Below are positions 1 to 64,000 of a stretch of DNA of 64,000 bases, in pieces; within the stretch, counting starts at the first letter, position 1; each line of letters begins with the position of its first letter. The position numbers and the translations under genes were made by a program. This stretch comes from Candidatus Micrarchaeota archaeon. Lineage in GTDB: Archaea > Micrarchaeota > Micrarchaeia > Anstonellales > Bilamarchaeaceae. A model generated the notes under the pieces. It saw only the letters and a program-made list of their open reading frames with translations, searched no databases and was not told where the DNA came from. Location of the stretch: contig CAZBAM010000002.1 of assembly GCA_964490215.1 (NCBI GenBank), positions 12,403-76,402 of the forward strand, read 5' to 3'.

Positions 1-1641
1 TTCCTTCTCCCAGGCATAGGCGAATTTATCAAAACCGTTCGCCGCGTCCTCGCTCATGCAGAAACTGAAGACCTTTGTCTGGGGCGTCAGGTTGAGCAGG
101 TTGGAATACCCGGCCATCTGCTCGTACGACAGCCACATGGCGCCCGGGGGCCATTGGGAGGTCTCAACAGCTACCTTCGGGGAGACTGAAGAGGCGAAAA
201 CCGCAAGGAACAGCACCACCGCGGCAATCCACGCGTACCTCTGGAACCTGCCTTTCACGAGTTCAAGCAGCCATACCGCCCCGCTTCCGGCAAGAAGCGC
301 CACAGGTATCGCCAGGAAAACCCAGAATCGGTGGGGCACGAGCTTCAACGGGAGCACGTTCCCCTCGACGCCTATGAAGCAGTAAGCGAGCCAGAGGAGC
401 AGGACCAGTGAAACGAGGTCCGCCCTGTCCTTTTTCAACGCGGCTACGGCCGCTATTATCCCGCCCAGCACGAGGAGGCATGCCGCGATGCCGATGCCGA
501 CCGGCTGGTCCATCTTGGACGATTCCGGCGCGTTCAGGAAATCCTCGGCGCCGTAGATGAGGCCCCCTCCTGTATCCCCGTACCTGTCAGCGATTATCTT
601 CACGCTCAGGCTGAGCTTGTCCAGTACCTGGTCGGCAGTGTACATGGTGAACATCGGAATCCAGAACTCCAGGAGTGCGAGCACGAACGCGGCTGCGATT
701 ATTATAAGCGGCCACCTGAACGAGTCAATATCCACCTTCCCGGCGGCCATGAAGCCGCTTATCGCCATCGCGGCCAGATAGACGCCAAGCAGCCCAAGGA
801 ACATCGCTGCGGCCGAAGGCTGGCTTATCATAACCGCGGCGCATGCAAGCACCGTGAATATGCCGAACGATTTCCTCGTCTCATGCGAGGTTCTGAACCT
901 CTCAAGGAAATAGAGCGCCGGGAAAACGAGCGTCACTGCGAGGCTCTGGGACCATATGAAATGGCTCATGAAGCAGGGCAGCGCGGCCAGGATGAAGGTG
1001 GCCCAGAGGGCCTTGCGCTCTCCGATGAGCGTCCTCGCCCAGCAGAAGAAGAACGGTATGGCGAGGCTTATTACGAGGGCGTTGAAGAATTTCAGCACCA
1101 TCTGGAGCGAACCGCCGGAAACCTGGAACAGCACGCCGAGCAGGACGTCAAAGAACGGGGGGTAGGGGGCCAGGTAGTGTATCGGCAGGTGGGCGGGCTG
1201 GATGTACGTGCTGAATGCCGAAGCGTACTGAACTGCTGTGGCGTGCCCCCAGGGGTCGTCGTCCTCAAGCCAGGGATAACCGGTTGCCCCGATGAAATAG
1301 ACGCACAGGTGCACGACGAATAGCAGGGATATCATCACCCACGTCCTGGACACGCCTGATGCGCCGGATACGCCTGACAGCGCAGGCATCCTCAGCGAAA
1401 AATCCCATTTCCTGAAGGCCAATGCGAGAAGCACTACGGTGAGGACCAGGTAGGTGAGCCAGTTTGAGAGGTGGAGGAAGCCCAATAGCGTCGTGGCCTG
1501 CACGAAAACCACCATGCCGCCCGCTATGTAAAGGAACAGGCGCGCAACCCCGTCCTCTTCGCTGATTCCGAGCAGTTTCCATGCGGCAAGGCCCAAACCC
1601 ATGCTTATGAAAAGGAAATACAGGACGGCGATGACTAACAT
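1..1641 (-). CDS. Partial (5'-complete, continues past window start) large polytopic membrane protein; GT-C glycosyltransferase-like (possible AglB/STT3- or PMT-like; has an EDDDPWGH motif in the first extracytoplasmic loop)
   Basis: Minus-strand frame from ATG at 1641 translates without stops to position 1 (MLVIAVLYFLFISMGLGLAAWKLLGISEEDGVARLFLY...YPWLEDDDPWGHATAVQY...). Multiple hydrophobic segments. Not in the ORF track because it is edge-truncated. Confidence 0.35.
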   Translation of the reverse strand, partial: MLVIAVLYFLFISMGLGLAAWKLLGISEEDGVARLFLYIAGGMVVFVQATTLLGFLHLSNWLTYLVLTVVLLALAFRKWDFSLRMPALSGVSGASGVSRTWVMISLLFVVHLCVYFIGATGYPWLEDDDPWGHATAVQYASAFSTYIQPAHLPIHYLAPYPPFFDVLLGVLFQVSGGSLQMVLKFFNALVISLAIPFFFCWARTLIGERKALWATFILAALPCFMSHFIWSQSLAVTLVFPALYFLERFRTSHETRKSFGIFTVLACAAVMISQPSAAAMFLGLLGVYLAAMAISGFMAAGKVDIDSFRWPLIIIAAAFVLALLEFWIPMFTMYTADQVLDKLSLSVKIIADRYGDTGGGLIYGAEDFLNAPESSKMDQPVGIGIAACLLVLGGIIAAVAALKKDRADLVSLVLLLWLAYCFIGVEGNVLPLKLVPHRFWVFLAIPVALLAGSGAVWLLELVKGRFQRYAWIAAVVLFLAVFASSVSPKVAVETSQWPPGAMWLSYEQMAGYSNLLNLTPQTKVFSFCMSEDAANGFDKFAYAWEKE

Positions 1642-1722
1642 GAAATCGTTTCCGCTCCATTATTTTTAAATCGTTCCGTCGATGTCATAGGTGGTGCTTT
1701 CTTGGACAAAAGAATCCAGCTC

Positions 1723-2703
1723 ATGGTGAATCTCCTTGTATCAGTGATGTCCCTGGCGCTCATCGCCTACCTCGTGGGCGTGGACAAAATCCTGGCCGTG
1801 CTCCTGAAAGCCAGGCCTGAGCTGCTGGCCGCTGCGCTCCTTGCCTATGCTTTTCTGAACGTCGTCATGTCCTACCGTATCAAGGTCGTGCTTGAAGGCA
1901 TCGGAGAACGGATTAGTGTGTGGCAGGCCGTCCCATCCAACCTGGCAGGCATGCTCGCATCGGATTTCACTCCGGCAAGGGCAGGATATTTCTTCACCGC
2001 CTTCTCCATATCCTCGCGCAATGGCATCGCCCTTGAAAAAACCATCCTGTCCATCTTCGGCCCGCAGATGTTTGATTTTCTCATCAAGGTCACCTGCGCA
2101 GGCGTCCTGCTGCTCATGCTGCTCTCCATGGTGGAAGTGGGCGACATGACACTCAACGCCGCGTTCCTCCTGGCCTTCCTGGCCACGATTCTTTTCGTGA
2201 GCGTCCTGGTGTTCCATCCCCCTCTTCTCGCACGGCTCGCCTCCCTGGAATCCATCCCGTTCGTGCCGTTCGCGTTCGCTTTCCTGCGCAGGATGCACAT
2301 CCATTCGGACAAGGTGCTGGCGCTGAAGGAGAAAATAATACTCATCACGTTCTCATCCTGGTTCATCAAGGGCGTGGAATGGTTCTTCCTCTCCCGTGCC
2401 ATAGGCATATCGCTGTCCGGGAATCCCGTCCAGGACCTGCTGTTCATCATGGTATTCCAGGGGGCGATAACGATAATCCAGTTCCTTCCCATCCCGACCC
2501 TCGCCGGTGCCGGTGCGAGCGAAGCCGGGTTCGCAGCCATACTCATCTTTTTCGGAATCCCCTTTGAAGTCGGAGTGACCTTTGGCTTCCTGACGCGTCT
2601 CACCATGATCACGGTGGACATATTCTCGCTGCCCGTGATCCTCGCCTATCTGCGCAGCCACAGCCTGGAGGGGATGCTGAAGGGGATAACAGGCGCGCAT
2701 TGA
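1723..2703 (+). CDS. Flippase-like membrane protein of the lysyl-phosphatidylglycerol-synthase TM-region/UPF0104 family (often partnered with glycosyltransferases)
   Basis: ORF 1702..2703 begins at TTG; first ATG at 1723 (MVNLLVSVMSLALIAYLVG...). Polytopic hydrophobic protein with the family's typical conserved R/K and GxxG features. Confidence 0.5.
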   Translation: MVNLLVSVMSLALIAYLVGVDKILAVLLKARPELLAAALLAYAFLNVVMSYRIKVVLEGIGERISVWQAVPSNLAGMLASDFTPARAGYFFTAFSISSRNGIALEKTILSIFGPQMFDFLIKVTCAGVLLLMLLSMVEVGDMTLNAAFLLAFLATILFVSVLVFHPPLLARLASLESIPFVPFAFAFLRRMHIHSDKVLALKEKIILITFSSWFIKGVEWFFLSRAIGISLSGNPVQDLLFIMVFQGAITIIQFLPIPTLAGAGASEAGFAAILIFFGIPFEVGVTFGFLTRLTMITVDIFSLPVILAYLRSHSLEGMLKGITGAH

Positions 2704-2722
2704 CGCCCCCTGAGGCGAGGCA

Positions 2723-2731
2723 TTTAAAATT
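2723..2731 (+). promoter_or_regulatory. TATA-box-like element upstream of the GT-C-like membrane protein gene
   Basis: tttaaaat about 25 nt upstream of ATG 2755 (leaderless-type spacing). Confidence 0.35.
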
Positions 2732-2754
2732 TGTCCCCAAAAATCAGGAATACA

Positions 2755-4596
2755 ATGACGCTGCCAAGGGAAAGCCTGCTCATTCTGTGCGAAATCGTCC
2801 TGATCTCGCTTACAGCCTCCTATTTCTACCAGAACGAGACCCTGTCGATGGGCGTGCTGTTCGCAGCTTACTTTTTCACGCTCTCGGCTTTGTATGTCGC
2901 GTCAAAGGCCGCATTCAGTCCAGGTGCAGGGAAGAAACCCCTGAACGACTGGGTGCTTTTTCTCATCGCCCCGGTCCTGCTCGTCACCATGCCGTCCCTG
3001 GGCCTGTTCTACGGCCTTGCCCGGTACATCCCCCTCGTATCGTTATTCCTGTTCGTTCAAATCTACGTGGGGATAAAGCTGGTGGAAGCCGCGGCCAGCC
3101 CCACAGGCAGCACCACGGTCAGGAAAACCGGCGTCGTGATTTCGGACCGTGCGCTCTGCATGTTCCTCTTCCTCGTCCTGCTTGCTGCAACCCTGTCGCG
3201 CTTCGTCTTCATTGACGCGGATTTCCTCAATTACGCCAGCATCAGGCAATACCAGACGATCCTCATCGCGAAAAACTTTTACCTGGACAAGATAGACCTC
3301 ATAAGCCCGCTGACCGATTACGCGAAGGAGTCAAACCGGGTTTTCACCCTCAATGGCCTGGAATTCCAGTTCCTCCCCCTAGCCAGCCAGCCCCTGCTGC
3401 ACCTTTTCGGCATGACGAACGCGTCGTTGAGGCTCGCCCCAGTCGTATTCTCGCTGCTTTCCCTCTCGCTCTTCTACGTCCTCCAACGGAAGCGTTTTGA
3501 AGGCCGGAATATGGCGGTCATCGCGACAATCCTGTTCTCCCTGTTCCCCCTGAATCTTTTCATCGGGCGGGCTTACCTGCCGGAAGGGCTGTCGGTCCTG
3601 TCCGTGCTCCTCTTCCTCTACTTTTACGGCAGGTTCAGGGAGTCATGCACGCTCTCGTCGGGCGCCCTCCTTTTCCTTTCCGAAACGCTGCTCTTCCTTT
3701 CCAAGCCGCCCCTGGTCACGCTCGTCGTTCCATTCGTACTCTATGAGCTTTTCATCGTCAGGAAAGCCGGGCTCCGTTTCCTGGCCATCTTCGTGGCTGC
3801 GGCTTTGGTGGACGGGGTGTATTACCTCCTGCAGATAGCCGCCTACAGCTACAACAACGGCAGTTCTGTCATCGGGGATTACATGCACCTCTCCAACCTG
3901 CTCGGCGCCGACTACTACCTTTATCTTTTCTACGCCGTGGCCATCCTCGTATCCTCGGCGTTCGTCCTCATCTTCTTTTTGAAAGGGCTCCGCCTGTCTT
4001 TTGACGAATGGCGGCGTTCGGGCCCGAAAGACGCAGACCCGTACGTGCTGCTCTTCCTCGGTGTCTGCCTGTACGCGCTCGTGTTCAGCGCAGGGACCTG
4101 GGGCAACACATATTACCTGGTCCTGTGGTCCGTGCCGCTTGCGGCCATTTCCGCCCGGGGTATGGAAGGCATCCGCCGTAACGACGTCCTCCTGGCGGTA
4201 GTCGTGCTTTTTATCGCGTTCGTCCTCCCGGCCAACGTCCGCCTGCTCAGCCCTGCAGGCACAGCGCCCGCAATCCTTTCCATTTCAGGGGCAGTGTCCT
4301 CGCTTGCGGCCAACGACAGTTATTTCCTCTACGGGGACTGCTACCCGGACAAGAATAACATGTGGCCCGAAACGGTGTACCTCTCGGGCAGGAAAGCGCT
4401 GTACGTGGGGCTGGAGAACACCTCCCTCGCTTCGGTGGAATGCCTGCTCAGGGAGAACGGCCTGCACGTTTACGAAGGCCCGCTGAGCGACGGTTATGAC
4501 GGGAACCGGAGCCGCATGGTGCTTGTGGCGACCTACCCCTCGGTCAACTGCAACACCACCTACGTCCTTTTCCTCAACCGCTCCACGGGCGGCTGA
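2755..4596 (+). CDS. Large polytopic membrane protein, GT-C-type glycosyltransferase-like (ArnT/PMT-like architecture), with a C-terminal extracytoplasmic domain containing NxS/T sequons
   Basis: ORF 2731..4596 begins at TTG; ATG at 2755 (MTLPRESLLILCEIVLISL...). TATA-like tttaaaat about 25 nt upstream. At least 12 predicted TM segments followed by a soluble C-terminus. Confidence 0.4.
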   Translation: MTLPRESLLILCEIVLISLTASYFYQNETLSMGVLFAAYFFTLSALYVASKAAFSPGAGKKPLNDWVLFLIAPVLLVTMPSLGLFYGLARYIPLVSLFLFVQIYVGIKLVEAAASPTGSTTVRKTGVVISDRALCMFLFLVLLAATLSRFVFIDADFLNYASIRQYQTILIAKNFYLDKIDLISPLTDYAKESNRVFTLNGLEFQFLPLASQPLLHLFGMTNASLRLAPVVFSLLSLSLFYVLQRKRFEGRNMAVIATILFSLFPLNLFIGRAYLPEGLSVLSVLLFLYFYGRFRESCTLSSGALLFLSETLLFLSKPPLVTLVVPFVLYELFIVRKAGLRFLAIFVAAALVDGVYYLLQIAAYSYNNGSSVIGDYMHLSNLLGADYYLYLFYAVAILVSSAFVLIFFLKGLRLSFDEWRRSGPKDADPYVLLFLGVCLYALVFSAGTWGNTYYLVLWSVPLAAISARGMEGIRRNDVLLAVVVLFIAFVLPANVRLLSPAGTAPAILSISGAVSSLAANDSYFLYGDCYPDKNNMWPETVYLSGRKALYVGLENTSLASVECLLRENGLHVYEGPLSDGYDGNRSRMVLVATYPSVNCNTTYVLFLNRSTGG

Positions 4597-4645
4597 CCCC
4601 GCCGTCCAGCACGATTTAAATATCCCCAGCAGCAAACCCCATATC

Positions 4646-5362
4646 ATGCCCCAGGTCAGCATTATACTGCCCACCCGGAACGAGGCGGAATGCATCACGA
4701 CCACCCTGACTTCCATAACGAGCCAGCTCGGGGCTGATGGCCTGGATTATGAAGTCATCGTAATGGACGACGAAAGCAAGGACGGCACCCAGGCGCTTGT
4801 AGAATCATTCTCAAAGAAAAACCCGGTCATCCGGCTCGTCCGGAGGAAGCCGCCATACGGCTTCGGGTATTCCATCCGGGAGGGCGTCGCACTGTCCCGC
4901 GGGAAATTGATAGTCGTGATGATGGCAGACCTTTCGGACGACCCTGCATTCGTCAAGGACATGTGGGCTAGGTTCAACGACGGCTACGACGTCGTGGTCG
5001 GCTCGCGGTTCATCAACGGCGCGAAAATATCCAATTACCCCCGCCTGAAATACCTCTCCAACCGGCTGTTCAACCTCTTCATCATGGCGTTCTTCCTCAC
5101 CAGCGTGAGGGACACCTCCAACAACTTCAAGGCGTTCGCAGCCTCCAAAATCCGGAAGATGTCATTCGAGTCCACGGGTTTTGAAATAGGCGCCGAGATG
5201 ATGCTCAGGATGCTCCTGGGCGGCGCCCGTGTCGTTGAGATTCCGGTGAGCTGCTCAGGCCGCACGAAGGGCACAGCGAAATTCAGGCTTTCCAATACCG
5301 CTTTAAAATATTTCCTCCTTTTCCTTAGGATGCTGAAGAGGCGCTTTTTGGTGGAAAAATGA
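4646..5362 (+). CDS. GT2 family glycosyltransferase, dolichyl-phosphate sugar synthase (Dpm1/AglJ-like)
   Basis: MPQVSIILPTRNEAECI...VIVMDDESKDGT...; classic GT-A DxD. Internal ATG at 4646 within ORF 4496..5362. Stop overlaps the next start. Confidence 0.65.
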   Translation: MPQVSIILPTRNEAECITTTLTSITSQLGADGLDYEVIVMDDESKDGTQALVESFSKKNPVIRLVRRKPPYGFGYSIREGVALSRGKLIVVMMADLSDDPAFVKDMWARFNDGYDVVVGSRFINGAKISNYPRLKYLSNRLFNLFIMAFFLTSVRDTSNNFKAFAASKIRKMSFESTGFEIGAEMMLRMLLGGARVVEIPVSCSGRTKGTAKFRLSNTALKYFLLFLRMLKRRFLVEK

Positions 5363-6573
5363 AGGTGTGTGTAGTAGGTATCGGACGCGTAGGCCTTCCG
5401 CTGGCCCTTTACCTCGCTTCAAAAGGCCTGGAATCCCGCGGCTTGGACATAGACGCGAAAAAGGTGGAGCTGCTGAAGAGCGGCAGGATGCCGTTCCCTG
5501 AGGACGGGGCAGCGCCCCTGCTGGCGAAGACGCTTGGCAAGTCCTTCTTCCCGACGACCGAATTCTCTGCGGTTTCCGGTGTTGACACCATCATCATGAC
5601 GCTCGGGACGCCGGTGGACGAGTTCCTCAACCCGGATTTCTCACAGATACATTCTTCCCTTGAAGCCCTCCTGCCCCACCTGCGCGAGGGCCAGCTGCTC
5701 ATCCTGCGGAGCACGGTCTCGCCGGGCTCCACCGAGCACATAAAAAATTACATTGAATCCAAAAGCTCCTACCGTATCGGCAGGAACTTTTACCTGGCCT
5801 TCTGCCCGGAGCGCATCGCGCAGGGCAAGGCCCTCAAGGAACTCGGCGAGCTCCCTGAAATAGTCGGGGGCATAGACGAGGCGAGCACGCGCAAGGCCAC
5901 GGCTTTCTTCAAGACCTTCAAGGACGAGGTGTATCCCACCACGGCAATCAATGCCGAGCTCACCAAGCTGTTCACGAACATGTACCGCTACATAAATTTC
6001 TCAATTGCGAACGAGTTCATGATAATCTCCGAGGAATGGGGGGCCAACATTTACGAGATAACCGACCTTGCCAACCGGAAATACCCGCGCGGCGGGCCGA
6101 GGCCGCCCGGGTTCGCCGCAGGCCCCTGCCTTTTCAAGGACGGCTTCTTCCTGCTGGAGAGCATGCCATTCCCTGACCTGATAACCGCCGCATGGAAGAT
6201 AAACGAGACCATCCCTGGCTACCTGGTCCAGAAGGCGAAGAAGCTGAAGGCCATAAAGGGCGCCAAATGCGCCATACTCGGGATGGCTTTCAAGGCGAAC
6301 AACGACGACGAGCGGGCGTCGCTCTCCCACAAGGTCAGGAAGCTGTTCCAGAAGGAGATGGCTGACGTGCACACGCACGACGTGTTCAGGGACGGCAAGG
6401 ACTTTGATGCCCAGGTCCGGGGCGCCGACTTCCTCGTCATCGCGACCGTGCACGACGAATACAGGAAGCCCTTTGAATATTACCGGAAGCTCATAAAGAA
6501 GGACGCGGTCGTGATAGATATATGGAACGTCTTCGGGAAAAACCGCGTGATTTTCAGGTGTTCTGATGGCTAA
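5359..6573 (+). CDS. Nucleotide-sugar dehydrogenase (UDP-glucose/UDP-ManNAc 6-dehydrogenase family)
   Basis: N-terminal Rossmann MKVCVVGIGRVGLPLALYLA; central and C-terminal UDPG_MGDP_dh-type domains; catalytic Cys region GPCLFKDG. Confidence 0.7.
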   Translation: MKVCVVGIGRVGLPLALYLASKGLESRGLDIDAKKVELLKSGRMPFPEDGAAPLLAKTLGKSFFPTTEFSAVSGVDTIIMTLGTPVDEFLNPDFSQIHSSLEALLPHLREGQLLILRSTVSPGSTEHIKNYIESKSSYRIGRNFYLAFCPERIAQGKALKELGELPEIVGGIDEASTRKATAFFKTFKDEVYPTTAINAELTKLFTNMYRYINFSIANEFMIISEEWGANIYEITDLANRKYPRGGPRPPGFAAGPCLFKDGFFLLESMPFPDLITAAWKINETIPGYLVQKAKKLKAIKGAKCAILGMAFKANNDDERASLSHKVRKLFQKEMADVHTHDVFRDGKDFDAQVRGADFLVIATVHDEYRKPFEYYRKLIKKDAVVIDIWNVFGKNRVIFRCSDG

Positions 6574-7534
6574 TGTCCTTGTTACCGGCGGAGCGGGTTT
6601 CATAGGGAGCGCAGTGGTCAACGAGCTGCTCAAGGCAGGCCATGACGTGACGGTCGTGGACAACCTGAGCAAGGGTGCCCAGACGAACCTGGACATGAAG
6701 AAGGTGACGTTCAAGCGCGCAGACCTGTGCGACGCCTCGCAGGTGTCCTCCCTCCTGGCCGACCAGGAATACTGCTTCCATTTCGCCGCACGCATCGGGG
6801 GCATAGGGTATTTCCACAAATACCCCGCTGAAATCCTCAGGGACAACACCCTGATGTACTCCAACCTGCTTGACGAGGCACTGCGGTCCAAGTCCTTCAG
6901 GAAGATGATATACATCTCGTCGTCCATGGTTTTTGAGAGGACGGACCATTTCCCCTCAAACGAAGAGGACGTGTGGAGCTCGCCGCCGCCGATAAGCCAT
7001 TACGGGTTCTCAAAGCTCGTCGGCGAGTACTATTCGGCAGCCTACCACGACCAATACGGCCTTTCATACTCAGTGTTCCGCCCGTTCAACGCCTACGGGC
7101 CAGGCGAATCACCTGACAACGAGCCGGGCATAGCCCACGTGATACCAGACCTGATAAAGAAGATTTATTTTGACAAGCAGTATCCCGTGGAGATATTCGG
7201 GGACGGGAACCAGGTGCGCTCCTACACCTACGTCACGGACCTGGCAGAAGCGGTCGCATCGCTCTCATTTGACAAGCGGACCGACAACGCGGCCTACAAC
7301 GTCGCCAACCCCCAGCCCGTTACCGTCCTGGAACTGCTCGACAAGATATGGAAGCTCTGCGGCCCGGCAGGCAAGCCGCTCAAGATCGCGCACCTCAAGC
7401 CGTTCAAGGACGACGTGAGGAGGCGGATACCGAGCGCGGACAAGGTCTTCTCGCTCGGCTGGAGGCCGAAGGTAAACCTGGACGAGGGCCTGAAAAGAAC
7501 CTTTGAATGGATAAAAGCCAAACAGTCTTCCTGA
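6566..7534 (+). CDS. NAD-dependent nucleotide-sugar epimerase/dehydratase (extended SDR)
   Basis: VTGGAGFIGS Rossmann motif, YxxxK (YGFSKLVGE). Start overlaps the upstream dehydrogenase stop. Confidence 0.65.
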   Translation: MANVLVTGGAGFIGSAVVNELLKAGHDVTVVDNLSKGAQTNLDMKKVTFKRADLCDASQVSSLLADQEYCFHFAARIGGIGYFHKYPAEILRDNTLMYSNLLDEALRSKSFRKMIYISSSMVFERTDHFPSNEEDVWSSPPPISHYGFSKLVGEYYSAAYHDQYGLSYSVFRPFNAYGPGESPDNEPGIAHVIPDLIKKIYFDKQYPVEIFGDGNQVRSYTYVTDLAEAVASLSFDKRTDNAAYNVANPQPVTVLELLDKIWKLCGPAGKPLKIAHLKPFKDDVRRRIPSADKVFSLGWRPKVNLDEGLKRTFEWIKAKQSS

Positions 7535-7542
7535 GCCGCATC

Positions 7543-9051
7543 TCACTGCGGGCCGCCCTGGCCAGCCTCCCTGCCTGGCGACGGCGGCATCGGTGCCTGT
7601 TGCGAAGCTCCCGTGGGCTCCTTCTGCCTCATTGCCCGCAGGATTTTGCATATGCCCCTGGTGACCGCGGCATTAACCATCTTGGTCGGACCGAGCGTCT
7701 TGCCTATGGTGATGAGCTTGCCCAGCTGGGACTCGCGCGTGCGCCTGTTGCCGTCCTCCTTCAGCCGCCTGAGTTCCTCGTCGCTCATATCCGTGAAGTT
7801 GATGAGAAGGTTCTGGCTCATCTCGCCCAGGCTCTCAAAATACGCGTCCTCGTCCGGTATCTTCCCTGCGGCCCTGGCCTGCTCGTAGAGCGGCGTGCCT
7901 GGATAGGCCGTGGTGAAGAAGAACTCTGTTGCGATGCCCAGTTCCTCGCAGAAGCGGACCGTCTCCTCAATGCTCTGGGGGGTCTCACCCGGGTATCCTA
8001 TCATGAACGATGGGTTTGCGAATATGCCCGCCCTCCTGGCGGCTATCATAGCCTTGTGGGCCATTTCCTTGGTCGCCATCTTATTCATGCTCTTGAGCAC
8101 GTCGTTGTTGGCTGACTCTATGCCATATGTCAGCTGGGCCACGCCGGCCTTCGCCAGCAGCTTCAGCAACGGCTCGTCCACGGTATTGACCCTGGCGGAT
8201 ATGTGAAAGTTCACGCCCAGATTTTCCTTTATCAGCCGGTTGCAGAACTCCTCCACCCTCGTCCTGTTCACCGTGAACAAGTCGTCCGAGAATGAGATAT
8301 GCTGCACCCGGTAGCGCTTCTTGAGCTCTTTTATCTCCTTCACTATGTTGTCCACCGAGCGCCAGCGGACGTTCCTGCCGAAGACCTTGAAGCAGTAGCG
8401 GCACTGGAACGGGCAGCCGCGGACCGTGGACACGTTTATGCCCCGCAGAGGCTTGAGAAAGTCAAGGAACATGGCGTGCTGGAGCGGGTAGTTCTCCACG
8501 TACTTCTCGGTAGGGAAAAGATCCCAGGCCGGGAACGGGATACTATCCAGATTCTGGATGAACGCCCGCGGCTTGTTTATGGCGACGCCGCCGTCCTTGG
8601 TCCTGAACGCGATGCCGTCTATTTTCGCGAGCGCCTCCTCGTCCCAGCCCTTCGCCAGCGCGTTGAAAAGCTCCACTGCAGTGGCTTCGCCTTCGTCTAT
8701 GACCGCTACGTCCGCGCCAACGTGGGTGACGGTCATTTTCGGTATCGCGGTCGCCAGGGAGTTTCCCACGACTATGGGCACGCCCGGCTTCTTCGCCCTG
8801 ATGAGCGGGATCAGCGTCCTCTTGAGGTACTTGTATCTCGTGATGAGGGCGCTTATGCCGACCGCGTCGTATTCCATGGTGCCAAGGAGGCGCGCCACTT
8901 CCTCAGGCGGATGACGGTTGCCCTCTATGTCGATTACCTTTATCTCGTGGCCGTCGTTCCTGAGCACTGCCGCGATGTAAGCCAGCCCGAGGGGAAAATA
9001 CGTCGGCAATTCCGATGTACGGTACTGCGGCTGTATGAGAAGAATTTTCAT
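7543..9051 (-). CDS. B12-binding-domain radical SAM enzyme (class B radical SAM; candidate sugar C-methyltransferase or epimerase)
   Basis: N-terminal cobalamin-binding-like domain (KILLIQPQY...GLAYIAAVL...); CxxxCxxC radical SAM motif (VRGCPFQCRYC). ORF starts at TTG 9057; first ATG at 9051. Confidence 0.65.
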   Translation of the reverse strand: MKILLIQPQYRTSELPTYFPLGLAYIAAVLRNDGHEIKVIDIEGNRHPPEEVARLLGTMEYDAVGISALITRYKYLKRTLIPLIRAKKPGVPIVVGNSLATAIPKMTVTHVGADVAVIDEGEATAVELFNALAKGWDEEALAKIDGIAFRTKDGGVAINKPRAFIQNLDSIPFPAWDLFPTEKYVENYPLQHAMFLDFLKPLRGINVSTVRGCPFQCRYCFKVFGRNVRWRSVDNIVKEIKELKKRYRVQHISFSDDLFTVNRTRVEEFCNRLIKENLGVNFHISARVNTVDEPLLKLLAKAGVAQLTYGIESANNDVLKSMNKMATKEMAHKAMIAARRAGIFANPSFMIGYPGETPQSIEETVRFCEELGIATEFFFTTAYPGTPLYEQARAAGKIPDEDAYFESLGEMSQNLLINFTDMSDEELRRLKEDGNRRTRESQLGKLITIGKTLGPTKMVNAAVTRGICKILRAMRQKEPTGASQQAPMPPSPGREAGQGGPQ

Positions 9052-9153
9052 CCGCAATCACTCAATGTTGCAACGTGCTTTATTACGCCTGAGCTTCCCC
9101 GATTTATATATCGTCTTAACGCTATTTAATTCTTGCGCACCATCTCTTCTCTG

Positions 9154-10065
9154 ATGAGAGCAGTGGTCACAGGCGGAGCCGGTTTCATAGGCTCGCACCT
9201 GGTGGATAAGCTCGTTTCCGAAGGCGCCGGCGTGACGGTAATCGATGACCTGTCCTGCGGGAAGATGGAGAACGTCAGCCCGAAGGCGAAGTTCGCGCGC
9301 AAGGACGTCAGGCACGACATTTCAGATGAATTGCGCGGCATTGACACCGTGTTCCATTTCGCCGCAGACCCGGACGTCCGCTCCAGCGCCGCACTGCCGG
9401 CCAGGACGTTCAGCCAGAACGTCGCAGGCACCTTCGCCGTGCTGGAGTCGTGCAGGAAGGCTGACGTCAGGCGCGTCGTTTTCGCTTCCACCTCCACTGT
9501 GTATGGCGAGGCCGGCGTCATCCCCACCCCTGAGACGTGCCCCTGCCTGCCCATAAGCAACTACGGCGCGTCCAAGCTCGCATGCGAGGCGTATCTTTCA
9601 GCGTATTGCGGCTCCTACGGCATGAAGGGGACGTCGCTGCGCTTCGCGAACATATTCGGCGAAAGGAGCACCCACGGAGTCATGCTTGACTTCTACCGCA
9701 AGCTGAAGAAGGACCCGAACAGGCTGGAAATCCTCGGCGACGGGAAGCAGGACAAGTCCTACCTCCACGTTTCCGACTGCGTGTCAGCGACGCTCACCGC
9801 GTGGAAAAGGCAGAAAGCGGATTATGACGTGTTCAACGTGGGCAGCAGGGCCAAGGTGGACGTGGACGAACTCGCAGGGCTGATGTGCCGCCTCATGAAG
9901 GCGAAGCCCAAATTCTCACACACCGGCACGCTGCGCGGCTGGACCGGCGACGTGCGCCTGATGCTCCTCAGCACGGAAAAGATAGGGCGGCTTGGCTGGA
10001 CTGAGCAGGTTTCGTTTGAAAAAGGCGTGAAAAAATACCTGGTGTGGTTGGAGAAGAATGGCTAA
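9154..10065 (+). CDS. NAD-dependent nucleotide-sugar epimerase/dehydratase (GalE-like SDR)
   Basis: MRAVVTGGAGFIGSHLVDKL; YGASKLACE (YxxxK). ATG at 9154 inside ORF 9133..10065 (TTG). Confidence 0.65.
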   Translation: MRAVVTGGAGFIGSHLVDKLVSEGAGVTVIDDLSCGKMENVSPKAKFARKDVRHDISDELRGIDTVFHFAADPDVRSSAALPARTFSQNVAGTFAVLESCRKADVRRVVFASTSTVYGEAGVIPTPETCPCLPISNYGASKLACEAYLSAYCGSYGMKGTSLRFANIFGERSTHGVMLDFYRKLKKDPNRLEILGDGKQDKSYLHVSDCVSATLTAWKRQKADYDVFNVGSRAKVDVDELAGLMCRLMKAKPKFSHTGTLRGWTGDVRLMLLSTEKIGRLGWTEQVSFEKGVKKYLVWLEKNG

Positions 10066-11071
10066 GGATCTCATGCTGCTCGCCGGCGCGCATCCGGTGC
10101 ACCGCAAATTCGGCGAATCATGCGATGCGACCACGAAGCTCAGGGACCTCGCGGCCAAGGGCCAGCCCGCGCCGCTCAAGGCGCTCAACCTGCTGCGCTC
10201 CTCGCTTTCGGTGCCGTCCGGCTACGGCTACGTCGTATGCGAATCGTGCTACTACTACCCGGCGCTGAAACGGCGCATGGGCCTGCTCGGAAAGACGAAG
10301 ATAATCAACATGGGCTGCGGGCCGGTGTTCTACCACCTCCTGAGCAGCCGCATATCCGGCCTTGAGAGGAAAATGCTGCTGGAGCTGCTGAAGGACGTGG
10401 ACGGGCATCTCGTGTATGGCACCTACGGCATGGAGCTTCTCGCGCGCCTCAAGCAGGTCAAGCCCGCAGGCATAATCTACCCGTTCGTGGGCGACGCTTC
10501 CATGGCAGCGCTGTCCAGAGTGAAGCCTGCCCTCAGCTCGCATTCCATCGCAATCATCGCCACCAGCGACCCGTACAACAAGGGCCTGGATGCGCTTTTC
10601 CAGGCCATGGAAACAGTCCATGAGCGTTACAAGGACGCAAAACTTGAAATCGTCACCCGCATGGAGCCGGAAGAGGTTGAGGCAGTGGCCGGCTTCAACC
10701 CGGAATTCATGTCCGTCTCAAGGAACGTGCCGTCCATCGCCGACGTTTTCGCACGCTCAGCGCTTTACGTCCAGCCCACGCGGGGCGACATGTTCCCGGT
10801 GGCGTGCGTGGAAGCAATGGCTGCCGGCGTGCCCTGCATCGTTTCAGAAGAGAACGGCATGAAGGAATTCACTGCCAGGCTGGACGGCGGCATGGTGGTG
10901 CCAGTTGATTCCGGCCGCATCGCCAGCGCGATAACGGGATATTTCAACAAGCCGCAAAAAGAGAAGGAGTCGCTTTCCGCACGCTCGCGCTCGCTCGCCT
11001 CGTTCTTCAACGAAAAGGACATGGTCGCACTGTTCAGGAAAGAACTCGCAGCGCTTGAAAGGCGCATCTGA
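10058..11071 (+). CDS. Glycosyltransferase family 4 (GT-B, group 1)
   Basis: C-terminal EX7E-type region (VACVEAMAAGVPCIVSEENG), typical of retaining GT4 enzymes. Confidence 0.6.
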   Translation: MAKDLMLLAGAHPVHRKFGESCDATTKLRDLAAKGQPAPLKALNLLRSSLSVPSGYGYVVCESCYYYPALKRRMGLLGKTKIINMGCGPVFYHLLSSRISGLERKMLLELLKDVDGHLVYGTYGMELLARLKQVKPAGIIYPFVGDASMAALSRVKPALSSHSIAIIATSDPYNKGLDALFQAMETVHERYKDAKLEIVTRMEPEEVEAVAGFNPEFMSVSRNVPSIADVFARSALYVQPTRGDMFPVACVEAMAAGVPCIVSEENGMKEFTARLDGGMVVPVDSGRIASAITGYFNKPQKEKESLSARSRSLASFFNEKDMVALFRKELAALERRI

Positions 11072-11261
11072 GCGGGCGCTGGAAAAGAGGATATGAGCCG
11101 CCTTCATTACGGTTGAACTGTCCGGTGAACCCACGCGCACGACTGAAAGGAGTGCGCGTGCCAGTCCTGGGAGAAGCCGTCTAAGTGAGGGCGAAGAAAA
11201 TAGAGCGAGCGAGGCACGGCCGACGCGAGCGAACGATGTAATACCTATTGCTGGGATGACA

Positions 11262-12179
11262 TTAGAGCATCTGGCCTACGCTTTCCGCGAAGCTTATCCT
11301 GGGCTTCCACCCGGTGTCCTTCGTTATCTTCGTGGTGCTTCCGTAGGCGTCCGGCACCTCGTTTTTCCTGATGCGCGCCGGGTCGGCCTTTATCTCCGCG
11401 CGGACGCCCGCCTGTTTCATCATCAGTTCGAGCAGCTCGCCCATGCGGTGCGACTTGCCGGTGCAGACGTTGTAGATTTCGCCGGATTTCCCGCGCTCGG
11501 CTATTGCGAGGAACGCGCGCGAAGCGTCCTCCATGTCTATGAAGTCGCGTTTCGCCTCAAGGTTGCCGACGAGTACCGGGCCCTGCCCCTTGCCGTTCGC
11601 TATTTCAGCCACCTGTTTCGCGAAGGAGCCTGGCGCCATGCGTTCAGGCACCCCTCGCCCGAGCGGGTTGAACAGCCGTCCCGCAGTCACCTCGCAGCCC
11701 AGCGCTGTATAGCCTGCTGCAATCGCCGTGCGCGCGGCCATGGACATGCCGTAGCGCGTGATCGGCTTCGGCATCCTCGTTTCCCTGAGCGGCAGGTCCT
11801 TTTTCTCCACCGCGCCGTATTCGGCCGCGGAGCCGATTACGAAGACGCGGGGCCGTTTCCCGCCTTCCTGCAGCTTCACCACGGCCTCAAGCACTGCCAC
11901 GGCGGTCTGCACGTTCGCCCTCAACAGTTCGTTCCAGTCTGACGCGCCCGGGGCGCCTGCGAAATGGAATATGAAATCCGGCCTGGCCTCGGCGACGAGC
12001 GACGCAGCGGCAGCGAAGTCCGCGACATCCGCCTTCCTGTATTCAAAGCCCGGGGCGCTGAGCGTGCACTCGCCCTGCCCTGCCCCCACGATGCGCGAGC
12101 CAGGCCGTTCCTTCACCAGCAGGTCCACGAAATTCCTGCCCACGAACCCGCACGCACCAGTCACCAGATAATCAGCCAT
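11262..12179 (-). CDS. SDR-family NDP-6-deoxyhexose 4-reductase, Rmd-like (GDP-4-keto-6-deoxy-D-mannose reductase-like)
   Basis: MADYLVTGACGFVGRNF...; C-terminal IYNVCTGKSHRMGELLE...DTGWKPRI mirrors Rmd architecture. Confidence 0.45.
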   Translation of the reverse strand: MADYLVTGACGFVGRNFVDLLVKERPGSRIVGAGQGECTLSAPGFEYRKADVADFAAAASLVAEARPDFIFHFAGAPGASDWNELLRANVQTAVAVLEAVVKLQEGGKRPRVFVIGSAAEYGAVEKKDLPLRETRMPKPITRYGMSMAARTAIAAGYTALGCEVTAGRLFNPLGRGVPERMAPGSFAKQVAEIANGKGQGPVLVGNLEAKRDFIDMEDASRAFLAIAERGKSGEIYNVCTGKSHRMGELLELMMKQAGVRAEIKADPARIRKNEVPDAYGSTTKITKDTGWKPRISFAESVGQML

Positions 12180-12207
12180 TCAAACGCCCTTCCTCGTACA
12201 ATTCGTC

Positions 12208-12927
12208 TTACTCCTTGAGATATTTCTCCGGGTGCTCTTCCATCTCCTTCTGCGCCAGCTCGTAGTCGTCCGGCCTGCCTATGTCCAGCCACTCGCATCT
12301 GTCCCTGAAGCAGCAGACTGTCTCGCCCTTTTTCCTGAGCCTGAGCATCAGGTCAGGCATGCCCAGCGCCTCGCCTTTCTTTATGCTGGCCAGCGCCTTC
12401 CTGTTGAGCGCGTTCACGCCCATGCTGACCAGGAACGGCATCGTGGGCTTCTCAACATAATCCTTCAGCTTCATATCCCCGTCCGCGGTTATGACGCCGT
12501 AGTCTATCTTCTGCACGCGCTCAAACACGCCTATGGTGGCCGTCGCTTTCCTGTCCTTGTGGAATTTCATCAGCTTCCCGTAATCAAGCGTGGTGAGGAT
12601 GTCGCCGTTTATAACCAGGAAGTCCTCGTCAAGGCGTATGCCCGCGCCTTCCATGATGCCGAGCGCGCCGGCGGTGTTGAGCGGTGTCTCCTCCCGCACG
12701 TATCTTATCTTCACGCCGAGATTTTCACCGTCGCCGAAATATGCCTCTATCAGCCCTGCGAGGTGGCCGGTGGATATGACGATGTCCACGAACCCGGCCT
12801 TCTTCAGCTGGTGGATGACGATTTCAAGTATGGGCTTATCGCCCAATGGAACGAGCGGCTTCGGGAACGTGGCGGTGTACGGCCTCAGCCTCGTCCCCTT
12901 CCCACCCGCGAGTATTATCGCCTGCAT
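12208..12927 (-). CDS. Sugar-1-phosphate nucleotidyltransferase (mannose-1-P guanylyltransferase / glucose-1-P cytidylyltransferase-like)
   Basis: MQAIILAGGKGTRLRPYT...KPLVPLGDKPIL, the classic NTP-transferase signature. Confidence 0.65.
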   Translation of the reverse strand: MQAIILAGGKGTRLRPYTATFPKPLVPLGDKPILEIVIHQLKKAGFVDIVISTGHLAGLIEAYFGDGENLGVKIRYVREETPLNTAGALGIMEGAGIRLDEDFLVINGDILTTLDYGKLMKFHKDRKATATIGVFERVQKIDYGVITADGDMKLKDYVEKPTMPFLVSMGVNALNRKALASIKKGEALGMPDLMLRLRKKGETVCCFRDRCEWLDIGRPDDYELAQKEMEEHPEKYLKE

Positions 12928-12992
12928 GACAAATCAACTCCATTCGCCCGTTCGCGCTTCCCTGCGCCTTCCACGGGCACTATGCACGGACA

Positions 12993-13985
12993 CTAGATGT
13001 TGTATATGTCCGGCTTGTAGCGCGCCAAATTCGCCTTTATGTGCGCCACGGTTTCAGCGACGCCTTTCTCAAACGTGTATTCCGGCTTCCAGCCTGCGAG
13101 TTCCGCTATCTTTTTGTTGCCGCACACGAGCCGCATGACCTCGCTCCTGTCAGGCCGCACGCGCTGCCCTTCCTTCACGATAGCGGCCGCGCTGCCGGTG
13201 AGCTTCTTCGCCAGCTCCACGACCTCGCCTATGGTCCTGCCCTGGCCTGTTCCGGAATTGACCACGGTTCCGACCGTCTTCTGCGATTCAGCCACCCTGA
13301 TGAACGCCTTCACCGTGTCCTTGACGTAGGTGAAGTCCCTCACCGGCTCCAGCGAGCCGAGCGATATCTCTTTTTTCCCGGCCACCATCTGCGTTATTAT
13401 CGCAGGAATCACCGCACGCGCGGACTGGCGCGGGCCGAAGGTGTTGAACGGCCTGAGCGTGGCGACCGGCAGGTTGAACGAGGTGTAGAAGCTCTCAGCC
13501 ACCATGTCCGCGCCTATCTTGCTCGCGGAATAGGGCGACTGCCCCTGCAGCGGGTGGTTCTCGTCTATGGGGACGTATCTCGCAGTGCCGTAAACCTCGC
13601 TCGTGGAGGTGTGCACGACCTTTGCCACCTTCTCCTCAAGGCATGCCTGCATGACGTTGAGCGTGCCTTTCACGTTCGTGTCAACGAAGTCCCCGGGTGC
13701 GATGTATGAATAGGGTATGGCTATAAGCGCGGCGAGGTGGAACACTGTGTCGCAGCCCTTCACGGCCCTGCGCACGAAGAACGGGTCGCGCACGTCGCCT
13801 GCCACCACGTCCAGCGCGTCCCGCGTTTCCTTCGGCAGCAGTTCCAGGTTGCCCCAGTTGTTGCCTGAGTTGTAGTGCACCATCGCCCTGACGTCGGCCC
13901 CGAGCCTCACGAGTTCCTCTGTGAGATGGGAGCCGATGAAGCCGCCTGAGCCGGTGACAAGGACCTTCCTGGATTTCCAGTTCAT
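12993..13985 (-). CDS. NDP-sugar 4,6-dehydratase/epimerase (extended SDR)
   Basis: KVLVTGSGGFIGSHL, TSTSEVYG, YSASKIGAD (YxxxK). Confidence 0.6.
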   Translation of the reverse strand: MNWKSRKVLVTGSGGFIGSHLTEELVRLGADVRAMVHYNSGNNWGNLELLPKETRDALDVVAGDVRDPFFVRRAVKGCDTVFHLAALIAIPYSYIAPGDFVDTNVKGTLNVMQACLEEKVAKVVHTSTSEVYGTARYVPIDENHPLQGQSPYSASKIGADMVAESFYTSFNLPVATLRPFNTFGPRQSARAVIPAIITQMVAGKKEISLGSLEPVRDFTYVKDTVKAFIRVAESQKTVGTVVNSGTGQGRTIGEVVELAKKLTGSAAAIVKEGQRVRPDRSEVMRLVCGNKKIAELAGWKPEYTFEKGVAETVAHIKANLARYKPDIYNI

Positions 13986-14038
13986 GGTTCTTACTATCCT
14001 CGTTAGTATTTAAAACAGCGAGCGGGCAAGTGTTTTCC

Positions 14039-14626
14039 ATGGAAAAACCCGCCAGGAAAACGCTTCGTATCGAAGGCGGGCGCATCTACCTGCGGCCAAT
14101 CACGGTTTCGGATGTGGACGGCCCCTACTACCGCTGGATGAACGACCCTGAGGTGACGCGCTTCCTTGAGGCCCGCTTCTCAAAGAACACGAAGCCGGCT
14201 ATGAGGGAATTCGTCGCGTCAGCCCTGGAAAACCCGGGCGTGCTTTTCCTCGCCATAGTCCTGAAAGACGGCGACAGGCACATAGGCAACGTGAAGCTCG
14301 GGCCCATAAACAGGACGCACAACTGCGGCGACGTCGGCATAGTCATAGGCGAAAAGGACTGCTGGGGCAAGGGATACGCCACAGAGGCCCTGAAGCTCCT
14401 GTCCGACTACGCGTTCCGGAAGCTCAGGCTCCACAAGCTCAATGCAGGCTGCTACGCGGCCAATCTCGGCTCTACGAAGGCGTTCATCGCAGCAGGGTTC
14501 GAGCAGGAAGGCGTCCGGAAATCGCAATACCTCTCGGATGGAAAATACGTGGACGCGCTTCTTTTCGGGAAGGTCAATCCCGGCCCTTCCCCTTCTGCCG
14601 CACCTTCCCGCGGCCCCGGGCGCTGA
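14039..14626 (+). CDS. GNAT-family N-acetyltransferase (RimL-like)
   Basis: MEKPARKTLRIEGGRIYLRP...; acetyl-CoA binding region GIVIGEKDCWGKGYATEAL. ORF 14030 starts at GTG; ATG at 14039; TATA-like tatttaaaa about 25 nt upstream. Confidence 0.55.
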   Translation: MEKPARKTLRIEGGRIYLRPITVSDVDGPYYRWMNDPEVTRFLEARFSKNTKPAMREFVASALENPGVLFLAIVLKDGDRHIGNVKLGPINRTHNCGDVGIVIGEKDCWGKGYATEALKLLSDYAFRKLRLHKLNAGCYAANLGSTKAFIAAGFEQEGVRKSQYLSDGKYVDALLFGKVNPGPSPSAAPSRGPGR

Positions 14627-15713
14627 CCAGGGCGACCGCCTCGCCGATCGTCTTCGGGCAGAGCACGCCCCATCTCATGAAGACCTTCCTTATGTCCGCC
14701 TTGCCGGCGTATCCAGTTTCCTCCACGATGCTTATGGCAGTGGCGCCTGGGGCTATGAGCTTGCAGGTGCACAGCGCGGTCGTCGTATCTCCTATGGCGA
14801 ACTTTTCCCCGCCCCGCCCTGTCCAGTGCAGGAACAGCATCTCGGAAGTCGCAGACTGGTTCACCGTGGTCATCCCAATCCTCCCCTTCACTCCGAGGAA
14901 ATCCCCTTTCTCCTCGCGGGGATGGTATTTGACCACGGTCTTTATGCGCCTGCGTGCGAGCGCGTCAAGTATCCTCCCGTAGGCGTCCACTGTCCGCGCG
15001 TATCCCATCTGCACTGCCTGTTTGGAATTCGGAGCGAGCACCAGTGCCTCGCATTCCAGGTTCTTCACCCCGTAGCCTGCAAGGATGGAGCCGATGAGCC
15101 CGTCGCGGTCCAGGTGCAGGAAGACGTCGTTCGGTATTTTCACGAGGGATGCCCCTGCAGGCGGCGCGTCTATCAGTTCAGGCCTGAGCACCATTATCCT
15201 GTCAAAGTATGGATATTCTATCTGGGTTTCCACCCGGCGGTACCAGTGGCCGTAGAGCAGCGTTTTCGCCACCCTCGCGGCAAGGTGCTCGCGGAACTTC
15301 CTTTTCATGTATGCGTCTATGCCGTCCTCCACGTAGACGTTCCTCCCGCCGCGCCGGCGGTTGGAATAGGCAAGCAGCTGGCCTTCAGGCTGCTCTATGT
15401 TGAACACGTAGGCGTCCAGGGCGCCCTGGTGCGCGTCAAGGAACTTTCCTATCCTGCCAAGCCCGGTACGGATCGCCCCGATCCTGGCCACCGGCCCCTT
15501 CCCGCCCCACAGCTCGTTCACTATCTCCACGCTGGAGAAGGGGTTCTTCCCCCATCCCTTCAGGACCTTCACAAGCCTCTCAGTGTCACGGAAATGCGAC
15601 GATATGAGCAGGTGCTTCCTGCCGTTCCTGTCAATGTACGCTGCAATGGCTGCCGCAAGCAAAAAATGATACTGCGTGGAAACCAGGTACACGCTTTCCT
15701 TTGCTTCTGCCAT
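14574..15713 (-). CDS. Uncharacterised putative glycosyltransferase (GT52 sialyltransferase-like or capsule KpsS/TagF-like; conserved KYHPRE motif)
   Basis: MAEAKESVYLVSTQYHFLLAAAIAAY...VVKYHPREEKGDF...; the HP motif is characteristic of GT52 and TagF/KpsS families. No close recognisable signature beyond that. Confidence 0.3.
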   Translation of the reverse strand: MAEAKESVYLVSTQYHFLLAAAIAAYIDRNGRKHLLISSHFRDTERLVKVLKGWGKNPFSSVEIVNELWGGKGPVARIGAIRTGLGRIGKFLDAHQGALDAYVFNIEQPEGQLLAYSNRRRGGRNVYVEDGIDAYMKRKFREHLAARVAKTLLYGHWYRRVETQIEYPYFDRIMVLRPELIDAPPAGASLVKIPNDVFLHLDRDGLIGSILAGYGVKNLECEALVLAPNSKQAVQMGYARTVDAYGRILDALARRRIKTVVKYHPREEKGDFLGVKGRIGMTTVNQSATSEMLFLHWTGRGGEKFAIGDTTTALCTCKLIAPGATAISIVEETGYAGKADIRKVFMRWGVLCPKTIGEAVALVSARGRGKVRQKGKGRD

Positions 15714-15766
15714 GGCCTGAAAGCCCCAGCCAATCTTTTAAATCATCCCCCTGCCTTATCCTGTCC

Positions 15767-16723
15767 ATGCTCATAAGCCGCGGCCTGTTCCTGCTCACGG
15801 ACCCCCGCCTTCCCCTGTACTATCCCATCAACCACGGCCGCTGGAATTCGCTCAGCAGGCGCATGGAGGCAGTGGAGCTCGGCAGCAGACCGGAGCTGGA
15901 CGTCCTTTTCACGCTGGACGTGGAATACGACTACGGCTCAGCCGGTTCGGGCGGCGCGAGGCACGTCCTTCCGTTCCTGGAACGGGCAAGGGGCTTTTTC
16001 AGCGGGCAGGGCATATCAGCGACGCTGTTCGTGCAGGGCAACCTTGTTGAAAAGGCAGCGGAAGGGCTGCACGGCCTCGGCCCTAGCCACGAAATCGGTC
16101 TTCACGGATACGCGCACGAGCCCTGGGGCGCATCGTGGTTCGTAGGCGAGAAGCTTCCGCAGGTCCCGGAGCGCAGGGAACTCCTGAAAAAATCCCTGAC
16201 GGCCTTCGGAAGGGCCGGATTCCCACGGCCCCTTTCTTTCCGCGCCCCGAACATGGTGATGGACGCAGCGTCGTTCAGGCTCCTGAAGGATGCCGGGTTC
16301 GCAGCGGATTCGTCGTTCCCGTCCTATGCCGGCGGGCTCCCGCTTCGCTCCTACCCTGAGGGCATCGCCGAGATACCAGTGTCCTTTGACCCGAAGCCGC
16401 TGTTCGGGAGGTTCCTCATGGCCCGCTACCTGGTGTTCAATACGCACAACCTCGCCAACAGGGAGTTCCGGGACGGCATCGCCAGCGCAGCCATGCGCGT
16501 GGCAAAGGCGCAGGCAGCTGCAGGGCAGAAGCCGTTCGTCGTCTTCCTCAGCCACCCCTGGGAATTCTTCCGGCCGGACGCCGCGCACGACAACGAGTTC
16601 TTCGGCTATTCATCAGAAGGCAACTTCGGGGTGCTCGCGGATGCCGTGGCGAAGTTGAAGAAGTCGTTCAGGGTGCGGTTCGCCACGGTTTCCGGGCTCG
16701 CTACGGCTTCCGCGCGTAAATGA
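15767..16723 (+). CDS. Polysaccharide deacetylase (NodB-homology, CE4-like)
   Basis: FTLDVEYDYG...HGYAHEPW...; ATG at 15767 (alternative 15863) within ORF 15701..16723; TATA-like ttttaaat about 25 nt upstream of 15767. Confidence 0.55.
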   Translation: MLISRGLFLLTDPRLPLYYPINHGRWNSLSRRMEAVELGSRPELDVLFTLDVEYDYGSAGSGGARHVLPFLERARGFFSGQGISATLFVQGNLVEKAAEGLHGLGPSHEIGLHGYAHEPWGASWFVGEKLPQVPERRELLKKSLTAFGRAGFPRPLSFRAPNMVMDAASFRLLKDAGFAADSSFPSYAGGLPLRSYPEGIAEIPVSFDPKPLFGRFLMARYLVFNTHNLANREFRDGIASAAMRVAKAQAAAGQKPFVVFLSHPWEFFRPDAAHDNEFFGYSSEGNFGVLADAVAKLKKSFRVRFATVSGLATASARK

Positions 16724-17381
16724 CTATGGGGTCGCCGTGGGTGCCTGCCCTGATGAACACGTTGCGGCCGACAAGCAGTTCTGATTTCGGCAGCCGCAGC
16801 ACAGTGGAGACCCTGGCCCCAATGTTCCTGCCGTCCGACACAGCCAAGCCTGCCTTTTCCAGCAACCCTTTCCACTCGCCCACTGTCCTCGCGTTGTCGT
16901 AGGATGCGGACCGCTTTTTTCCTGAGATGGCGTCCAGCAGGCCGGAGCGCGCAGCGTTCGGGGCCGTGGCAAACAGGAGCCCTCCTGCCTCCAGCGAGTC
17001 CATCGCATTGGCCAGGAAAGCCGCGTGCCTTTCCCTGGCGACGAGCCCGAGGACCCCGAACGACATGACGAGCGAGAACTTTTTTCCGAAAGGGTTCTTG
17101 GTGCAGTCGGCCTGCTCTACGCTTATGCCAGGGAACCTTTCCCTGCACCTGGATACAGACAGCGCGGATACGTCACTGCCGAAGCACAATGCGCCAGCAT
17201 CCTGGAATCTCTTCAACAGGAGCCCCCATCCGCAGCCCAGGTCAAGGACGTTCCTGCCTGCCATCATAATCGGCGTTATGCCATACGAAGCGAGCAGGTC
17301 AAGGTTGTATTTCGCGTTGCGAGGCTCGCCTGCCTCGTACGCGTCAATCCGCTCCTGTGTGTTGAAATAAGCGTCTTCCAT
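16701..17381 (-). CDS. Class I SAM-dependent methyltransferase
   Basis: Motif I VLDLGCGWGLL; acidic motif II. Confidence 0.55.
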   Translation of the reverse strand: MEDAYFNTQERIDAYEAGEPRNAKYNLDLLASYGITPIMMAGRNVLDLGCGWGLLLKRFQDAGALCFGSDVSALSVSRCRERFPGISVEQADCTKNPFGKKFSLVMSFGVLGLVARERHAAFLANAMDSLEAGGLLFATAPNAARSGLLDAISGKKRSASYDNARTVGEWKGLLEKAGLAVSDGRNIGARVSTVLRLPKSELLVGRNVFIRAGTHGDPIVIYARKP

Positions 17382-17390
17382 GCGACCCGC

Positions 17391-18713
17391 TCAGTGCGTC
17401 AGCCGCTTGAAGCCGGTGTGGGCAACCGGCCCCTTCAGTAGCTTTTCAACGTTTCCGGAGTCAGCAGCTTTCTTCATGATGCCGAACACCTCCCCGGCAT
17501 GCTCAAGATAGTCCCGCACGTCATCGTCGTGATGGCTGTAGGAGACGTACACGCCCTTCTTGGCAGCTAGATACCCGCGCTCAAGCATCTCCTGCGTGAA
17601 CAACGTCGCCAGCGCCTGGGAAGCGTCCCCGTATTTCAGGTCAAACGCCACCAGCGGCTCAAAATCAAGCATGACCGTGAGGTCAAGGCCCTTCTCAGCG
17701 GCGAGCTTCTTCCATCCCTCGCCTATCATCCTGCCTATTTTCACCAGGTGCGCAGGCACGTTCTCCCTTTCCAGCTTCGCTATGGTCGCAAGCGCAGCCA
17801 CCGGCCCGACGCGCTCGGTCCAGTAGGTGCTGCTGATGAAGGATTCCTGAGCCACGTCCATGACCTCGCCCCTTCCTATTATCGCAGCCATGGGATACCC
17901 GTTGCTCATGGCCTTGCCATAGACGGCCAGGTCAGGCTTCATGCCCAGCAGCGCGTGCGCGCCACCGACGTTCTTCCTCCACCCGACCGTGACCTCGTCG
18001 GCTATGAGCACGATGCCGTTGTCCTTCGCAATCTTCTGAACCTTAGGCAGGAAACCCGCCTGCGGGAGATGGTGCAGCATGGGCTCCATGACTATGGTGC
18101 CGACCTCGCCCCTGTTCTTCTCTATTATCGCTTCCAGCTGTTCGGCTTTGTTGTACTCAAAAGGTATGGACGTCCCCTTCAGCCCGCGCGGCACGCCCAG
18201 CGGCTTCAGCCCGGGCAGCAGGTGCCCGTCAAGCCCCTTTTCGTCAGCGAGGTTCGCGGAAAGGTACCAATCCGACCAGCCGTGATATCCACAAAAAGCC
18301 ACTTTGTCCTTCCGTGTGAACGCCCTGGCAATCCTCACCGCAATTGCCAGCGCCTCGCCGGCTGTGCGCGCGTACCTCACCCCCCCTGCCCAGCGGTTGA
18401 GCGAAATGAGCTTCTCGGCAAGTTCAACCTCCTCAGGGCAGTTCAGGGTGCATATGCTGCCGTCCCGGACCGCCTTCACGACCGCCTCGTTCACGTCGTC
18501 GTCCGCGTAGCCGAGTATGGCAGCGCCCACGCTCATTATGCTCATGTCCTTGTACCTTTTCCCGTCAAGGTCCCATACGTCTATGCCCTTTGCCCTGGAA
18601 TAATAAGACGGCCACTGGTCAGGGAGGAACATCTCCGAGCGCTTTGAAAGGAGCTGGCTGCCCCCGGGTATGATTTTCTTCGCCTTGTTCCACAATTCGG
18701 TTCCCTTGCCCAT
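17391..18713 (-). CDS. Class III (GSA-aminomutase-like) PLP-dependent aminotransferase
   Basis: MGKGTELWNKAKKIIPGGSQLLSK... matches the N-terminus of the glutamate-1-semialdehyde aminotransferase family; internal ATG at 18713 (ORF extends to 18785). Confidence 0.65.
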   Translation of the reverse strand: MGKGTELWNKAKKIIPGGSQLLSKRSEMFLPDQWPSYYSRAKGIDVWDLDGKRYKDMSIMSVGAAILGYADDDVNEAVVKAVRDGSICTLNCPEEVELAEKLISLNRWAGGVRYARTAGEALAIAVRIARAFTRKDKVAFCGYHGWSDWYLSANLADEKGLDGHLLPGLKPLGVPRGLKGTSIPFEYNKAEQLEAIIEKNRGEVGTIVMEPMLHHLPQAGFLPKVQKIAKDNGIVLIADEVTVGWRKNVGGAHALLGMKPDLAVYGKAMSNGYPMAAIIGRGEVMDVAQESFISSTYWTERVGPVAALATIAKLERENVPAHLVKIGRMIGEGWKKLAAEKGLDLTVMLDFEPLVAFDLKYGDASQALATLFTQEMLERGYLAAKKGVYVSYSHHDDDVRDYLEHAGEVFGIMKKAADSGNVEKLLKGPVAHTGFKRLTH

Positions 18714-18823
18714 CGCTACACCTTTCCCTTCGTGTCTGTCGTTATCTGTCGTTGGGCAGAAGTAATTTAAGCCCTTTCTGGACATTACCCCTATCAGCGA
18801 TTTCTGAATGAGGTCAATGTCTT

Positions 18824-19942
18824 ATGGCAATCGTGAAGGTCGGCAGCAGGAAGATGGGCCCGGGCGAGGACATCTTTTTCATAGCCGAAATCGGCATCAA
18901 CCACAACGGCGACCTCAACCTCGCCAAAAAGATGGTGGCCGCTGCGGCTGACGCGGGTTGCGACGCTGCGAAGTTCCAGACATTCACTGCCAGGGACCTT
19001 TACATAGCGAAGGAGCATTCAGGCACCTACAGGCTGATGGGAAAGGACATCCCCATATACGACCTCCATGTGCAGCTGGAGATGCCCGAGGCCTGGATTG
19101 GCGAGCTGAACGACTACTGCAGGCAGCGCGGGATACTGTTCTTCTCCACGCCGGTTTCCCCACGCGCCGTTGACCTGCTTGACCGCCATGGCGTGCCGCT
19201 GTTCAAGGTCTCGTCCTACGACATGACCAACATCCCGCTCATAAAATACCTGAACACGAAGAAGAAGCCGGTGATTTTCTCCTGCGGCGGGGCGAAGATG
19301 AGCGAGGTTGCCGAGACAGCAGAAACGCTGGCCGCGGCAGGAACGCCATTCGCCATCATGCACTGCATAGCCAAGTATCCGGCACCCTATCATTACGCGA
19401 ACCTGGCAGTGATGGAAACCCTCAGGCGCTCGTTCGGCGTGCCGGTCGGTTTCTCCGACAACGGCTTCGCTGACGAAAAAGGCCGGATAGACTCTGGCCG
19501 CGTGCCAATCGCCGCTGCGAGCATGGGAGCTGACCTTTTTGAGATACACGTTACGCTTGACCGAAAGCTTCCGGGGCCTGACCACGGCTTCGCGACCGAG
19601 CCGGACGAGCTGAAGCGGATGGTCGCAGCCATGAGGAAAATACGCGCCGGTTACAATTCCGGCAAGCGACCCGGAGTGGAGCCGCTCCTGGCCGGAAGCC
19701 CGGTGCGCAGGACGTACGACATAGAGGAATACGTGCGCAATTTCGCGTACAAGAGCATTTTCTCCACCCGCAAAATCGCAAAGGGCGAAAGGCTGACAGC
19801 TGAAAACGCAGCAGTCCTCAGGCCTGGCGCCTCCCTGAAAAAGGGCCTGGAACCGAAATACTACGAGCTTGTGACGTCCAAGGCGTGCGCAAGGAAAGCG
19901 CTGGACGCGTGGGAACCCATAACCTGGGACAGCATACTATGA
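18824..19942 (+). CDS. pseI: Nonulosonic acid synthase (NeuB/PseI/LegI family)
   Basis: FFIAEIGINHNGDLNLAKKMVAAAADAGCDAAKFQTF, the NeuB signature; C-terminal SAF/antifreeze-like domain. Confidence 0.75.
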   Translation: MAIVKVGSRKMGPGEDIFFIAEIGINHNGDLNLAKKMVAAAADAGCDAAKFQTFTARDLYIAKEHSGTYRLMGKDIPIYDLHVQLEMPEAWIGELNDYCRQRGILFFSTPVSPRAVDLLDRHGVPLFKVSSYDMTNIPLIKYLNTKKKPVIFSCGGAKMSEVAETAETLAAAGTPFAIMHCIAKYPAPYHYANLAVMETLRRSFGVPVGFSDNGFADEKGRIDSGRVPIAAASMGADLFEIHVTLDRKLPGPDHGFATEPDELKRMVAAMRKIRAGYNSGKRPGVEPLLAGSPVRRTYDIEEYVRNFAYKSIFSTRKIAKGERLTAENAAVLRPGASLKKGLEPKYYELVTSKACARKALDAWEPITWDSIL

Positions 19943-19971
19943 GGGATGCGCGGCATTGAGGCCTGATTTGC

Positions 19972-20997
19972 ATGAAACTCCTGGTAACCGGCGGGGCCGG
20001 CTTCATCGGCTCCAACTTCGTCATCCGCGCGCTTACCGCAGGGGCCGGCGGGGCGCACGAGCCGCCGGCATCAGGCGTCAGGGTGCTGGACGCACTCACC
20101 TACGCTGCGGATTTGCGCAACCTGGAAGGCGTTTCAAAAAACAAGAACTACTCGTTCGTGAAAGGCGACGTGCGCGACCGGGCAGCTGTGGAAAAGGCGC
20201 TGGACGGCTGCGATGCAATAGTCCATTTCGCTGCCGAGAGCCACGTTGACTATTCCATCTCCAACCCGGCGCTGTTCTACGAGACCAACGTCCTCGGCAC
20301 GCTCAACCTGCTTGAGGCCGCAAGGAAGCGCGACGTCAGGTTCCTGCACATATCCACTGACGAGGTCTATGGCGACGTGCGGGAAGGCGAGAGCAGGGAA
20401 TCAGACCCGCTCGTCCCTTCCAGCCCGTATTCAGCTTCCAAGGCAGCAGCCGATCTGCTGGTAGGTGCGTATTCCCGCACCTACGGCATGGACGTGAAGA
20501 TAACGCGCACAACCAACAACTACGGGCCGTTCCAGCACATGGAGAAGCTCATACCTAAATTCGTGCTCCTCGCGCTCATGGGAAAGAAGCTCCCGGTATA
20601 CGGCACGGGCGAGTCGGTAAGGGAATGGATTCACGTGAACGACAACTGCGACGCGATACTCGCGGTCCTGGAAAAAGGCCGCTCCGGCTCGGTGTACAAC
20701 ATAGGCACGGGCGAGAGGAAGACCGTCATGGACGTCGCGAGGCTTATCCTCTCGGCCCTGGGCAGGGGCGGCTCAGGCGAGTCGCTCATCGTCCACGAGG
20801 CCCAGCGGCCCGGCGAGGACATGCGCTACGCGCTTGACAGCTCGCGGGTGCGCGCGCTCGGGTGGGCCCCGAAACTCACGTTTGAAAAAGGCATATCTGA
20901 AACCGTCCGCTGGTACGCGGAAAACCGCGCGTGGTGGGAGGGAAAGGCGAAAACACATGACCTTAGCCATAGGCATACGGAGCTTCATAAGCGCTGA
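19972..20997 (+). CDS. rmlB: dTDP-glucose 4,6-dehydratase
   Basis: MKLLVTGGAGFIGSNF; HISTDEVYGD; SPYSASKAAADLLV; TNNYGPFQHMEKLIP. Confidence 0.7.
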   Translation: MKLLVTGGAGFIGSNFVIRALTAGAGGAHEPPASGVRVLDALTYAADLRNLEGVSKNKNYSFVKGDVRDRAAVEKALDGCDAIVHFAAESHVDYSISNPALFYETNVLGTLNLLEAARKRDVRFLHISTDEVYGDVREGESRESDPLVPSSPYSASKAAADLLVGAYSRTYGMDVKITRTTNNYGPFQHMEKLIPKFVLLALMGKKLPVYGTGESVREWIHVNDNCDAILAVLEKGRSGSVYNIGTGERKTVMDVARLILSALGRGGSGESLIVHEAQRPGEDMRYALDSSRVRALGWAPKLTFEKGISETVRWYAENRAWWEGKAKTHDLSHRHTELHKR

Positions 20998-22843
20998 AGG
21001 GCTGCCGGAAGTGCTGCGGCAGGCCGCGGACGCGCGGAAGGCTTTCCCGGACGCCAGGCTCATCCTCGCCGCGTGCGGCGCGCCGGTCCCGCCTGACCTC
21101 GCCGCGCGTTTTGATTCAGTCGTGCACTACTCTGACAAGGCAGAGGGCCACGGCCGCTCCTGGTCTGTGATACTGGGCTACGCTGAGAAAAACCGCTGCG
21201 AAGACGTCATAGTAACAAACGGCAACGACCAGCACATATTCGTAGCCGTCCGCAAGGCGTATGACAGCGCCCAGCCGGGCGTCACGGTCCCTGAGCGCAT
21301 GAAGCGCGTGATATTCACGCGGGACTCCATAGACGGCCTGACGCTGGAGGACCTTGAGAACGGGTTCCTGCGCCACAAGTGGGCCATGCCGGTGCGCGAC
21401 CTGCAGAGCGGGCTCTTCATAATCAGGGGGCTGAAATACCAGGCTGGCATCGCAGCCGGCATCGGCGCCATGGACAGCTGGCTGGGCGACCTTGCGTTCT
21501 ACGACCTGCTTTTCACCAGGCACCCGGACCTGCGGATAAGCACGCCGAAAATAGAGGTCCGCAGCCAGCACTACAGCCTTTCCTCGCGGCTTTTCGTGTT
21601 CAGGACGATAGCGGCATGCGAGCTGCATTTCGGCATCACGTTCCAGGAAATCATACGGCTGGCCGAGATGGCGCCCTTCGCTTATTTCTTTGACGGCAGC
21701 ATCAGCCGCGTGGGCGAGATAGAGACCGCTTGGCTCAACTACACGAACGCTGAGAAAATCCACGGCATGAAGGCCCTCATACTCGCGGCAGGCAGGGGCA
21801 GCGGCCTGAAGCCCATAACAGACACGCGGCCCAAGCCGCTGGTGCCAGTGGCCAACAAGCCGATGATACTGTACATCGTCGAGGACATCATCAACGCCGG
21901 CATAAGCGACATAGGCATAGTCGTCAGCCCTGCCGGCGGCCCCATAAGGGAAGCGGTCGGCGACGGCTCGCGCTGGAAGGTGAGGATAACCTACATAACC
22001 CAGCCAGAGCCGCTCGGCCTTGCGCACGCGGTGCAGTGCGCCAGGGGCTTCACCGGCGCCTCGCCGTTCATACTATACCTGGGTGACAACCTGCTCAGCG
22101 GCGGTATAAGCGGTTTCGTTTCCTCGTTCGCATCCTCTTCGGACGACGCGCGGCTGATGCTCACAGTTGTGGACGACCCGGCGCGCTTCGGCGTGGTGGA
22201 GCTGGACGACAAGCTGCGGCCTGTCCGCCTCGTGGAAAAGCCCAAAAACCCGCCGAGCAACTTCGCGGTCGTTGGCATCTACGGGTTCAGGCCTGCGATA
22301 TTCGGTGCCATAGCGAAGATAAAACCGTCAGCACGTGGCGAGCTTGAGATAACCGACGCGATACAGGAACTCCTCTCGTCCTCAAAGCCTGTTTCTGCCG
22401 AGTTCGTCAGGGACTGGTGGCACGACACAGGCAAGCCGCAGTCGCTGCTGGTGGCCAACGGCCTGGTGCTTGACCACATGAAGGAAACGTTCAACGAAGG
22501 TACGTGCGCCCAGTCCGCAAGGGTGTTCGGCAGGGTGAGAATCGGCCGAGGCAGCCGGATACTTGACAACACCGAGATACGTGGGCCGGCGTGCATAGGC
22601 AGCAACTGCGTCATAGGGCCGGACTGCCTTGTCGGCCCCTACACGTCCATAGGAGATGGCGCGAAGATAAGCGGCAGCGCCCTGGAATTCTCCATGGTGT
22701 TTGACAACGCCGTGATAAAGAATGCCGGCCGCATCAGCGACAGCATAATCGGAAGCGGCTGCACTGTCACTGGAAAGGGAAAAGGCAGGCCGGATGGCGG
22801 CAGGTCCCTGGTGCTCGGCGACGGGACGAAGACAGAAGTGTGA
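20957..22843 (+). CDS. rmlA: Fusion (or translationally overlapping pair with no intervening stop): about 270-aa N-terminal domain of unknown function plus long-form glucose-1-phosphate thymidylyltransferase (RmlA with a left-handed beta-helix C-terminus)
   Basis: C-terminal half from internal ATG 21767: MKALILAAGRGSGLKP...KPLVPVANKPMI...; LbH hexapeptide repeats at the end. N-terminal half (MTLAIGIRSFISAEGLPEVL...) has no recognisable family. ATG 20957 overlaps the rmlB 3' end. Confidence 0.6.
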   Translation: MTLAIGIRSFISAEGLPEVLRQAADARKAFPDARLILAACGAPVPPDLAARFDSVVHYSDKAEGHGRSWSVILGYAEKNRCEDVIVTNGNDQHIFVAVRKAYDSAQPGVTVPERMKRVIFTRDSIDGLTLEDLENGFLRHKWAMPVRDLQSGLFIIRGLKYQAGIAAGIGAMDSWLGDLAFYDLLFTRHPDLRISTPKIEVRSQHYSLSSRLFVFRTIAACELHFGITFQEIIRLAEMAPFAYFFDGSISRVGEIETAWLNYTNAEKIHGMKALILAAGRGSGLKPITDTRPKPLVPVANKPMILYIVEDIINAGISDIGIVVSPAGGPIREAVGDGSRWKVRITYITQPEPLGLAHAVQCARGFTGASPFILYLGDNLLSGGISGFVSSFASSSDDARLMLTVVDDPARFGVVELDDKLRPVRLVEKPKNPPSNFAVVGIYGFRPAIFGAIAKIKPSARGELEITDAIQELLSSSKPVSAEFVRDWWHDTGKPQSLLVANGLVLDHMKETFNEGTCAQSARVFGRVRIGRGSRILDNTEIRGPACIGSNCVIGPDCLVGPYTSIGDGAKISGSALEFSMVFDNAVIKNAGRISDSIIGSGCTVTGKGKGRPDGGRSLVLGDGTKTEV

Positions 22844-22889
22844 TACGATACTTCAGCATTACCATCCACCAGCCCACTTTATGCCCCAT

Positions 22890-23879
22890 TTATTTTCTGA
22901 AGCGTATTGTTTCACGCATATCAGATACCACGCCATGTATATTCAGCACCCGGTCAAAAACTGTGCTCCAATTGGAATCATACGGCATTTGCTCATAGAA
23001 TTGCATGCGACCGTTTTCTAGCCGGCTGGTGCTGTTGAAGTTGTAAAAATATATATTGCCGCGCGCTTGTATTATGCGGAAATATTTCTCTATCTCATTC
23101 CATGGCATTTCAATAAGAGAAACCGAGTTTATGAAAAGCCGTATGTCCCTGGCTTGCAGCACTTCCTCAGCGAGACTGGAGGGGATGAACACAATGCAGT
23201 CCTTTGCCCGGAAGTTCTTCAGGTCGTCTTTCTTTTCAACGAAAAAGAGCCTTCTGCCAGTGCTCTGCCTGGCCAGGTAAGTCATGCTCAATGCAAGCGT
23301 TTCAAACAGGTCTATTATGTAGTAGTTGTCCAGTTTATCCTGGTTGAGGCAGAATAGTTCCGCGAAGCCTCCGTACCCCCCCCCAATCTCACAAGCCGAG
23401 AACCTGCTTTCCTGGAGGACTGGCACGTTGGCCTTTATGACCGCCAGCTGTGCCGCATAACGTCTTATGTTCGCATTGAATATTTTCCCATTGAAGGAGT
23501 AAAACAAGTCCTGAAAGTTCTTCCGGTCAGGCGGCAGGGTTATGCCTGCCTCGGTAAGGACGTTAAACTCTATTCTTGGTCTGACGGACTGAAAAGGCCA
23601 GATAAGCGCATTTCTCATCATATGGAGATATAGCCGTCTGGTTATGCCCTGTTTGCTCCCGAAGCATCTCGACAGACCGCCAATCATGTATTGCCAGGTA
23701 CATCTCACCGGCGGGTCCAGCACGCCATCTGAGAATCGCGTAAGGTAGAATTTATCCAGCTTAGCCAGTTCGGCTTTTGTTCCGGCCATATCCTTCCATG
23801 TGCCAGACAATTCAGAGGCGTATCCATCCCATTTTTCCAATACGAACTTTGCAACGTTGTCGCGCGTTATTTCGAACAT
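22890..23879 (-). CDS. Putative sugar O-methyltransferase-like protein (class I MTase-like, EIGGGYGGFAE)
   Basis: Gly-rich SAM-binding-like motif; gene is visibly AT-richer than its neighbours. Confidence 0.4.
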   Translation of the reverse strand: MFEITRDNVAKFVLEKWDGYASELSGTWKDMAGTKAELAKLDKFYLTRFSDGVLDPPVRCTWQYMIGGLSRCFGSKQGITRRLYLHMMRNALIWPFQSVRPRIEFNVLTEAGITLPPDRKNFQDLFYSFNGKIFNANIRRYAAQLAVIKANVPVLQESRFSACEIGGGYGGFAELFCLNQDKLDNYYIIDLFETLALSMTYLARQSTGRRLFFVEKKDDLKNFRAKDCIVFIPSSLAEEVLQARDIRLFINSVSLIEMPWNEIEKYFRIIQARGNIYFYNFNSTSRLENGRMQFYEQMPYDSNWSTVFDRVLNIHGVVSDMRETIRFRK

Positions 23880-23888
23880 ACCAATCCC

Positions 23889-24677
23889 CTACAGCAGCGT
23901 GAACCCGCCATCAACGACGAGGTTCTGGCCTGTAACGTATTTCGCAGCAGGCGACGCGAGGAACACCGCAGCGCCCTTCAGGTCCGTGTCATTGGCCATC
24001 CTTCCCATGGGCGTCTTGTATTCGTAGTTCTTCACGAACTCCGGCGCCTGGCTGTTGAAGAGCCCGCCGGGCGAGATGCAGTTCACGCGGATGTTGTGCC
24101 TGGCGAGATAGGCCGCAAGGTAGCGCGTCATGTGTATCACGCCTGCCTTGGTGGCCGCATAGACTTCCGAACTGTTCCTGCCTGAATCGCCGTATATGCG
24201 GTAGTCAGCGGTCGTCACGCCATAGACCGAGCCGATGTTTATTATGCAGCCGCCCTTCTGCCTCATCATCTGCGCCGCGAACGCCTGCGAGCAAAGGAAC
24301 GTGCCGGTGAGATTGACCTTCAGCGCCTTTTCAAACTCCTCCACTGTCCTGTTCTCAAAAAGCGTGAATACGCCCATGCCTGCGTTGTTCACCAGCACGT
24401 CGGCCTTCCCGAATTCGGCAAGCACTGCCTTCAGTGCCTTCTCCACTGACTTGCGGTCTGTTATGTCCATCGCCAGCCCGACGCATTTCTTCCGGCCTTT
24501 TGAGAGCGCGTTCGCGCGCTTTACGCACTCCTTCAGCGCGTCGCCGTCAAGGTCAGCGAGCACCACGTGCGCGCCTGCCTCGGAATACGCCTTCGTGAGC
24601 TGGTCGCCGACCTGCCCTGCCGCGCCAGTCACCACCACGACCATGCCCTCAAGCCTGAAGGAATCAATCACGTTCAT
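23889..24677 (-). CDS. Short-chain dehydrogenase/reductase (classical SDR)
   Basis: VVVTGAAGQVG; NNAG; YAATKAGV (YxxxK). Internal ATG at 24677 (ORF to 24710). Confidence 0.6.
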   Translation of the reverse strand: MNVIDSFRLEGMVVVVTGAAGQVGDQLTKAYSEAGAHVVLADLDGDALKECVKRANALSKGRKKCVGLAMDITDRKSVEKALKAVLAEFGKADVLVNNAGMGVFTLFENRTVEEFEKALKVNLTGTFLCSQAFAAQMMRQKGGCIINIGSVYGVTTADYRIYGDSGRNSSEVYAATKAGVIHMTRYLAAYLARHNIRVNCISPGGLFNSQAPEFVKNYEYKTPMGRMANDTDLKGAAVFLASPAAKYVTGQNLVVDGGFTLL

Positions 24678-24744
24678 GCCAATGACACCTGGATGGTTTT
24701 CACACCGCACATAATAAAACCAATACGCTGGAAATTATTGCCAT

Positions 24745-26547
24745 ATGCCCGGAGACGCAATCAGTACAATCCGCATCCTGTTCAGGTGCGACGGCGGCAG
24801 GACGCCGGAAATCGGCACCGGCCACGTTGCGCGCTGCAGCCGCCTCGCCGAAGCCCTTGCCAGCGACGGCGACGTGGAAGCGTCCTTCCTGATGGGGGAC
24901 AACGATTTCTCAAGGGCGTTTGCGTCAGGGGCGAAATGGAAGGTCCATCTTTTCCCGGAAAACGACCTGAAGGCGTGCGCTGCCATACTCTCCAAGCACA
25001 AGCCTGACATACTCGTCGTGGACCGGCTGGACTCGGACCCCGCGTTCATGGACGCGGCCCGCAAGCTTTGCAGGGTGCTGGTGACGGTTGACGACCTCGG
25101 GCCTGGCGCGAAACTCGCTGACCTGGTGATAAACGGCATAGTGGGCGACGGCAAGGGGTCCTACACAGGCCCGGCCTACGTCATAACCCCGCCCCAGCCC
25201 GGCCTCGGCTCGCAGCCCGGCGCCTCGTTGAAGGAAATCCGGCCGGTGTGCGAAAAGATATTCGTCAGCTTCGGCGGCTACGACCACCTCAACCTCACCC
25301 TCAAGGCGGCCCGGGCGCTGGAGTCCCTGGACAAGTCAAAGGACGTGCGCATAGCGGTCGGCAGTGAATACCCGTTCCAGGCAGAGTTGGACGCATTCAT
25401 GAAAAGCTCCGGGCGCCGCTTCTCTGTTTACCGTGCGCCGGAAAACTTCGCCGAACTCCTGTCAGGCTCTGACCTCGCGATAACGAACGGTGGCCTCACC
25501 CTTTTTGAGGCCATGGCTGCAGGCGTGCCAGCGCTCGTGCTCGCGCAATACGACCACCAGGCAAAGACAGGGAGCGAATACGCGAAGCGCGGCGCGTGCG
25601 GTTTCCTGGGACTGGGGGACGCGGTCCCAGGGGCTGAGATATCCAGGCGCGCAGCCGCGCTCATGTCCGACCACGAGGCTAGGCAGCGCATGTCCCGCAA
25701 GGCCAGGAAGCTGGTGGACGGGAAGGGCCTCCGGCGGGTGGCAGACCTCGTGCGTGTCGTCAGGCCCCTGAACTGGGACAGCGGCTTTTTCAGGATGAAG
25801 ATAGCCAAGGTCACAGCCTCCCGCCTCAACGAAAGGATGGCATCGTTCATAGACGACTGGTGCGCAGCCAATTCGGTCCGCTGCCTCTACTACCTGTGCG
25901 ACTGCGACCACGCGGAAAGCGTCAGCATTGCAGAGGCGCACGGCTTCCACTTCACAGACATCCGGCTCACTTTGGAGGCAGACCTGGAAGGGCATCCGCA
26001 AGTCCATCAGGGAGGCCACCCGGAAAGCCACCTGGAAGGCCATCAAGGAGGTCATCAGGAAGGCCATTCGCAGCAGCGCGGCACCGGCCCTGACATCCGC
26101 GAGTGCGCAACCCAGGATCTGCCCGGCATAAGGGCCATCGCCGGCCGGAGCTACGTCATGAGCAGGTATTACTACGACGGCCACTTCAGCAAGGAAATGC
26201 TCGAGCGGTTCTACAGCGACTGGCTTGAAGGCACCTTCCGCTCCCCGCAGGGCAAGGTCTTCGTTGCGCACAGGGACGGGAAGCCCGTGGGCTACGTTTC
26301 AGGCGAGGTTGATTCCGCTGCCGGGCACGGCAGGATAATCCTGGTCGGCGTGGACGAGGCCAGCTCAGGCGACGGCACCGGCAGGCGGCTGGTGGACGCA
26401 ATGCTGGGCTGGATGCAGGGCCGCGGCTCGTACACCGTGGAGGTTGTGACGCAGGGCCGGAACATCCCTGCCCAGCGGCTCTACCAGAAATGCGGGTTTA
26501 AGATAGTTTCAGCGCACATATGGTATCACAAATGGTTTCAGCATTAG
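24745..26547 (+). CDS. pseGH: PseG–PseH fusion: UDP-2,4-diacetamido-2,4,6-trideoxy-hexose hydrolase-like domain plus GNAT N-acetyltransferase domain, joined by a His-rich linker
   Basis: N-terminus IRILFRCDGGRTPEIGTGHVARCSRLAEAL matches the PseG start (R.DG....G.GH..RC..LA); C-terminal VFVAHRDGKPVGYVSG...VDAMLGWMQGRG...QRLYQKCGFK is GNAT; linker EGHPQVHQGGHPESHLEGHQGGHQEGH. Confidence 0.6.
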   Translation: MPGDAISTIRILFRCDGGRTPEIGTGHVARCSRLAEALASDGDVEASFLMGDNDFSRAFASGAKWKVHLFPENDLKACAAILSKHKPDILVVDRLDSDPAFMDAARKLCRVLVTVDDLGPGAKLADLVINGIVGDGKGSYTGPAYVITPPQPGLGSQPGASLKEIRPVCEKIFVSFGGYDHLNLTLKAARALESLDKSKDVRIAVGSEYPFQAELDAFMKSSGRRFSVYRAPENFAELLSGSDLAITNGGLTLFEAMAAGVPALVLAQYDHQAKTGSEYAKRGACGFLGLGDAVPGAEISRRAAALMSDHEARQRMSRKARKLVDGKGLRRVADLVRVVRPLNWDSGFFRMKIAKVTASRLNERMASFIDDWCAANSVRCLYYLCDCDHAESVSIAEAHGFHFTDIRLTLEADLEGHPQVHQGGHPESHLEGHQGGHQEGHSQQRGTGPDIRECATQDLPGIRAIAGRSYVMSRYYYDGHFSKEMLERFYSDWLEGTFRSPQGKVFVAHRDGKPVGYVSGEVDSAAGHGRIILVGVDEASSGDGTGRRLVDAMLGWMQGRGSYTVEVVTQGRNIPAQRLYQKCGFKIVSAHIWYHKWFQH

Positions 26548-26600
26548 GTTTCAGCATCAACCCTGTTAGCCCTGTTTGACGATGACTGTTTGGCGATGAG

Positions 26601-27809
26601 ATGAACAAGCCTGCGATTGACGGTGGAAAACCAGTGGCACAGGAGAAGGATTACATCCGCTTCTGCCCCCCCATGATCGAGGTCGACGACCTGCGGGCTG
26701 TCGAAGAGATCCTCAAGAGCGGATGGCTGAGCACAGGCCCGAAGGCGCAGGAGTTCGAGGCCGCGTTCATGGAATACACGGGCGCGAAGAACGCGCTCGC
26801 GCTCAACTCCTGCACAGCAGGCCTGCACCTGTCGCTCCTGGCCCACGGCATAGGCCCCGGCGACGAGGTCATAGTGCCTGCGATGACCTTCGCTGCCACT
26901 GCCAACGTGGTCGAGCTGGTGGGCGCGAAGCCTGTGCTCGCCGATTCCGTGCAGTCAGGCTTCAACATGGATCCGGCTGACGCAGCCAGGCGGATAACGC
27001 CCAGGACGAAGGCCATGATTCCGGTCCATTTCGGCGGCCTGCCCTGCGAGATGGACGCGATAGGTGCGCTGGCTGTGGAAAAGGGCCTGCACATAATAGA
27101 GGATTGCGCACATGCCATCGGTTCTGCCTACCGCGGCAAGCGCATAGGCAGCTCAGCCAACCTCTCGTGCTTCAGCTTCTACCCCACGAAAAACATGACA
27201 ACGATAGAAGGCGGCATGGTGACCGGCCCGGCAGCGGACCGGGCGCTTTTCTCCCGCATGCGCATGCTCTCACTACACGGCATGTCAAAGGACGCGTTCA
27301 AGCGGTTCTCGAAGGAGGGCGCGGCGCACTACGAAATAGAGATGCCCGGCTTCAAGTACAACATGCCTGACGTTTCAGCCGCGCTCGGTCTGAGCCAGCT
27401 GAGGAAGGTGGAGCGGTTCAACGCCCTGCGCGCCAGGTACGCGAAATACCTCGCCGACCGGCTCGAGGACGTGCCCGGCATCATACTGCCGCCGGACGTG
27501 CCGCCGCACGTGAAAAGTTCCTGGCACATGTTCCCGTTCATGGTCAACCCGGCTGAAACACGGATAACGCGGGACCGCATGCTCGAGGCCCTGAAAAAGG
27601 AAAACATAGGCGTCGGGGTGCACTACCGCTCCCTACACGTCCACAAGTACTACCGCGAGAAATACGGGTTCCGCAGGGAGGACTACCCCCGCGCGGCTTT
27701 CATCTCAGACAACACCTTCTCGGTTCCGTTCTCGCATTCCATGAGCGAAAAGGAGCTCGAGCTGGTGGCTGACGCACTGGTGAGGATAGCGAGGCACTAC
27801 AAGAAATAG
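26601..27809 (+). CDS. pseC: DegT/DnrJ/EryC1/StrS-family sugar aminotransferase (PseC-like)
   Basis: ...VDDLRAVEEILKSGWLSTGPKAQEFEAAF...; PLP-lysine region FSFYPTKNMT. Confidence 0.7.
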   Translation: MNKPAIDGGKPVAQEKDYIRFCPPMIEVDDLRAVEEILKSGWLSTGPKAQEFEAAFMEYTGAKNALALNSCTAGLHLSLLAHGIGPGDEVIVPAMTFAATANVVELVGAKPVLADSVQSGFNMDPADAARRITPRTKAMIPVHFGGLPCEMDAIGALAVEKGLHIIEDCAHAIGSAYRGKRIGSSANLSCFSFYPTKNMTTIEGGMVTGPAADRALFSRMRMLSLHGMSKDAFKRFSKEGAAHYEIEMPGFKYNMPDVSAALGLSQLRKVERFNALRARYAKYLADRLEDVPGIILPPDVPPHVKSSWHMFPFMVNPAETRITRDRMLEALKKENIGVGVHYRSLHVHKYYREKYGFRREDYPRAAFISDNTFSVPFSHSMSEKELELVADALVRIARHYKK

Positions 27810-27876
27810 CAAAAAAAACAGGCGGCAGGACGCCGTAAGGAAACAGGCGAAGAGTTGCTGGTAAGGTGCTGATTCC

Positions 27877-28683
27877 ATGGCTGTTGGCGCGATAATACAG
27901 GCAAGGATGGGCTCCACGAGGCTTCCGGGCAAGATCATGAAGACCGTCCTCGGCAAGCCGCTGCTGGCGCTCATGCTGGAGCGCGTGAAGCTGGCCCGCT
28001 CGCTGGACGTAGTGGTGGTCGCGATACCTGACACGCCTGAGAACGACGGCCTCGCAGCGCTCTGCGGGCAGTGCGGGGTGCAGGTGTTCAGGGGAAGCGA
28101 GAACGACGTGCTGTCGAGATACTACCTGGCCGCGAAGAAGTTCTCCCTTGACCCGGTGGTCAGGCTGACGTCCGACTGCCCGCTCATCGACCCGGCGCTC
28201 GTGGACCACGCTGTTTTCCTGTACCGGAAGGGCGGCTACGACTACTTCACGAACGCCATAGAGCGGACCTATCCGGACGGCCAGGACATAGAGATAATCT
28301 CCTTCCGGGCGCTTGAAACCGCGTACCAGCGGGCGACTGACACCCACGACCGGGAGCACGTGACGACATACATAGGCGTCAGGGACAAAGAGTTCAGGCA
28401 CGGCAACTTCCGCTACAAGAAAGACCTTTCAAAACTCAGGTGGACCGTTGATTATCCCGCGGATTTTGATTTCGTGGCCGCGGTCTTCAGGGAGCTTTAT
28501 CCGTCAAAAGGCGCGGCTTTCTCCATGGAGGACGTCCTGGAGCTGCTGGCCCGCAAGCCCGGGATAGGCAGGATAAACGAGAACGTCACAGGCAAGGACA
28601 ACCTCAAGATAGCGAAGGAAAGGCGGAAGAAGGGGATGCGCGGAACCGCGGCCGGCGGGAAACGGGAAACCGGAAACCAATAA
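27877..28683 (+). CDS. pseF: CMP-nonulosonic acid synthetase (acylneuraminate cytidylyltransferase family, PseF/NeuA-like)
   Basis: [23 protein letters not shown], the CTP-transferase signature. Confidence 0.65.
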
Positions 28684-28697
28684 AAACCGTCCACGAT

Positions 28698-29291
28698 ATG
28701 GTTACAACGATGAAACCATCCGATTTGTTGCAGGAGCACTTCAAAGCCTGCCAGCGCATCAGCGCCGCCGAGATTGAGGCAGTCGCATCCCCAATCATCG
28801 CCGCCCTCAAGGCCGGCAACAAGGTCCTCATCTGCGGCAACGGCGGCAGTGCCGCCGACGCCCAGCATTTCGCGGCAGAGCTCAGCGGCAGGTACGTCCG
28901 GGAAAGGAAGGCGCTGCCAGGCATCGCGCTCACTGCCGACACGTCAGTGCTGACGGCGATTTCAAACGACTACGGATTCGGGCGCGTGTTCGCACGCCAG
29001 GTGGAGGCGCTTGGCAGGAAGGGCGACGTGCTCGTGCTCATAAGCACCAGCGGCGAGTCCGAGAACCTGCTGGAGGCCGCGAACGCGGCGAAGGCGCTCG
29101 GCATGGCCACGGTCGGCCTCCTCGGGAAAGGGGGCGGGCGGCTGAAGATGCCGTGCGACAGGTCGCTCGTGGTCGCCTCGGACAGCACGCCGGCGGTGCA
29201 GGAGATGCACATACTCATAATCCACTGCATCTGCGGGATGGTGGACGACGCGTTCGCAGGGCCGTTGCGCGTAGCCCACAAAAGCGGGTAG
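28698..29291 (+). CDS. gmhA: D-sedoheptulose-7-phosphate isomerase (SIS domain)
   Basis: [22 protein letters not shown], the GmhA signature. Confidence 0.7.
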
Positions 29292-29296
29292 CTGCC

Positions 29297-30313
29297 ATGT
29301 CCAGGAAGGCGAAAATACTTGTCATCGGCGACGTTATGCTTGACCATTACGTTTACGGCTCCGTGAACCGGATGTCGCCTGAGGCGCCGGTGCCGGTGCT
29401 TGACGTGGAAAAGGAGGAGGGCTTCCCTGGCGGGGCCGGCATAGTCGCCTCAGCGCTCGCGGCGCTCGGGGCCGACGTGTCCTTCCTCTCGGCGGTGGGC
29501 GACGACGCGGCCGCAGGGGACGTTGAGAAGCTGCTGGCCAAGCAGGGCGTTTCCGCGAGCCTGGAAAAGGAAAGCGGCAGGAAAACCACGGTGAAGACGC
29601 GCTTCGTCCGCACCAATCCGCGGTTTGAGATGCTCCTCCGCGCTGACAGCGAGACCCGCGAGGGCATAAGGCCCGGGACAGAAACCGCGCTGTTCGCAGC
29701 GCTGGAGATTGAGGCTGCAGAATTGCGCGGCGTGAAGGGGCGGAAGGTTTTTGACATAATAATCGTTTCAGACTACGCGAAGGGCCTGCTCACGGGAAGC
29801 ATGATAGCGAAAGTGCTCGGGTTCGCCCGTGCGAAAGGGAAGAGGGTCGTCGTGGACACCAAGGGCGACATCCGCGCCTACAAGGGCGACAACGTCATAC
29901 TAGTGCCTAACCTGCACGAGCTCGGCCTCGCGTCCGGTAGGGAAATACCGAACGAGGACGCCGGCGTCCGGGAGGCCGCACTCGCCCTGTCCAAATCAAG
30001 CGGCAGCGTGGTTGTCGTGAAGCGGAGCGGGAAGGGCGCGAGCATAGCAGAGGCGGCATCCAAGGCGGCCGGAACCGGTTCGTTCCGCACTTATCCGTCC
30101 ATGGTGAAGCCTGAGGACGTCGTGAACGTCTCCGGCGCAGGCGACATCTTCGTCGCGATATTCACGCTCGCCCTCGCCTCGGGGAAAAGCATGGACGATG
30201 CGGTGAAGCTGGCGAACCTCGGGTGCGCGAAGGCAATCGCTAAGCAGCACCCGTCCATAACCAGTGCGGAATTGTCCGGACTCACTGCGGGTGCCGGGAA
30301 CGCGCAGGACTGA
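29297..30313 (+). CDS. hldA: D-glycero-beta-D-manno-heptose-7-phosphate kinase (HldE domain I, PfkB family)
   Basis: KILVIGDVMLDHYVYGSVNRMSPEAPVPVL...GGAGIVASALAALGA; C-terminal GAGD motif (NVSGAGDIFVA). ATG 29297 inside ORF 29153..30313. Confidence 0.7.
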   Translation: MSRKAKILVIGDVMLDHYVYGSVNRMSPEAPVPVLDVEKEEGFPGGAGIVASALAALGADVSFLSAVGDDAAAGDVEKLLAKQGVSASLEKESGRKTTVKTRFVRTNPRFEMLLRADSETREGIRPGTETALFAALEIEAAELRGVKGRKVFDIIIVSDYAKGLLTGSMIAKVLGFARAKGKRVVVDTKGDIRAYKGDNVILVPNLHELGLASGREIPNEDAGVREAALALSKSSGSVVVVKRSGKGASIAEAASKAAGTGSFRTYPSMVKPEDVVNVSGAGDIFVAIFTLALASGKSMDDAVKLANLGCAKAIAKQHPSITSAELSGLTAGAGNAQD

Positions 30314-30320
30314 TGATTCC

Positions 30321-30815
30321 ATGGGTGAACTACTTACGCTTGAAAAGCTCGCGGCCGTGCGGCAGAAGCTCAGGGACCAGGACAAGAAGGCGAAGGTCGT
30401 TTTCACCAACGGGGTGTTTGACCTGATGCACGTGGGCCACGTGCGCTTCCTGAAAAAGGCGAAATCGCACGGTGCAGTGCTCATCGTCGGCATCAACTCG
30501 GACGAGTCGGTGAAAAAGATAAAAGGCCCGTCCAGGCCCATAGTGGCAGAGAAATACCGTGCCGAAGTCCTGTGCGCGCTCTCCTGCGTTGATTACGTGG
30601 TCATTTTCGGGGAAACCACCCCGGAAAAAACGATTGAAGCGCTCCAGCCGGACATCCACGTGAAGGGCGGCGACTGGAAGGCTGACAAAATGCCCGAGAC
30701 CGGGCTCGTGCGCTCCTACGGCGGCAGGGTGGTCATAGAGGATTCCGAATCCGAGATAACCACCACTTACCTGATAAAGAAAATAATGGAAGCCTACTCA
30801 GGCGGGGTGCGGTGA
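30321..30815 (+). CDS. hldC: D-glycero-beta-D-manno-heptose-1-phosphate adenylyltransferase (HldE domain II, cytidylyltransferase-like)
   Basis: KVVFTNGVFDLMHVGHVRFLKKAK...INSDESVKKIKGPSRP (HxGH motif). Confidence 0.7.
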   Translation: MGELLTLEKLAAVRQKLRDQDKKAKVVFTNGVFDLMHVGHVRFLKKAKSHGAVLIVGINSDESVKKIKGPSRPIVAEKYRAEVLCALSCVDYVVIFGETTPEKTIEALQPDIHVKGGDWKADKMPETGLVRSYGGRVVIEDSESEITTTYLIKKIMEAYSGGVR

Positions 30816-30819
30816 GCCC

Positions 30820-31950
30820 TTGCCCCTGTTTTACGGGATTGAGCGCGTCGTGGAGAAGAACGTCCTCCCGGCGTTCTGCACGCTGCTCTCCTTCTTCAAG
30901 AGGAAGCGCCAGCCCGGCCCGGAGCCGAAGGGCATCCTCGTCCTGCGCTTCTGGGGCGTTGGCGAGACGATACTCACGCTGCCCATGCTCAAGGCGCTCA
31001 AGGCCGCGAGGCCGGACGCGAAAATCACGGTCCTTTGCACCCCGCGCAACCGCGAAGTGTTCTTCGCCCAGCCGTTCATAGACGCGTGCAGGACCGTGTG
31101 GACGTGGCAGCTCCCGGCGCTCGTGCTCGCGAACCTGTGGAAATACGACCTCGTGCTGGACACCGAGCCGCATTTCGCGATATCCGCCATCCTCGCCTTC
31201 TTCATGGGGAAGCGCTCCATCGGTTTCGGCTACGGTGAGCGGGCGAAGCTCTACGACGTAAAAGTCCCTTACAACGACCGCCAGCACGTGGTCTATACGT
31301 TCTGCGACCTGCTCCAGCCCCTTGGCATCGCTGCAAGGCCGGCCGAACTCGTCCGGTTGAAATACGGCGAGGACGCGCGCAAGGCCGCCGAGCTGCGCTT
31401 TGAGGCCAACAACATCCAGCCGAAAACCGGCAAGCCGATTGTCGGCGTGCACGCGTTCTGCGGCCCGACAGCCCCGTGGCGCGCATGGCCCAGGGAGCGC
31501 TTCGCAGAGCTGATAGATAGGATAACCGCGAAATACGGGTGCACGGTGATACTTACCGGCTCAGGGGCCGAGGCCGCAGGCAACGAGCAGATAATCTCGC
31601 TGCTGAAACGGAAGGGCTGCGTGTACAATTTCCCTGACCTCGCCTCGTCAACGCTCTTCTACCTCATAAGCCAGTACGACCTCATGATATCCAACGACAC
31701 CGGCCCGATGCACATCGCCGCGGCCCAGGGCGTGCCGGCCATAGGCCTTTTCGGCCCGAACACGCCGGAGCGCTTCGGCCCGTTCCCGCCGGGCCGCAAC
31801 GTCGCCATCTATCACCAGACGCCCGGCCACCCGGTCATAAACGTCCATCTCAACGAATTCGGCAAGTGCGACGGCGCGTGCATGCGCCTGATAACCGTGG
31901 ATGAGGTCTTCGCCGCTGCGGACGGCATCCTCGCCAGGAGAAGGGCGTGA
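30820..31950 (+). CDS. GT9-family glycosyltransferase (ADP-heptose-dependent heptosyltransferase-like)
   Basis: GILVLRFWGVGETILTLPMLKAL...; C-terminal NDTGPMHIAAAQGVPAIGLFGP, typical of the RfaF/RfaC/WaaQ family. Confidence 0.6.
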   Translation: MPLFYGIERVVEKNVLPAFCTLLSFFKRKRQPGPEPKGILVLRFWGVGETILTLPMLKALKAARPDAKITVLCTPRNREVFFAQPFIDACRTVWTWQLPALVLANLWKYDLVLDTEPHFAISAILAFFMGKRSIGFGYGERAKLYDVKVPYNDRQHVVYTFCDLLQPLGIAARPAELVRLKYGEDARKAAELRFEANNIQPKTGKPIVGVHAFCGPTAPWRAWPRERFAELIDRITAKYGCTVILTGSGAEAAGNEQIISLLKRKGCVYNFPDLASSTLFYLISQYDLMISNDTGPMHIAAAQGVPAIGLFGPNTPERFGPFPPGRNVAIYHQTPGHPVINVHLNEFGKCDGACMRLITVDEVFAAADGILARRRA

Positions 31951-31960
31951 GGCGATTCAC

Positions 31961-32995
31961 ATGCCCAGGATAGCCTTCCGCGCAGAGTCAGACCCCAAAT
32001 CAGGTTCCTGGCGGCTGCTGCGCTGCCTTGCGCTCGCGTCAGGCCTGAAGGAAACGGACCCCTCGTGCGAAATCACGTTCCTTTCGCACGCGCGCGACGC
32101 GCAGGCAATCGCGCGCAGCGGCTTCGGCCACGCCCAGTTTGGCGAGCTTAACCTGGTTTCCTGGGACCTTGAGGCGACCGCTGAGAAGTCAGAGGAGCTC
32201 GGCATCGGCATGCTCGTGGTGGACCGGCCCGGGATTGACGAGGAGTTCCTCAGTTCGCTCGCAGGGAAGGTGAGGACGCTCGCGGTCTTCTGCGACCAGG
32301 CCAGCCTCAAATCATACGCAGCCCACGCAGTCATAGACCCAGGCGTCCATGCGCACCTGGCCGAATACCCGTGCGGCGGGGCCACGTTCCTGGGCACCGA
32401 GTTCGCCCTGCTACAGCCGGAATTTGACGAATTCCAGGAGTTCAGTTGCCAGAACCCGGAGAAGGCCAGGCGCATTCTCGTGTATTTCAACGGCCCGGAC
32501 CACGCCCCGGAAGCCGTGCGCCTGCTCAAGCAGGTCCGCGCCCAGTTCTCCGCGTCCATAATCACCGGGCCTGAAGCCGCGGGGGGCGAGGAGCTGGCGC
32601 GGGAGATAGGCATCGACCCGCGTTTTGACGTCCTGCGCAATGACGGCAGCATCGCCAAACGGCTCGCGTCGTGCGATTTCGCCATCACCGGTCCTGAATC
32701 GCTCTGCGAGCCTGCGCTTTTCGCGCTGCCCACGGCGCTCATGGGTGAGTCGCCGGTTTCCGATTACGCAGCGAAGAACGGCCTCGCGCTTTCGCTCGGC
32801 GACGCAGGCTCCCTGGACGCCCAGGGCGCGAAGCCGCTTGAAGCGCTCCTCACTGACAAGCCTGCCCGGGACCGCATGTCAGCCCGCCTGAACGGGCTGG
32901 TGGACGGCATGGGCCGCTTCAGGCTCGCTGAAGAGCTGCTGGAGCTTCATCGGGGCGAAGGGCAGGCCGGCCGAAGCGAAAACGAACCGGTTTAA
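31961..32995 (+). CDS. Second PseG-like / glycosyltransferase-28 C-terminal-like (MurG-like) protein
   Basis: MPRIAFRAESDPKSGSWRLLRCLALA... resembles the PseG N-terminus; internal ATG 31961 within ORF 31901..32995. Confidence 0.45.
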   Translation: MPRIAFRAESDPKSGSWRLLRCLALASGLKETDPSCEITFLSHARDAQAIARSGFGHAQFGELNLVSWDLEATAEKSEELGIGMLVVDRPGIDEEFLSSLAGKVRTLAVFCDQASLKSYAAHAVIDPGVHAHLAEYPCGGATFLGTEFALLQPEFDEFQEFSCQNPEKARRILVYFNGPDHAPEAVRLLKQVRAQFSASIITGPEAAGGEELAREIGIDPRFDVLRNDGSIAKRLASCDFAITGPESLCEPALFALPTALMGESPVSDYAAKNGLALSLGDAGSLDAQGAKPLEALLTDKPARDRMSARLNGLVDGMGRFRLAEELLELHRGEGQAGRSENEPV

Positions 32996-33059
32996 ATTAT
33001 GCCGGGCCGTGCGCCAGCAAGTATTTAATTATACCAGCGCAAAAGTCACCTGAGTTCTC

Positions 33060-33968
33060 ATGAAAATTCTCGTTACCGGGGCGCTCGGTTTCATAGGTTC
33101 CAACATCACCGAGCGGCTCGTGAAGGAAGGGCACGAAGTGACCGCGTTGGACAGCATGCACACAGGCAGCGACGCCAACATCGCGTCAGTGAAGGGGCGC
33201 GTCCGCGTCATAAAGTCCGATTCTGGCTCTGTCGGAAAGATGGAAGAGAAGTTTGACGCCATCATCCACGAGGGCACGTATTCCTCCTCCCCGATGTACC
33301 GGAAGGAGCCGCACCTTGCAGCGAAGGTGCTGGACGAATGGATATCCATCCTGGAGCATGTCAGGAAGCACGACGGCTGCAAGCTCATCTTCGCCTCGTC
33401 CAGTTCCATATACAACGGCAACCCCGCGCCTTACCGCGAGGACATGCCTGTGAAGGTCACGGACTTCTACACCGAAGGACGCCATGCCATGGAGCGCATG
33501 GCAGACCTATACCACCAGTTCTACGGCATAAAGACGACTGCGCTGCGCTATTTCAGCGTCTATGGTCCGCACGAGGACGCCAAGAAAACCTACGCGAACA
33601 TAATAACGCAGTTCCTCTGGGCCATGAAAAAGGGCGAGCGGCCGATCATACTTGGCGACGGCAGGCAGTCCAGGGACTTCATATACGTGGACGACGTCGT
33701 GGAGGCCAACATGCTCGCTCTCCGGGCCAGCAAGCACGGCGTTTTCAACGTGGGCACAGGAAAAGCGGCAAGCTTCAACGAAGTGGTGGCCATGCTCAAC
33801 CGCCAGCTGGGCACGTCCATAGAACCGGCCTACGAGCGGAACAACATAAAGAACTACGTCGGGACCACGCTTGCCGACACCACGAAGGCAGCTGAAGGGC
33901 TCGGTTTCAGGGCCAAAACCGGGCTGGAGGACGGCGTCCGGCGTCTTCTGGCGTATTATCAAAGGTAG
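33060..33968 (+). CDS. hldD: ADP-L-glycero-D-manno-heptose 6-epimerase-like SDR
   Basis: MKILVTGALGFIGSNI; IHEGTYSS (HldD FHEGACSS); RYFSVYGPHE (HldD RYFNVYGPRE); NVGTGKAASFNEVVAM (HldD NLGTGRAESFQAVADA). TATA-like tatttaatta about 30 nt upstream. Confidence 0.55.
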   Translation: MKILVTGALGFIGSNITERLVKEGHEVTALDSMHTGSDANIASVKGRVRVIKSDSGSVGKMEEKFDAIIHEGTYSSSPMYRKEPHLAAKVLDEWISILEHVRKHDGCKLIFASSSSIYNGNPAPYREDMPVKVTDFYTEGRHAMERMADLYHQFYGIKTTALRYFSVYGPHEDAKKTYANIITQFLWAMKKGERPIILGDGRQSRDFIYVDDVVEANMLALRASKHGVFNVGTGKAASFNEVVAMLNRQLGTSIEPAYERNNIKNYVGTTLADTTKAAEGLGFRAKTGLEDGVRRLLAYYQR

Positions 33969-34038
33969 GCCAAGAGTAGGTCAAGAGCGGTAGAATCAGG
34001 CCAGGACAGGCAAAGGCAGGGGCGAAGGGCAGGCTGAC

Positions 34039-35718
34039 ATGGACGGCGACGAGGACATGGTGGATGAGGTCTCGGTCCATTCCACCGAGGTCGCAAGGGG
34101 CAGCTTCTGGAGCCTTTTCGGCGGCATGTTCTACAAGTTCATCTCATTCATTTACGTGGTACTCATAGCCAGGATGGCGTCCCAGAACGACGTGGGACTC
34201 TTTTACCTCTCGCTGGCCGTGGTGACCACGTTCATAGTGGTCAGCGACCTGGGCCTGCCCGCCTCGCTCATCAGGTACGCGCCATATTTTGAAGGGAAGG
34301 GTGAGCACGGGAAAGTGCGCGCGCTGCTGAAGTACGCGTACCTGGTCGTCAGCCTCCTGAGCGTCCTGTTCTTGGCTGCCATATGGCTGTGCGCGGACAC
34401 CATAGGCTCAATGTACCAGAACCCGCTGCTGCCCGCAGCCCTGCGCGTGGTTTCCCTGTTCCTGCTGCTGAACAACATCTTCAGGATAAACTATTCCTTC
34501 CTCAACGGCCTCAGCGACATAAAGCAGATGCAGTTCCTCCTGAACATGGACAACCTGCTGAAGTTCCTGCTCACGCTGGTCTTCTTCCTGTTCCTGGGCG
34601 CCTCTTTCATCACAATCGCCGTGCCGTTCCTGCTGGCCCACCTGCTGGTCGTGCTGATGGGCTTCGTGCTCGTCTCCAGGAAGGAGCGCACCCTGCCTTC
34701 AGGCCAGGACAGCCTGCCCTCGTTCTCATTCGTGCTGAAGGAGGTCGTTCCCTTCGGCCTGATGCTCACGGCCATATACTCGTTCAACATGGTCCTGGCC
34801 TCGTCCGACCGCATCCTGCTCGGCTACCTGGCACCGCCCTCGCAGGCAACCCAGCTCGTCGCAGTCTATTCAATATCCACGACGCTGGCCACTGTGCTCA
34901 TCATGCTGCCAGGTGCGATAGGCGCCATATTCCTCCCGGTGATGTCCCGGCTCGCTGGCAGGGAAGAGCTCGGGCAGATGCGCTCCACCATGGGCACAGC
35001 CCAGCGCTGGCTCCTGTTCATCATCCTTCCGGCAACGGCCGTCATGGTCTCCCTGCCGTCCGAACTGCTGGGCATTTTCTACGGCGAGGCATACCAGGTG
35101 GGATGGCTTGCAATGGCGATATTCACCCTCGGGATAATGATGAACGGCTTCGCCTACCTGATTTCCATGGCCCTGGCGGCCCTGAGGCAGGTCGGGCTGG
35201 AACTCAGGATATCCGCAGTCTCAGCACTGGCCAACATCGCCTTCTGCATCCTGCTCATCCCAGGGTTCGGCATGGCCGGCGCGGCCGCTGCGTCATTCCT
35301 CAGCTTCACCCTGCTCGCGCTCCTCTACCGCCACTACGGCCGGCGCCTTTACGGTTTTGCGTTCCCGCCGGAGACGCCCAGGCTGATGGTGGCCGCGGTG
35401 GCCGCATTCGCCGCCATGGTCCTGCTCAAGGGGGCCGCGTTCTCCCTGCTGGGCGCGTTCTGGCAGCCTTCCAGCGCCCAGTTCTCCATCGCCGACAAGG
35501 CAGTCTACCTTTCGTTCCTGGCCCTTCTGGCAGCGTTCGTGGCAGGCGTTTTCCTCCTCCTGGCGCTCCTGCTGAAATGCCTCAGGCGCGAGGACGTGTC
35601 GCTGCTGGAGAAAATCCTGCGCCGCGCCATGGTCCCCCAGCCCCTGGCGGCGCTGGCGCTCCGCTTCGCTTCCTATGGCACCGCCGTGCCGGAGCATGCC
35701 CCGCCCGCCCGCAAATAG
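34039..35718 (+). CDS. Wzx-like oligosaccharide flippase (MOP superfamily, polysaccharide biosynthesis protein)
   Basis: About 14 predicted TM segments; N-terminal region typical of Polysacc_synt family proteins. Confidence 0.55.
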   Translation: MDGDEDMVDEVSVHSTEVARGSFWSLFGGMFYKFISFIYVVLIARMASQNDVGLFYLSLAVVTTFIVVSDLGLPASLIRYAPYFEGKGEHGKVRALLKYAYLVVSLLSVLFLAAIWLCADTIGSMYQNPLLPAALRVVSLFLLLNNIFRINYSFLNGLSDIKQMQFLLNMDNLLKFLLTLVFFLFLGASFITIAVPFLLAHLLVVLMGFVLVSRKERTLPSGQDSLPSFSFVLKEVVPFGLMLTAIYSFNMVLASSDRILLGYLAPPSQATQLVAVYSISTTLATVLIMLPGAIGAIFLPVMSRLAGREELGQMRSTMGTAQRWLLFIILPATAVMVSLPSELLGIFYGEAYQVGWLAMAIFTLGIMMNGFAYLISMALAALRQVGLELRISAVSALANIAFCILLIPGFGMAGAAAASFLSFTLLALLYRHYGRRLYGFAFPPETPRLMVAAVAAFAAMVLLKGAAFSLLGAFWQPSSAQFSIADKAVYLSFLALLAAFVAGVFLLLALLLKCLRREDVSLLEKILRRAMVPQPLAALALRFASYGTAVPEHAPPARK

Positions 35719-35769
35719 CGCTTTTATAAACCGTTCCGCTTATTATGCTGTTTCATTTGAGGTATCGGC

Positions 35770-36621
35770 ATGTTAGAGGAAGTCATATTCGGCAAGCTTG
35801 TCATGCCCGGGGAGATGGTGCGCCTCCTTGTCGCTTTCATCGGCACCTGCGCGGCAGCGTACTACGACGTTTTCAACACCAAGAACGTGCCCAACGGCCT
35901 CCTTTACGCGTTCCTGGCCGCCGCCCTCCTGGTGGACGCCATATTCTACCAGCCTGACCTGTTCTGGTTCTCCATAGGCATGGCGGTGTTCTTCTCCGCC
36001 GTGGGCTACATCTTCTACCGCGTGGGCCAGCTCGGCGGCGCGGACATCTTCGTGCTCGTCTCCATAATGCTGCTGCTGCCCATCCACCCGTCGTTCATCG
36101 GCATGCCGTTCAACATGCCCTTCGCGTTCTCGGTGTTCATATTCTCCGGCGTGCTGTTCGCGCTCTACGTCATGGCATATTTCGGCTGGAAGCTGTCCCA
36201 GAACCCGGACGTCCGGCCGAACCTCCTCTACGGCCTCATGCTGGTCCCCTACTTCCTTTTCGCCTACGTCTATGTCAACTCGTTCATATTCTCGCCGGTC
36301 TATTTCGTCTTCATCTCGCTGCTCCTGTTCGCCACCATATTCTTCCTGATGTTCAGGGACTCGCTCAACCTGCTGCTGGCAGAGGAGCTTCCGCTGGCAC
36401 AGGTCCAGCCCGAGGACGTGCTCGCGCTGGAGATAATGAACAAGGACCTGATGGAGCGGTACAAGATACAGCGCGTGGTGACCACAGCAGAGCTTGAGCG
36501 CCTGAAGAGGACGAAGGTAACGGACGTGTGGGTATACACGAAGCTGCCGCCCTTCCTGCCCTTCATAGTGGCCGGCATGGTGCTTGCGCTGTTCTTCGCG
36601 AGGAGCCTCATCCTGATATGA
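35770..36621 (+). CDS. Polytopic membrane protein, A24-family (prepilin/preflagellin peptidase-like) aspartic peptidase candidate
   Basis: GQLGGADIFVLVSIMLL resembles the GGGD(V/I)K-type motif of A24 peptidases; multiple TM segments. Confidence 0.4.
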   Translation: MLEEVIFGKLVMPGEMVRLLVAFIGTCAAAYYDVFNTKNVPNGLLYAFLAAALLVDAIFYQPDLFWFSIGMAVFFSAVGYIFYRVGQLGGADIFVLVSIMLLLPIHPSFIGMPFNMPFAFSVFIFSGVLFALYVMAYFGWKLSQNPDVRPNLLYGLMLVPYFLFAYVYVNSFIFSPVYFVFISLLLFATIFFLMFRDSLNLLLAEELPLAQVQPEDVLALEIMNKDLMERYKIQRVVTTAELERLKRTKVTDVWVYTKLPPFLPFIVAGMVLALFFARSLILI

Positions 36622-36896
36622 TTGCCGACGTCACCGCGGTCCCCAAGTCCGGGCGTTTTTCAGTTTCCCTCAAGGACGGCAAGGTGAAGATATTCCTTAA
36701 GAGCGCAGCCGAGGGCAACAAGGCCAATATGGAGCTGGTGAAGGAGCTTTCAAAACTGCTCGGTGCGCCCGTGCGCATCGTCTCAGGCCACACGTCGCGG
36801 CGCAAGCGCATTGAAGCCGGCGTCAGCGAGGCCGAATGGGCAGCATTCATACAAAAAGCGCATGCGGCCGGGAATAGGCTTAAAAATTCCGGCTGA
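36618..36896 (+). CDS. DUF167/YggU-family small protein
   Basis: MIADVTAVPKSGRFSVSLKDGKVKIFLKSAAEGNKANMELVKELSKLLGAPVRIVSGHTSRRKRIE matches the DUF167 consensus (PvdGkAN...L..G.TSR.K). ATG 36618 overlaps the upstream stop. Confidence 0.5.
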   Translation: MIADVTAVPKSGRFSVSLKDGKVKIFLKSAAEGNKANMELVKELSKLLGAPVRIVSGHTSRRKRIEAGVSEAEWAAFIQKAHAAGNRLKNSG

Positions 36897-37027
36897 GCAG
36901 ATGGAACTGAGCAAAGGGAATAAGCTTCACAAATTAGAAAAGTCAAAATTAAAAATAAATTAAAAAGCCGAAATTAAAAAAACACGTCAAAATTTAAAAA
37001 AATTAAAAAAACAAGCGGGGTGCTTAC
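36897..37027. promoter_or_regulatory. AT-rich intergenic region with tandem AAATTAAAAA-like repeats; probable promoter region for lemA–htpX
   Basis: aaaattaaaaataaattaaaaagccgaaattaaaaaaacacgtcaaaatttaaaaaaattaaaaaaa in otherwise about 60%+ GC DNA; sits at the right boundary of the glycan island. Confidence 0.4.
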
Positions 37028-37594
37028 ATGGCAGGGGAAATCTTACTCGTCGGGCTGTGCGCAGGCGGAGTGGTGCTGGCGCTGGGCGCCTACGTGGTGC
37101 TCACGTACAACCGGCTCATCACGCTCAGGAACCGCGTGGAGAACATGTGGTCCCAGATAGACGTGCAGCTCAAGCGGAGATACGACCTCATACCCAACCT
37201 CATAGAGACCGTCAAGGGCTACATGAAGCACGAGAGGACCACCCTTGAGAGCGTCACGAAATACCGGGCCCAGCTCGTCACTGGCAGCGACGAGGAGAGG
37301 GTGAAGGCGAACAACATGCTCAGCCAGGCCCTCAAGTCCCTGTTCGCGGTGGCTGAGAACTACCCGAACCTCAAGGCCAACGAGAACTTCAAGATGCTCC
37401 AGGAGGAGCTTGCCGGCACCGAGAACAAGATTTCCTACGTCCGCACGGCTTACAACGACGCGGTGCTTGACCTGAGCAACTCCATCCAGATGTTCCCGGG
37501 CAGCATCATAGCAGGCGTGTTCGGCTTCAAGCCCAAGCCGTATTTCGAGGTGCCAGGGGCCGAGAAGGCAGCCGTGAAAGTCAAGTTTGAATGA
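37028..37594 (+). CDS. lemA: LemA family protein
   Basis: N-terminal TM helix followed by ...YNRLITLRNRVENMWSQIDVQLKRRYDLIPNLIETVKGY..., the LemA signature region. Confidence 0.7.
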   Translation: MAGEILLVGLCAGGVVLALGAYVVLTYNRLITLRNRVENMWSQIDVQLKRRYDLIPNLIETVKGYMKHERTTLESVTKYRAQLVTGSDEERVKANNMLSQALKSLFAVAENYPNLKANENFKMLQEELAGTENKISYVRTAYNDAVLDLSNSIQMFPGSIIAGVFGFKPKPYFEVPGAEKAAVKVKFE

Positions 37595-37634
37595 TGCCTG
37601 GCCGGGCCGCGTTCGGATGGCGTGAGGTTCTACG

Positions 37635-38543
37635 ATGCCGGATAAGATGCCTGAGCGTGTGAGCTTCTTTGACGCCATGGAGGCCAACAAGCGCAACACG
37701 TTCATCCTCATCGCCGCAATGTTCGTCATTTTCCTGGCGCTCATGGCCGCGCTCTCCTACGTGTTCGGGCTCGGGGTGTACGGCCCTGCGCTGGGTTTCG
37801 CATTCCTCGTTTTCTACATGCTCGTCACCTACTACCAGGGCGACGCCGTCATACTCGCCCTCAGCGGCGCAAAGCAGGCCACCCGCGGCGATTACCACTT
37901 CCTCTACAACGTCGTGGAGGGCCTGGCGCTCGCCTCCTCGGTCCCGGTGCCGAAGCTCTACGTCATAGAAGACCCGGCGCCCAACGCGTTCGCAACGGGC
38001 AGGGATCCGCAGCACGCTTCTGTGGCCGTCACCACCGGCCTGCTGTCCATGATGAAGCGCGAGGAGCTTGAGGGCGTGCTGGCGCACGAGATGTCGCACG
38101 TGGCCAACTACGACATCCGCTTCGCGATGGTCGCCATAGTGTTCGCAGGCGCCATCGCGCTGCTGGGCGAGTTCGCGCTGCGCTCCATGCTGTTCGGCGG
38201 TGCCAGGGGAGGGGACAGGCGCAGGGGCGGAGGCGAGGGCATCCTTCTCGTCGTGTCGCTTGCGTTCATCGTCCTCGCGCCCATATTCGCGCAGCTCGTC
38301 CGCTTTGCCATATCGCGTGAGCGCGAATACCTCGCAGACGCGAATGGCGCGAAACTGACGAGATACCCTCCCGGCCTCGCTGGCGCGCTGGAGAAGATAA
38401 GGGCCGCGAACATCCCGACGAAAGCAGCCACGGACACCACCGCGTCGCTCTATTTCGCCAATCCGTTCCCTAACAAGATGAACCTGCTGTTCGCGTCGCA
38501 CCCAGGCATAGACGACAGGATAAAGCGGCTCAGGGCCATGTAG
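37635..38543 (+). CDS. htpX: HtpX-like M48 zinc metalloprotease
   Basis: HEMSHVANYD (HExxH) plus downstream E; four TM segments; the LemA–HtpX gene pair is conserved. Confidence 0.7.
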   Translation: MPDKMPERVSFFDAMEANKRNTFILIAAMFVIFLALMAALSYVFGLGVYGPALGFAFLVFYMLVTYYQGDAVILALSGAKQATRGDYHFLYNVVEGLALASSVPVPKLYVIEDPAPNAFATGRDPQHASVAVTTGLLSMMKREELEGVLAHEMSHVANYDIRFAMVAIVFAGAIALLGEFALRSMLFGGARGGDRRRGGGEGILLVVSLAFIVLAPIFAQLVRFAISREREYLADANGAKLTRYPPGLAGALEKIRAANIPTKAATDTTASLYFANPFPNKMNLLFASHPGIDDRIKRLRAM

Positions 38544-38658
38544 CGCCATGCAGCCGGCGGTTTCCAGTTCGCGGCACCTGCTGCGCCGTCTGTCCCCAGC
38601 AAGTTTATAAATATCGTCAGCCAATGCACTACGCAGACCTTATTCAGAGGTGCAAAAC

Positions 38659-39375
38659 ATGTACGGTGTTTCTCCCCAGGCATATGACAGAGCGATTACG
38701 GTATTCAGCCCTGACGGCAGGCTTTTCCAGGTGGAATACGCCAAGGAGGCGGTCAAGCGCGGTGCGACAGCCGTCGGCATAACCGCCAAGGACGGCGTGG
38801 CCCTGGTTGCGTTCAAGTCCATCCACACGAAGCTCGTCGTCCCGGAATCGCTCAAGAAGGTGTTCCAGGTTGATTCTCACATCTGCGTCACGGCCAGCGG
38901 CCTCATCGCGGACGCGCGCAGGCTGGTGGACGTGGCGAGGGTGGACGCCCAGCGCCACCGCATCACCTACAACGAGATGCCGACCGTGGAGTCCATAGCC
39001 CGCAGCGTGTGCGACCTGATGCAGGTCTATACGCAATACGGCGGAATCCGGCCGTTCGGCGTGTCGCTGCTCATCGCCGGCGTGGACGCGCAGGGCCCGA
39101 AGCTGTTTGAGGCAGAGCCCAGCGGCGCCATGACAGCCTACAAGGCCGATTCAATCGGCGCGAACAAGAAGGAAGTGGACGACATCCTGGAGAAGAGCTA
39201 CAAGGACACGCTCACCGTGGAAGAGGCGATAAAAATCGCGCTTGAGGCGATCCGCACCACGCAGGAGGAGAAGCTCCAGGCTGAGAACGTGGAGATATCC
39301 TACATCCCGATAAAGCCCAAGAAGGCGCTGACGCTTTCGGACAAGGAAGTCGCGAAATACCTGAAGGGCGCGTGA
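38659..39375 (+). CDS. psmA: Proteasome subunit alpha
   Basis: MYGVSPQAYDRAITVFSPDGRLFQVEYAKEAVKRG, canonical alpha-subunit N-terminus. ORF 38650 starts at GTG; ATG at 38659 with gaggtg SD-like motif and tttataaata TATA upstream. Confidence 0.8.
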   Translation: MYGVSPQAYDRAITVFSPDGRLFQVEYAKEAVKRGATAVGITAKDGVALVAFKSIHTKLVVPESLKKVFQVDSHICVTASGLIADARRLVDVARVDAQRHRITYNEMPTVESIARSVCDLMQVYTQYGGIRPFGVSLLIAGVDAQGPKLFEAEPSGAMTAYKADSIGANKKEVDDILEKSYKDTLTVEEAIKIALEAIRTTQEEKLQAENVEISYIPIKPKKALTLSDKEVAKYLKGA

Positions 39376-39377
39376 AT
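39345..39377 (+). repeat. 33-bp direct repeat copy 1 (3' end of psmA including stop codon)
   Basis: ggaagtcgcgaaatacctgaagggcgcgtgaat; second copy at 40733..40765 with 1 mismatch. Confidence 0.7.
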
Positions 39378-39443
39378 CCTTTCGTTTCCTGTTTTGGCGT
39401 TGCCAGGCTTGGTTTTGTGTCTATATGCCCCTACAAGGGCATA

Positions 39444-39455
39444 TTTTTAATAATT
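39444..39455 (+). promoter_or_regulatory. TATA-box-like element for the inserted ATPase gene, preceded by a perfect 8-bp-stem hairpin
   Basis: atatgcccctacaagggcatat hairpin then tttttaataatt; ATG at 39474. Confidence 0.4.
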
Positions 39456-39473
39456 ATGCTCCTATAAGTACAC

Positions 39474-40703
39474 ATGGCAATCCCGACCAAGAACGAAATA
39501 ATGGATTTCTCGCCGATAAACAAAGGTGGAATCGAGAACGTCCCGGAATACCGGCGAACTGCATTCAGGGAAATAGGCACGGCGCTGGATACCGGATTCA
39601 TAGTTGCGATAACCGGCCTGCGCAGGGTCGGAAAGACCACCCTGATAAAGCAGACGCTGGGAAAGAATTCATTCTATTTCTCCTTTGACGAAAAAAGATA
39701 CGCCAATCCTGACGCGCTCAGGCAGGTGATTGAAACATTCGTGAAAGAGGGCGAAAGGCCCCTCATCGCCCTGGACGAGGTGTTCAGGGTCGGGGACTGG
39801 TCCGGTTTGATAAAGCGGTACCACGACCAGAAACTGGCGCGTTTCATAGTGAGCGGATCCTCGGCGCTGGGAGTAAAGAAGGGGGTTGAAAGCCTGGCCG
39901 GAAGGATGGTGGAGAGGTACATCCAGCCTCTCAGGTTTGAAGAATACCTGGAACTTGGGGGCGAAAAGCCCGAAAGGCCTGGGCTTGCGGACCTGTTCAG
40001 GAAAGCAAAGCGGCATGAAGCCGGGTTGGAGTCGTTCCTCAGGCGCGGCTCGTTCCCTGAACTGGCCGGAAGGAAGGAAATTGATGCAACGGAGTACATA
40101 CGGACCAGTACGGTGGAAAAAATCGTATTTGACGACATACCCTCTATTTTTAAGATAGAGAATCCTTCCAAGCTGTACGACCTGTTCCGGCTGTGTGCTA
40201 CGAATTCCTCACGGCTTTTCACAGAGGTTAATCTCGCCGAGGCGCTCCAGATGGGCAGGCACGCGGTTTCGGATTACCTCCTTTATCTCCGAAAGGCGTA
40301 CCTCCTGGACGTCGTCTATCCCCAGGGGTCTCTCCAGAAGGCGCTCAAGAAGCAGAAGAAGGTCTTCGCAAAGACGGCGAGCATCTATAACGCGATTGCC
40401 GAGAACCCGAATGCCGGCCAGGCTGCCGAAACTGCGGTTTTTGACAAGCTTTCCGGTTCCGGGCCGTCATTCTACAGGGACGCGCAGAAAAGGGAGGTTG
40501 ATTTCATCTCCTCCGTCCCCATAGAAGTGAAATTCCAGTCCATCGTCCTGCGCAGTGATATAGAGAACCTCATTTATTATGCGAAAAGGCGGAAGGCAGG
40601 GAAAGCCATAGTCGTGACCGAAAACCTTTTTGATGAGAAAGATTACGACGGAGTGACCGTTACCTTCATCCCCCTGGACGTTTTCCTGCTGTTGAAGTTG
40701 TAA
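39474..40703 (+). CDS. AAA-domain ATPase with C-terminal DUF4143 (archaeal ATPase family)
   Basis: Walker A ITGLRRVGKTTL; Walker B LIALDEV; C-terminal DUF4143-like region. Confidence 0.6.
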   Translation: MAIPTKNEIMDFSPINKGGIENVPEYRRTAFREIGTALDTGFIVAITGLRRVGKTTLIKQTLGKNSFYFSFDEKRYANPDALRQVIETFVKEGERPLIALDEVFRVGDWSGLIKRYHDQKLARFIVSGSSALGVKKGVESLAGRMVERYIQPLRFEEYLELGGEKPERPGLADLFRKAKRHEAGLESFLRRGSFPELAGRKEIDATEYIRTSTVEKIVFDDIPSIFKIENPSKLYDLFRLCATNSSRLFTEVNLAEALQMGRHAVSDYLLYLRKAYLLDVVYPQGSLQKALKKQKKVFAKTASIYNAIAENPNAGQAAETAVFDKLSGSGPSFYRDAQKREVDFISSVPIEVKFQSIVLRSDIENLIYYAKRRKAGKAIVVTENLFDEKDYDGVTVTFIPLDVFLLLKL

Positions 40704-40732
40704 TCCTGCGGGCAGCCAGACGCTCCCGGGCG

Positions 40733-40765
40733 GGAAGTCGCGAAATACCTGAAGGGCTCGTGAAT
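40733..40765 (+). repeat. 33-bp direct repeat copy 2 (displaced psmA 3'-end remnant, encodes ...EVAKYLKGS*) followed by a T-rich terminator-like tract
   Basis: ggaagtcgcgaaatacctgaagggctcgtgaat then tttcgctttcactcttttctgacttttttt. Confidence 0.7.
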
Positions 40766-40811
40766 TTTCGCTTTCACTCTTTTCTGACTTTTTTTGTAGA
40801 TTGACGAAAGC

Positions 40812-41492
40812 CTACCTTACGACAGTGCCGTTGTGCTTCTTCCCGGCTATGGCGTTCTTTATGGAGTCCATCCTGTTCCCGGCCACGAAATGCGTCTCTA
40901 TCCCTGAACGGGCGATGAGCTTGCACGCCAGCATGTCAAAAACGAAGTGCGTGCCTGCCGAGCGGCTGTCGTTCTCCGCTGCGAGCTTTATCAGCTCGTT
41001 GTAGCTCATCTTCGCGAACTTTTTCGCCTTCGGGTTCTTGTTCGGGTTGCTGTCGTAGATGCCTTCCACGTTGCTGATGTTGACGAGCCGTTTCGCCCCG
41101 GTGGCCTCGGCGAGCAGGACCGCGTCGGTGTCGGTCGTGATGCCCGGGATGGTCCCGCCCATGACGACGGCCTTGTTCCTCCTGCCCTTGGCTTCCTCAA
41201 AATCCGTTATCACGTGCCTGTAAACGTCCACGCCGGCCCCGGCGAGCGCTGTTATGAGCAGCTGCGCGTTCTGCCTCGTGGAGGTTATGCCTATGGCGTC
41301 CGCCTCGTATTCGCTGGCCCCCAGCTCCCGGGCCGCGTTGGCATACACCCTGGCGATGGAGCCGCCGCCGGTCAGTATGCCGAACTCGTTCGGGCTCTCC
41401 TTTATCATCACAGCCACTGCCTTCAGGAATTTCAGCGATGGCTTGCCCTCAGGGTTTATGGTGCTTCCGCCTATTGAAAGTACGACGCGCAT
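40812..41492 (-). CDS. pyrH: Uridylate (UMP) kinase, archaeal type
   Basis: MRVVLSIGGS...; amino-acid kinase fold motifs (GGGS, VMGGT). Confidence 0.7.
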   Translation of the reverse strand: MRVVLSIGGSTINPEGKPSLKFLKAVAVMIKESPNEFGILTGGGSIARVYANAARELGASEYEADAIGITSTRQNAQLLITALAGAGVDVYRHVITDFEEAKGRRNKAVVMGGTIPGITTDTDAVLLAEATGAKRLVNISNVEGIYDSNPNKNPKAKKFAKMSYNELIKLAAENDSRSAGTHFVFDMLACKLIARSGIETHFVAGNRMDSIKNAIAGKKHNGTVVR

Positions 41493-41538
41493 GGTATGAT
41501 TGCCCTGCTGATTTTAAAAAGCATGGGCACACGCGGCG

Positions 41539-41675
41539 CTGTAGAAAAGCTCATGCGCCTTGCCGGGCTAGTCTTATCCTAGCCTCTGGACGCCCTTTGG
41601 GCACGGGACCCACCATCCCTTCGGGATGGTTCCCCCGTGCCTGTTCATGGAGGCATTTCTTATGGGATTTCTACA
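41539..41675 (+). repeat. Structured MITE-like repeat, copy A (about 137 nt; terminal inverted repeats CTGTAGAAA...TTTCTACAA; internal UUCG-capped hairpin)
   Basis: About 93% identical to the reverse complement of 49632..49828 apart from a 55-nt indel and a 10-nt patch. Confidence 0.55.
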
Positions 41676-41711
41676 AAGCCGGCACGTGCCACCGCTTTTC
41701 GGCCGCCAGGC

Positions 41712-42413
41712 CTAGTCTATGCTCTCCAAAAACCTGACCGCGAGCTCCTCAATCCTGTCGTCTGTCGCGATGCCCTCAAATGGGTCGTCGGGCGTCACTA
41801 TGTTCACGGTCACTATGTTCGCGCCGTTGAAGGAGGCGCTCTGCGCCTGCTTGAGGTCTATGCCCCCTGCCACTGAAATCAGCACGTCGTACTTGCTCCT
41901 CACCCGCTTGACGTGGACGTATCTTATGACCGTGGAATAGGTGCTCTCCTCGTCCCTTCCCCTGTGCAGGACGACCACACGTGGCGGCTTCTTCAGCCTC
42001 AGCAGCACGCGCAGCGGGTCCGCCACGCCGAGCATGTCTATGAAGGAGTCCATGCCCGCATCCTCACATGTCCTGATGAACAGGTCAAGCGTTTCCTTCG
42101 GCGCAGCGCCGCACACGGTCGCGCCGTTCGCCCCTGCCCCGGCGGCCTCCGCAGCCTCCTCTACCGCGCCGTCCATGGTCTTGATGTCAGCGACGACGTA
42201 GCCCGGCCACATGGCACGTATGAAGCGTATGGCCCTGTCCCCCTCGCGCTTTATGTACGGGGTCCCGGCCTCCACGAGAATCCGCTGGTCGCGCGGTATG
42301 CGGGGCAGCAGCCTTGAGGCCACTGAGGAGTCCTGGTTGAACGCCAGCTGGAGATACCTGTTCCTGGCATTTAGCTCCATCTCAATCCTTCTTCCTGCCG
42401 AGGAGCGTGTCAA
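41712..42413 (-). CDS. 3-hexulose-6-phosphate synthase-like (OMP-decarboxylase fold, ribulose monophosphate pathway)
   Basis: VADIKTMDGA...GGIDLKQA, comparable to HPS ADMKTMDAG...GGVKV. Confidence 0.5.
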   Translation of the reverse strand: MTRSSAGRRIEMELNARNRYLQLAFNQDSSVASRLLPRIPRDQRILVEAGTPYIKREGDRAIRFIRAMWPGYVVADIKTMDGAVEEAAEAAGAGANGATVCGAAPKETLDLFIRTCEDAGMDSFIDMLGVADPLRVLLRLKKPPRVVVLHRGRDEESTYSTVIRYVHVKRVRSKYDVLISVAGGIDLKQAQSASFNGANIVTVNIVTPDDPFEGIATDDRIEELAVRFLESID

Positions 42414-43158
42414 CTACCTTGCCGTAGTCGCTGGGCAGGAAGAGCACGATTTTCTCGGACGGGTCAGCGGCAATGTCCCTTATGGTCTGGAGCGTCCTCA
42501 GGTGGATGGCAGCCGGGGATTTGGACAGGTTCTCAGACGCCTTCCTCAGGTTCTCGGACGCCTGCAGCTCGCCCTCGGACACTATGACGGTCGCCCTCCG
42601 TTCCCTCTCTGCCTCGGCCTGCTTGGCCATGGCCCTTTTCATCTCAGACGGAAGCTCAATCTCCTGGATTTTTATCGCGGATATGTCCACGCCCCACTCG
42701 GACGTCTCGGCATCCACGATTTTCTTTATTCCCTGCGCGATCTTCTCCCTTTCCGTGAGCACGAAGTCCAGTTCGCTGTTGCCCACGACGTCGCGGAGCG
42801 CGGTCTGGGTATATTGCCTGACGGCGAAGTCAAAGTTCTGTATTTTCAGGATCGCATCCTCTAGTTTCTCCACCTTGTAATAGACGACGGTGTTGACGAG
42901 GACCGGTATGTTGTCCTTGGTTATGACCTCCTGCTTGGGCACGTCCGCTGTCATGATGCGCATGTCAACCACGCGCAACTCCTGGATCCAGGGTATGACA
43001 ATCGTTACGCCCGGCCCGACGGTGTGCACGTACTTGCCGAGCTGGAACAGTATGCCGGCCTGGTACTGCATGAGCACCCGTATGGAGCCGAAAAGGCCAA
43101 ACCCGACCAATATGACTATTGGCAATCCACAGAACGTGATGATGTCTTCTACCGCCAT
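42382..43158 (-). CDS. SPFH/band-7 (stomatin/prohibitin-like) membrane protein
   Basis: N-terminal TM then SPFH domain (...ITKDNIPVLVNTVVYYKV...); internal ATG 43158 (ORF to 43221). Confidence 0.65.
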   Translation of the reverse strand: MAVEDIITFCGLPIVILVGFGLFGSIRVLMQYQAGILFQLGKYVHTVGPGVTIVIPWIQELRVVDMRIMTADVPKQEVITKDNIPVLVNTVVYYKVEKLEDAILKIQNFDFAVRQYTQTALRDVVGNSELDFVLTEREKIAQGIKKIVDAETSEWGVDISAIKIQEIELPSEMKRAMAKQAEAERERRATVIVSEGELQASENLRKASENLSKSPAAIHLRTLQTIRDIAADPSEKIVLFLPSDYGKVVDTLLGRKKD

Positions 43159-43209
43159 GGCACACACATTCCCTCTCAATTTTATAAGTCTATCGTCCAT
43201 TCTATTGCC

Positions 43210-43764
43210 ATGGCACTTCACATCGGCATAGACAAGATAGAGAAAAAGCTTTCAGGGATGGAAAAGGAGATGGACGCGGTGCTGACCGGTAACCGGCTCA
43301 CTGTCCGCTCGTGTTCCAACGCCATAAAGGCGCTGCACGCCCACGACATCGCCGAGGCGAAGAAATCCCTTGCCGAGGCTGAGGATGGCCTGGGGAAGAT
43401 AGCGAAATACCACGACCACTTCCCGGGACAGCTTGACCACGTCTACCAGGAATACGCAGAGGCGCGCATAGTCATGTCAGCCATAGAGCTGAAGAAAATC
43501 CCGTCCATCGGCGAGCTGAAGGTGCCTGAAGTCCCGTATCTCAACGGGCTGCTGGACGCCATAGGGGAGCTGAAGAGAGAGATGTACGAGTCGCTCAGGC
43601 GGGGCAACAGGCACGAGGCAGGCGAATACTTCAAGATGATGGAGGAGATTTACGACGAGCTGCTCCCATTGCGCTTCTCCAATGCCATCCTGCCGGAGTT
43701 CAGGAGGAAGCAGGACGTGGGCCGCATGCAGATAGAGCAGGCGAGAGGGGAACTGCTTCCCTGA
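43210..43764 (+). CDS. Translin-family protein
   Basis: Helical protein with ...VPYLNGLLDAIGELKREMYESLRRG..., typical of archaeal translin. ATG 43210 inside ORF 43024; TATA-like caattttataag about 28 nt upstream. Confidence 0.45.
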   Translation: MALHIGIDKIEKKLSGMEKEMDAVLTGNRLTVRSCSNAIKALHAHDIAEAKKSLAEAEDGLGKIAKYHDHFPGQLDHVYQEYAEARIVMSAIELKKIPSIGELKVPEVPYLNGLLDAIGELKREMYESLRRGNRHEAGEYFKMMEEIYDELLPLRFSNAILPEFRRKQDVGRMQIEQARGELLP

Positions 43765-43785
43765 CGCTATGAAGAGAGTGCCGGG

Positions 43786-44172
43786 ATGGGAATGAAAATT
43801 GAACCACGCCTTGCCGAGGGAAAATACTATTTCGCCACCGTGGAAGAATCGCAACTGATGGCCATCACCGGCTATCTGGGCAGCGTGGCCGCGATTTTCC
43901 GCGAAACTGAAGGTCTTACAGTGGTCGTTTCCGAAGACGCCAAAGACGGCATTGCCGGCCTAAGCAGGAAGAAGCTCCAGGGCCCATTCGCACTCATAAC
44001 GCTCGGTGCGCAGACCGACCTTTACCTGGTCGGCTTCCTGGCTAAAATCACCGAAGCGCTCGCAAAAGAGAAAATAGCCGTGAATGCCTTCTCTGCATAT
44101 TTCCACGACCACCTTTTTGTGCCCTATGAGAGAAAAGAAGACGCGTTGCGCGTGCTCGGCAAGCTCGTCTGA
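43786..44172 (+). CDS. Small ACT-domain-like protein
   Basis: About 128 aa, beta-alpha-beta-beta-alpha-beta pattern; no strong signature. Confidence 0.3.
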   Translation: MGMKIEPRLAEGKYYFATVEESQLMAITGYLGSVAAIFRETEGLTVVVSEDAKDGIAGLSRKKLQGPFALITLGAQTDLYLVGFLAKITEALAKEKIAVNAFSAYFHDHLFVPYERKEDALRVLGKLV

Positions 44173-45048
44173 CTACCATTTGCTCTGGAAAATGCCCGCT
44201 ATCCTGAGTTTCTGGTTGCTGGCGTCCACGATTACTATCTGCTCCCCCTTTTCAAACGCCAGCGGCTGCGACAGCGTGATGTCGCTGTCGTTAAGCGTGC
44301 CTTCCACATACTGCATGTTGGTGTAGGCGTGTATCTTCCCCTTCAGCTCGTCCCTGAAGAACGGGCTCTTGGAGAACCTGCCGTTGACCACGTTGCTTAC
44401 CTCGTAGTCGTTGCGCATTGGTGCGAGTATGCCCCTCTCAAACGGTTCGCCGCTGAATACAAGCGAGACGTGCGCGCCCGCAGCCGCCTCGTCAGCCTCC
44501 TGCCCGCAGACCTGCAGGCTCCTGACCTCTATCTCCTTCTTCTCAGGCAGCGCGAACAGCCTGTCCTGCTTGCTGATTTTCCCAGACTTGACGACGCCGT
44601 GTGCGACGTGGCCGAGCGATTTCACCTGCTCTGCCTTGTGGATTAGCGCGATTACCTGCTCGCCTGCTGCTTCTGGCTGGAGCGCCTTCACCTTCGCCGC
44701 GGCAGCTGCCAGGTCAGGCATCTTCTCGTACCTGTCCAGCACAGTGCCGCCTATGGGCAGCGGGACGTTGGACACTATCACGCCCTTGTCAAGCCTGATG
44801 CTGTTGAGCGCTATTATCAGTTCGCCCACCTTCGGGCTTAGCCCGTCCACGAGCAGGACCGCGTAGTCAGCCATGGACAGCGCATAGAGGAGCGGCTGTA
44901 TCTTCTCGGGATAATTAGTCGGCTCCACCAGCGTTATGCCGGCCTCGCACGGATAAAATGTCAGCTCGTCCTTCGCAGCTTCCTTCCCTGCCAGCTTGCA
45001 GAACTGCTCCCTTAATTCCGGCTTGTCCGATAATACGGCAACCAGCAT
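44173..45048 (-). CDS. EF-Tu/EF-1alpha-like beta-barrel-domain protein lacking a canonical P-loop (GTPase-dead paralog?)
   Basis: Internal ATG 45048 with adjacent ggtgggagg SD-like motif; C-terminal domains resemble EF-Tu domains 2 and 3; no GxxxxGK(S/T). Confidence 0.3.
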   Translation of the reverse strand: MLVAVLSDKPELREQFCKLAGKEAAKDELTFYPCEAGITLVEPTNYPEKIQPLLYALSMADYAVLLVDGLSPKVGELIIALNSIRLDKGVIVSNVPLPIGGTVLDRYEKMPDLAAAAAKVKALQPEAAGEQVIALIHKAEQVKSLGHVAHGVVKSGKISKQDRLFALPEKKEIEVRSLQVCGQEADEAAAGAHVSLVFSGEPFERGILAPMRNDYEVSNVVNGRFSKSPFFRDELKGKIHAYTNMQYVEGTLNDSDITLSQPLAFEKGEQIVIVDASNQKLRIAGIFQSKW

Positions 45049-45174
45049 CCTCCCACCTCGGAATATACTGGACGGAAAGGGATTTAACCCGTGGCACGCA
45101 GCTGGCCCCACCAGTGCCCTTTTTATTGGTTTTGTGTCAAAGTCCGTGTATTCTATGTAAGAGGAGGGATAGTC

Positions 45175-46035
45175 ATGATACCTACAGTCAAGCCGCTTAG
45201 GGAACGTTATGGAGAAGTGGACAGGCTCACCGCCGGCTACAGGAAGTCCATAAAATCTCATGACCTGCTCGTGGAGCCTGTTTTCAAGGCATGCAGGTTC
45301 AATTTCTCCAGGAGTAGGACGACTATGCTGGATGCCATGTCAGGGCCGGGCGGCCTGGGCCTGGAACTGCTGGCTATGTTTGACCGGCAGCGCCCGCGAG
45401 GCAATACCAGCGAGCTTGCGATTATATTCAATGACGTGCGCAAGGAATCAATCCAGCAGATTCTCGGTGCTTTCTCGGCTTCCTTCGGCACTTTCAATTT
45501 TGATGTTTGCGAGGTTAACGCCCCCACATGTACGTTGCCTTTCAATGTGGCAGCAATGCGCTACGGGCTCACAGAGTTGACAAAAAATGACCAGGAAGCC
45601 GCACTCAAGGCCATCTACAACTGCCTTCTTCCAGGCGGAAGGCTTGTAGTCGCTGACATGACCGCTTATAATTTCTGGCAGCAGGATGGCATCACAAGGG
45701 TGCATTCCGCAAGGCAGGGGCTTGCGGGCAGGGACGTGGAGAAAGAGGGCATATGTCATATTCCGACTATTAACGAATGGACATCGCTCGCCTTCGGTGC
45801 AGGCTTTGTGAACGTTGCCATCGCATTCACCGGTACCAATGACGTGTCTGTTTCCCAGTGGGCAGGCGAGTTCGATGACGGTCCAGAGCAGAAAATCCGC
45901 ACTATGAACCGCATAATCAAAGAAACGGCTGAGGGGAACGAGTCCTTCAAGAACGGGTGCGCGGTGGAGTTCGGCCACGCGGGTGCGAGTCTGAAACTTC
46001 CAGTTATTGTCCTCACAGGGGACAAACCTGCATGA
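45175..46035 (+). CDS. Class I SAM-dependent methyltransferase (paralog 1 of a tandem pair)
   Basis: LDAMSGPGGLGLELL; LPGGRLVVADM; gaggaggg SD-like motif upstream of ATG 45175. Confidence 0.45.
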   Translation: MIPTVKPLRERYGEVDRLTAGYRKSIKSHDLLVEPVFKACRFNFSRSRTTMLDAMSGPGGLGLELLAMFDRQRPRGNTSELAIIFNDVRKESIQQILGAFSASFGTFNFDVCEVNAPTCTLPFNVAAMRYGLTELTKNDQEAALKAIYNCLLPGGRLVVADMTAYNFWQQDGITRVHSARQGLAGRDVEKEGICHIPTINEWTSLAFGAGFVNVAIAFTGTNDVSVSQWAGEFDDGPEQKIRTMNRIIKETAEGNESFKNGCAVEFGHAGASLKLPVIVLTGDKPA

Positions 46036-46057
46036 TGTGCAGGAGAGGCACAATACC

Positions 46058-46801
46058 ATGATGAAAACAAGGTTACGTCGTGAATCCTCCTGCCCTAGCC
46101 CCTTCAAGTCCCCCCGGGTCTTAGACTTCAACAAATCCACCTATGGCTTTGCCCCGCTTCTGGAGCATGTTTTCAAGGCGTGCGATTTCCAGAAGCTCGC
46201 AATCCGGCCGGCCGTGGATTTCCTGGATGCCATGTCAGGCTCAGGAACGCTCGGGCTTGCCATCAGGGAAAAGGTCAAGGCGGCCATGGCGGATAAGTTC
46301 CATCATTTCGCATTCTATTTCAACGACGTCGCTGAGGCGCCGCTGGCAAAGCTGAGAGAGACCGCGCTAATCGCGCACCGTGACATCTGCGACATAGGCA
46401 CGCGCTTCCCTGACACTTTCCACGTAGTCGCCATGCAGAATGGCATCGTTGACCTGCCAAAAGAGCGCCAGCTCCAGGCATTTCGCTCTATTTACGACTC
46501 CATGAAGCCTGGCGGAAGGCTCGTGGTGGCTGACCTGGCTTCATTGGACGAGCAGCAACAGAGTTATTTATCCTCCTTACATTTCGTTTCCGGCACGTCT
46601 GCGGCAGCCGCCCCCAGGACCCATGAGGCATACATCCCTCTCATGAAAGAATGGCACGACCTTCTCAAGTCTGCAGGCTTTAGGGAGGCTGAGTTGCCGA
46701 TTAGTGAGTTCACAATCTACTTCAGTGGTGGCACGAACAACACAGCCGTGAGATATCCGGCGATAGTCCTAGCAGCTGACAAGCCATATCCAACGGAATG
46801 A
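46058..46801 (+). CDS. Class I SAM-dependent methyltransferase (paralog 2 of the tandem pair)
   Basis: LDAMSGSGTLGLAI; MKPGGRLVVADL; aggagagg SD-like motif upstream. Confidence 0.45.
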   Translation: MMKTRLRRESSCPSPFKSPRVLDFNKSTYGFAPLLEHVFKACDFQKLAIRPAVDFLDAMSGSGTLGLAIREKVKAAMADKFHHFAFYFNDVAEAPLAKLRETALIAHRDICDIGTRFPDTFHVVAMQNGIVDLPKERQLQAFRSIYDSMKPGGRLVVADLASLDEQQQSYLSSLHFVSGTSAAAAPRTHEAYIPLMKEWHDLLKSAGFREAELPISEFTIYFSGGTNNTAVRYPAIVLAADKPYPTE

Positions 46802-46848
46802 ACAGCACAATCGTGAGATATCTACTCGCAGGGAACAAGCCCGCGTAA

Positions 46849-48147
46849 TCAGAGGCTTTTCCCTATCAGCGCAGCCAGTTCCTTTTTCCTCGCTTCAAGC
46901 TTTTCCTTCGCCTTGTACTCCATCGTCAGCCGGACAATCGGCTCAGTCCCTGACGCCCGGATGAGGAACCAGCCGTCTTCCTCGTCAACGCGCACCCCGT
47001 CGTCGCTCCTGACTTCCCCCGTTATCCCGCTGGCCCTGACCGCCTTCACTATCCTCTCCATGGCAGCCTGCCTGTCGTGCGCAGGGAACTTCTCCCTTGC
47101 CATGAAATGCTGAGGGTAGCGTGCCTTGAGCTTTGAGAACCTGCCGTCCACGCAGAATATCTCCGCGAACTTCGCTGCCGCAAGCACCGCGTCAGGCACG
47201 TGCACCCCGCCCGCATAAATATACTCGCCGCACGGCTCGCCGCCGAAAAGCGCCTCTTGCCGTTCAAGCTCGTCGGCGACGAACGTGCTCCCGACCGGCG
47301 TTATCGCGATTTTCCCGCCCGCGCGCTTCACCGCGTCACTGACAGCCAGCGAGGCCTCCAGCGTGGAGACGATTTTTTTGTTCTTTGAGGACGCGAGCTC
47401 GTGCTCCATCATCATCGCGAGCTGGGCGTCCAGCGGCAGCATCGTCCCGGTCTCGTCAAAAACGACGCACCGGTCGCCGTCGCCGTCGTGGGCTATCGCG
47501 AAGTCCGCGCCGGCTGACCTGACTATGCCGCCGAGGTAGGAAAGGTTCTTCTCGTTCGGCTCCGAGGGCCTCGCGAACCCCTCCAGCGAGGCATTGACGC
47601 TCACCACCACGCAGCCAAGGTCTGAGAGCAGGGACGGGGTTATCACGGCCGCAGCGCCGTTGCAGTCCACAACGATTTTCGGCTTCTTACGCGCTATGGC
47701 TTCGCAGTCCACCAGGCCCATGACCATCGCCTTGTGCCTGTCCACCGCTTCCGGGTCAGTGCCCTTGCGGCCCGGCGTCCTACCCATCCTGAAATGGCTT
47801 TCCCTGTACGCCTGGGTTATCTCCTTCTCAAGGGCCTTGCCTATCTCCTTGCCCTTCTCCATGAGCTTGAGGCCGTTGTATTCAGGCGGGTTGTGGGACG
47901 CGGTCACCATTATGCCCCGGTTCGGGTAAATGGCGACCGTCGGGGTGGGCACTATGCCGAGGTCCACCACGTCCGCCCCGGATGCGAGCGCGCCGGCTGC
48001 TACGGCCTCCATCAGCGGCACGCCGCTTTCCCTTATGTCCCTTCCGGCCACCAGCGTGCCTGAGGCGAATATGTTCGCTATCTTGAGTGCAAGGCCTTCG
48101 GTGATATCCTGGCCGTAGATGCCTCTGATGCCTGAAGTGCCGAACAT
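46849..48147 (-). CDS. glmM: Phosphohexomutase (phosphoglucosamine/phosphomannomutase family)
   Basis: MFGTSGIRG...; active-site TASHNPPEYNGLK; ATG 48147 internal to ORF 46849..48516. Confidence 0.7.
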   Translation of the reverse strand: MFGTSGIRGIYGQDITEGLALKIANIFASGTLVAGRDIRESGVPLMEAVAAGALASGADVVDLGIVPTPTVAIYPNRGIMVTASHNPPEYNGLKLMEKGKEIGKALEKEITQAYRESHFRMGRTPGRKGTDPEAVDRHKAMVMGLVDCEAIARKKPKIVVDCNGAAAVITPSLLSDLGCVVVSVNASLEGFARPSEPNEKNLSYLGGIVRSAGADFAIAHDGDGDRCVVFDETGTMLPLDAQLAMMMEHELASSKNKKIVSTLEASLAVSDAVKRAGGKIAITPVGSTFVADELERQEALFGGEPCGEYIYAGGVHVPDAVLAAAKFAEIFCVDGRFSKLKARYPQHFMAREKFPAHDRQAAMERIVKAVRASGITGEVRSDDGVRVDEEDGWFLIRASGTEPIVRLTMEYKAKEKLEARKKELAALIGKSL

Positions 48148-49582
48148 GGAGATAATCACTAACGGAAACCTATTTATTCCTTCTATGCGAGGGACAGCCA
48201 GAGGTGGTTTCTTGTCTGCCATAGATGATGTCCTGAAATATATCGCCACCAACGAGATACGGTGGATAGACTTGCAGTTCTTTGACGTAAAGGGCCTGAT
48301 GCACCGCGTCAGCCTGTCCAACAGGAAAATTGAGGAGTCCAGCTTCGGCGCAGGCGTGTCCGCCGCTGACCTCACCGAGGTTTTCGGCCCGAGCGAGCAG
48401 GGTGACCTGGTGCTGCTTCCGGACCCGGACACGCTCGCCAGGCTTCCATGGGAGCCGGCCACGGTCCGCCTCGTATGCGACATACTCGCGGCCGCGAAGA
48501 AGGAGCGGTTCCTCAAGGATCCGCGCTACGTCGCCGAGAGGCTGGAGACCAGCCTCGGGGCCGCAGGCATAAAGAACGCGCTTATCGGCGCTGAGGCCGA
48601 CTGCTACATATTTGACACCGCGAGCGCGGACAAGACCACCCGCGGCAGGGGAACCGGCGTCATCATGGACTCGCGCGAGGCCAGGTGGGGGCCGTCCCCG
48701 CTTTCCAACGAGACGCGCGGCGCCTACGTGGCCACGCCCTACGACTCCATGTATTCCGCGAGGACCCAGATATGCGAGACCATGGAGGACAGCTTCGGCA
48801 TGCTGGTGGATTCGCACCGGCACGGCAGGTCACCCACGTCCCAGCAGACGTTTGAGCTTGCCGAGCGGGGCCTGAAATCCGCAGCCGACGCGCTCAACAC
48901 GCTGAAGTTCATCACCAGGAACCTCGCCACGGCCGTGAACGCCTCGGCCACCTTCATGCCATACCCGGTGGAAGGCGAAAAGGGCAACGCGCTGAACGTC
49001 GCGGTGAGCCTCTGGAAGACCGGCGACCAGAACCTCTTCTACGACGGCAAGGAGGAATACGGCCAGCTCAGCCAGGCAGGCAGGTACTACGTCGGCGGCC
49101 TGCTGGAGCACGCGGCCGCGCTCTCGCTGTTCACCGCGCCAACGCCGAACTCCTACCGCAGGCTGGCAGCCGATAACAGGAAGGCCGGCTGGAGCGCTGC
49201 GAGGAAGGACTGCCTCGTTTACGTCCCCTGTGCCAAGCGGAACGTCAAGGAGACCAAGAGGGTTGTCTATGCAGGCGCAGACCCGTCAGCCAACCCCTAC
49301 CTGGCGTATGCGGCCGTGGTGGCCGCGGGCCTTGACGGCATAAAAAGCAAGATAGACCCAGGGGAACCTGTGGAGACAGAGGGCAGGAAAGCCAGGGTGC
49401 AGAAGGCCCTGCCCGGCAGCCTCGGCGAGGCTTCGGCAGCGCTGCAGAGCGACGTGAAGTTCCTCAAGGGCGTGGTTCCGGTTGAGCTCATGGGAGACTT
49501 CATAGAGCTGAAGGAAAGGCAGCACAAGGAATCGCTGAAGGGCGTGACCGCGCTGGAGCTCCAGAAATACTACAACGTCTGA
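48146..49582 (+). CDS. glnA: Glutamine synthetase family protein
   Basis: N-terminal beta-grasp (IRWIDLQFFDVKG); catalytic-domain NSYRRL motif. ATG 48146 is divergent and base-adjacent to the glmM-like start. Confidence 0.65.
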   Translation: MEIITNGNLFIPSMRGTARGGFLSAIDDVLKYIATNEIRWIDLQFFDVKGLMHRVSLSNRKIEESSFGAGVSAADLTEVFGPSEQGDLVLLPDPDTLARLPWEPATVRLVCDILAAAKKERFLKDPRYVAERLETSLGAAGIKNALIGAEADCYIFDTASADKTTRGRGTGVIMDSREARWGPSPLSNETRGAYVATPYDSMYSARTQICETMEDSFGMLVDSHRHGRSPTSQQTFELAERGLKSAADALNTLKFITRNLATAVNASATFMPYPVEGEKGNALNVAVSLWKTGDQNLFYDGKEEYGQLSQAGRYYVGGLLEHAAALSLFTAPTPNSYRRLAADNRKAGWSAARKDCLVYVPCAKRNVKETKRVVYAGADPSANPYLAYAAVVAAGLDGIKSKIDPGEPVETEGRKARVQKALPGSLGEASAALQSDVKFLKGVVPVELMGDFIELKERQHKESLKGVTALELQKYYNV

Positions 49583-49612
49583 TTTTCTTTTTTCCCTTTT
49601 ATGTTCTTGTTC
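49583..49612 (+). terminator. Oligo-T archaeal terminator after glnA
   Basis: tgattttcttttttcccttttatgttcttg immediately after the stop. Confidence 0.45.
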
Positions 49613-49631
49613 CCCTCGTCCAGTGCCCGGT

Positions 49632-49828
49632 CTTTGCAGAAATCCCACAAGAAATGCCTCCATGAACCGGCACGGGGGAACCATCCCGAAGGGATGGTGG
49701 GTCCGGCAGAACGGCGCACCGTTCTGTGGACCAGTGAATGACGCCTCATTCACCCGGTCCCGTGCCCAAAGGGCGTCCTTACATCCTGAATAAGACTAGC
49801 CCGGCACGGCGCATGAGTTTTTCTACAG
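49632..49828 (-). repeat. Structured MITE-like repeat, copy B (about 197 nt; same family as 41539..41675 in inverted orientation, with an extra two-hairpin 55-nt module)
   Basis: Reverse complement aligns end-to-end with copy A; terminal inverted repeats TTGCAGAAAT...TTTCTACAG. Confidence 0.55.
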
Positions 49829-49876
49829 AGCCGCGCCCACAAAGCCATAAAAACCGGCGTCAGTTAAATATCCTCA

Positions 49877-50050
49877 GGGCCCATAGTCGAGTTCCGCCTT
49901 TTGGAAAAAGCGTTGCCGCAATCTCGCGGCAACATTTGACGCTCAAAGCGTCAAAGGCGGCCCAAAACTTATTGTTTAGGGCATGACGACAATGGTTAAG
50001 ACGTCGCTCTTACACAGCGAAGATCCCCAGTTCGATCCTGGGTGGGCCCA
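49877..50050 (+). tRNA. tRNA-Val (anticodon UAC) interrupted by an approximately 100-nt intron/insertion in the D-loop (between positions 17 and 18; 5' exon 49877..49893, 3' exon 49994..50050)
   Basis: 5' exon GGGCCCAUAGUCGAGUU (acceptor, U8, A14, G15). 3' exon GGUUAAGACGUCGCUCUUACACAGCGAAGAUCCCCAGUUCGAUCCUGGGUGGGCCCA: anticodon stem-loop with UAC, 5-nt variable loop, T-arm CCCAG-UUCGAUC-CUGGG, perfectly complementary 7-bp acceptor, discriminator A. The intervening 100 nt contains two perfect hairpins closed by CCGCC/GGCGG. Confidence 0.5.
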
Positions 50051-50335
50051 TTATTTTCTCCTGAGCACAGTCAGCGCCGCAATCCCTGCAAGGAGGGCAG
50101 TCGGGCCGCAGCACGACGACCCGCTTGACACGCCGAACGCGTTTTCAATGCAGCCTACGGAGCACTGGTCGTATTCGTCCGAGCTGCCACCCAGGCAGTC
50201 GCCGCCGCTGGTCCACTGGCCCCCGCTGCCGGTGCAGCAGCTCTCCAGGCAGCTTTGCAGCTGCGCTTCCTGGGCGCTCATGGCGAACCCGCTTCCGGCA
50301 AGCATCAGTCCGAACAACAATAATGCGTATTTCAT
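50051..50335 (-). CDS. Small secreted Cys-rich protein (8 Cys) with signal peptide and C-terminal CCGP–TM–RRK anchor (CGP-CTERM-like sorting signal)
   Basis: MKYALLLFGLMLAGSGFAMS... then ...SSCCGPTALLAGIAALTVLRRK at the C-terminus. Confidence 0.45.
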   Translation of the reverse strand: MKYALLLFGLMLAGSGFAMSAQEAQLQSCLESCCTGSGGQWTSGGDCLGGSSDEYDQCSVGCIENAFGVSSGSSCCGPTALLAGIAALTVLRRK

Positions 50336-50407
50336 GCAGGACTAACCAGAAAAAGCATTATCAACCTATCTGGCCGGTCAGCAGGCCGTCTGAGCCCCCT
50401 GCATCAG

Positions 50408-50689
50408 TCATTTCCTGAATGCAGCGAACGCGGCGATGCCCGCGAGCAGCAAGCCCGGCCCGCAGCATCCCATGTTGGATGTGATGCAGCTCATGGCGCA
50501 GGTGCCGTAACTCTCGGAGTTGGGGTTTTCGCTGTCTATGCTGCATTCGTTATCCCCGCTGTCCCAGGTGCCTCCGTTGCCTGTGCAGCAGGACTTGGCG
50601 CACTGTATCATCGCCTCGCCGTTCCCGCTTGAAGCCGCGAAAGCAGCGCCCAAAACCAGCAATCCGAATAAAATGGCTGCGTATCTCAT
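50408..50689 (-). CDS. Paralogous small secreted Cys-rich protein (8 Cys) with C-terminal CCGP–TM–RK anchor
   Basis: MRYAAILFGLLVLGAAFAAS... then ...GCCGPGLLLAGIAAFAAFRK; shares a C-x3-SCCTG-x-GG-W-SG-D-C core with its neighbour. Confidence 0.45.
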   Translation of the reverse strand: MRYAAILFGLLVLGAAFAASSGNGEAMIQCAKSCCTGNGGTWDSGDNECSIDSENPNSESYGTCAMSCITSNMGCCGPGLLLAGIAAFAAFRK

Positions 50690-50732
50690 GAAAAATTAAG
50701 TCCCGCAACCCTTTTAAGCGTGGTTGGTCCGC

Positions 50733-51293
50733 TCAGCGCGGCCAGGCAGACAGGGGCGGCTTGGTGAAAAGGTAATATTTCTCGTGGCCCTGCAGCTCGC
50801 TGAGTATGCGGTGGGCGAACACGCCTACCGGGTCGGTGAGTGTCGGCACGCGCTTGTGCAGATCTGCAAAGGTGTCAAAAGGCTTCGTTTCCCTTTCATG
50901 GATGATGGCCTCCATGGTCTTCTTCCCTATCCCCGGGAGCAGGTCCAGGGTGTGCACCCTGATGGAGATGGGCCTCGCGTTGTTTATGAACGCCACGAAT
51001 TCTCCTTCCCTCTCCTCCACCGCCTTCTTGAGCATGCTTGGCAGGAACTCCCTGGCCCCGTTCGTGAGGTCGTCGTAGCCTATCCTGCCCTTTATGTGGA
51101 CTATCTCCGTCCGGCCTTCCTTGCCGACGTTGACCTTCTGGCTGAGCATTATGCTGGACGCTGGGGTGACCGTGGCTTCAAGCAGGGTGAAGAACCTGGT
51201 GCCCAGAAGCTGGACTGCCGGCTCCTTCCTGAGCGCCGCGGCATGCCCTGACGGCATGTATTCAATTACCCATGCGAAGTCTTCCATAGCCAT
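50733..51293 (-). CDS. DUF655-family protein (archaeal RNA-binding-like protein commonly encoded next to rpoF)
   Basis: MAMEDFAWVIEYMPSGH..., typical DUF655 start; HhH-like C-terminus. Confidence 0.55.
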   Translation of the reverse strand: MAMEDFAWVIEYMPSGHAAALRKEPAVQLLGTRFFTLLEATVTPASSIMLSQKVNVGKEGRTEIVHIKGRIGYDDLTNGAREFLPSMLKKAVEEREGEFVAFINNARPISIRVHTLDLLPGIGKKTMEAIIHERETKPFDTFADLHKRVPTLTDPVGVFAHRILSELQGHEKYYLFTKPPLSAWPR

Positions 51294-51300
51294 CGCCCTC

Positions 51301-51615
51301 TCACGCGAGTTCCTTTATTATCTCGTTTATGTCCTCTTCGCTGAGCTCCACCTTGTCCTTGGACAGGATGGCCCTTACGGTGGCTGGATTGTCCGGCCGT
51401 ATGTCAATTAGCTTGACTGTGAGTTCCTCGCTGATTTTGCCCTTGGGCATCTTTTCCTTCAGCGCCCTGGCATCTTTCGGGTCCGCCTTGGCGGTTATCT
51501 CAAGGTTCTCCAGGGCCTGCGCCTGCTCGTACCCCAGCTCGCCGCCTTCCTTCCTGGCGGCCAGTATGGTCCGGGCTTCGGATGCGTTCACTGCCTTGGA
51601 TGATCTGGTTTCCAT
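51301..51615 (-). CDS. rpoF: DNA-directed RNA polymerase subunit F (Rpb4-like)
   Basis: Small acidic helical protein ...ISEELTVKLIDIRPDNPATVRAIL...EEDINEIIKELA; conserved context with DUF655 and L21e. Confidence 0.55.
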   Translation of the reverse strand: METRSSKAVNASEARTILAARKEGGELGYEQAQALENLEITAKADPKDARALKEKMPKGKISEELTVKLIDIRPDNPATVRAILSKDKVELSEEDINEIIKELA

Positions 51616-51619
51616 TAAA

Positions 51620-51907
51620 TCACGCTCCGAGTGCGAGGTGGATTGGGCTGACGATTAGCTTCTTGGTCTTTTTATAGTCCCTGACCGCGACCACGTAGCT
51701 CTTGCCCCTCTTTTCCACCACAATGCCGTGCCGGTTGGAATACCTTAAGTGCGGCAGGCCTATCCATTTGGCCTTCGGCCTGACCACTACCTTGTCACCG
51801 ACGTTGAACGTCCTGACGTATTCTGCCACGGTTACCGTGCTCTTGCCCTTGAGCCTGCGCGTAAGCCTGTTGAAAGACCCTTTTGAAGCTCTGACCATAT
51901 GGACCAC
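51620..51907 (-). CDS. rpl21e: 50S ribosomal protein L21e
   Basis: ...FNVGDKVVVRPKAKWIGLPHLRYSNRHGIVVEKRGKSYVV..., the L21e core. Confidence 0.7.
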   Translation of the reverse strand: MVHMVRASKGSFNRLTRRLKGKSTVTVAEYVRTFNVGDKVVVRPKAKWIGLPHLRYSNRHGIVVEKRGKSYVVAVRDYKKTKKLIVSPIHLALGA

Positions 51908-51971
51908 TAAGCATTAGTTCTCTAACGACGGTTTGTTATGAGATAGTCTTTTTAAATAGTAGTCCCCGTTG

Positions 51972-51995
51972 TATATATAAAGCCTTTAAATAAAA
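51972..51995 (+). promoter_or_regulatory. TATA/BRE-like elements of the divergent rpl21e / tbp promoter region
   Basis: tatatataaagcctttaaataaaa upstream of tbp; reverse-strand ctatttaaaaag upstream of rpl21e; aggtgg SD-like motif 5 nt before the tbp TTG start. Confidence 0.4.
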
Positions 51996-52004
51996 GGTGG
52001 TCTT

Positions 52005-52571
52005 TTGTCTAAAAAACCGGATTTTGTAATCACCAACATGGTGGCATCAGCCTCTCTCGGCCTTGAGTTGGACCTCTACGCGCTGGCCAGCAAGATAAAG
52101 GAGATAGAATACGAGCCGGAGCAGTTCCCCGGCGCCATACTCAAGTTCAAGGAGCCCAAGGCATCGCTCCTGCTCTTCAAGAACGGCAAGGTGGTCTGCG
52201 TCGGCTGCAAGCAGCGCATTCTCATAGAGAGGACGATAGACAAGACCATAAAGATGCTCACGCCATACGCCAAGAGGATAAACAGCACCAAGAAGCCCAA
52301 GATAGACATAACCAACATCGTGGCATCGGCCAATCTGGGGCTTGAGCTTGACCTCTACAAGATAGCCTCCAAGCTCAAGGACGTGGAATACGAGCCGGAG
52401 CAGTTCCCCGGCGCCATACTCAAGTTCAAGGAGCCAAAGGCCTCCCTGCTGCTTTTCAAGAACGGCAAGGTCATCTGCGCCGGTGCCAAGAACGAGAAGG
52501 AGATAAGGATAGTGCTGGACAAGGCCAAGAGGCTGCTCAGGCCGTATGCCGAGAAGGCAAGGCAGGGGTAG
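52005..52571 (+). CDS. tbp: TATA-box-binding protein
   Basis: Two tandem TBP repeats (ITNMVASASLGLELDLY... and ITNIVASANLGLELDLY...); apparent TTG start at 52005 preceded by an SD-like motif (first ATG at 52038). Confidence 0.8.
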   Translation: MSKKPDFVITNMVASASLGLELDLYALASKIKEIEYEPEQFPGAILKFKEPKASLLLFKNGKVVCVGCKQRILIERTIDKTIKMLTPYAKRINSTKKPKIDITNIVASANLGLELDLYKIASKLKDVEYEPEQFPGAILKFKEPKASLLLFKNGKVICAGAKNEKEIRIVLDKAKRLLRPYAEKARQG

Positions 52572-52573
52572 GC

Positions 52574-53089
52574 GTGAAGCGGCTCGTCGTTTTCTCCATC
52601 CTCCTTGTCCTGGCAGGCGCCCTGTCCTGCAGCCTGGGTCTCACGAGCCCGGCTGACTGCGTCGGCATAACCCGGGCATCGGAAAGCATGGAGTGCTACC
52701 ACCTCGCAGCCGTGACTGTCGCCCACATGCAGGACAAGTACCTGGCCCAGCAGACCTGCGAGAAGATATGGACGGAATGGGCCGCTGCAGCCCCGGACAT
52801 CGCGCAGCGCGCCGAGCTTGAGTCCAACAACTGCTTCTACGACATCGCGAAAATCCTCAAGGACCCGGACACCTGCGAGTTCATATCAAACCAGCCTGAT
52901 GCGGTGGCCACGAAGCTGGCTGGCCATACGACCACAAAATACCTGTGCATCCAGGAGGCCAAGAGCCTGGCTGCCCTCCATCCCGAGAACTATTTCCAGA
53001 CGCACCCGGACAGCCTGTGCAACGCCCTCTTCGTGCTGCCGCTGGTGCTCGTTGGCGCGGTATTCGCTGGCCGCAGGCTAGAAAGCTAG
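52574..53089 (+). CDS. Hypothetical secreted/membrane-anchored Cys-containing protein (signal peptide, C-terminal TM–RR tail)
   Basis: MKRLVVFSILLVLAGALSCS...; C-terminal LFVLPLVLVGAVFAGRRLES. Confidence 0.3.
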   Translation: MKRLVVFSILLVLAGALSCSLGLTSPADCVGITRASESMECYHLAAVTVAHMQDKYLAQQTCEKIWTEWAAAAPDIAQRAELESNNCFYDIAKILKDPDTCEFISNQPDAVATKLAGHTTTKYLCIQEAKSLAALHPENYFQTHPDSLCNALFVLPLVLVGAVFAGRRLES

Positions 53090-53093
53090 AAAA

Positions 53094-53384
53094 TCAGATT
53101 TCGGTATCCATTATCTCAAGGGCCTTCTTGACGCTCATGCCTTCCCTTATGCCGAGGTCCTCGGCCCAGGTGGTGGTGTACCTTATCTTGGCCTTCTTCA
53201 GGTCGTCAAGGCACTTCACGCCGGACACGAACGCGGCGATGTCGCCCACCTTCTCGGCGGTTTCCTTGTCTATGTAGCTGCAGGCGATGTATCCTTTTTT
53301 TGCCTTCACGACAATAAGGGGAAGATTTCCAATGTCCTGCTTCAGCGCCACGTACCTCTTGCCTTCAAAGGAAACCTCATCCAT
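53094..53384 (-). CDS. DUF1805/YunC-family protein
   Basis: KGYIACSYIDKETAEKVGDIAAFVSGVKCLDDL aligns with B. subtilis YunC KGYIMCGYLNVETAEKLHDAAAMVTGVKTVDQL. Confidence 0.5.
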   Translation of the reverse strand: MDEVSFEGKRYVALKQDIGNLPLIVVKAKKGYIACSYIDKETAEKVGDIAAFVSGVKCLDDLKKAKIRYTTTWAEDLGIREGMSVKKALEIMDTEI

Positions 53385-53622
53385 GGGCTTCCCTCTCCCT
53401 CCTGCGCTGCTCCTGCTGCTTCAGCCTCTCAAAAATTCCCCTGTGCTTTGCGCAGCTTATACAGTAGTAGGAGTCCCTGAAACCTGTGTAGGTCACGTTG
53501 TCCTCTTTCAGGTCCGTTGTAAAATGAGTCCTCGTGGAATATTCCACTGCCTTGTTGCGGGGGACAGCCCTGCCGCACGAAACGCACCGTTCAAGCCTGT
53601 CCCTTCCCCGCCGCGCGCCCAT
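53377..53622 (-). CDS. rps26e: 30S ribosomal protein S26e
   Basis: RCVSCGRAVPRNKAVEY...YYCISCAKHRGIFERL matches the S26e C4 pattern (CxNCGRCVPKDKAI...YCVSCAIH). Confidence 0.55.
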   Translation of the reverse strand: MGARRGRDRLERCVSCGRAVPRNKAVEYSTRTHFTTDLKEDNVTYTGFRDSYYCISCAKHRGIFERLKQQEQRRREREAHG

Positions 53623-53628
53623 GCAAAA

Positions 53629-54345
53629 TCACTTTATGGTTTTGAGTTTTCCCAGACGAGTCCCGTCCAGACGGAATACTAATGCATCGTTGAGTTTAAA
53701 TAGATTGTTGTTAAGAACGGGTCCGAGACGCTCTTCCGACGTGGAATTTATGGGCGAGCCGACCAGCGGGTTGAAGGCCGGCATGAGCACCAGCGTGATG
53801 TCATCCCGGAATTTTTTGTAATGCACGGCGACATTCCCAGCGTCCGCCTGTGCCATGAGCCACACCGGCTCGCTGTGCCGCCTGCCCAGCGTGTCTGTCA
53901 TGGTGACGAGCGGGTGCTGGTGGCCGCTGACCAGGTAATCGCACTCCATCAGCTCCTTCGCGGGCCAGGAATGGCCGTGCATCAGGCCCAGGCCCCGGTA
54001 GACGAAGCCGGCCGATGGCATTATTTTCGCGCTGCCGCACTTCTCTATGCCGCCGTCATGGTTGCCGCGTGCCACGATGACCTCACAGAGCAGCGACAGC
54101 CGCGCGAGAACGTCCGCGGTCACCGGGTCCAGCACGGTTATGTCCTCCTTCACGTCCCCCAGGAGGATGAGCCTCTTCGCCTCGTGGGCGGTTATCAGTT
54201 CCTTCAGCTTCTCAAAGAGCCGCATGCTGAACTGCCCGTCAAATATGCCGCGGCGGCGGAGCCTGTCCTCCATGCCGAAGTGCGTGTCGCCCACTATGAG
54301 CGCGTCCTTGTACAGGATGGCTGGGGCGTTGTAAAGGAACTTCAT
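53629..54345 (-). CDS. Calcineurin-like metallophosphoesterase
   Basis: GDTHFG, LLGDVKEDIT, GNHD, HGH motifs. Confidence 0.6.
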   Translation of the reverse strand: MKFLYNAPAILYKDALIVGDTHFGMEDRLRRRGIFDGQFSMRLFEKLKELITAHEAKRLILLGDVKEDITVLDPVTADVLARLSLLCEVIVARGNHDGGIEKCGSAKIMPSAGFVYRGLGLMHGHSWPAKELMECDYLVSGHQHPLVTMTDTLGRRHSEPVWLMAQADAGNVAVHYKKFRDDITLVLMPAFNPLVGSPINSTSEERLGPVLNNNLFKLNDALVFRLDGTRLGKLKTIK

Positions 54346-54418
54346 GAGGTCATCACATCCCGCTCCTGGGCGGGTAGTTTACCTGGCCCGTATCTGCCTG
54401 GCACATTTCCGCGCGCCC

Positions 54419-55789
54419 CTAAGGGCCGTAGCAGCGGACGACTACTGATATGTCCGCGGTCACCGGGATGTTCCTGTTGGGGTTGTTTATTATGAGATAG
54501 ACGGAATCCTTCGTGTCCCTGTACACGTCACCCGCCCCGCCCAGCACACCCTTGCCGCCGTAGCTGTAGCTGAACGCCGCCCCGTCCTTGTAGTCCTGAT
54601 AGCCCTCGCGGTCGGTCACGAACCAGTCCATGGACCCTGACTCGGAACGCAGCGTCACGTTGTACATGCAGAACTTGTGGACGCTGTCCCACAGGCCTGA
54701 CATCTCGCGGTAGTGCGTCCAGCCCGGGTTGATTATCTTGGTCTCCTGCACCAGCGTCCACGGGCCGTATTCCACGCGGGCTGTCTCTGGCGGGGTTGGC
54801 TCCTCGGCAGGGCCGCTGCAGGGGTCTATCTCAAACGTCTGCGTGCCGTTCAGGCACCCCTCTATGGTGTCGCCCGGGTAGTACGCGCCCGCTGTGTCTG
54901 CCAGCACCCAATACACGGTCTCGTTGTTCTCGGTGTGGTGGTAGAAGTGCAGGGTGGCGTTGGAAGCGTCCTCGTAGTGGGACCGCACGGCCTTGAAGAA
55001 CACGTCCTTGTTGCTCTCGTTCCCCAGATAGACCAGCGGGAACGCGTGGCTGCAGTCCGGCACGATGAGCACCTTGGCGCTGCCCCCTATCGCCTCTATC
55101 ATGGAGGCGACGAGGACCGCCTGGTTCTTGCAGTCCCCGGACTTCGTCTGCAGCGTCTCGTTCGGCGGGTAGGGCATGCTCATGTCCAGCGGGACGTTCT
55201 GGTAGAATACGTTCCTGTTCACCCAGTCATAGACGTCCATTATCTGGTTGACCGAGAAGGCCCCAGGATGCCCGGATATGGCCTGGGCCGCCGCGCTCCT
55301 GACCGCCAGGTCCACTGGCGTGAACCGTTCGCAGTATTGCACGTAGGTGTCGCACGGCTCGCTCGCGTTGTTGGTGTTGCACACGTAATATCCGGGTTCG
55401 TCCAGCCGCTGCGGTGCCGGGCAGTCCGCGGCCGCATACACCATCGTGCCGTCAGGGCATTCCACCATCGGCGGGCAGTCGCCCGCGCTCGCGGCCACGG
55501 TGCCGTCCGCGCACACGTACTCGTCGCTGTCGCACATGTCGTTGGCGTTCGCGTCCAGGCAGCAGACGCTGCCGCTCTTTATGTAAGGCGCGTCGCAGGT
55601 CGTGGGGTTGATGATGTCGCAGCAGCCTGCCAGCACCATGAACGCGCACGCGAGCGCGAAAACGATCGTTCGCACGGAACCATCATCAACGTAATGGAAT
55701 AAAATCCCCCCGCTCCTCACTCCGCCCCGTTCCCCTGCCAGTTCCCCCTGCGTTTCCTCTGCGGCCCACTTGTTCGGCGCTCCGAACAA
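54419..55789 (-). CDS. Secreted/membrane-anchored transglutaminase-like cysteine protease domain protein with an N-terminal Cys-rich region
   Basis: Transglutaminase core SGDCKNQAVLVASMIEAIG with downstream H (CSHAFP) and D; N-terminal TM/signal plus many Cys. Confidence 0.55.
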   Translation of the reverse strand: MFGAPNKWAAEETQGELAGERGGVRSGGILFHYVDDGSVRTIVFALACAFMVLAGCCDIINPTTCDAPYIKSGSVCCLDANANDMCDSDEYVCADGTVAASAGDCPPMVECPDGTMVYAAADCPAPQRLDEPGYYVCNTNNASEPCDTYVQYCERFTPVDLAVRSAAAQAISGHPGAFSVNQIMDVYDWVNRNVFYQNVPLDMSMPYPPNETLQTKSGDCKNQAVLVASMIEAIGGSAKVLIVPDCSHAFPLVYLGNESNKDVFFKAVRSHYEDASNATLHFYHHTENNETVYWVLADTAGAYYPGDTIEGCLNGTQTFEIDPCSGPAEEPTPPETARVEYGPWTLVQETKIINPGWTHYREMSGLWDSVHKFCMYNVTLRSESGSMDWFVTDREGYQDYKDGAAFSYSYGGKGVLGGAGDVYRDTKDSVYLIINNPNRNIPVTADISVVVRCYGP

Positions 55790-55871
55790 GGGGCCCAGGG
55801 AACGAAGCGTCGTTCCCTGCGGAAATGAGCCGGAAAAACCCGCTTAAATACCACCCCCGCAAATCTTCCCC

Positions 55872-57911
55872 ATGCCTTATTTCCGCCACGACCACGTGCG
55901 CCCCCACCAGAAGGAGCTGATGGAGGACATCTATTCGGCAATATGCGACGGCAGGAACTTCATGGCTCAGGCGCCCACGGGCAGCGGGAAGACCGACGCG
56001 GCGCTTTCGGCAGCCATAACCTGCGCCCTGGAGCGGAACCAGACGGTCTTTTTCCTCACGCCCAAGATATCACAGCACCGCATCGCGCTTGACGTCGTGC
56101 GCGGCATCGCGAAAAAGCATTCGCTCCAGCTGCGGGCCGTGGACATCGTGGGCAGGTTCCACTGCTGCATAGACCGGTCGCTCTCCCAGCTTGACAACGA
56201 GAGCTTCCAGAACGCGTGCGCCAGGAGGCGGAAGAAGCAGGAGTGCATTTTCTACGGGAACGCGCGGGGCTACGGCCGCCTTGGCGAGCTTAAGGCCGAG
56301 CTGGCGTTCAGGAAGGCCATTGGCGGCTACGGTGCAGCCAGGGGCCACGAAGAGCTCATCGCCCTCGGCATGGAGCACGGCTGCTGCCCCTACGAATGGC
56401 TGCTGAAGCTGGGCGAATCGTCCAACGTGATAATCGCGGACTACTACCACCTCATGGTGCCGAAGATACGTGACATGTTCCTGGCCAAGGTCAGGAAGCG
56501 GCTTGAGGACTCCATCGTCATAATAGACGAGGCGCACAACCTCGCCTCGCGCGTGCGCGAGAGCATGTCCAGCTCGGTGAACGGCTTCACGTTCATGCGC
56601 GTGAGGAAGGAGATGCGCTCGCTCGGCATGGACGCAGGCCCGGTGGACGAGGAGTTCGCGCTCTGGGCAGAGCGGATACTCGCCATGGACGAGGAGCGCA
56701 TCGTCTCCCCGTATTCGCTGCACGATTTCATCGCAGGCTTCGGCCTGACGCTTGACGAGATACTGCCGAAGCTGGCAGAGGCGGGTTTTGACGTCGTGGA
56801 GAAGACCGGCAGGAAGAGCGCCTGCCTGAAGCTCGCAGGCTTCCTGACAGCCTGGGGCGAGGGCGAGGACGAGTGCGTGCGCGTGCTGAAGCGGAAGAAC
56901 GGCAATTTCCACCTTTCAAAGCGACTGCTGGACCCATCGCCGGCCACTAAGGCGCTGAACGCATGCGCCTCGTCCGTGCTCATGAGCGGTACGCTGCTGC
57001 CGCTGCAGATGCACAGGGACGTGCTCGGCCTTGACCCGCAGCGGACCACGATGAAGAGCTACCAGTCGCCCTTCAGCACGGACAGCATAGTGAATATCGT
57101 GACGCCGGACGTGACGACCAGGTATTCGCGGCGCGACGAGGCTGGCTATGCAGCCATAGCAGGCAAGCTTGACCCGGTCATAGAAGCGACGCCGGGCGGC
57201 ACTGCGATATTCTTCCCGTCCTACGTCGTCATGGACGCGGTCCTCCCGCTCATGCGCCAGCGCAGCATGCTGGTTCAGAAAAGCGGCATGAGGCCGCACG
57301 AGGTCAGGCAGATGCTCAAGGACTTCAGGAACTGCCAGCCGGTAGGAGAGGGCAGGGGCATAGGCACGAAGGCCGCGGGCGGCGGGCCGGGTGCTGATGG
57401 AGTGCCGTGTGGGGACAGTGTGCCGGGCAGGGCCGGCGTGCCTGGTGCGGATGGCGTAGGTATGACGGTCGCGGACGGCGTGCCGCGTGGTGGCCGTGTG
57501 CCGTGCGGGCAGGTGCTCTGCGGGGTGCAGGGCGGATCCCTGGCAGAGGGCGTTGATTATTGCGTGGGCGAGATAAAGACCATCGTCATCGTGGGCGTGG
57601 CCCTGGACGAGATGGACGTGGAAAAACGCGCGCTCATAGACTATTACGACGGGAAGTTCGGCAGGGGCTGGGACTACGGCTACCTCTACCCCGGCACCAT
57701 AAAGGCGCTGCAGGCAGCCGGAAGGGCAAGGCGGAAGGAGGGCGACCGCGTCGCCGTGGTCTACATGGACGAGCGCTTCGGGTGGAGCAGGTACTCATGG
57801 ATTTTAAACACGAAAGAGAAAATCGTTGTGTCAGAAAGCCCGGAACACGAGGTCCGGCGCTTCTGGAAAGAAGCCGTGAAAGGAAAAGAAGCAGTGAAAG
57901 CGATGGTGTAG
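55872..57911 (+). CDS. xpd: XPD/Rad3-like (DinG-family) SF2 helicase with 4Fe-4S domain; carries a Gly/Pro/Val-rich repeat insertion
   Basis: Walker A AQAPTGSGKTDAAL; FeS Cys (FHCCID...C...C); DEAH (IIDEAHNL); insertion GIGTKAAGGGPGADGVPCGDSVPGRAGVPGADGVGMTVADGVPRGGRVPCGQ at about 57345..57512. Confidence 0.7.
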   Translation: MPYFRHDHVRPHQKELMEDIYSAICDGRNFMAQAPTGSGKTDAALSAAITCALERNQTVFFLTPKISQHRIALDVVRGIAKKHSLQLRAVDIVGRFHCCIDRSLSQLDNESFQNACARRRKKQECIFYGNARGYGRLGELKAELAFRKAIGGYGAARGHEELIALGMEHGCCPYEWLLKLGESSNVIIADYYHLMVPKIRDMFLAKVRKRLEDSIVIIDEAHNLASRVRESMSSSVNGFTFMRVRKEMRSLGMDAGPVDEEFALWAERILAMDEERIVSPYSLHDFIAGFGLTLDEILPKLAEAGFDVVEKTGRKSACLKLAGFLTAWGEGEDECVRVLKRKNGNFHLSKRLLDPSPATKALNACASSVLMSGTLLPLQMHRDVLGLDPQRTTMKSYQSPFSTDSIVNIVTPDVTTRYSRRDEAGYAAIAGKLDPVIEATPGGTAIFFPSYVVMDAVLPLMRQRSMLVQKSGMRPHEVRQMLKDFRNCQPVGEGRGIGTKAAGGGPGADGVPCGDSVPGRAGVPGADGVGMTVADGVPRGGRVPCGQVLCGVQGGSLAEGVDYCVGEIKTIVIVGVALDEMDVEKRALIDYYDGKFGRGWDYGYLYPGTIKALQAAGRARRKEGDRVAVVYMDERFGWSRYSWILNTKEKIVVSESPEHEVRRFWKEAVKGKEAVKAMV

Positions 57912-59090
57912 ATGCTTTACACAGTCAAATACGCTCCTAAGAACCTTGGCGGGCTGCTTGGCAACGAGGAGAAGGTCGCCCAGGTGAAGAACTGGGTCCT
58001 CCAGTGGCTCAGCGGCAGGAAGAGGAAGCCGCTCCTCGTCTGGGGACCGCCTGGCACAGGCAAGACGTCCCTGGCCTATGCCATAAAACAGGAGTTTGAC
58101 CTTGACCTGCTGGAACTGAACGCCAGCGAGCTGCGCAACCGCGAGCGCGTGGAGCGCATAACTCACGGTGCGTCGCTGGCAGGCGGGCTTTTCGGCCGCG
58201 GCAGGCTCGTCCTAATAGACGACGCGGACGTGCTTGCAGGCCGGGCGGACAGCGGCGGCTCAGGCGCCATTACCGACTTCCTGCGCGAATCGCCCTGCCC
58301 GACCATAGTCACTGCCACTGACGTCTGGGACAAGAAGCTGGCGCCCATACGCAATGAATGTGAAGTCGTTGAATTGAAGCGCGTGAGCAAGGTCTCCATA
58401 CGGAAGCTGCTGGCGCACATCTCTTCCACTGAGAAGCTCGGGCTCTCGGCCGATGCCATAGGCGCCATGGCTGACAACTCGCACGGGGACGTGCGCGCCG
58501 CGCTGAACGACCTCCAGGCACTCACCCCGACCTTGCGCGACACTGAAAAGGACATCTTCACAGTCGTCAGGGACATACTCAAGGCAGAGACCTACGCGGC
58601 TGCCAGGGAAGCGGTCCGCGGGGACCTGGACTACGACTACATAAAACTGTGGATAGACGAAAATATCCCGCTTGAATACGAGACCGCGGCAGACATAGCG
58701 GCCGCCTACGACTCGCTTTCCAAGGCCGACATATTTGACGGCCGGATAAAGAAGCAGAAGTGGCAGCTGCTGAAGTATTCCATAGACCTCGCGACAGCCG
58801 GCGTGGCGCTGGCGAAGTCGCGGCCCTACCGCAAGTTCACGAAATACAATTTCCCGTCCTACCTGAGGAACATGTCAAGGAGCATGGAGCGCAGGGCGAT
58901 GCTGAAGGCGATAGGGACGAAGCTGGGCGCGAGGCTGCACACCGGACGGAAGGCCGCGCTCTATTACCTGCCCCTGATAAAGGAATACGGGAAGGACGAG
59001 CCCCAGGCTGTCATGGATTTCTACGGCCTTGACGAAGAGCAGTTCGCGTTCATAATGGAGACGAGCGTCAGCCGCGTGAAGCGGAAGTAA
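57912..59090 (+). CDS. rfcL: Replication factor C large subunit
   Basis: W..KYAPK...; Walker A LLVWGPPGTGKTSLA; ELNASELR clamp-loader box. Confidence 0.65.
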   Translation: MLYTVKYAPKNLGGLLGNEEKVAQVKNWVLQWLSGRKRKPLLVWGPPGTGKTSLAYAIKQEFDLDLLELNASELRNRERVERITHGASLAGGLFGRGRLVLIDDADVLAGRADSGGSGAITDFLRESPCPTIVTATDVWDKKLAPIRNECEVVELKRVSKVSIRKLLAHISSTEKLGLSADAIGAMADNSHGDVRAALNDLQALTPTLRDTEKDIFTVVRDILKAETYAAAREAVRGDLDYDYIKLWIDENIPLEYETAADIAAAYDSLSKADIFDGRIKKQKWQLLKYSIDLATAGVALAKSRPYRKFTKYNFPSYLRNMSRSMERRAMLKAIGTKLGARLHTGRKAALYYLPLIKEYGKDEPQAVMDFYGLDEEQFAFIMETSVSRVKRK

Positions 59091-59105
59091 GCAGGTTCAT
59101 TGCGG

Positions 59106-59525
59106 CTAGCTCAGCACACGTGCGACATCGTCGTGGATGAAGCCGCTACCATCGCCGTCGCGCAGCAGCATTATCTGCCATTTTGGGTGCTTGCCAAATT
59201 GCTCGCCTGTCAATTCCATTGCAAGGACCTCGAGCGGCTTGCTGACAATACTGTCCATTGCAGCGCAGACGTTATGGCATGGATTACCCGAATCGGAACT
59301 TGTCATGGAGCAGATCATCCTCCTTTCAAGAAGAAGCGTTTTGCCATTGATTGTGGCGTATACGAGATAAGAGCCTCCATTACTGTTTCCTATACCCTCA
59401 AAAATCGGCGGGTATGGAGACCCCTCTTTGGCGAAAAATAGCCTTGCATCACGAGCATGAACCGCACCAGGAACTTCTTTCAGCCCAGTAAGCACTTTGT
59501 CAAATAATTCTTTTTTAAGTTTCAT
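59106..59525 (-). CDS. Hypothetical small protein in an AT-richer patch (possible C-x10-CH-x2-C zinc-ribbon-like motif)
   Basis: ORF with TATA-like tttttaaataaa about 25 nt upstream on the minus strand; composition differs from the neighbours. Confidence 0.25.
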   Translation of the reverse strand: MKLKKELFDKVLTGLKEVPGAVHARDARLFFAKEGSPYPPIFEGIGNSNGGSYLVYATINGKTLLLERRMICSMTSSDSGNPCHNVCAAMDSIVSKPLEVLAMELTGEQFGKHPKWQIMLLRDGDGSGFIHDDVARVLS

Positions 59526-59593
59526 GCAGATTACCCTGTGCCGTTTTATTTAAAAATCTACCACCTGTCAGACGCCGGCCACCTTGCCACCTG

Positions 59594-62500
59594 TCAGAAG
59601 TCGGTCATCTTCATTTGGCCTTCCTTCGGCTTGGGTTTTGCGGTCTTTTTCAGCTCGTCGGCGACGACGAACGAATCGTCATGCCTCCTCGCCCTGCCGG
59701 CCATCGTGTCTGCAGGAACGAAGGCCTGCGCCCTGCCCCCTGCAATCTCGCCTGCCCGCTTCATGCCGTGCAGTATGCTCTTCATCCTCTTCTCGCGGTT
59801 CTGGGACGCGTAATGGTAGTACTCGTCCCTCGTCCCCTTCGTCATCAGCACGATTACCTCGCCTTCCTTGAGGCGGGCGGCGCGCCCTCTCCGCTGGATG
59901 GTGCGTATCTCGCTGGGAACAGGCTCGTAGAATATGACCGCATCAACCGCAGGTATGTCCAGGCCTTCCTCGCCGATGCTTGACGCGACCATGGCGTCAA
60001 ACTTCCCTGCGCGGAACTCCGCGATGGTCTCCTCCTGCATCTTCCTGGTCACGCCCTCCTTCTTGCCCACGAAACGTTTCGCGCTTATGCCGTTCGCCCT
60101 CAGCACGTCCTCAATGCGCGCTATCTGCGAGCGGTACTGGACGAAGACTATCATCTTCTTCCCTGCGCCGGAGAGCCTCTTCACGGTCTCCACCAGCACC
60201 TTCATCTTGGGGTGGTCCTCGTCCTTCAGGCACAGCTCCTTCACCTTCGCCATCCCGGGCTCGTTCAGGAGCAGTTTCGCTGACTTGCCCTCCTTCGCCT
60301 CCAGCTTCGCTATGTATTCCCGCAGCGGGTAGATGCCCTGGGTCTCAAGCAGTTCGGTCATGTGGAGCAGGTGGAGCAGGGCGTAATACTGCACGAGCGC
60401 AGGGAATTTGATGTTGTGGGGGATGTTGCGTATGCGCTCGCCGAGCGCGAGGAAATTGCCCTTGTGCCTCAGCGGGGGCGGGAATCCCATGCCCGCGAGC
60501 CGCTGCGCGTGTTTTCCGGTGAGCGCGTCCAGTTCGGACTTGAGAGCCCGGAAATGGCCGGACAGGTCCACAGGCACCCAGGTTATCGTGCTTTTCTGCA
60601 CGTACGGCGAGACGTCCGCGTCGTCCTGGCCGCGTATCTCCACATTGGTTATTTTCAGGTTATTCAATACGTCATTTATTCTCTCTCTCCTGCCTCCAGG
60701 TGAGGCGGTGAGGCCCAAGATTAATGTGGTTTGCGGAAGTTTTTCTGCTATGTAAGTGTAAGCATAATCCTTAACCGCCCGATGAGCTTCATCAAATACG
60801 CATAACGAAAAATTCTCCAGGCTGATGCGATTGTTCTGAAGATCATTTTTTATGGTCTGCGGAGTGGAAAAAATCACATCGGCCTGATCATACAGTTCGT
60901 GTCTTTTCTCCGGAGCAACCTCCCCGGTGCATAGAACGAGATTAATGTCGTTTCTGATGAACTGCCTGAATGTTCCCAGGTGTTGTGAAGAAAGCGGTTT
61001 GGTAGGTGCGAGAATGAGGATTTTCTTATCGGGATGGCGGTCCAGACTATGAGCTACAATCAGAGCTGCGATTGAGGTATTATGCGAAATGAGAGCGCCA
61101 TAATCCCCAGCGATGAAATTTCCATTTTCCGTGCATATGTCATAAACCCACTGCGGTTTTTTTACATGAGAAATACTTTTTATTTTATCAAAAGCTATGT
61201 TTGCCTGAAGCAGCTGTTTAAGCATGTCTATTTTTCCGAATGAGCTGGCAGCGCATTTCCATTTTCTGTCCATATAGTCGATAAGCGATAAAAGTTTCTG
61301 CGGGTTTACTGTCGCGGGATTCACCCCCGCCCTTCTCAATTCAAAATTCGTGATCCTCATGGCTGTTATGATTCTCCCTATTCTACCCTGTAGTTCGGTT
61401 CGTTTATCAAGGCGCTTTATCCTACCAGCTGCATAAAGTAAGCGAATATAAGGTGACCCATCTTTGATTTTTGGGAAATATCTGCCCCCGCTCCATGCTT
61501 TGTACTGCTTACCGATAATTTCCGTATCTCTCAAAAAGCTTCTCGTGCCCCTCCCTGTCTTGAGTTGCCCCTTTATATCCAAAATCTCCCTGAAAACGTT
61601 TAGCGCATCCACATCCCGACTAATAGATTGTAATTCCGCCCTTCTTTCTTCCAAAACAGATACGATATACGCCAGCATGTTCCGCGAGGGATTCCGTATG
61701 CCCCTTTCATAGATTCCGAAATCAGACAATTGATTAAAGTCCTTTCCCTTCGAGGTCACAAGGCCCATGCTTTTTCTTATTTCCCCCAGTATTTTGCCGA
61801 CTGGAAGCACATCCACGTTCGTGTTGGCTATTTTTGCCGACTTTGTTATCCTAGCCAGCCGTTCCTTTCTTTCCGGTTGTTTAAAACCTATGTAATCTTC
61901 AAACAATTTGAGGTTTTCTTTGCCCTCAATGTTGATCCGGTAATACGTCCTTTCTTTTGGGTTTGGAGAATTTGTCGCTTTGGATTTTTTTGGTCTGACT
62001 CTGCATACGATGCCAAATCTTAACAAAAGATACGGCAATGCCTGCGCCATTCTTTTGCTTGCAGTCATAAATTCGATGAGCCCATCTTTCCGTACCGAAC
62101 CATCGCCGTCATATAAGCCACAAATAAAAGCGGAGACCACCCCGGCCGGTGCCCTCATTATCGCTTTTGGTACTATCTTGTCTCTTGAATGACAATTAGT
62201 TATGCCGAATGCGGATCTTAGAAAGTAAATAAGGGCAGTTGAACTGACATGTAAACCCCCATCTATTTTTGTGGTTTCCAGGCCAAAAAGGGTTCTTGAA
62301 AGAATTTCGAAATCTTTTAGGATGACCTCGTCTTCATTGTAAAAGTTTATGCCACCATCGAGACGGGCTTCCGCTGTTATCAGACCCAAAAATCGGGCCA
62401 ATTCAGGGGTCAACTCGTCAACTGGCTTCACTACGTCCTTCGAACTTCTGCCTCCTACGCAATAAACCCCCAGAACCTTTCCGTCATACCCGCTTACAAA

Positions 62501-63052
62501 TCTCTTTCCCGGTACGCTCTCAAATACTTTGCAAAAGTCTATTCTGGTTTCATGTGCCGCAGGGCTGATTTTGTTTGGGATGGCCACCCAGTCCTTCAAT
62601 TTCAATTCAGCAGCGCTGACCCATGAAAAATCTTTATCAAAACCAAGAATGAGGTGTTCCGGGGTTACCCGAACCGATATGCCCGCCTCTGTTTCTACTT
62701 CGATGATCTCATCGGCTTTGAATTTACAAAATGCTATGACCTCCGTTGCTTTAATACCATGCTCTGTGAATGAGACGACCCGCAAATCCCGTGATTGATT
62801 GAGCGTGATGGACCCATTATGCATCTGAAAGCCCGGTGAACTTGCCAGTGCTTTTTCAACAAGTTCGCCCATGTACTCCGTCTGGCCGTTTTCCAGAAGT
62901 ATTAAGTCTTCAAAACCATGACATTTTCCCAAACCCGTTGGGAGGACGACTAGTGTATTTTTATCCATTGCAGATCTTGCTATCGCTTCCTGATAATCTC
63001 GTCTCTCGATTACGTTCGGATTAATTAGTGAATGGCTGACGTATTCCTTCAT
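59594..63052 (-). CDS. hef: Hef/FANCM-type SF2 helicase (helicase-only, no ERCC4 nuclease domain) interrupted by a 615-aa intein in the P-loop
   Basis: RRDYQ; LPTGLGK|C...intein...HN|TSIAAL; DEAH (VFDEAHRA); motif VI QRRGRAAR. Extein about 537 aa. Confidence 0.7.
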   Translation of the reverse strand: MKEYVSHSLINPNVIERRDYQEAIARSAMDKNTLVVLPTGLGKCHGFEDLILLENGQTEYMGELVEKALASSPGFQMHNGSITLNQSRDLRVVSFTEHGIKATEVIAFCKFKADEIIEVETEAGISVRVTPEHLILGFDKDFSWVSAAELKLKDWVAIPNKISPAAHETRIDFCKVFESVPGKRFVSGYDGKVLGVYCVGGRSSKDVVKPVDELTPELARFLGLITAEARLDGGINFYNEDEVILKDFEILSRTLFGLETTKIDGGLHVSSTALIYFLRSAFGITNCHSRDKIVPKAIMRAPAGVVSAFICGLYDGDGSVRKDGLIEFMTASKRMAQALPYLLLRFGIVCRVRPKKSKATNSPNPKERTYYRINIEGKENLKLFEDYIGFKQPERKERLARITKSAKIANTNVDVLPVGKILGEIRKSMGLVTSKGKDFNQLSDFGIYERGIRNPSRNMLAYIVSVLEERRAELQSISRDVDALNVFREILDIKGQLKTGRGTRSFLRDTEIIGKQYKAWSGGRYFPKIKDGSPYIRLLYAAGRIKRLDKRTELQGRIGRIITAMRITNFELRRAGVNPATVNPQKLLSLIDYMDRKWKCAASSFGKIDMLKQLLQANIAFDKIKSISHVKKPQWVYDICTENGNFIAGDYGALISHNTSIAALIVAHSLDRHPDKKILILAPTKPLSSQHLGTFRQFIRNDINLVLCTGEVAPEKRHELYDQADVIFSTPQTIKNDLQNNRISLENFSLCVFDEAHRAVKDYAYTYIAEKLPQTTLILGLTASPGGRRERINDVLNNLKITNVEIRGQDDADVSPYVQKSTITWVPVDLSGHFRALKSELDALTGKHAQRLAGMGFPPPLRHKGNFLALGERIRNIPHNIKFPALVQYYALLHLLHMTELLETQGIYPLREYIAKLEAKEGKSAKLLLNEPGMAKVKELCLKDEDHPKMKVLVETVKRLSGAGKKMIVFVQYRSQIARIEDVLRANGISAKRFVGKKEGVTRKMQEETIAEFRAGKFDAMVASSIGEEGLDIPAVDAVIFYEPVPSEIRTIQRRGRAARLKEGEVIVLMTKGTRDEYYHYASQNREKRMKSILHGMKRAGEIAGGRAQAFVPADTMAGRARRHDDSFVVADELKKTAKPKPKEGQMKMTDF
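61079..62923 (-). mobile_element. Intein (615 aa) with LAGLIDADG homing-endonuclease domain, inserted between K43 and T659 of the Hef Walker A motif
   Basis: N-terminal splice residue Cys (GLGK/CHGFEDLILLENG); C-terminal block VYDICTENGNFIAGDYGALISHN/T; LAGLIDADG-like FLGLITAEARLDGG and ICGLYDGDGSV. Confidence 0.7.
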
Positions 63053-63230
63053 GCGTAAAATATTTATGAATCACATTATAAATGCTCCTAACCCAGTCGG
63101 CAATACCACTAGCGTATTGCCTTTCTGCATGATTGAGCTGTATATCGCCAGCTGGTAGGCGCGCGGGATTAGTTCCACATCAGTAATTCGCCGGGGTTCT
63201 TTTTAACCGTTGCAGGGTGCATTTCCGCGG

Positions 63231-63857
63231 CTACAGTGGCGTGCTTTTATAGGCATAGTCACGAGGTGCATCTTCAGGAGGTATCGGCGTGCCCGTCCTT
63301 TGCGCCCCCTCCTTTTTCGCCACTGCCAGCCCTCCCGCTTCTTCAGCTTCCTGTTCAAACCCGCCGTTTTTATAACAACGTGCCGCCGTGGAATACATAC
63401 TTCTGCTGCTGTAATAATCGCCAACTCTTTTCCACGTTGACGCCTTGTCAGCGCCAAGGGCTATTTCAAATATTGCAGCGGTCTCGAAGTCGCAGTCTTC
63501 TCTGGCCCGTTCCACCCTCGTCTTGAGATAATTTTTCTTTTTGAGCAGGTCCGTCCTTCCTGCCGTCACATAGCAGTCGCGTGCCTCCACTGCCCTCCCA
63601 TCCAACATATAACGGTCGCCCGCCTTCTTCCATGCCTTCTCTCCGTCCATGCCGAGGGCTATGTCGCATTCTGCCATGGTGCAATAATCACTGGTCATCC
63701 TGGCGTCATTCCGTTTTTGTTTGAGCTCCTTGCGCGCCGGTCCTGTGTCGGGCTCAGGCTTTTTCAGCCTTAAAATCAGCGCCAGCCGTCTGCCTGCCCC
63801 CCCGAACAATTCCCCCTGCAGTCCTGTGACATCTTTCTGCGTCAATGCACCAGCCAT
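63231..63857 (-). CDS. Hypothetical protein with an internal duplicated motif (CD-x4-ALG-x-D-x3-WK-x-GD-Y)
   Basis: ECDIALGMDGEKAWKKAGDRYM / DCDFETAAIFEIALGADKASTWKRVGDYYS. Confidence 0.25.
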   Translation of the reverse strand: MAGALTQKDVTGLQGELFGGAGRRLALILRLKKPEPDTGPARKELKQKRNDARMTSDYCTMAECDIALGMDGEKAWKKAGDRYMLDGRAVEARDCYVTAGRTDLLKKKNYLKTRVERAREDCDFETAAIFEIALGADKASTWKRVGDYYSSRSMYSTAARCYKNGGFEQEAEEAGGLAVAKKEGAQRTGTPIPPEDAPRDYAYKSTPL

Positions 63858-64000
63858 AAAGGAATATCCGTCATAACAGATTAAATACTGCTTGGGAACG
63901 CAGGCATGCGCCTTGCCGGAACAGTGAAAATGCGTAATGGAGTGGTTTTTAAAGGAGTTTTGTCTATATATAATACCGGTATAACGGGTGGGCGAGGCAT

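Follow-up and report, generated by a model that had tools for sequence, protein, structure and literature searches.

The window (the whole stretch of DNA analysed, 64,000 nucleotides) carries about 34 glycan genes within its first ~36 kb, confirmed by HMM scans with Pfam and NCBIfam models (Table 1). Positions 1–36900 are a genuine archaeal surface-glycan locus, dense in sugar-making and sugar-transferring genes, and the gene content supports a prediction of at least four nucleotide-sugar pathways. Nearly every gene class listed for this segment in a first-pass annotation was found: SDR proteins (six extended, one classical), aminotransferases (DegT and class III), two GNAT domains, and methyltransferases (class I and a NanM-type sugar O-methyltransferase). 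The HMM searches of the ORFs proposed there as a check recovered most of its families; the pseudaminic acid assignment, the GDP-sugar trio and the GT52/KpsS-like transferase were not borne out. The overlapping start and stop codons and TATA boxes described there were also observed: overlaps of 4 and 8 nt occur, and 19 of 38 genes have an AT-rich TATA-like box some 30 nt ahead of the start codon (versus 16% of random positions), boxes at about −30 at unit heads among them. The description as a single locus was not retained: the genes form at least 12 transcription units, distributed over both strands, and the structure is a mosaic between relatives. Given the strand switches and the number of units, co-regulation is not established. 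The left end of the locus lies beyond the window edge, and the functional right end at about 35.7–36.6 kb.

Table 1. Features of the glycan locus (window positions; HMM scores followed, after "vs", by the curated cut-off where given).
Position	Strand	Feature	Basis
1–1659	−	Polytopic membrane protein, truncated at its C-terminus by window edge	13 TM-like segments
1702–2703	+	Flippase-like membrane protein, LPG_synthase_TM / TIGR00374	PF03706 102 bits
2731–4596	+	GT-C fold glycosyltransferase, PMT_2 / ArnT-like	PF13231 36.5 bits vs 26.1
4496–5362	+	GT2, polyprenol/dolichol-phosphate sugar synthase-like	PF00535 102.5 bits
5359–6573	+	Nucleotide-sugar 6-dehydrogenase	TIGR03026 292.9 vs 189.8; three UDPG_MGDP_dh Pfam domains
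6566–7534	+	Extended SDR epimerase/dehydratase/reductase	PF01370 188.5 bits
7543–9057	−	B12-binding radical SAM enzyme	PF04055 + PF02310
9133–11071	+	SDR + GT4 pair (GT4 10058–11071), opens conserved left block	Pfam
11262–13985	−	Operon of the next three genes	HMM
11262–12179	−	SDR of LegB-like operon	
12208–12927	−	Sugar-1-P nucleotidyltransferase	NTP_transferase 152 bits
12993–13985	−	LegB-family 4,6-dehydratase	TIGR04180 469.8 vs 475
14039–14626	+	GNAT N-acetyltransferase, Acetyltransf_3	PF13302 93.6 bits
14574–15713	−	Polysialyltransferase-like GT-B	Profile, fold, motifs
15767–16723	+	Polysaccharide-deacetylase-like protein	PF01522 26 bits vs 23.1 (weak)
16701–18785	−	Class-III (GSA-like) aminotransferase + class-I methyltransferase	PF00202, Methyltransf_25
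18824–19942	+	NeuB-family nonulosonic acid synthase, SpsE-like	PF03102 235 bits
19972–20997	+	dTDP-glucose 4,6-dehydratase RmlB	TIGR01181 422.8 vs 365.1
20957–22843	+	Fusion: ~270-aa N-terminal domain + long-form glucose-1-P thymidylyltransferase RmlA	
22890–23879	−	NanM-type putative sugar O-methyltransferase	TIGR04371 70.1 vs 44
23889–24710	−	Classical SDR, PtmA/PRK09186-like oxidoreductase	adh_short_C2 185 bits
24745–26547	+	Fusion: PseG-like nucleotide-sugar hydrolase (GT-B) + WecD-like N-acetyltransferase	
26601–27809	+	DegT-family sugar 4-aminotransferase, ArnB/PseC-like	PF01041 395 bits
27877–28683	+	CMP-sugar synthetase, CTP_transf_3	PF02348 95 bits
28698–29291	+	GmhA	TIGR00441 210.4 vs 209.45
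29297–30313	+	Heptose-7-P kinase	TIGR02198 227.9 vs 345 (below)
30321–30815	+	Heptose-1-P adenylyltransferase, HldC-like	TIGR02199 188 vs 181.5
30820–31950	+	GT9 glycosyltransferase, heptosyltransferase family	PF01075 102 bits
31961–32995	+	Second PseG-like / GT28-like GT-B	TIGR03590 76 vs 153.55
33060–33968	+	SDR, closest to ADP-glyceromanno-heptose 6-epimerase	TIGR02197 155.7 vs 274.6
34039–35718	+	Wzx/MOP-type flippase, 14 TM-like segments	PF01943, PF13440
35770–36621	+	Prepilin-peptidase-like (A24) membrane protein	PF01478 23.7 vs 26.5 (below)

The truncated ORF at the left edge had no Pfam, NCBIfam or PDB match; its high GC3 indicates that it is coding, a weak local match (E=0.015) links it to the PMT_2 region of the nearby GT-C protein, and it is possibly a GT-C or polymerase-like protein. 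The GT-C, Dol-P-synthase-like GT2 and Wzx-like flippase families named previously are all present, with the Dol-P equivalogs below cut-off: the top NCBIfam matches of the GT2 protein (AglJ, Dol-P hexose transferase, ArnC) all fall short. The GT-C protein has 12 TM-like segments, and the flippase-like protein (TIGR00374, 50.9 vs 43.2) has a homologue 60% identical at the edge of the related locus L003. No equivalog cut-off was reached by the SDR following the dehydrogenase, and the radical SAM enzyme matched BchE and HpnJ best, both below their cut-offs.

In the adjoining block, the SDR and the GT4 protein are 83% and 80% identical to their counterparts in a second related locus, L005 (65% and 58% in L003). 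The genes taken earlier for a GDP-6-deoxyhexose trio are a nucleotidyltransferase, an SDR and a LegB-family dehydratase just short of its cut-off, the last 92% identical in L005. The deacetylase-like protein is conserved in L003 and L005, and the aminotransferase/methyltransferase pair (77–82% and 56–70% identical in L003 and L005) borders the variable cassette on its left. As annotated previously, a GT4 and a GT9 protein are encoded; for the supposed GT52/KpsS-like transferase no HMM match was obtained on the window protein, and a polysialyltransferase-like GT-B was recognised instead. Its family is rare (just 12 homologues found). PF07388 was matched by 10 of 11 family members, the family profile matched SiaD (5wcn, E=0.0013) over a region spanning the HP motif, and E129, G131, H264 and P265 are invariant. 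The best Foldseek match of the AF2 model (pLDDT 86.9) was the polysialyltransferase 5wc6 (E=7e-10). The protein is thus a candidate nonulosonic-acid transferase.

The central cassette opens with a NeuB-family synthase that stays below both pertinent cut-offs (NeuB_NnaB, 280 vs 400; PseI, 234 vs 340). Among PDB entries it matches B. subtilis SpsE best (1vli, 294 bits), ahead of SiaC (142) and PseI (130). The RmlA/RmlB module proposed earlier stands, both enzymes scoring above curated cut-offs (RmlA part: TIGR01208, 395.6 vs 320.25, residues 313–666 of ORF 20834–22843); RmlC and RmlD are absent from the window. The N-terminal part of the RmlA fusion shows coding GC3, and the fusion is conserved over its full length in L003 (77%); just two other homologues were found. 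An AF2 model (pLDDT 53) gave low-TM GT-A matches only, and the N-terminal domain may tentatively be called GT-A-like. The O-methyltransferase gene has no counterpart in L003 and lies in DNA of local GC 0.54; the classical SDR scores 209.9 on NF006619 (cut-off 255). In the PseG–WecD fusion both parts are below cut-off (PseG, 119.9 vs 153.55; WecD PRK10975, 82.9 vs 219); the PDB match is TDP-fucosamine acetyltransferase (2fs5), and a full-length counterpart (62% identical) occurs in L003. The DegT aminotransferase also scores below cut-off (ArnB, 365 vs 631; PseC, 335 vs 423.5), with ArnB as its best PDB match (311 bits), and the CMP-sugar synthetase matches KdsB and PseF weakly.

Of the ADP-heptose module proposed before, GmhA and the HldC-like enzyme reached their cut-offs; the kinase and the HldD-like SDR (with its own TATA-like box at −38) scored below, and the phosphatase GmhB is missing, no HAD motif being found in any frame. 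The order of the heptose genes is identical in L007 (Ca. Iainarchaeum sp., GCA_028714535.1), in which the kinase is 63%, GmhA 79% and the HldC-like enzyme 87% identical. The second PseG-like GT-B (77%) and the Wzx-like flippase (81%) are likewise conserved in L007, and the GT9 protein is 84% identical in an Iainarchaeum MAG. The A24-like protein contains a GGAD motif, is a conserved GT9/Wzx neighbour in relatives, and adjoins the locus in L007 and L009.

Comparison with relatives revealed conserved flanking blocks around an exchangeable nonulosonic-acid cassette (18.8–28.7 kb) that is swapped between them. The left block (9133–18785) is common to L005 (60–92%) and L003 (50–82%), L003 lacks the GT-C module (2.7–9.1 kb) at the corresponding place, and segments common to the window and the nearest genome are limited to 9.1–18.8 kb and 28.7–36.6 kb. 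Between the same flanks, L007 carries canonical PseB (495.7 vs 407.75), PseC (468 vs 423.5) and PseI (483 vs 340.25), the window SpsE-like NeuB, RmlB, RmlA, PseG–WecD and DegT. From 28.7 to 45 kb the gene order equals that of L007, except for extra genes at 39474–40703 and 41712–43221; the housekeeping junction is collinear and proteasome alpha 96% identical. In a Micrarchaeota MAG, GT9, A24, DUF167, LemA, M48 and proteasome genes follow in the same order with a few extra genes between them. Synteny and identity thus suggest an Iainarchaeum-like DPANN archaeon as the source of the window.

That the segment is a bacterial contaminant, or was chimerically assembled onto archaeal genes, is extremely improbable and effectively already refuted. 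Many of the best-characterised homologues are indeed bacterial (ArnB, SpsE, WecD, GT9), and a NeuB homologue 66% identical is found on a small contig that was binned as Elusimicrobiota. Against this, GC is uniform across the junction (0.56–0.62 in glycan segment and housekeeping genes alike), the island itself contains archaeal TATA-like boxes, and the junction from the heptose block through Wzx, A24, DUF167, LemA and M48 to the proteasome recurs in two related archaeal lineages that were assembled independently. Independent Logan contigs are 100% identical over 14.0–29.2 kb. The contiguity with archaeal housekeeping genes assumed in the first-pass annotation holds, as TBP, Rpb4/RpoF, RFC, XPD and proteasome alpha lie downstream on the same contig. 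With good probability, the best explanation of the whole is a locus of mosaic structure for the biosynthesis of cell-surface glycans, in a DPANN archaeon near 'Candidatus Iainarchaeum'.

The cassette had been labelled as being of the pseudaminic acid type. This is not established, since the cassette is swapped and holds an SpsE-like synthase where relatives have canonical PseB, PseC and PseI. Canonical pseudaminic acid from a dedicated Pse module is an unlikely product: PseB was not found in the window (best SDR 67 bits vs 407.75), PseC, PseG, PseI and PseF all stay below cut-off, the synthase is far nearer to SpsE than to solved PseI, and, compared with L007, it is precisely this canonical Pse cassette that the window lacks. 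The fused PseG-like and GNAT domains would nevertheless fit consecutive PseH and PseG steps, DegT reaches 335 bits with the PseC model, the cassette also encodes a NeuB-family synthase and a CMP-transferase, and in close relatives this position is occupied by canonical Pse genes. The B. subtilis sps genes also look Pse-like yet make legionaminic acid, through a pathway that uses a PseG homologue (PMC7439481). A legionaminic-type, Sps-like product, with RmlA and RmlB serving a separate dTDP-4-acetamido-4,6-dideoxyhexose or 6-deoxyhexose, is somewhat more plausible but still doubtful. The LegB-family dehydratase and the adjacent nucleotidyltransferase would then give NDP-4-keto-6-deoxy-GlcNAc, to be followed by amination, acetylation, PseG-like hydrolysis and SpsE-like condensation. 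The near-cut-off LegB score, the kinship of the synthase with SpsE, and rmlA and rmlB adjoining nonulosonic acid genes in the sps operon too (PMC7439481) are in favour of it. The LegB-like trio, however, equally occurs in L005, where the nonulosonic acid genes are canonical Pse, and may therefore be an independent pathway; a NeuC/LegG-type 2-epimerase was not detected (just a marginal Epimerase_2 match, E=7e-4), and the B. subtilis dehydratase is of the PglF/CapD, not the LegB, type (PMC7439481).

By analogy with the named families, the following steps are predicted. The NeuB/SpsE-like synthase, the DegT aminotransferase, the PseG–WecD fusion and the CMP-transferase would supply a CMP-nonulosonic acid, and RmlA and RmlB a dTDP-4-keto-6-deoxyhexose derivative. 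An NDP-6-deoxy-HexNAc derivative may arise from the nucleotidyltransferase, the LegB-family dehydratase and an SDR, with probable contributions of the class-III aminotransferase, GNAT and methyltransferase. NDP-heptose would come from GmhA, the kinase, the adenylyltransferase and the HldD-like SDR, and an NDP-uronic acid from the dehydrogenase and its SDR. Soluble GT4, GT9, the polysialyltransferase-like GT-B and the second PseG-like GT-B, perhaps also the GT-A-like domain fused to RmlA, would assemble, on a carrier of the dolichol type, an oligosaccharide to be moved outward by the Wzx-like flippase. GT2, the flippase-like protein and GT-C could add a further sugar from Dol-P-sugar at the outer face, a step likened to AglD/AglR/AglS of Haloferax. 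The window shows neither an oligosaccharyltransferase WWDXG motif nor an initiating phosphoglycosyltransferase, so acceptor and carrier chemistry can only be inferred; the final acceptor would most likely be surface proteins (S-layer or pilin-like), via AglB encoded elsewhere. The bacterial GT9 enzymes that have been characterised take Kdo-lipid A as substrate, the CMP-transferase is weakly similar to KdsB, and AglB is absent from the window, which would suit a lipid-anchored, LPS-core-like glycolipid or lipoglycan with a core heptosylated by GT9. Such a product is very unlikely: genes for making lipid A or Kdo are lacking in the window, an archaeal N-glycan is documented to contain heptose, and GT9 homologues are widespread across DPANN phyla and occur in M. 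maripaludis glycan clusters read as protein glycosylation.

In having conserved flanks around an exchangeable centre, the locus resembles the O-antigen and capsule loci of bacteria. Both heptose and legionaminic acid are known from archaeal N-glycans, and the function of archaeal NDP-heptose enzymes has been demonstrated (PMC11461863). The first-pass view that this combination is not a described system does not hold: a single glycan cluster of Methanococcus maripaludis KA1 already combines an ADP-heptose operon with a sialic-acid-like one (PMC12667266), and in KA1 and the window alike, sialic-acid-like genes stand beside heptose genes. Rather than a new type of system, the locus is a mixture of conserved modules and exchangeable ones, such as has been described before in other archaea.

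Genes were called from ORF length and third-position GC, and every called gene was scanned with Pfam and NCBIfam. The glycan island (1-36900) holds about 34 genes, nearly all of them glycan-related, and nearly every gene class listed for it in the first-pass annotation is present. The membrane machinery consists of a GT-C protein (PMT_2, above cut-off), a GT2 of the Dol-P-sugar-synthase kind, an LPG_synthase_TM flippase-like protein, and a Wzx-like flippase; GT4 and GT9 transferases were both detected. Sugar modification is represented by a nucleotide-sugar dehydrogenase, six extended SDRs and one classical SDR, and a B12-binding radical SAM enzyme, accompanied by DegT and class-III aminotransferases, two GNAT domains, two methyltransferases, and a weak polysaccharide-deacetylase match. 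Curated HMM cut-offs were exceeded by RmlB, RmlA_long, GmhA, and the heptose-1-P adenylyltransferase domain, and also by the NDP-sugar dehydrogenase subfamily, the NanM-type O-methyltransferase, and the flippase-like domain.

The overlapping start and stop codons and the TATA boxes described earlier were likewise seen: overlaps of 4 nt and 8 nt occur, and AT-rich TATA-like boxes lie about 30 nt 5' of the start codon in 19 of 38 genes, as against 16% of random positions. At 13986-14038 and at 15714-15766, a divergent gene pair shares one near-palindromic TATA-like box (TATTTAAA, ATTTAAAA), situated about 30 nt from both start codons. Promoters acting in both directions and leaderless mRNAs are suggested by this arrangement; common boxes of this kind fit leaderless archaeal transcripts.

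The island is followed on its 3' side by genes for proteasome alpha, TBP, Rpb4/RpoF, DUF655, the RFC large subunit, and XPD. GC content stays at 0.56-0.62 from the island through the housekeeping genes as far as about 60 kb and drops, to 0.48-0.49, only over the final 4 kb; DNA 100% identical to window positions 14.0-29.2 kb was found in two independent Logan assemblies. Gene order across the junction is that of L005 and L007, two loci of the 'Candidatus Iainarchaeum sp.' MAG GCA_028714535.1: GmhA, kinase, adenylyltransferase, GT9, PseG-like, SDR, Wzx, A24-like, DUF167, LemA, M48, proteasome alpha, AA-kinase. Proteasome alpha is 96% identical to its counterpart in this MAG, AA-kinase 88%, and GT9 84%. 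The order GT9, A24, DUF167, LemA, M48, proteasome is also kept, with a few extra genes between, in L009 (a Micrarchaeota MAG), at 53-84% identity except for DUF167 (39%). Bacterial contamination was ruled out by the even GC, the identical Logan contigs, and the conservation, in related archaeal MAGs, of the junction with archaeal housekeeping genes; by its synteny with, and identity to, named MAGs, the source is placed among the DPANN archaea, near Iainarchaeum.

The boundary of the glycan locus with LemA is occupied by a 131-bp, very AT-rich spacer (36897-37027) that contains AAATTAAAAA-like repeat units, against a genomic GC of about 60%; it could be a promoter or terminator region. Further downstream, an AAA_14/DUF4143 ATPase gene (39474-40703, plus strand), preceded by the short palindrome ATGCCC-N6-GGGCAT, stands between proteasome alpha and AA-kinase and is missing from the syntenic L007 and L009, which marks it as a lineage-specific insertion. 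At 46849-48516 (minus strand) and 48119-49582 (plus strand), the longest ORF of a phosphogluco/phosphomannomutase gene and the glutamine synthetase ORF overlap by about 400 nt, so that at least one start codon must lie further in. A tRNA at 49979-50050 (plus strand; Rfam 36.8 bits against a gathering score of 29, not found by ARAGORN) runs over the start of ORF 49983-50345; this ORF is probably not a gene and matched nothing in Pfam. The sole low-GC part of the window (0.48-0.49 vs about 0.6) contains a 1152-aa DEAD/ResIII helicase (59594-63052, minus strand) split at residues ~51-658 by an intein with a LAGLIDADG homing-endonuclease domain.

The island had been read as a single locus, a description that had to be given up: its genes fall into at least 12 transcription units, the coding strand changes often, and comparison with L003 (from a MAG labelled Micrarchaeota), L005/L007, and L009 divides it into four parts that are differently kept among relatives. 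The first (2.7-9.1 kb; GT-C, GT2, dehydrogenase, SDR, B12-radical SAM) is missing at the corresponding place in L003, where the flippase-like gene directly adjoins the SDR-GT4 pair. The second (9.1-18.8 kb) is a conserved left block, with 60-92% identity in L005 and 50-82% in L003, made up of the SDR-GT4 pair, a LegB-like/nucleotidyltransferase/SDR operon, and genes for a GNAT, a polysialyltransferase-like protein, a deacetylase-like protein, a methyltransferase, and a class-III aminotransferase. The fourth (28.7-36.6 kb; heptose genes, GT9, PseG-like, SDR, Wzx, A24-like) forms the conserved right-hand block, at 59-87% identity in L007. Between these blocks lies the third part, a variable cassette (18.8-28.7 kb). 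In L007 the same flanks enclose canonical Pse genes (PseB 495.7 bits vs a cut-off of 407.75, PseC 468 vs 423.5, PseI 483 vs 340.25), and PseC and PseI exceed their cut-offs in L009; the cassette of the window differs from the Pse set and is present in L003 at 62-82% identity.

Two further observations concern the related loci. In the Iainarchaeum MAG, the glycan locus is bordered by a gene (L005 17571-21089, minus strand) whose product exceeds 1281 aa, shows a weak beta-helix match, and is possibly a surface or S-layer-type substrate. A 3.9-kb contig binned as Elusimicrobiota (DATLOS010000588.1, L004) carries DegT, adh_short, NeuB (66% identity to that of the window), and a PseG-like gene in the same order; either the cassette has been transferred between domains or the contig is misbinned.

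Genes of the central nonulosonic acid (NulO) cassette, with HMM scores in bits against curated cut-offs
Feature	Location	Strand	Family evidence
NeuB-family synthase	18824-19942 (cassette)		PseI 234 vs 340.25, NeuB_NnaB 280 vs 399.65, both below cut-off
RmlB	cassette		TIGR01181 422.8 vs 365.1
RmlA with extra N-terminal domain	cassette		TIGR01208 395.6 vs 320.25
PtmA-like SDR	cassette		
NanM-type sugar O-methyltransferase	22890-23879	-	NCBIfam
PseG-like/WecD-like fusion	24745-26547 (cassette)		PseG 120 vs 153.55
ArnB/PseC-like DegT aminotransferase	cassette		PseC 335 vs 423.5
CMP-transferase	cassette		PseF 25 vs 205.7

The earlier assignment of the cassette to a pseudaminic-acid type of NulO was not upheld: the window contains no PseB (TIGR03589; best SDR 67 bits vs 407.75), and the HMM searches of the window gave no PseC, PseG, PseI, or PseF at equivalog level, all four remaining below cut-off. 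Among solved proteins, the NeuB-family synthase is nearest to B. subtilis SpsE (1vli, 294 bits, vs 142 for SiaC and 130 for a solved PseI). No Epimerase_2 protein of the NeuC/LegG hydrolysing 2-epimerase type was found, the one marginal match (E 7e-4) falling within the PseG-like domain. The proposed dTDP-6-deoxyhexose module is borne out by RmlA and RmlB, which both exceed their cut-offs; no called window gene matched a dTDP-sugar isomerase family (RmlC), and the best RmlD score in the window was at most 59 bits vs 224. The B. subtilis proteins SpsC-G with SpsM have a Pse-like look and legionaminic acid as their product, and their operon includes rmlA and rmlB (PMC7439481). We conclude that the predicted product of the cassette is a 5,7-diamino-type or related NulO, the pseudaminic type being unestablished.

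A non-canonical route starting from a dTDP-hexose was also considered, and we regard it as improbable. RmlA and RmlB would supply dTDP-4-keto-6-deoxyglucose, which would be aminated at C4 by the ArnB/WecE-like DegT enzyme and acetylated on the amine by the WecD-like half of the fusion protein; the PseG-like half would then remove the nucleotide, and the SpsE-like synthase would condense the free sugar with PEP. This would yield a 7-acetamido-3,7,9-trideoxy-NulO with a 5-hydroxyl group (Kdn-like at C5), as opposed to a 5,7-diacylamino sugar; it might be O-methylated by the NanM-like enzyme and transferred or polymerised by a DPANN-specific polysialyltransferase-like enzyme. As part of this reading, the exchange with the canonical Pse cassette of close relatives, between identical flanks, would imply that DPANN archaea switch their surface glycans in a serotype-like manner. 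An Arn-like L-Ara4N system, whose parts are resembled by the ArnB-like DegT, the dehydrogenase, an SDR, an ArnC-like GT2, the GT-C, and the deacetylase-like protein, was rejected: these parts lie in separate, differently conserved blocks, and the DegT gene accompanies the NeuB cassette in L003 and L004. No formyltransferase for such a system is present.

Two components of the cassette stand out. Around the NanM-type gene GC drops to 0.54, and L003, although collinear in other respects, lacks the gene, which looks to have been inserted into the cassette recently. The extra N-terminal domain of RmlA (20957-21769, plus strand, about 270 aa) has two detectable relatives besides L003, one of which (34% identity) likewise runs into an NTP-transferase start. 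Its AF2 model is poor (pLDDT 53), with GT-A fold matches at TM 0.3-0.4 that give a hint of a GT-A-like Rossmann half in the first 100 residues. PDB sequence searches returned nothing usable for this domain, the NanM-type gene, 14574-15713, 1-1659, or 2731-4596.

ORF 14574-15713 (minus strand), in the left block, could be placed only by a family profile together with structure prediction. By itself it has no Pfam match, and only 12 homologues were found in a large protein collection, one of them annotated from Iainarchaeum. PF07388 (alpha-2,8-polysialyltransferase) was matched by 10 of 11 family members at E<=1 (best 1.2e-7), and the family profile aligns with the polysialyltransferase SiaD across the HP motif; 'VEDG' (E129, G131) and 'HP' (H264, P265) are invariant in the family alignment. 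The best PDB fold match of the AF2 model (pLDDT 86.9) is the bacterial polysialyltransferase 5wc6, followed by UDP-sugar 2-epimerases and a Neisseria GT52 sialyltransferase. Bacterial sialyltransferases (GT38 polyST, GT52) combine a GT-B fold with D/E-D/E-G and HP motifs, and this combination is found in ORF 14574-15713. The presence of 2-epimerases among the fold matches would also suit a 2-epimerase role, a minority alternative over which the sialyltransferase motifs and the PF07388 matches are favoured. The protein is accordingly put forward as a candidate nonulosonic-acid transferase of polysialyltransferase-like type. The earlier label 'GT52/KpsS-like' was thus right in spirit, as a sialyltransferase-like GT-B, but the family match is to PF07388/polysialyltransferase, and the window protein itself has no Pfam match.

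The operon previously described as a GDP-6-deoxyhexose trio does exist, but its members are a LegB-family dehydratase, a nucleotidyltransferase, and an SDR. The dehydratase scores 469.8 vs 475 against TIGR04180 (LegB-family NAD-dependent 4,6-dehydratase); its gene belongs to the conserved left block and is unchanged in the genome with the full Pse set. The enzyme could catalyse the first step towards a Leg-type sugar; just as well, it may stand at the start of a distinct NDP-6-deoxy-HexNAc pathway with the class-III aminotransferase, the GNAT, and the methyltransferase.

The heptose genes form one plus-strand run of GmhA, a separate PfkB-type kinase, a separate adenylyltransferase, GT9, a second PseG-like GT-B, and an HldD-like SDR. 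The proposed ADP-heptose module is sustained by GmhA (210.4 vs 209.45) and the heptose-1-P adenylyltransferase (188 vs 181.5), both above cut-off. For the kinase and the SDR, heptose-7-P kinase (227.9 vs 345) and HldD (155.7 vs 274.6) are the best-matching families, at scores below cut-off. GmhB was not found: six-frame translation of the window showed no HAD motif I, no HAD Pfam match was obtained, and GmhB is missing from the syntenic L007 block too. The arginine of the promiscuous heptose nucleotidyltransferases (STTR5), by which nucleotide specificity would be assigned, could not be placed in the window adenylyltransferase because its (F/L)XXGXSTT motif is divergent ('EDSESEITTT'). GT9 matches Glyco_transf_9 (PF01075, 102.2 vs 22) and does not reach the LPS-specific equivalogs; its homologues are frequent among DPANN phyla (Micrarchaeota, Aenigmarchaeota, Undinarchaeota, Woesearchaeota, Nanoarchaeota), and M. 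maripaludis has them as well.

In the proposed assembly, activated sugars would be synthesised in the cytoplasm, a lipid-linked oligosaccharide would be built by soluble GT-B and GT-A enzymes and flipped by the Wzx-like protein, and a sugar from Dol-P-sugar would be added outside by way of GT2, the flippase-like protein, and GT-C. The glycan would probably be moved onto surface proteins by an oligosaccharyltransferase encoded elsewhere; for AglB, neither a WWDXG-type motif (six frames) nor an STT3 Pfam match was found within the window. A prepilin-peptidase-like (A24-like) gene is a conserved neighbour of the glycan locus, and pilin-like substrates may be speculated on from it. The phosphogluco/phosphomannomutase gene that overlaps the glutamine synthetase ORF lies 10 kb 3' of the island and is a possible supplier of sugar-1-phosphates.

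Given the small genomes of DPANN archaea, many of which live attached to a host, a glycan locus of at least 36 kb represents a large investment in surface chemistry. The locus could plausibly govern recognition by hosts, viruses, or partners, and it is a clear comparative case of an exchangeable NulO cassette within conserved flanks. It offers three targets for enzymology: the SpsE-like synthase coupled to RmlA/RmlB, the rare polysialyltransferase-like GT-B, and the near-relativeless domain fused to RmlA.

Outer-face glycosylation with a GT2 polyprenol-P-sugar synthase, a flippase, and a GT-C is known from Haloferax volcanii AglD/AglR/AglS and from bacterial ArnC/ArnT-type systems; the same parts are found at 1702-5362 and 34039-35718, at scores that reach no equivalog threshold. 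[quoted passage not shown] The B. subtilis sps operon (spsA-L plus spsM, spore crust) shares the SpsE-like synthase, DegT, GNAT, PseG homologue, CMP-transferase, and rmlA and rmlB in the same gene cluster (PMC7439481). This bacterial system differs in its unlinked PglF/CapD-type dehydratase SpsM and in the presence of rmlC and rmlD (PMC7439481), whereas the window has a PseG/acetyltransferase fusion, an RmlA with an extra N-terminal domain, and no RmlC, RmlD, or SpsM-type enzyme.

NDP-heptose biosynthetic enzymes of archaeal origin have been demonstrated to work (Tang et al. 2024, as reported in PMC11461863). By comparison, the window has GmhA, kinase, adenylyltransferase, HldD-like SDR, and GT9 in one run, and differs in that kinase and transferase are separate genes, GmhB is missing, and the acceptor cannot be Kdo-lipid A. 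A heptose is contained in the N-glycan of Thermoplasma acidophilum (PMC11407970). The combination of NulO and heptose had been thought not to be a described system; it has already been described at the genomic level, since one glycan cluster of M. maripaludis KA1 contains both a sialic-acid-like sugar operon and an ADP-heptose operon (PMC12667266). This strain-variable 'glycan biosynthesis cluster 1' likewise has flippase-like and glycosyltransferase genes alongside (PMC12667266), and a M. maripaludis GT9 is 39% identical to that of the window. KA1 is euryarchaeal rather than DPANN, its cluster is known from annotation only, and AglB is reported in M. maripaludis genomes, whereas none was seen in the window. 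The island is therefore no new kind of system, archaeal NulO/heptose clusters, NDP-heptose synthesis, and heptose or legionaminic acid in N-glycans all being on record. What is new is the DPANN lineage, the clean exchange of a cassette bounded by conserved flanks, the non-canonical NulO cassette around RmlA/RmlB, the rare polysialyltransferase-like family, and the almost orphan domain fused to RmlA.

What the first reader, a model, noticed from the sequence alone, without database searches (positions are those of the whole stretch)
7543..9051. B12-binding radical SAM enzyme embedded among nucleotide-sugar dehydrogenase and epimerase genes
Class B radical SAM enzymes in sugar clusters typically catalyse C-methylation or unusual epimerisation/dehydration of sugars (as in aminoglycoside and fosfomycin pathways). 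Its position between a UDP-sugar dehydrogenase/epimerase pair and another epimerase/GT4 suggests a rare C-branched or methylated sugar in this glycan.
Basis: partly seen in the sequence, partly recalled or inferred. Interest (0 to 1): 0.5.

Follow-up and report, generated by a model that had tools for sequence, protein, structure and literature searches.

The report
Uncharacterised B12-type radical SAM glycan enzyme
The gene is a real B12-domain radical SAM enzyme in the surface-sugar locus of a tiny DPANN archaeon, and it belongs to an unstudied enzyme branch found next to sialic-acid-like (nonulosonic acid) sugar genes in many microbes, so it probably makes an undescribed sugar modification.

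Summary
Window 7543-9051 (minus strand) encodes a 502-aa protein with an N-terminal B12-binding domain (PF02310), a radical SAM domain (PF04055) and a CxxxCxxC motif. It is under purifying selection (dN/dS about 0.1). No curated family claims it: BchE and HpnJ are the best models but score at 30-40% of their cut-offs. AprD4, a sugar 1,2-diol dehydratase, is the closest solved structure. The host is a DPANN archaeon, shown by RFC, XPD and proteasome genes. The gene sits in a glycan locus of about 36 kb that includes a nonulosonic-acid (NulO) gene set. It is transcribed away from both flanking operons. Relatives closest to the window protein carry a NeuB synthase nearby in 21 of 40 loci, against 3 of 40 for more distant B12 radical SAM genes. 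In the NJ-tree clade the counts are 24/47 against 0/33. The sugar link is therefore supported and narrowed to NulO glycans. The chemistry is unproven: C-methylation is most likely, and AprD4-like dehydration is the main rival. I found no paper describing such an enzyme.

The parts
7543..9051 (-). Class B (B12-binding domain) radical SAM gene, 502 aa including the stop codon
   Evidence: ORF and translation. Pfam PF02310 + PF04055. AF2 model with pLDDT 90.9. dN/dS about 0.1.
8668..9000 (-). N-terminal Rossmann-type B12-binding domain (residues 18-128)
   Evidence: PF02310, 70.5 bits. The model has five beta strands: 2-7, 36-41, 63-67, 93-96 and 115-117. A profile of this domain alone hits CysS, OxsB, TsrM, TokK, MgmA and a B12 mutase, but not AprD4.
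7948..8430 (-). Radical SAM core domain (residues 208-368) with CxxxCxxC at nt 8392-8415
   Evidence: PF04055, 102.2 bits. C213, C217 and C220 are invariant in 44 homologues.
9052..9153 (.). Divergent intergenic region of 102 bp shared with the SDR-GT4 operon. It holds two conserved TATA-like boxes (TTAAATA at 9123-9129; GATATATAAAT at 9102-9112) and a GTGAT Shine-Dalgarno-like element before the radical SAM ATG.
   Evidence: Alignment with the same region of L003 and L004. Promoter function is inferred. The bacterial sigma-70 scan found nothing.
9154..10065 (+). Extended SDR, 303 aa, 4-epimerase-like (STSTVYG ... YGASK). It is the conserved divergent partner.
   Evidence: Pfam Epimerase, 177.7 bits. 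Motifs. Orthologues are 76/72/63% identical in L003/L004/L005.
10058..11071 (+). GT4 glycosyltransferase, overlapping the SDR by 8 bp (same operon)
   Evidence: PF13692 and PF00534. Orthologues are 80/56/43% identical in L003/L004/L005.
1723..7534 (+). Convergent five-gene operon: flippase-like LPG_synthase_TM protein, PMT_2 GT-C transferase, AglJ-like GT2 (polyprenyl/dolichyl-phosphate sugar synthase type), NDP-sugar dehydrogenase, and an SDR. Its stop lies 8 bp from the radical SAM stop.
   Evidence: It is absent next to the radical SAM gene in L003 and L004 and present in L005.
11262..13985 (-). LegB-type NAD-dependent 4,6-dehydratase (12993-13985), sugar-1-P nucleotidyltransferase (12208-12927), and an SDR that lacks the catalytic Lys (11262-12179)
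   Evidence: TIGR04180, 469.8 bits against a cut-off of 475. PF00483. YGMSM in place of YxxxK.
17391..19942 (.). Class III aminotransferase (17391-18785, minus strand), divergent from a NeuB-family nonulosonic acid synthase (18824-19942, plus strand)
   Evidence: PF00202 and PF03102, 235 bits. NeuB_NnaB 280 bits and PseI 234 bits, both below their cut-offs.
24745..28683 (+). PseG-like hydrolase fused to GNAT, PseC-like DegT aminotransferase, and a CTP_transf_3 cytidylyltransferase. Together with NeuB these complete the NulO gene set.

Best explanation
The gene encodes a cytoplasmic class B radical SAM enzyme with an N-terminal cobalamin-type Rossmann domain and a [4Fe-4S]/SAM barrel. It tailors a sugar of the cell-surface glycan made by this roughly 36-kb locus of a DPANN archaeon. 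It belongs to an uncharacterised branch of the superfamily that travels with nonulosonic-acid (pseudaminic/legionaminic-type) biosynthesis genes in bacteria and archaea. Shown here: the domain architecture, the cluster motif, purifying selection, the conserved glycan/NulO neighbourhood and the conserved divergent promoter. Inferred mechanism: the reduced cluster cleaves SAM to a 5'-deoxyadenosyl radical. This radical abstracts a hydrogen from an unactivated carbon of a nucleotide-activated sugar, a NulO intermediate, or its N-acyl group. The substrate radical then takes a methyl group from methylcobalamin, which a second SAM regenerates. This gives a C-methylated sugar before the unit is flipped outward. 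My estimates: sugar/NulO-pathway substrate about 0.8; C-methylation as the chemistry about 0.45.
For: Architecture and motif. The N-terminal domain resembles true cobalamin binders: the domain-only profile hits CysS, OxsB, TsrM, TokK, MgmA and a B12 mutase. Glycan context is seen in every annotated relative at 41-100% identity. In L089 the gene lies inside a NulO operon, between the 4,6-dehydratase (4-bp overlap) and the DegT aminotransferase. In L007, L088 and L091 it overlaps the downstream Wzx flippase gene by 4 bp. NeuB lies within the fetched flanks in 21/40 loci most similar to the window protein against 3/40 less similar loci (p 1.7e-5). By NJ clade the counts are 24/47 against 0/33 among loci from the same scan. 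NeuB is usually less than 5 kb away and on the same strand. The window itself carries NeuB, PseC-like, PseG/GNAT-like, CMP-transferase and LegB-type genes. The radical SAM/SDR/GT4 trio and its two-TATA intergenic region are conserved in L003 and L004; in L005 the three genes are present but not arranged divergently. Prior for methylation: every class B group with a characterised member contains C-methyltransferases (PMC12931638).
Against: There are no biochemical data for any member. The closest solved structure by both sequence and fold is AprD4, a cobalamin-independent sugar diol dehydratase. The Trp that sits under the corrin in the radical methylases TokK and CysS aligns with Thr71 here; the neighbouring Leu69 is hydrophobic, so this test is ambiguous. 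Methylases and non-methylases cannot be told apart by sequence. In the window NeuB is 9.8 kb away, and L003 to L005 show no NeuB in the fetched flanks. No single fixed neighbour exists across the family. The window has no cobalamin riboswitch or corrinoid transport gene. From general knowledge, not tested here, DPANN archaea usually cannot make cobalamin.
Confidence: 0.45

Rival explanations
1. The enzyme has the same substrates (a nucleotide sugar or NulO intermediate) but does not methylate. One version is an AprD4-like radical 1,2-diol dehydration to a keto-deoxy sugar, which the divergently encoded SDR then reduces; the net result is deoxygenation, as with AprD4/AprD3. Other versions are radical oxidation, epimerisation or ring rearrangement, as in OxsB, HpnJ or BchE, with cobalamin absent or acting as an electron sink.
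For: AprD4 is the top hit by phmmer (E 3e-22), by family profile (E 1e-41) and by Foldseek (TM 0.68-0.76). An SDR is the conserved divergent partner. The best curated HMMs are the non-methylating BchE and HpnJ. Thr71 replaces the TokK/CysS Trp. Non-methylating members lie in the same large group as methylases.
Against: AprD4 matches only the radical SAM half (profile positions 160-400), and the AprD4 model scores 95.8 against a cut-off of 500. The N-terminal domain matches genuine cobalamin binders instead. The SDR has a 4-epimerase-type motif set and is a generic neighbour in sugar loci. The SDR-GT4 pairing is limited to the closest DPANN clade.
Confidence: 0.3
2. The substrate is not a sugar. 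The enzyme modifies a lipid (dolichol/polyprenol carrier or membrane lipid), a protein or a peptide, and it merely resides in a variable glycan island.
For: Sub-threshold hits to lipid and RiPP class B models: rSAM_ladder_B12 150/360 and ApyD 159/750. Immediate neighbours vary between loci. Polyprenyl/dolichyl-phosphate-type genes (GT2, GT-C, flippase-like) flank the gene.
Against: The clade-specific NeuB association (0/33 in other class B clades) is hard to explain without a NulO or sugar role. In L089 the gene sits in-operon between NulO pathway enzymes. No precursor-peptide or lipid-synthesis genes were seen in the window.
Confidence: 0.12
3. It is an orthologue of BchE (anaerobic Mg-protoporphyrin cyclase) or HpnJ (hopanoid cyclitol ether synthesis), as JGI automatic names for some relatives suggest.
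For: These are the top NCBIfam models. JGI labels some relatives 'anaerobic magnesium-protoporphyrin IX monomethyl ester cyclase'.
Against: The scores are 189.2 against a cut-off of 481.35 and 174.2 against 577.6. Ten diverse clade members likewise all fall below cut-off. The host is a DPANN archaeon and the window has no bch or hpn genes. Even the Heliobacterium chlorum member lies next to NeuB and LegB-type genes.
Confidence: 0.02

Closest known systems
AprD4 (radical SAM 1,2-diol dehydratase of apramycin biosynthesis, PDB 6FD2)
   Same: It is the closest solved structure by sequence and fold. It acts on a sugar (paromamine). It has the same two-domain layout and works with a partner reductase.
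   Different: Only the radical SAM half aligns. The NF033070 model scores 95.8 against a cut-off of 500. According to PMC12931638, the AprD4 N-terminal domain does not bind cobalamin, whereas the domain here matches cobalamin-binding relatives. AprD4 belongs to an antibiotic pathway in actinomycetes, not a surface glycan.
BchE and HpnJ (non-methylating class B radical SAM enzymes)
   Same: They are the best-scoring curated HMMs and align over about 400 residues. HpnJ also rearranges a sugar moiety; that point is from my own knowledge of the family.
   Different: Scores are 30-40% of the cut-offs. There is no pigment or hopanoid gene context, and the host is an archaeon.
GenK, GenD1 and Fom3 type class B C-methyltransferases
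   Same: They are the functional model for the proposed reaction: cobalamin-dependent radical methylation of an unactivated carbon of an aminosugar, or of a cytidylylated substrate in the case of Fom3. This comparison rests on established knowledge and the list in PMC12931638.
   Different: No sequence-level membership was shown here. Related methylase models (PhpK, Sden_1168, HpnR, KedN5) all score far below cut-off. Those enzymes belong to secondary metabolism, not cell-surface NulO glycans.
Structurally characterised class I B12 radical SAM enzymes (TsrM, TokK, CysS, MgmA/QCMT, OxsB)
   Same: They share an N-terminal five-stranded Rossmann domain followed by the radical SAM barrel. All are found by the family profile and by Foldseek.
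   Different: Identity is 17-23%. The family lacks the SCYVWN Trp of TokK and CysS and the Arg69 insertion of TsrM. It has a short helical C-terminal region instead of their large extra domains.

Membership tests
Class B (B12-binding domain) radical SAM superfamily | Radical SAM core (PF04055) with a CxxxCxxC [4Fe-4S] motif | tested here: met
   PF04055, 102.2 bits. C213/C217/C220 are invariant in 44 homologues.
Class B (B12-binding domain) radical SAM superfamily | Rossmann-type B12-binding domain (PF02310) N-terminal to the radical SAM core | tested here: met
   PF02310, 70.5 bits. The model has a five-stranded Rossmann fold. The domain profile hits CysS, OxsB, TsrM, TokK, MgmA and B12 mutase 2YXB.
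Class B (B12-binding domain) radical SAM superfamily | Actual binding and use of cobalamin | not testable with these tools
   This needs purified protein. No cobalamin riboswitch or corrinoid transporter was seen in the window.
BchE (TIGR02026) | Score at or above the curated cut-off of 481.35 bits | tested here: not met
   189.2 bits. Ten clade members score 142-180 bits or give no hit.
BchE (TIGR02026) | Bacteriochlorophyll biosynthesis context in a phototroph | tested here: not met
   The host is a DPANN archaeon. The window holds glycan genes only.
HpnJ (TIGR03471) | Score at or above the curated cut-off of 577.6 bits, with hopanoid (shc/hpn) neighbours | tested here: not met
   174.2 bits. 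No hopanoid genes appear among the annotated window ORFs.
AprD4 family diol dehydratase (NF033070) | Score at or above the curated cut-off of 500 bits over the full length | tested here: not met
   95.8 bits, residues 168-409 only. The family profile aligns with AprD4 only over positions 160-400.
AprD4 family diol dehydratase (NF033070) | Dedicated NAD(P)H reductase partner (AprD3-like) | tested here: inconclusive
   A conserved divergent SDR exists, but it has generic 4-epimerase-type motifs. No AprD3 sequence was available for comparison.
Class B radical C-methyltransferases (TokK/CysS/GenK/Fom3 type) | Hydrophobic residue beneath the corrin (TokK W76, CysS equivalent) | tested here: inconclusive
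   TokK W76 and the CysS Trp align with Thr71. OxsB N186 aligns with Leu69, which is hydrophobic and conserved. The rule itself rests on few structures.
Class B radical C-methyltransferases (TokK/CysS/GenK/Fom3 type) | Membership of a curated methylase family | tested here: not met
   PhpK 146/600, Sden_1168 150/575, MgmA-type 119/360, HpnR 91/650, KedN5 73/700. GenK and Fom3 themselves were not tested.
Class B radical C-methyltransferases (TokK/CysS/GenK/Fom3 type) | Two SAM consumed per turnover, giving 5'-deoxyadenosine, SAH and a methylated product | not testable with these tools
   This is a biochemical assay.
Nonulosonic acid (NulO) biosynthesis locus (context of the gene) | NeuB-family synthase, CMP-NulO-type cytidylyltransferase, 4,6-dehydratase, aminotransferase and N-acetyltransferase/hydrolase in one locus | tested here: met
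   PF03102 235 bits, PF02348, LegB-type 469.8 bits (cut-off 475), DegT 395 bits, PseG-like + GNAT. The individual equivalog cut-offs (PseI, PseC, PseG, NeuB) are not reached, so the NulO type is undetermined.

The most novel reading that the evidence does not exclude
A whole clade of cobalamin-type radical SAM enzymes, spread across bacteria and archaea, installs a carbon-level modification on nonulosonic acids or their 6-deoxy-hexosamine precursors. The modification could be C-methylation or chain extension giving a 'higher' ulosonic acid, or a radical deoxygenation. Either would define a class of sialic-acid-like sugars not yet described. In this genome-reduced DPANN archaeon the step would also tie surface-glycan identity to corrinoid scavenged from a host or community.
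Probability: 0.3. Interest if true: 0.75.

Novelty: new variant of a known kind. Interest (0 to 1): 0.5.

Why it matters
Nonulosonic acids decorate flagella, S-layers, capsules and LPS, and they govern recognition by hosts, phages and immune systems. Their known diversity comes from stereochemistry and from N- and O-substituents. [quoted passage not shown] For DPANN biology, a 36-kb glycan locus is a large investment for a small genome. Dependence on a cofactor these organisms normally cannot make would also be a concrete metabolic link to their partners. The clade has at least one member in a cultured organism (Heliobacterium chlorum DSM 3682, locus L073), so the idea can be tested.

Tried and rejected
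1. Assignment to a curated family. Thirty-four NCBIfam models hit the protein, all far below cut-off, and the same holds for ten diverse clade members. BchE, HpnJ, ApyD, ladderane-type, PhpK and AprD4 membership are rejected.

2. Fused domains as a functional clue. Relatives of about 800 aa (P0031, P0042, P0043, P0074) carry a 340-aa C-terminal extension with a GGFGRGEGS...NDYD motif, which looks like a nucleotidyltransferase. It has no Pfam hit even at E = 1 and no stand-alone homologue in the window or in 91 loci.

3. A single universal neighbour. A Pfam census of +/-3 genes in 15 further loci found only a mix of GT4, CTP_transf_3, methyltransferases, DegT, GT2 and GNAT, and no fixed partner.

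4. My first greedy gene callers mis-called genes in this GC-rich window. I switched to tblastn presence/absence and to precomputed gene tables.

5. No cobalamin riboswitch was found in the window. The bacterial promoter and terminator scan was uninformative, because the host is archaeal.

6. Five literature searches for a B12 radical SAM enzyme in polysaccharide or NulO biosynthesis found none. The two papers that mention both terms concern unrelated SPASM-type or HutW genes.

7. The lower-axial-residue test for methylase versus non-methylase was ambiguous.

8. The genome scan did not recover the window's own species.
Full report
**Observation.** The finding's coordinates hold one intact ORF on the minus strand. 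The ATG is at 9051, an alternative in-frame TTG lies at 9057, and the stop is at 7543-7545, giving 502 aa. Pfam places a B12-binding domain (PF02310, residues 18-128, 70.5 bits) ahead of a radical SAM domain (PF04055, residues 208-368, 102.2 bits). The cluster motif C213-x3-C217-x2-C220 can be read directly in the sequence and is invariant in an alignment of 44 homologues. Other invariant positions include the EGE triplet at 120-122, R211-G212, C270, G310/E312 and G352/E356. Codon comparison with three relatives gives dN/dS of 0.11-0.16, so the gene is functional. It is convergent with the dehydrogenase/SDR operon, with the two stop codons 8 bp apart. It is divergent from the SDR-GT4 operon across a 102-bp spacer.

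**The protein.** No curated family claims it. Of 34 NCBIfam hits, the best are BchE (189.2 bits, cut-off 481), HpnJ (174.2 / 577.6), ApyD (159 / 750), the 'ladderane' lipid enzyme (150 / 360) and the P-methylases Sden_1168 and PhpK (about 150 / 575-600). AprD4 scores 95.8 / 500. An AlphaFold2 model built from the family alignment is confident (pLDDT 90.9, pTM 0.89). It shows a five-stranded Rossmann domain, the radical SAM barrel and a helical C-terminal region, with a disordered tail at 482-502.

The nearest solved structure is AprD4, the radical SAM 1,2-diol dehydratase that acts on the sugar paromamine. This holds by phmmer, by family profile and by Foldseek. TsrM, MgmA (9CCB), OxsB, CysS and TokK follow. 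AprD4 aligns only over the radical SAM half (profile positions 160-400). A profile of the N-terminal domain alone recovers five cobalamin-binding radical SAM structures and a B12 mutase, but not AprD4. I therefore regard the N-terminal domain as a genuine cobalamin-type domain, although binding itself cannot be tested here.

A 2026 review states that methylating and non-methylating members cannot be separated by sequence. It suggests that radical methylases put a hydrophobic residue under the corrin (PMC12931638). In this protein the TokK/CysS Trp aligns with Thr71 and OxsB Asn186 aligns with the conserved Leu69. That test is ambiguous.

**The organism.** The window is archaeal. It encodes an RFC large subunit, an XPD helicase, an intein- and LAGLIDADG-containing helicase, a proteasome alpha subunit and a translin-like protein. 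The RFC protein is 93% identical to one from a MAG labelled 'Candidatus ainarchaeum sp.'. Its other named matches (55-67% identical) are from Micrarchaeota or Bilamarchaeum, which places the window in the DPANN archaea (Nanobdellati).

**The locus.** The glycan locus runs from about 1 kb to about 36 kb and contains the following units.
- A Dol-P/polyprenyl-P-sugar type operon: a flippase-like protein, a PMT_2 GT-C transferase, an AglJ-like GT2, a dehydrogenase and an SDR.
- The radical SAM gene.
- The 4-epimerase-like SDR and the GT4.
- A LegB-type 4,6-dehydratase (469.8 bits against a cut-off of 475) with a nucleotidyltransferase.
- A class III aminotransferase divergent from a NeuB-family synthase.
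- RmlB- and RmlA-type genes.
- A PseG-like/GNAT fusion, a PseC-like aminotransferase and a CMP-type cytidylyltransferase.
- GmhA-like, PfkB kinase and GT9 heptose genes.
- A Wzx flippase.

The window therefore carries a full nonulosonic-acid (NulO) gene set. The individual equivalog cut-offs are not reached, so the NulO type is undetermined.

**Close relatives.** Only four relatives exceed 50% identity (86, 79, 67 and 55%). A large set at about 40-47% comes from Omnitrophota, Elusimicrobia, Cloacimonetes, Fermentibacteria and other uncultivated lineages. All eleven annotated contigs place the gene in glycan clusters.

In the closest clade the trio of radical SAM gene, SDR (303 aa) and GT4 is conserved. 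Identities in L003/L004/L005 are 86/79/67% for the radical SAM protein, 76/72/63% for the SDR and 80/56/43% for the GT4. The divergent spacer keeps two TATA-like boxes (TTAAATA and GATATATAAAT) and a GTGAT element before the ATG, while the surrounding bases drift. I read this as a shared bidirectional archaeal promoter region; that reading is an inference.

Further out, the gene lies inside a NulO operon in L089, between the 4,6-dehydratase (4-bp overlap) and the DegT aminotransferase. It overlaps the downstream Wzx gene by 4 bp in L007, L088 and L091. In L090 it sits next to a Wzt ABC transporter.

**Family-level test.** A scan of one genome per species returned 80 loci at 29-42% identity. 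I used tblastn with the window's proteins against all loci. NeuB is present in 29 loci, usually less than 5 kb from the radical SAM gene, and on the same strand in 23 of the 29.

An NJ tree of 127 B12 radical SAM ORFs shows that NeuB-linked loci concentrate in the clade that contains the window protein. The counts are 30/57 loci against 0/33 in other clades. Restricted to loci from the same scan they are 24/47 against 0/33. Restricted to loci of at least 15 kb they are 22/34 against 0/22. Flank lengths are similar in the two groups.

I delimited that clade after seeing the labels, so I repeated the test without a tree. Ranking the 80 scan loci by bit score to the window protein gives 21/40 with NeuB in the top half and 3/40 in the bottom half (p = 1.7e-5). 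LegB-type dehydratase homologues follow the same pattern (31/57 against 6/33), whereas a generic GT2 does not (11/57 against 6/33). The other class B clades act as an internal control. The association is therefore with NulO pathways specifically, not with sugar genes in general. Caveats: the tree has no support values, gene presence was scored by tblastn, and many contigs are short.

**Mechanism.** The domains, the motif, selection and the NulO/glycan neighbourhood are shown. The rest is inferred. I take the enzyme to be cytoplasmic, acting on a nucleotide-activated sugar, a NulO intermediate or its N-acyl group before export. The in-operon positions between pathway enzymes and next to Wzx fit this.

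My best guess for the chemistry is cobalamin-dependent radical C-methylation, at about 0.45. The main reasons are that every class B group with a characterised member contains C-methyltransferases and that the N-terminal domain looks like a true cobalamin domain.

The main rival, at about 0.3, is non-methylating radical chemistry on the same substrates. The leading version is AprD4-like diol dehydration followed by reduction by the adjacent SDR. A non-sugar substrate has about 0.12, and BchE/HpnJ orthology about 0.02.

**Comparison and novelty.** The protein is a member of the class B radical SAM superfamily by every testable feature. It fails the membership test of every curated subfamily I could test, and ten diverse members of its clade fail as well. 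Five literature searches and a 2026 review of the field gave no example of a B12 radical SAM enzyme tied to polysaccharide or NulO biosynthesis. That library is incomplete, so this is absence in what I could search, not proof. I classify the finding as a new variant of a known kind: a known enzyme type in a new and conserved biological setting, with unknown chemistry. Interest is moderate at 0.5. It is a good lead for enzymology and glycobiology, but nothing here contradicts current understanding.

Noticed in passing
window 38650-39375, 55872-63052: The window is archaeal (DPANN, Micrarchaeota/Iainarchaeota-like). It encodes a proteasome alpha subunit, an XPD helicase, an RFC large subunit (93% identical to a 'Candidatus ainarchaeum sp.' MAG protein) and a translin-like protein.
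   Followed up: yes
window 59594-63052 (-): A 1152-aa DEAD/ResIII helicase is interrupted by an intein with a LAGLIDADG homing endonuclease domain. GC content falls from about 0.58 to 0.48-0.49 over 60-64 kb.
   Followed up: no
window 11262-12179 (-): This 305-aa extended SDR in the LegB-type operon has YGMSM where the catalytic YxxxK should be, so the Lys is replaced by Met. It may be catalytically altered or inactive. Orthologues are present in L003 (79%) and L004 (51%).
   Followed up: partly
window 28698-31950: A GmhA-like SIS protein, a PfkB-type kinase, a 164-aa ORF and a GT9 heptosyltransferase form a heptose route with an LPS-core-type transferase, which is unusual in an archaeon. L003 and L004 carry a GHMP-kinase/SIS/HAD/NTP-transferase heptose set instead.
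   Followed up: no
window 1723-7534 (+): This five-gene operon (flippase-like LPG_synthase_TM, PMT_2 GT-C transferase, AglJ-like GT2, NDP-sugar dehydrogenase, SDR) looks like a lipid-phosphate-sugar route for adding a sugar outside the cell. In outline it resembles Haloferax AglD/AglR/AglS or bacterial Arn; that comparison is from memory.
   Followed up: partly
window 49979-50050 (+): Rfam finds a tRNA here (36.8 bits), but ARAGORN reported no tRNA anywhere in the window.
   Followed up: no
L090 8001-10397; proteins P0031, P0042, P0043, P0074: These family members of about 800 aa carry a 340-aa C-terminal extension with a GGFGRGEGS...NDYD motif (Pol-beta nucleotidyltransferase-like). It has no Pfam match and no stand-alone homologue in the fetched loci. 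In L090 the gene follows a Wzm/Wzt ABC transporter and precedes a 1922-aa multi-GT protein.
   Followed up: partly
L088 (Omnitrophota) 1394-14365; L091 8001-17416: Single NulO/glycan clusters carry three or four B12 radical SAM paralogues: four in L088 and three in L091. This suggests several radical tailoring steps on one glycan.
   Followed up: partly
L050, L058, L063, L067: Tandem arrays of six or seven B12 radical SAM paralogues occur in loci from an uncultured bacterium, a Deltaproteobacteria MAG and others. They belong to a different clade of the NJ tree that has no NeuB nearby. Their function is unknown.
   Followed up: no
window 46849-48516 (-) and 48119-49582 (+): The phosphoglucomutase-family ORF and the glutamine synthetase ORF overlap by about 400 bp as listed. 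Most likely the TTG start of the PGM ORF is over-extended.
   Followed up: no
L073 5274-6659 (Heliobacterium chlorum DSM 3682, NZ_JACVHF010000006.1): A cultured phototroph carries a member of the NulO-associated clade (31% identity). NeuB lies 3.9 kb away and a LegB-type dehydratase (59% identical to the window's) lies in the same fetched locus. It scores only 141.6 bits on the BchE model, so it is not BchE. It offers an experimental handle.
   Followed up: partly

Follow-up and report, generated by a model that had tools for sequence, protein, structure and literature searches.

A putative Sps-type nonulosonate biosynthesis module in a surface-glycan island of a Micrarchaeota-related archaeon

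Which sugar is made by an archaeal locus that encodes a NeuB-family synthase, a DegT-family aminotransferase, a cytidylyltransferase and a fusion of a PseG-like domain to a GNAT domain? The earlier note read this set as a pseudaminic acid module. Its open reading frames are all present at the coordinates given there and the nonulosonic acid (NulO) type of the module stands, but the pseudaminic assignment does not. The interval probably encodes the central part of an uncharacterised Sps-type module, of the legionaminic rather than the pseudaminic class, that makes a CMP-nonulosonate (sialic-acid-like, 9-carbon keto-sugar). The module sits in a surface-glycan island of ∼35 kb in an uncultured, Micrarchaeota-related archaeon. 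The window, the whole 64-kb stretch of DNA that was analysed, contains the archaeal host markers proteasome alpha (317.5 bits, cut-off 287) and RFC large subunit (339.5 bits, cut-off 280), and the nearest of its named relatives is a Micrarchaeota MAG. DegT, GNAT, NeuB and cytidylyltransferase occur in one copy each within the window (Table 1). The families of the proteins, their domain architecture, the conserved synteny and the gene fusions were established directly; the catalytic steps, nucleotide carrier and product are all predicted. None of the window genes passes a NulO equivalog cut-off, which counts against this reading; the RmlA and RmlB models, which are passed, do not describe NulO enzymes.

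Table 1. Features of the nonulosonate module and its surroundings (window coordinates)
Feature	Position	Strand	Basis
Extended-SDR genes in island	6566-7534, 9133-10065, 11262-12179, 33060-33968		
Sugar-1-phosphate nucleotidyltransferase (guanylyl/uridylyl-transferase-like), 239 aa	12208..12927	-	PF00483 E 2e-44
LegB-like NAD-dependent non-inverting NDP-sugar 4,6-dehydratase	12993..13985	-	TIGR04180 469.8 bits, E 3e-141, cut-off 475
Conserved protein, candidate nonulosonate transferase, 379 aa	14574..15713	-	homologues travel with module
Polysaccharide-deacetylase-like protein, 318 aa	15767..16723	+	PF01522 E 1e-5; kept in L003, L005, L165
SAM-dependent methyltransferase, 226 aa	16701..17381	-	Methyltransf_25/11/23; kept in L005, L165
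Class-III (glutamate-1-semialdehyde-aminomutase-like) aminotransferase, 440 aa	17391..18713	-	PF00202 E 1e-36
NeuB-family, SpsE-like nonulosonate synthase	18824..19942	+	PF03102 E 1e-69 plus SAF domain
RmlB equivalog, dTDP-glucose 4,6-dehydratase	19972..20997	+	TIGR01181 422.8 bits, cut-off 365.1
GT-A::RmlA-long protein, 628 aa	20957..22843	+	TIGR01208 395.6 bits, cut-off 320.25
NanM-like putative sugar O-methyltransferase, 329 aa	22890..23879	-	TIGR04371 70.1 bits, cut-off 44
Classical short-chain dehydrogenase/reductase (SDR), core member, 262 aa	23889..24677	-	adh_short_C2 E 2e-54
PseG-like::acetyltransferase fusion, 600 aa	24745-26547	+	PseG-matching N-terminus; C-terminal GNAT domain (PF00583, residues 481-585)
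PseG/SpsG-like GT-B domain, predicted NDP-sugar hydrolase	24745..25749	+	residues 1 to ~335
WecD/SpsD-type two-subdomain N-acetyltransferase half	25756..26547	+	residues ~338-600
Seven degenerate 12-nt repeats	25982..26066	+	LEGH-PQVH-QGGH-PESH-LEGH-QGGH-QEGH, seven tandem x-x-x-His units
DegT-family NDP-4-keto-sugar aminotransferase (ArnB/PseC/SpsC-like)	26601..27809	+	PF01041 E 3e-118
SpsF-type cytidylyltransferase, predicted CMP-nonulosonate synthetase	27877..28683	+	PF02348 CTP_transf_3 E 7e-27

The 600-aa fusion protein consists of two enzymes that meet at about residues 335-342. The PseG model (TIGR03590) matches residues 10-275 of the N-terminal domain with 119.9 bits (E 1.5e-34), below its cut-off of 153.55; the MurG model reaches only 20.9 bits. 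The domain matches PseG 3hbm with a Foldseek TM of 0.72, and its G-x-G-H motif (H27) is unchanged in an alignment of 14 homologues. In the C-terminal half, PRK10975 gives 82.9 bits on residues 338-596 (profile positions 6-231 of 232), TIGR02382 gives 60 bits, and WecD 2fs5 is the top PDB sequence match, with a Foldseek TM of 0.81. The PseH label of the earlier note is not borne out, as a profile search with the PseH model yields no match to the fusion protein and the C-terminal 260 residues form a two-domain WecD-type module.

The GT-B domain, judged by fold alone, resembles MurG and other transferases no less than PseG, its PseG score falls short of the cut-off, and the island holds many glycosyltransferases. 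These features would suit two separate pathways: one in which the fusion protein, with its GT-B domain as transferase, and DegT supply a glycan with an NDP-4-acetamido-4,6-dideoxyhexose, and an unrelated route to a keto-sugar with NeuB and the cytidylyltransferase. Such a division is highly improbable. The PseG HMM is ahead of MurG by 100 bits, and fusions of a PseG-like domain to CTP_transf_3 exist (Rosetta-stone proteins P0040-42). At every fusion locus examined, across phyla, the cytidylyltransferase lies within about 3 kb, and NeuB lies directly before the fusion gene or, in the window's own clade, within about 5 kb of it.

The gene order recurs in L003/L004, L005 and L165, where the fusion protein is only 62-66% identical, and loci further removed retain a reduced core at 30-45% identity; the gene set is therefore not a chance juxtaposition. 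The core of SDR, NeuB, fusion, DegT, cytidylyltransferase and class-III aminotransferase is kept across L003-L015, L165, L167 and L169, and recurs in scattered uncultured lineages.

The fusion protein also contains a His-rich peptide, EGHPQVHQGGHPESHLEGHQGGHQEGH, which was confirmed exactly as the earlier note quoted it, although neither its placement there as a linker between the two enzymes nor its description as potentially slippage-prone agrees with our results. The repeat (about residues 413-441) lies inside the acetyltransferase half, as an insertion into the loop that joins the WecD-like N-subdomain to the GNAT subdomain. Its copies are degenerate, 65-78% identical among themselves at the DNA level, and the DNA of the region is 100% identical in two independent assemblies. 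A search of all six frames of the window revealed no other H-x3 periodic run, and the repeat is therefore not a compositional accident. None of 13 aligned homologues has it, nor does any of the 32 other full-length matches, which are 552-585 aa long. The pLDDT is below 50 for residues 421-446, and the mean of the model is 86. As modelled, the repeat is a disordered loop insertion, recent and specific to this lineage, predicted to be dispensable for the fold and of doubtful function.

The synthase scores higher with the NeuB model (280 bits, cut-off 399.65) than with PseI (234 bits, cut-off 340.25). In the PDB, it matches SpsE (1vli) with 294 bits and 44% identity over 362 aa, compared with 142 bits for NeuB and 130 bits for PseI. 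The DegT enzyme gives 365 bits with ArnB (cut-off 631), 335 with PseC (423.5), 224 with a WecE-type model (375) and 203 with LegC (420), and matches ArnB 1mdo with 311 bits. The cytidylyltransferase matches PDB 6oew with 151 bits, and JGI names one member of its cluster SpsF. The reading of the earlier note, canonical pseudaminic acid synthesis with fused PseG and PseH, can draw on the PseG-family N-terminal domain, which scores far above MurG, on PseC having the top score relative to cut-off among the DegT models, and on the absence of a NeuC-type hydrolysing epimerase from the window. It is the least probable of the readings weighed here. PseG, PseI, PseC and PseF (25 bits, cut-off 206) are each below their cut-offs, PseH is unmatched, and the synthase is far nearer SpsE than PseI. 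An inverting PseB-type dehydratase was not found in the window, as the earlier note had observed (best 67 bits vs cut-off 408), and the two dehydratases encoded there are of non-inverting families.

These two 4,6-dehydratases are specific enzymes, an RmlB equivalog within the operon and, 5 kb upstream, a LegB-like enzyme that scores just below its cut-off, and the suggestion in the earlier note that a generic SDR may supply the entry step is not supported. The RmlB, GT-A::RmlA-long and LegB-like genes are not listed in the earlier note. The LegB-like gene is syntenic in L005 (86% identity), and its product, with only 67 bits in the PseB model, is a candidate entry enzyme for a legionaminic-type route. 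The 239-aa nucleotidyltransferase is a possible partner in this step. Its top NCBIfam match is mannose-1-P guanylyltransferase (159 bits, below cut-off), and in most of about 60 loci its relatives directly adjoin LegB-like genes. In L086, which holds the closest relative of the LegB-like gene, and in many other loci, a triad of LegB-like, nucleotidyltransferase and epimerase genes occurs with no NeuB within 10 kb; therefore the triad may be a self-contained 6-deoxy-sugar unit, which counts against LegB-like entry.

The rmlB gene lies 29 nt downstream of the synthase gene and is co-directional with it, and the 628-aa gene overlaps the rmlB stop by 41 nt. In the 628-aa protein, whose gene call is also contained in a public collection, a GT-A-fold N-domain (residues 1-270) precedes a long-form glucose-1-phosphate thymidylyltransferase (residues 271-628). 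For the N-domain, which is rare (only 17 cluster representatives among 1.84 billion proteins), neither Pfam nor the PDB gave a sequence match. Its AF2 model (pLDDT 73) matches GT-A glycosyltransferases with a TM of about 0.5. All four close relatives, including L003, which has no LegB-like gene within 10 kb, also have RmlB and RmlA-long inside the synthase operon; the L165 orthologue of RmlB scores 399.7.

RmlA-long and RmlB could feed dTDP-4-keto-6-deoxyglucose into a new nonulosonic acid. DegT and the WecD-type domain would give dTDP-4-acetamido-4,6-dideoxyhexose (Qui4NAc or Fuc4NAc), the PseG-type domain would free the sugar, and the synthase would yield a 7-acetamido-3,7,9-trideoxy-nonulosonate with a 5-hydroxyl, which the SDR and class-III aminotransferase may aminate further. 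This scheme is rather unlikely, yet several observations agree with it. Both Rml enzymes are above curated equivalog cut-offs, and the co-directional neuB–rmlB–628-aa gene arrangement is kept in L003/4, L005 and L165. RmlC and RmlD, which would finish a rhamnose pathway, were not found in the window, and the RmlB product therefore needs another consumer. The substrate of WecD, which the acetyltransferase half resembles, is a dTDP-sugar, and stand-alone relatives of this half (33-41% identity) adjoin DegT genes and sometimes RmlA/RmlB (L053, L078, L084). The LegB-like triad, moreover, looks self-contained. In contrast, distant fusion loci (L006-L015, L166-L170) lack RmlA/RmlB within 10 kb, DegT is nearer the UDP-sugar aminotransferases ArnB and PseC than WecE or DesI, and reduction of the RmlB product to a 6-deoxyhexose could fall to the extended SDRs encoded in the island. 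In L172 and L173, the unit of class-III aminotransferase and SDR is part of cassettes in which both amines are already provided for, and it is therefore not a dedicated C5-aminating device. In Bacillus subtilis, the sole studied homologous system in this comparison, the sps operon holds the rml-like spsI-L, yet the nonulosonate entry enzyme is SpsM, encoded at a separate locus and acting on UDP-GlcNAc (PMC7439481). Entry from NDP-GlcNAc, via the LegB-like enzyme or an enzyme encoded elsewhere, is favoured, in which case the in-operon RmlA/RmlB would serve a second 6-deoxy sugar, as spsI-L in B. subtilis.

In the legionaminic-class reading, a non-inverting 4,6-dehydratase would form an NDP-4-keto-6-deoxy-hexose(NAc), which the sole DegT enzyme would aminate at C4. 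The WecD-type half of the 600-aa protein would N-acetylate the new amine and the PseG/SpsG-type half would hydrolyse off the nucleotide, so that one polypeptide would join consecutive reactions. The SpsE-like synthase is predicted to condense PEP with the free 6-deoxy-hexosamine in an aldol reaction, and the SpsF-like enzyme would produce the CMP-sugar. PseG-type hydrolases are not known to carry out the 2-epimerisation that the legionaminic configuration requires; this counts against the legionaminic class and makes any assignment of product stereochemistry tentative.

Accessory genes surround this core. The SDR (PRK09186 210 bits, cut-off 255; PDB 6uh2 248 bits) adjoins NeuB or the fusion in L003-L015, L167, L169, L172 and L173. 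The class-III aminotransferase scores 245 bits with PRK06209, below cut-off, and has more than 8000 relatives; among the best 120, at least 63% identical, five are fused to CTP_transf_3, a fusion also present in L167 and L172. Together, the SDR and the aminotransferase form an accessory unit genetically coupled to the cytidylyltransferase. In L172 and L173, the three genes stand beside NeuC-type cassettes already equipped with a dehydratase, DegT and an acetyltransferase, and the aminotransferase is therefore an addition that acts at a late stage of the pathway. The pair would most likely modify the nonulosonate by oxidation, then transamination or epimerisation. The 379-aa candidate transferase has no Pfam or NCBIfam match. 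Its homologues accompany the module in L003/L004 and L005 (48-50% identity), and that of L003 has a weak precomputed match to PF07388 (alpha-2,8-polysialyltransferase). The two methyltransferases, of which the NanM-like gene is found in L003/4 and not in L005 or L165, and the deacetylase-like protein would act as tailoring enzymes.

The closest experimentally studied relative of the module is the B. subtilis spore-crust Sps pathway (SpsC/D/G/E/F), which makes legionaminic acid. An SpsM/PglF-type dehydratase is absent from the 64-kb window, which counts against the Sps reading. In B. subtilis, legionaminic acid needs spsC, D, E, G and M, and its transfer needs spsF; SpsE, the nearest solved relative of the archaeal synthase, is a member of this pathway (PMC7439481). 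The likeness extends to the aminotransferase and the cytidylyltransferase, as the structures that they match, ArnB 1mdo and 6oew, are also the templates reported for SpsC and SpsF of B. subtilis.

The window carries a nonulosonic acid (NulO, sialic-acid-like) module with a genuinely bifunctional protein, as the earlier note had proposed; the families and domain make-up of its genes bear this out, and the ORFs it listed were all located. Within the window the DegT aminotransferase, the GNAT domain, the NeuB-family synthase and the cytidylyltransferase each occur in one copy. The label of a pseudaminic acid (Pse) pathway did not survive, as the curated models for PseG, PseI, PseC, PseF and PseB all score below their cut-offs and that for PseH gives no match.

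Positions of the module genes and neighboring features discussed in the text (window coordinates)
Feature	Position	Strand	Size	Family or content
Upstream glycan island	1702-11071			glycosyltransferases, NDP-sugar dehydrogenase, two extended SDRs
Island ORF	7507-8115			no family; conserved in related locus L003
Island ORF	8299-9129			no family; conserved in related locus L003
LegB-like triad	11262-13985	-		LegB-like dehydratase, 239-aa nucleotidyltransferase, 305-aa epimerase-family protein
LegB-like dehydratase	12993-13985	-		TIGR04180
379-aa protein	14574-15713		379 aa	no domain found even at E 0.5
AT3	17391-18713	-		class-III (GSA-aminomutase-like) aminotransferase
Synthase	18824-19942			NeuB family + SAF domain
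RmlB	19972-20997	+		TIGR01181
NT628	20957-22843	+	628 aa	GT-A-like domain (20957-21766) + long-form RmlA
SDR	23889-24677	-		short-chain type
Fusion	24745-26547	+	600 aa	N-terminus PseG (TIGR03590, residues 10-275, E 1.5e-34); C-terminus GNAT
Repeat array	25982-26066			degenerate 12-nt tandem repeat
DegT	26601-27809			DegT aminotransferase
Cytidylyltransferase	27877-28683			CTP_transf_3
Heptose gene set	28698-33968			ADP-heptose-type
Second PseG-like gene	31901-32995			stand-alone
1152-aa ORF	59594-63052	-	1152 aa	Hef match, residues 659-1103

Assignment of the pathway relies on how each enzyme scores against these models and against proteins of solved structure. The PseI model (TIGR03586) gives the synthase 233.8 bits (cut-off 340.25), less than the 280.1 of the NeuB model, and the PseC model (TIGR03588) gives the DegT protein 335.2 (cut-off 423.5), less than the 364.8 of the ArnB model. 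The PseF model (TIGR03584) reaches 25.4 bits on the cytidylyltransferase (cut-off 205.7). Throughout the 64-kb window, the PseB model (TIGR03589, cut-off 407.75) scores at best 67 bits, on the LegB-like dehydratase, and 57 bits on RmlB, in agreement with the absence reported earlier. A canonical Pse assignment is rejected on these cut-offs, as is a canonical NeuC-type legionaminic acid (Leg) assignment: the LegC model (TIGR04181) gives DegT 203.3 bits (cut-off 420), and the window encodes no Epimerase_2 (NeuC-type LegG) protein, the sole match, below threshold, falling within the PseG-like domain (E 7e-4). The synthase aligns over its full length with SpsE of the Bacillus subtilis spore-crust (Sps) pathway (PDB 1vli, 294 bits, 44% identity over 362 aa) and is thus of SpsE type; no other NeuB-family protein of solved structure reaches half this score (meningococcal NeuB, 142 bits; PseI, 130 bits). 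For the cytidylyltransferase the match is 6oew, an enzyme of Leptospira (151 bits), and for DegT it is ArnB (1mdo, 311 bits); the comparison here is made through templates, these being the structures also given for SpsF and SpsC in the Sps paper. The GT-B and GNAT halves of the fusion share the fold classes of SpsG and SpsD. As synthase, cytidylyltransferase and DegT match Sps proteins or their templates while the Pse models stay below cut-off, the module is predicted to be Sps-like rather than Pse-like, and it would be wrong here to annotate a Pse pathway on the strength of a protein that combines PseG-like and GNAT parts.

The fusion comprises a hydrolase-like N-half and an acetyltransferase C-half. 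Against the PseG model (TIGR03590, cut-off 153.55) it scores 119.9 bits over model positions 2-276 of 280, and the histidine of the G-x-G-H motif (H27) is invariant in 14 homologues. The earlier note had proposed weighing MurG against PseG here, and by HMM the N-half scores 120 bits with PseG and 21 with MurG; a PseG-like and not MurG-like identity is thus indicated by the profiles, with PseG membership at the level of the family, not the equivalog. In an AlphaFold model that draws on 14 homologues (mean pLDDT 86, pTM 0.85), the N-half is about as close to PseG (TM 0.72) as to MurG (TM 0.75) by Foldseek. The name PseH for the other half fails, since TIGR03585 gives no hit on the 600-aa protein at E <= 0.001 and WecD models match the GNAT half instead (82.9 bits, cut-off 219; 60.4 bits, cut-off 195). 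Positions 6-231 of 232 of the WecD model PRK10975 align to residues 338-596, the best PDB sequence match of this half is WecD (2fs5), and the modelled C-half superposes on the entire WecD chain (TM 0.81). The start of the WecD profile, the fold superposition and the extent of PseG place the junction of the two enzymes near residues 335-342. The fusion is rare, with only 33 full-length relatives in an index of 5.8 billion proteins. It is carried by ~11 of 185,579 GTDB species representatives, the best match among those scanned being 62% identical, and the carriers are dispersed among Omnitrophota, Elusimicrobiota, Gemmatimonadota, Chloroflexota, Planctomycetota, Nitrospirota and one Micrarchaeota MAG.

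The His-rich peptide quoted in the earlier note is confirmed letter for letter in the translation. It is encoded by the tandem array as seven x-x-x-His units in the order LEGH, PQVH, QGGH, PESH, LEGH, QGGH and QEGH, and the frames of the window hold no second run with H-x3 periodicity. As judged from the alignment of homologues, the coordinates at which the WecD profile matches and the AF2 model, it is not a linker between the enzymes; the repeat (residues ~413-441) lies inside the acetyltransferase half, in a loop between the N-subdomain and the GNAT subdomain. It overlaps the longest stretch of the model with pLDDT below 50 (residues 421-446) and none of the 13 homologues that were aligned has it; lengths of the other 32 full-length matches in the database are 552-585 aa versus 600 in the window. 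Present-day slippage and variation between strains, also suggested earlier, are rejected because the array copies are mutually only 65-78% identical and assemblies from two other sequencing runs (ERR3804376, ERR4334730) share 100% DNA identity over 10.8-14.5 kb. No repeat-length variation is seen between the assemblies, a weak test as both possibly derive from one population. The repeat is regarded as an old product of slippage that has since diverged.

The entry step can be approached through the nucleotide-sugar enzymes of the window, whose extended SDRs are RmlB, the LegB-like dehydratase and generic epimerase-family proteins. RmlB belongs to its equivalog family (TIGR01181, 422.8 bits, cut-off 365.1); its gene begins 29 nt after that of the synthase and overlaps by 41 nt the gene of NT628, the C-terminal 358 residues of which are a long-form glucose-1-phosphate thymidylyltransferase (TIGR01208, 395.6 bits, cut-off 320.25). 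Each of the four close relatives (L003/L004, L005 and L165) likewise has this pair within its module; no RmlA or RmlB gene lies within 10 kb of the more distant fusion loci, and no recognisable RmlC or RmlD is encoded in the window. The operon structure, with RmlB and NT628 beside the synthase, and the WecD type of the acetyltransferase speak for a dTDP-glucose entry route to the nonulosonate. Assigning AT3 and SDR to this route as dedicated suppliers of the C5 amine is weakened by their occurrence with complete NeuC-type cassettes, and the dTDP-glucose route is judged quite unlikely. An NDP-HexNAc route, favored by the B. subtilis precedent and by the UDP-sugar-like DegT, would be the probable entry. 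In B. subtilis this step belongs to SpsM, whose substrate is UDP-GlcNAc and whose gene stands at a separate locus (PMC7439481). No SpsM/PglF/CapD-type (Polysacc_synt_2) dehydratase is found in the window, which is weak evidence because spsM likewise lies away from its operon.

The LegB-like dehydratase scores 469.8 bits over its full length against TIGR04180 (E 3e-141; cut-off 475). Its gene, on the opposite strand and 5 kb upstream, adjoins the genes of the 239-aa nucleotidyltransferase and the 305-aa epimerase-family protein and is syntenic in L005. The triad is kept as a unit in L086, the locus of the nearest relative (identities 62, 60 and 42%), which has no NeuB within 10 kb. Many further LegB-like relatives carry the triad without NeuB nearby, and others lie in ordinary Leg cassettes. 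Because L086 holds the triad without NeuB, a score at the level of TIGR04180 is in itself no evidence of a Leg pathway.

Related loci fall into two types of context. The first, SDR–NeuB–fusion–DegT–cytidylyltransferase–class-III aminotransferase, is found in the window, L003-L015, L165, L167 and L169. The second, in L166, L168 and L170, reads DUF4910–NeuB (without SAF)–fusion–DegT–cytidylyltransferase–radical-SAM/SPASM–GFO oxidoreductase and adjoins a NeuC-type cassette, whose PseB-family (Polysacc_synt_2) dehydratase reaches 316 bits where scored (cut-off 407.75). This side-by-side arrangement makes redundancy of the fusion module unlikely and suggests that the two sets make different products. 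A module type that is recurrent and uncharacterised is thus present, in which the PseG::WecD fusion and an SpsE-like synthase accompany an SpsF-like cytidylyltransferase coupled to AT3 and SDR.

The AT3 family is far commoner and more conserved than the fusion, with > 8000 matches at E <= 1e-40; the best 120 are at least 63% identical and span archaea and bacteria. The aminotransferase is fused to a cytidylyltransferase in L167 (11716-13881), L172 (10001-12031) and 5 of these 120 matches; P0077, P0079, P0080, P0183 and P0192 are single-chain proteins of this kind. PseG-like::cytidylyltransferase fusions are also known in the database (P0040-42). A single aminotransferase::GNAT fusion occurs (P0170), and the AT3 orthologue of L165 (2351-4678, minus strand; 775 aa) has two Aminotran_3 halves that are separated by a LAGLIDADG (intein-type) insertion. 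AT3 and SDR also stand beside NeuC-type cassettes that already hold a dehydratase, DegT and acetyltransferase (L172, L173), and solved relatives of AT3 include aldehyde- and ketone-aminating sugar enzymes, the C-6' aminotransferases. On the basis of these relatives, the cytidylyltransferase fusions and the presence in complete NeuC cassettes, SDR and AT3 may perform a late oxidation and transamination (or epimerisation) of the nonulosonate, coupled to CMP activation. No characterised pair of SpsF and class-III aminotransferase was found in the literature.

It is rather unlikely, though conceivable, that the module makes a previously undescribed nonulosonic acid, dTDP-glucose-derived or additionally aminated. 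One version would be derived from dTDP-glucose and lack the C5 nitrogen (7-acetamido-3,7,9-trideoxy-nonulosonate); the other would be of triamino type, from SDR and AT3 acting on the (CMP-)nonulosonate. If the latter were true, the widespread cytidylyltransferase::aminotransferase unit would represent a late amination step, so far unrecognised, by which DPANN archaea and many uncultured bacteria modify sialic-acid-like sugars. The AT3 family, with its fused members, is the most promising handle on a new NulO tailoring reaction.

The host is archaeal by its gene content, as the window encodes an archaeal proteasome alpha subunit (317.5 bits, cut-off 287.35), the RFC large subunit (339.5 bits, cut-off 280), Hef nuclease and archaeal-type GlmM. 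Several module proteins have their nearest named relatives in MAGs labelled Candidatus Micrarchaeota (62-86% identity), and a tRNA scan of the window returned none. Residues ~50-500 of the 1152-aa ORF match intein-containing models of unrelated proteins (IF-2, RFC small subunit, V-ATPase A and RNAP A''), which suggests an intein inserted in Hef. The GC content falls to 48-49% at 60-64 kb compared with 56-62% elsewhere. Sialic-acid-like sugars decorate S-layers, flagella or archaella and lipopolysaccharides, and influence how hosts, viruses and partner cells recognise their bearer. Micrarchaeota are described as living attached to host cells, and surface sugars are therefore of note for a related archaeon.

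The module lies among other glycan genes. Directly 3' of the cytidylyltransferase is a heptose gene set, unusual in an archaeon, with GmhA (210 bits, cut-off 209), HldE kinase and adenylyltransferase domains (the latter 188 bits, cut-off 181.5), a GT9 heptosyltransferase-like gene and an HldD-like epimerase; its second PseG-like protein scores 76 bits and is 28% identical to the N-half of the fusion. The upstream island encodes an LPG_synthase_TM-like protein, a PMT_2/ArnT-like membrane glycosyltransferase, GT2 and GT4 enzymes and an NDP-sugar dehydrogenase (TIGR03026, 293 bits, cut-off 190). Its two extended SDRs are epimerase/reductase genes, and any extended SDR of this island may consume the RmlB product. 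The N-terminal 270 aa of NT628 form a rare domain with no Pfam, NCBIfam or PDB sequence match. Exhaustive HMMER search among 1.84 billion proteins gave 17 cluster representatives (a word-index search gave 2), some stand-alone (~260-290 aa) and some fused (~625 aa). Its AF2 model (3-sequence alignment, pLDDT 73) resembles GT-A glycosyltransferases at TM ~0.5, including mannosylglycerate synthase, DPM synthase and WrtF, so that only a fold, GT-A, could be assigned from the model. Its conserved motif D/N-G-N/D-D/A-Q-H recalls the DADLQH motif of GT2 enzymes.

The Pse pathway of Campylobacter and Helicobacter (PseB, C, H, G, I, F) shares the step logic of the module, from dehydratase, aminotransferase, GNAT and PseG-type hydrolase to NeuB-family synthase and CMP activation, and the window hydrolase domain is of the PseG family; however, the window lacks a 5-inverting dehydratase, its GNAT is of WecD type, and its synthase and cytidylyltransferase are of Sps type. 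With the GDP-linked Leg cassette of Campylobacter and Leptospira type (LegB, C, H, G, I, F) it shares a NeuB-family synthase and, 5 kb upstream, the LegB-like gene with its adjacent nucleotidyltransferase, but not a LegC-type aminotransferase, hexapeptide LegH, NeuC-type LegG or NeuA-type LegF. Escherichia coli WecD, the dTDP-fucosamine acetyltransferase (PDB 2fs5/2ft0), has the same two subdomains, N-subdomain and GNAT, at ~19% identity in the structural alignment, whereas in the window this domain shares its chain with a PseG-type one and bears the His-repeat insertion.

In the O-antigen cluster of Legionella pneumophila serogroups 6/12, genes for GNAT, PseG, class-III aminotransferase and cytidylyltransferase are adjacent (Lp6_762-765; PMC3694923). 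By the annotation in that paper these are the same four gene types, uncharacterised there and, unlike the GNAT and PseG parts in the window, not fused; any tie to the 4-epi-legionaminic acid found in non-Sg1 strains is our inference. HisF/HisH-like genes follow them, as in the Elusimicrobia relative L009, in which HisF-like and HisH-like (glutamine amidotransferase) genes follow the fusion module (14719-16118). The pair, which accompanies the four gene types in L. pneumophila Sg6, suggests acetamidino formation there; it is not in the window.

The closest counterpart is the Sps pathway of B. subtilis, where legionaminic acid synthesis requires spsC, D, E, G and M and its transfer requires spsF, and where the operon includes the rml-type genes spsI-L (Dubois et al. 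2020, PMC7439481). By enzyme type, both systems have an SpsE-like synthase, an ArnB-like DegT (as SpsC), a GNAT, an SpsF-type cytidylyltransferase and rmlA/rmlB-type genes in the operon, and both use a PseG-like GT-B hydrolase where others use a NeuC-type epimerase. In contrast to B. subtilis, the window has RmlB and a LegB-like enzyme without an SpsM/PglF-type dehydratase, RmlC or RmlD, joins acetyltransferase and hydrolase in one 600-aa protein, adds SDR, class-III aminotransferase, methyltransferases and a deacetylase-like protein, and belongs to an archaeal host. What is new here is that a DPANN-like archaeon has an Sps-type module in which PseG and WecD parts are fused and further tailoring genes are present.
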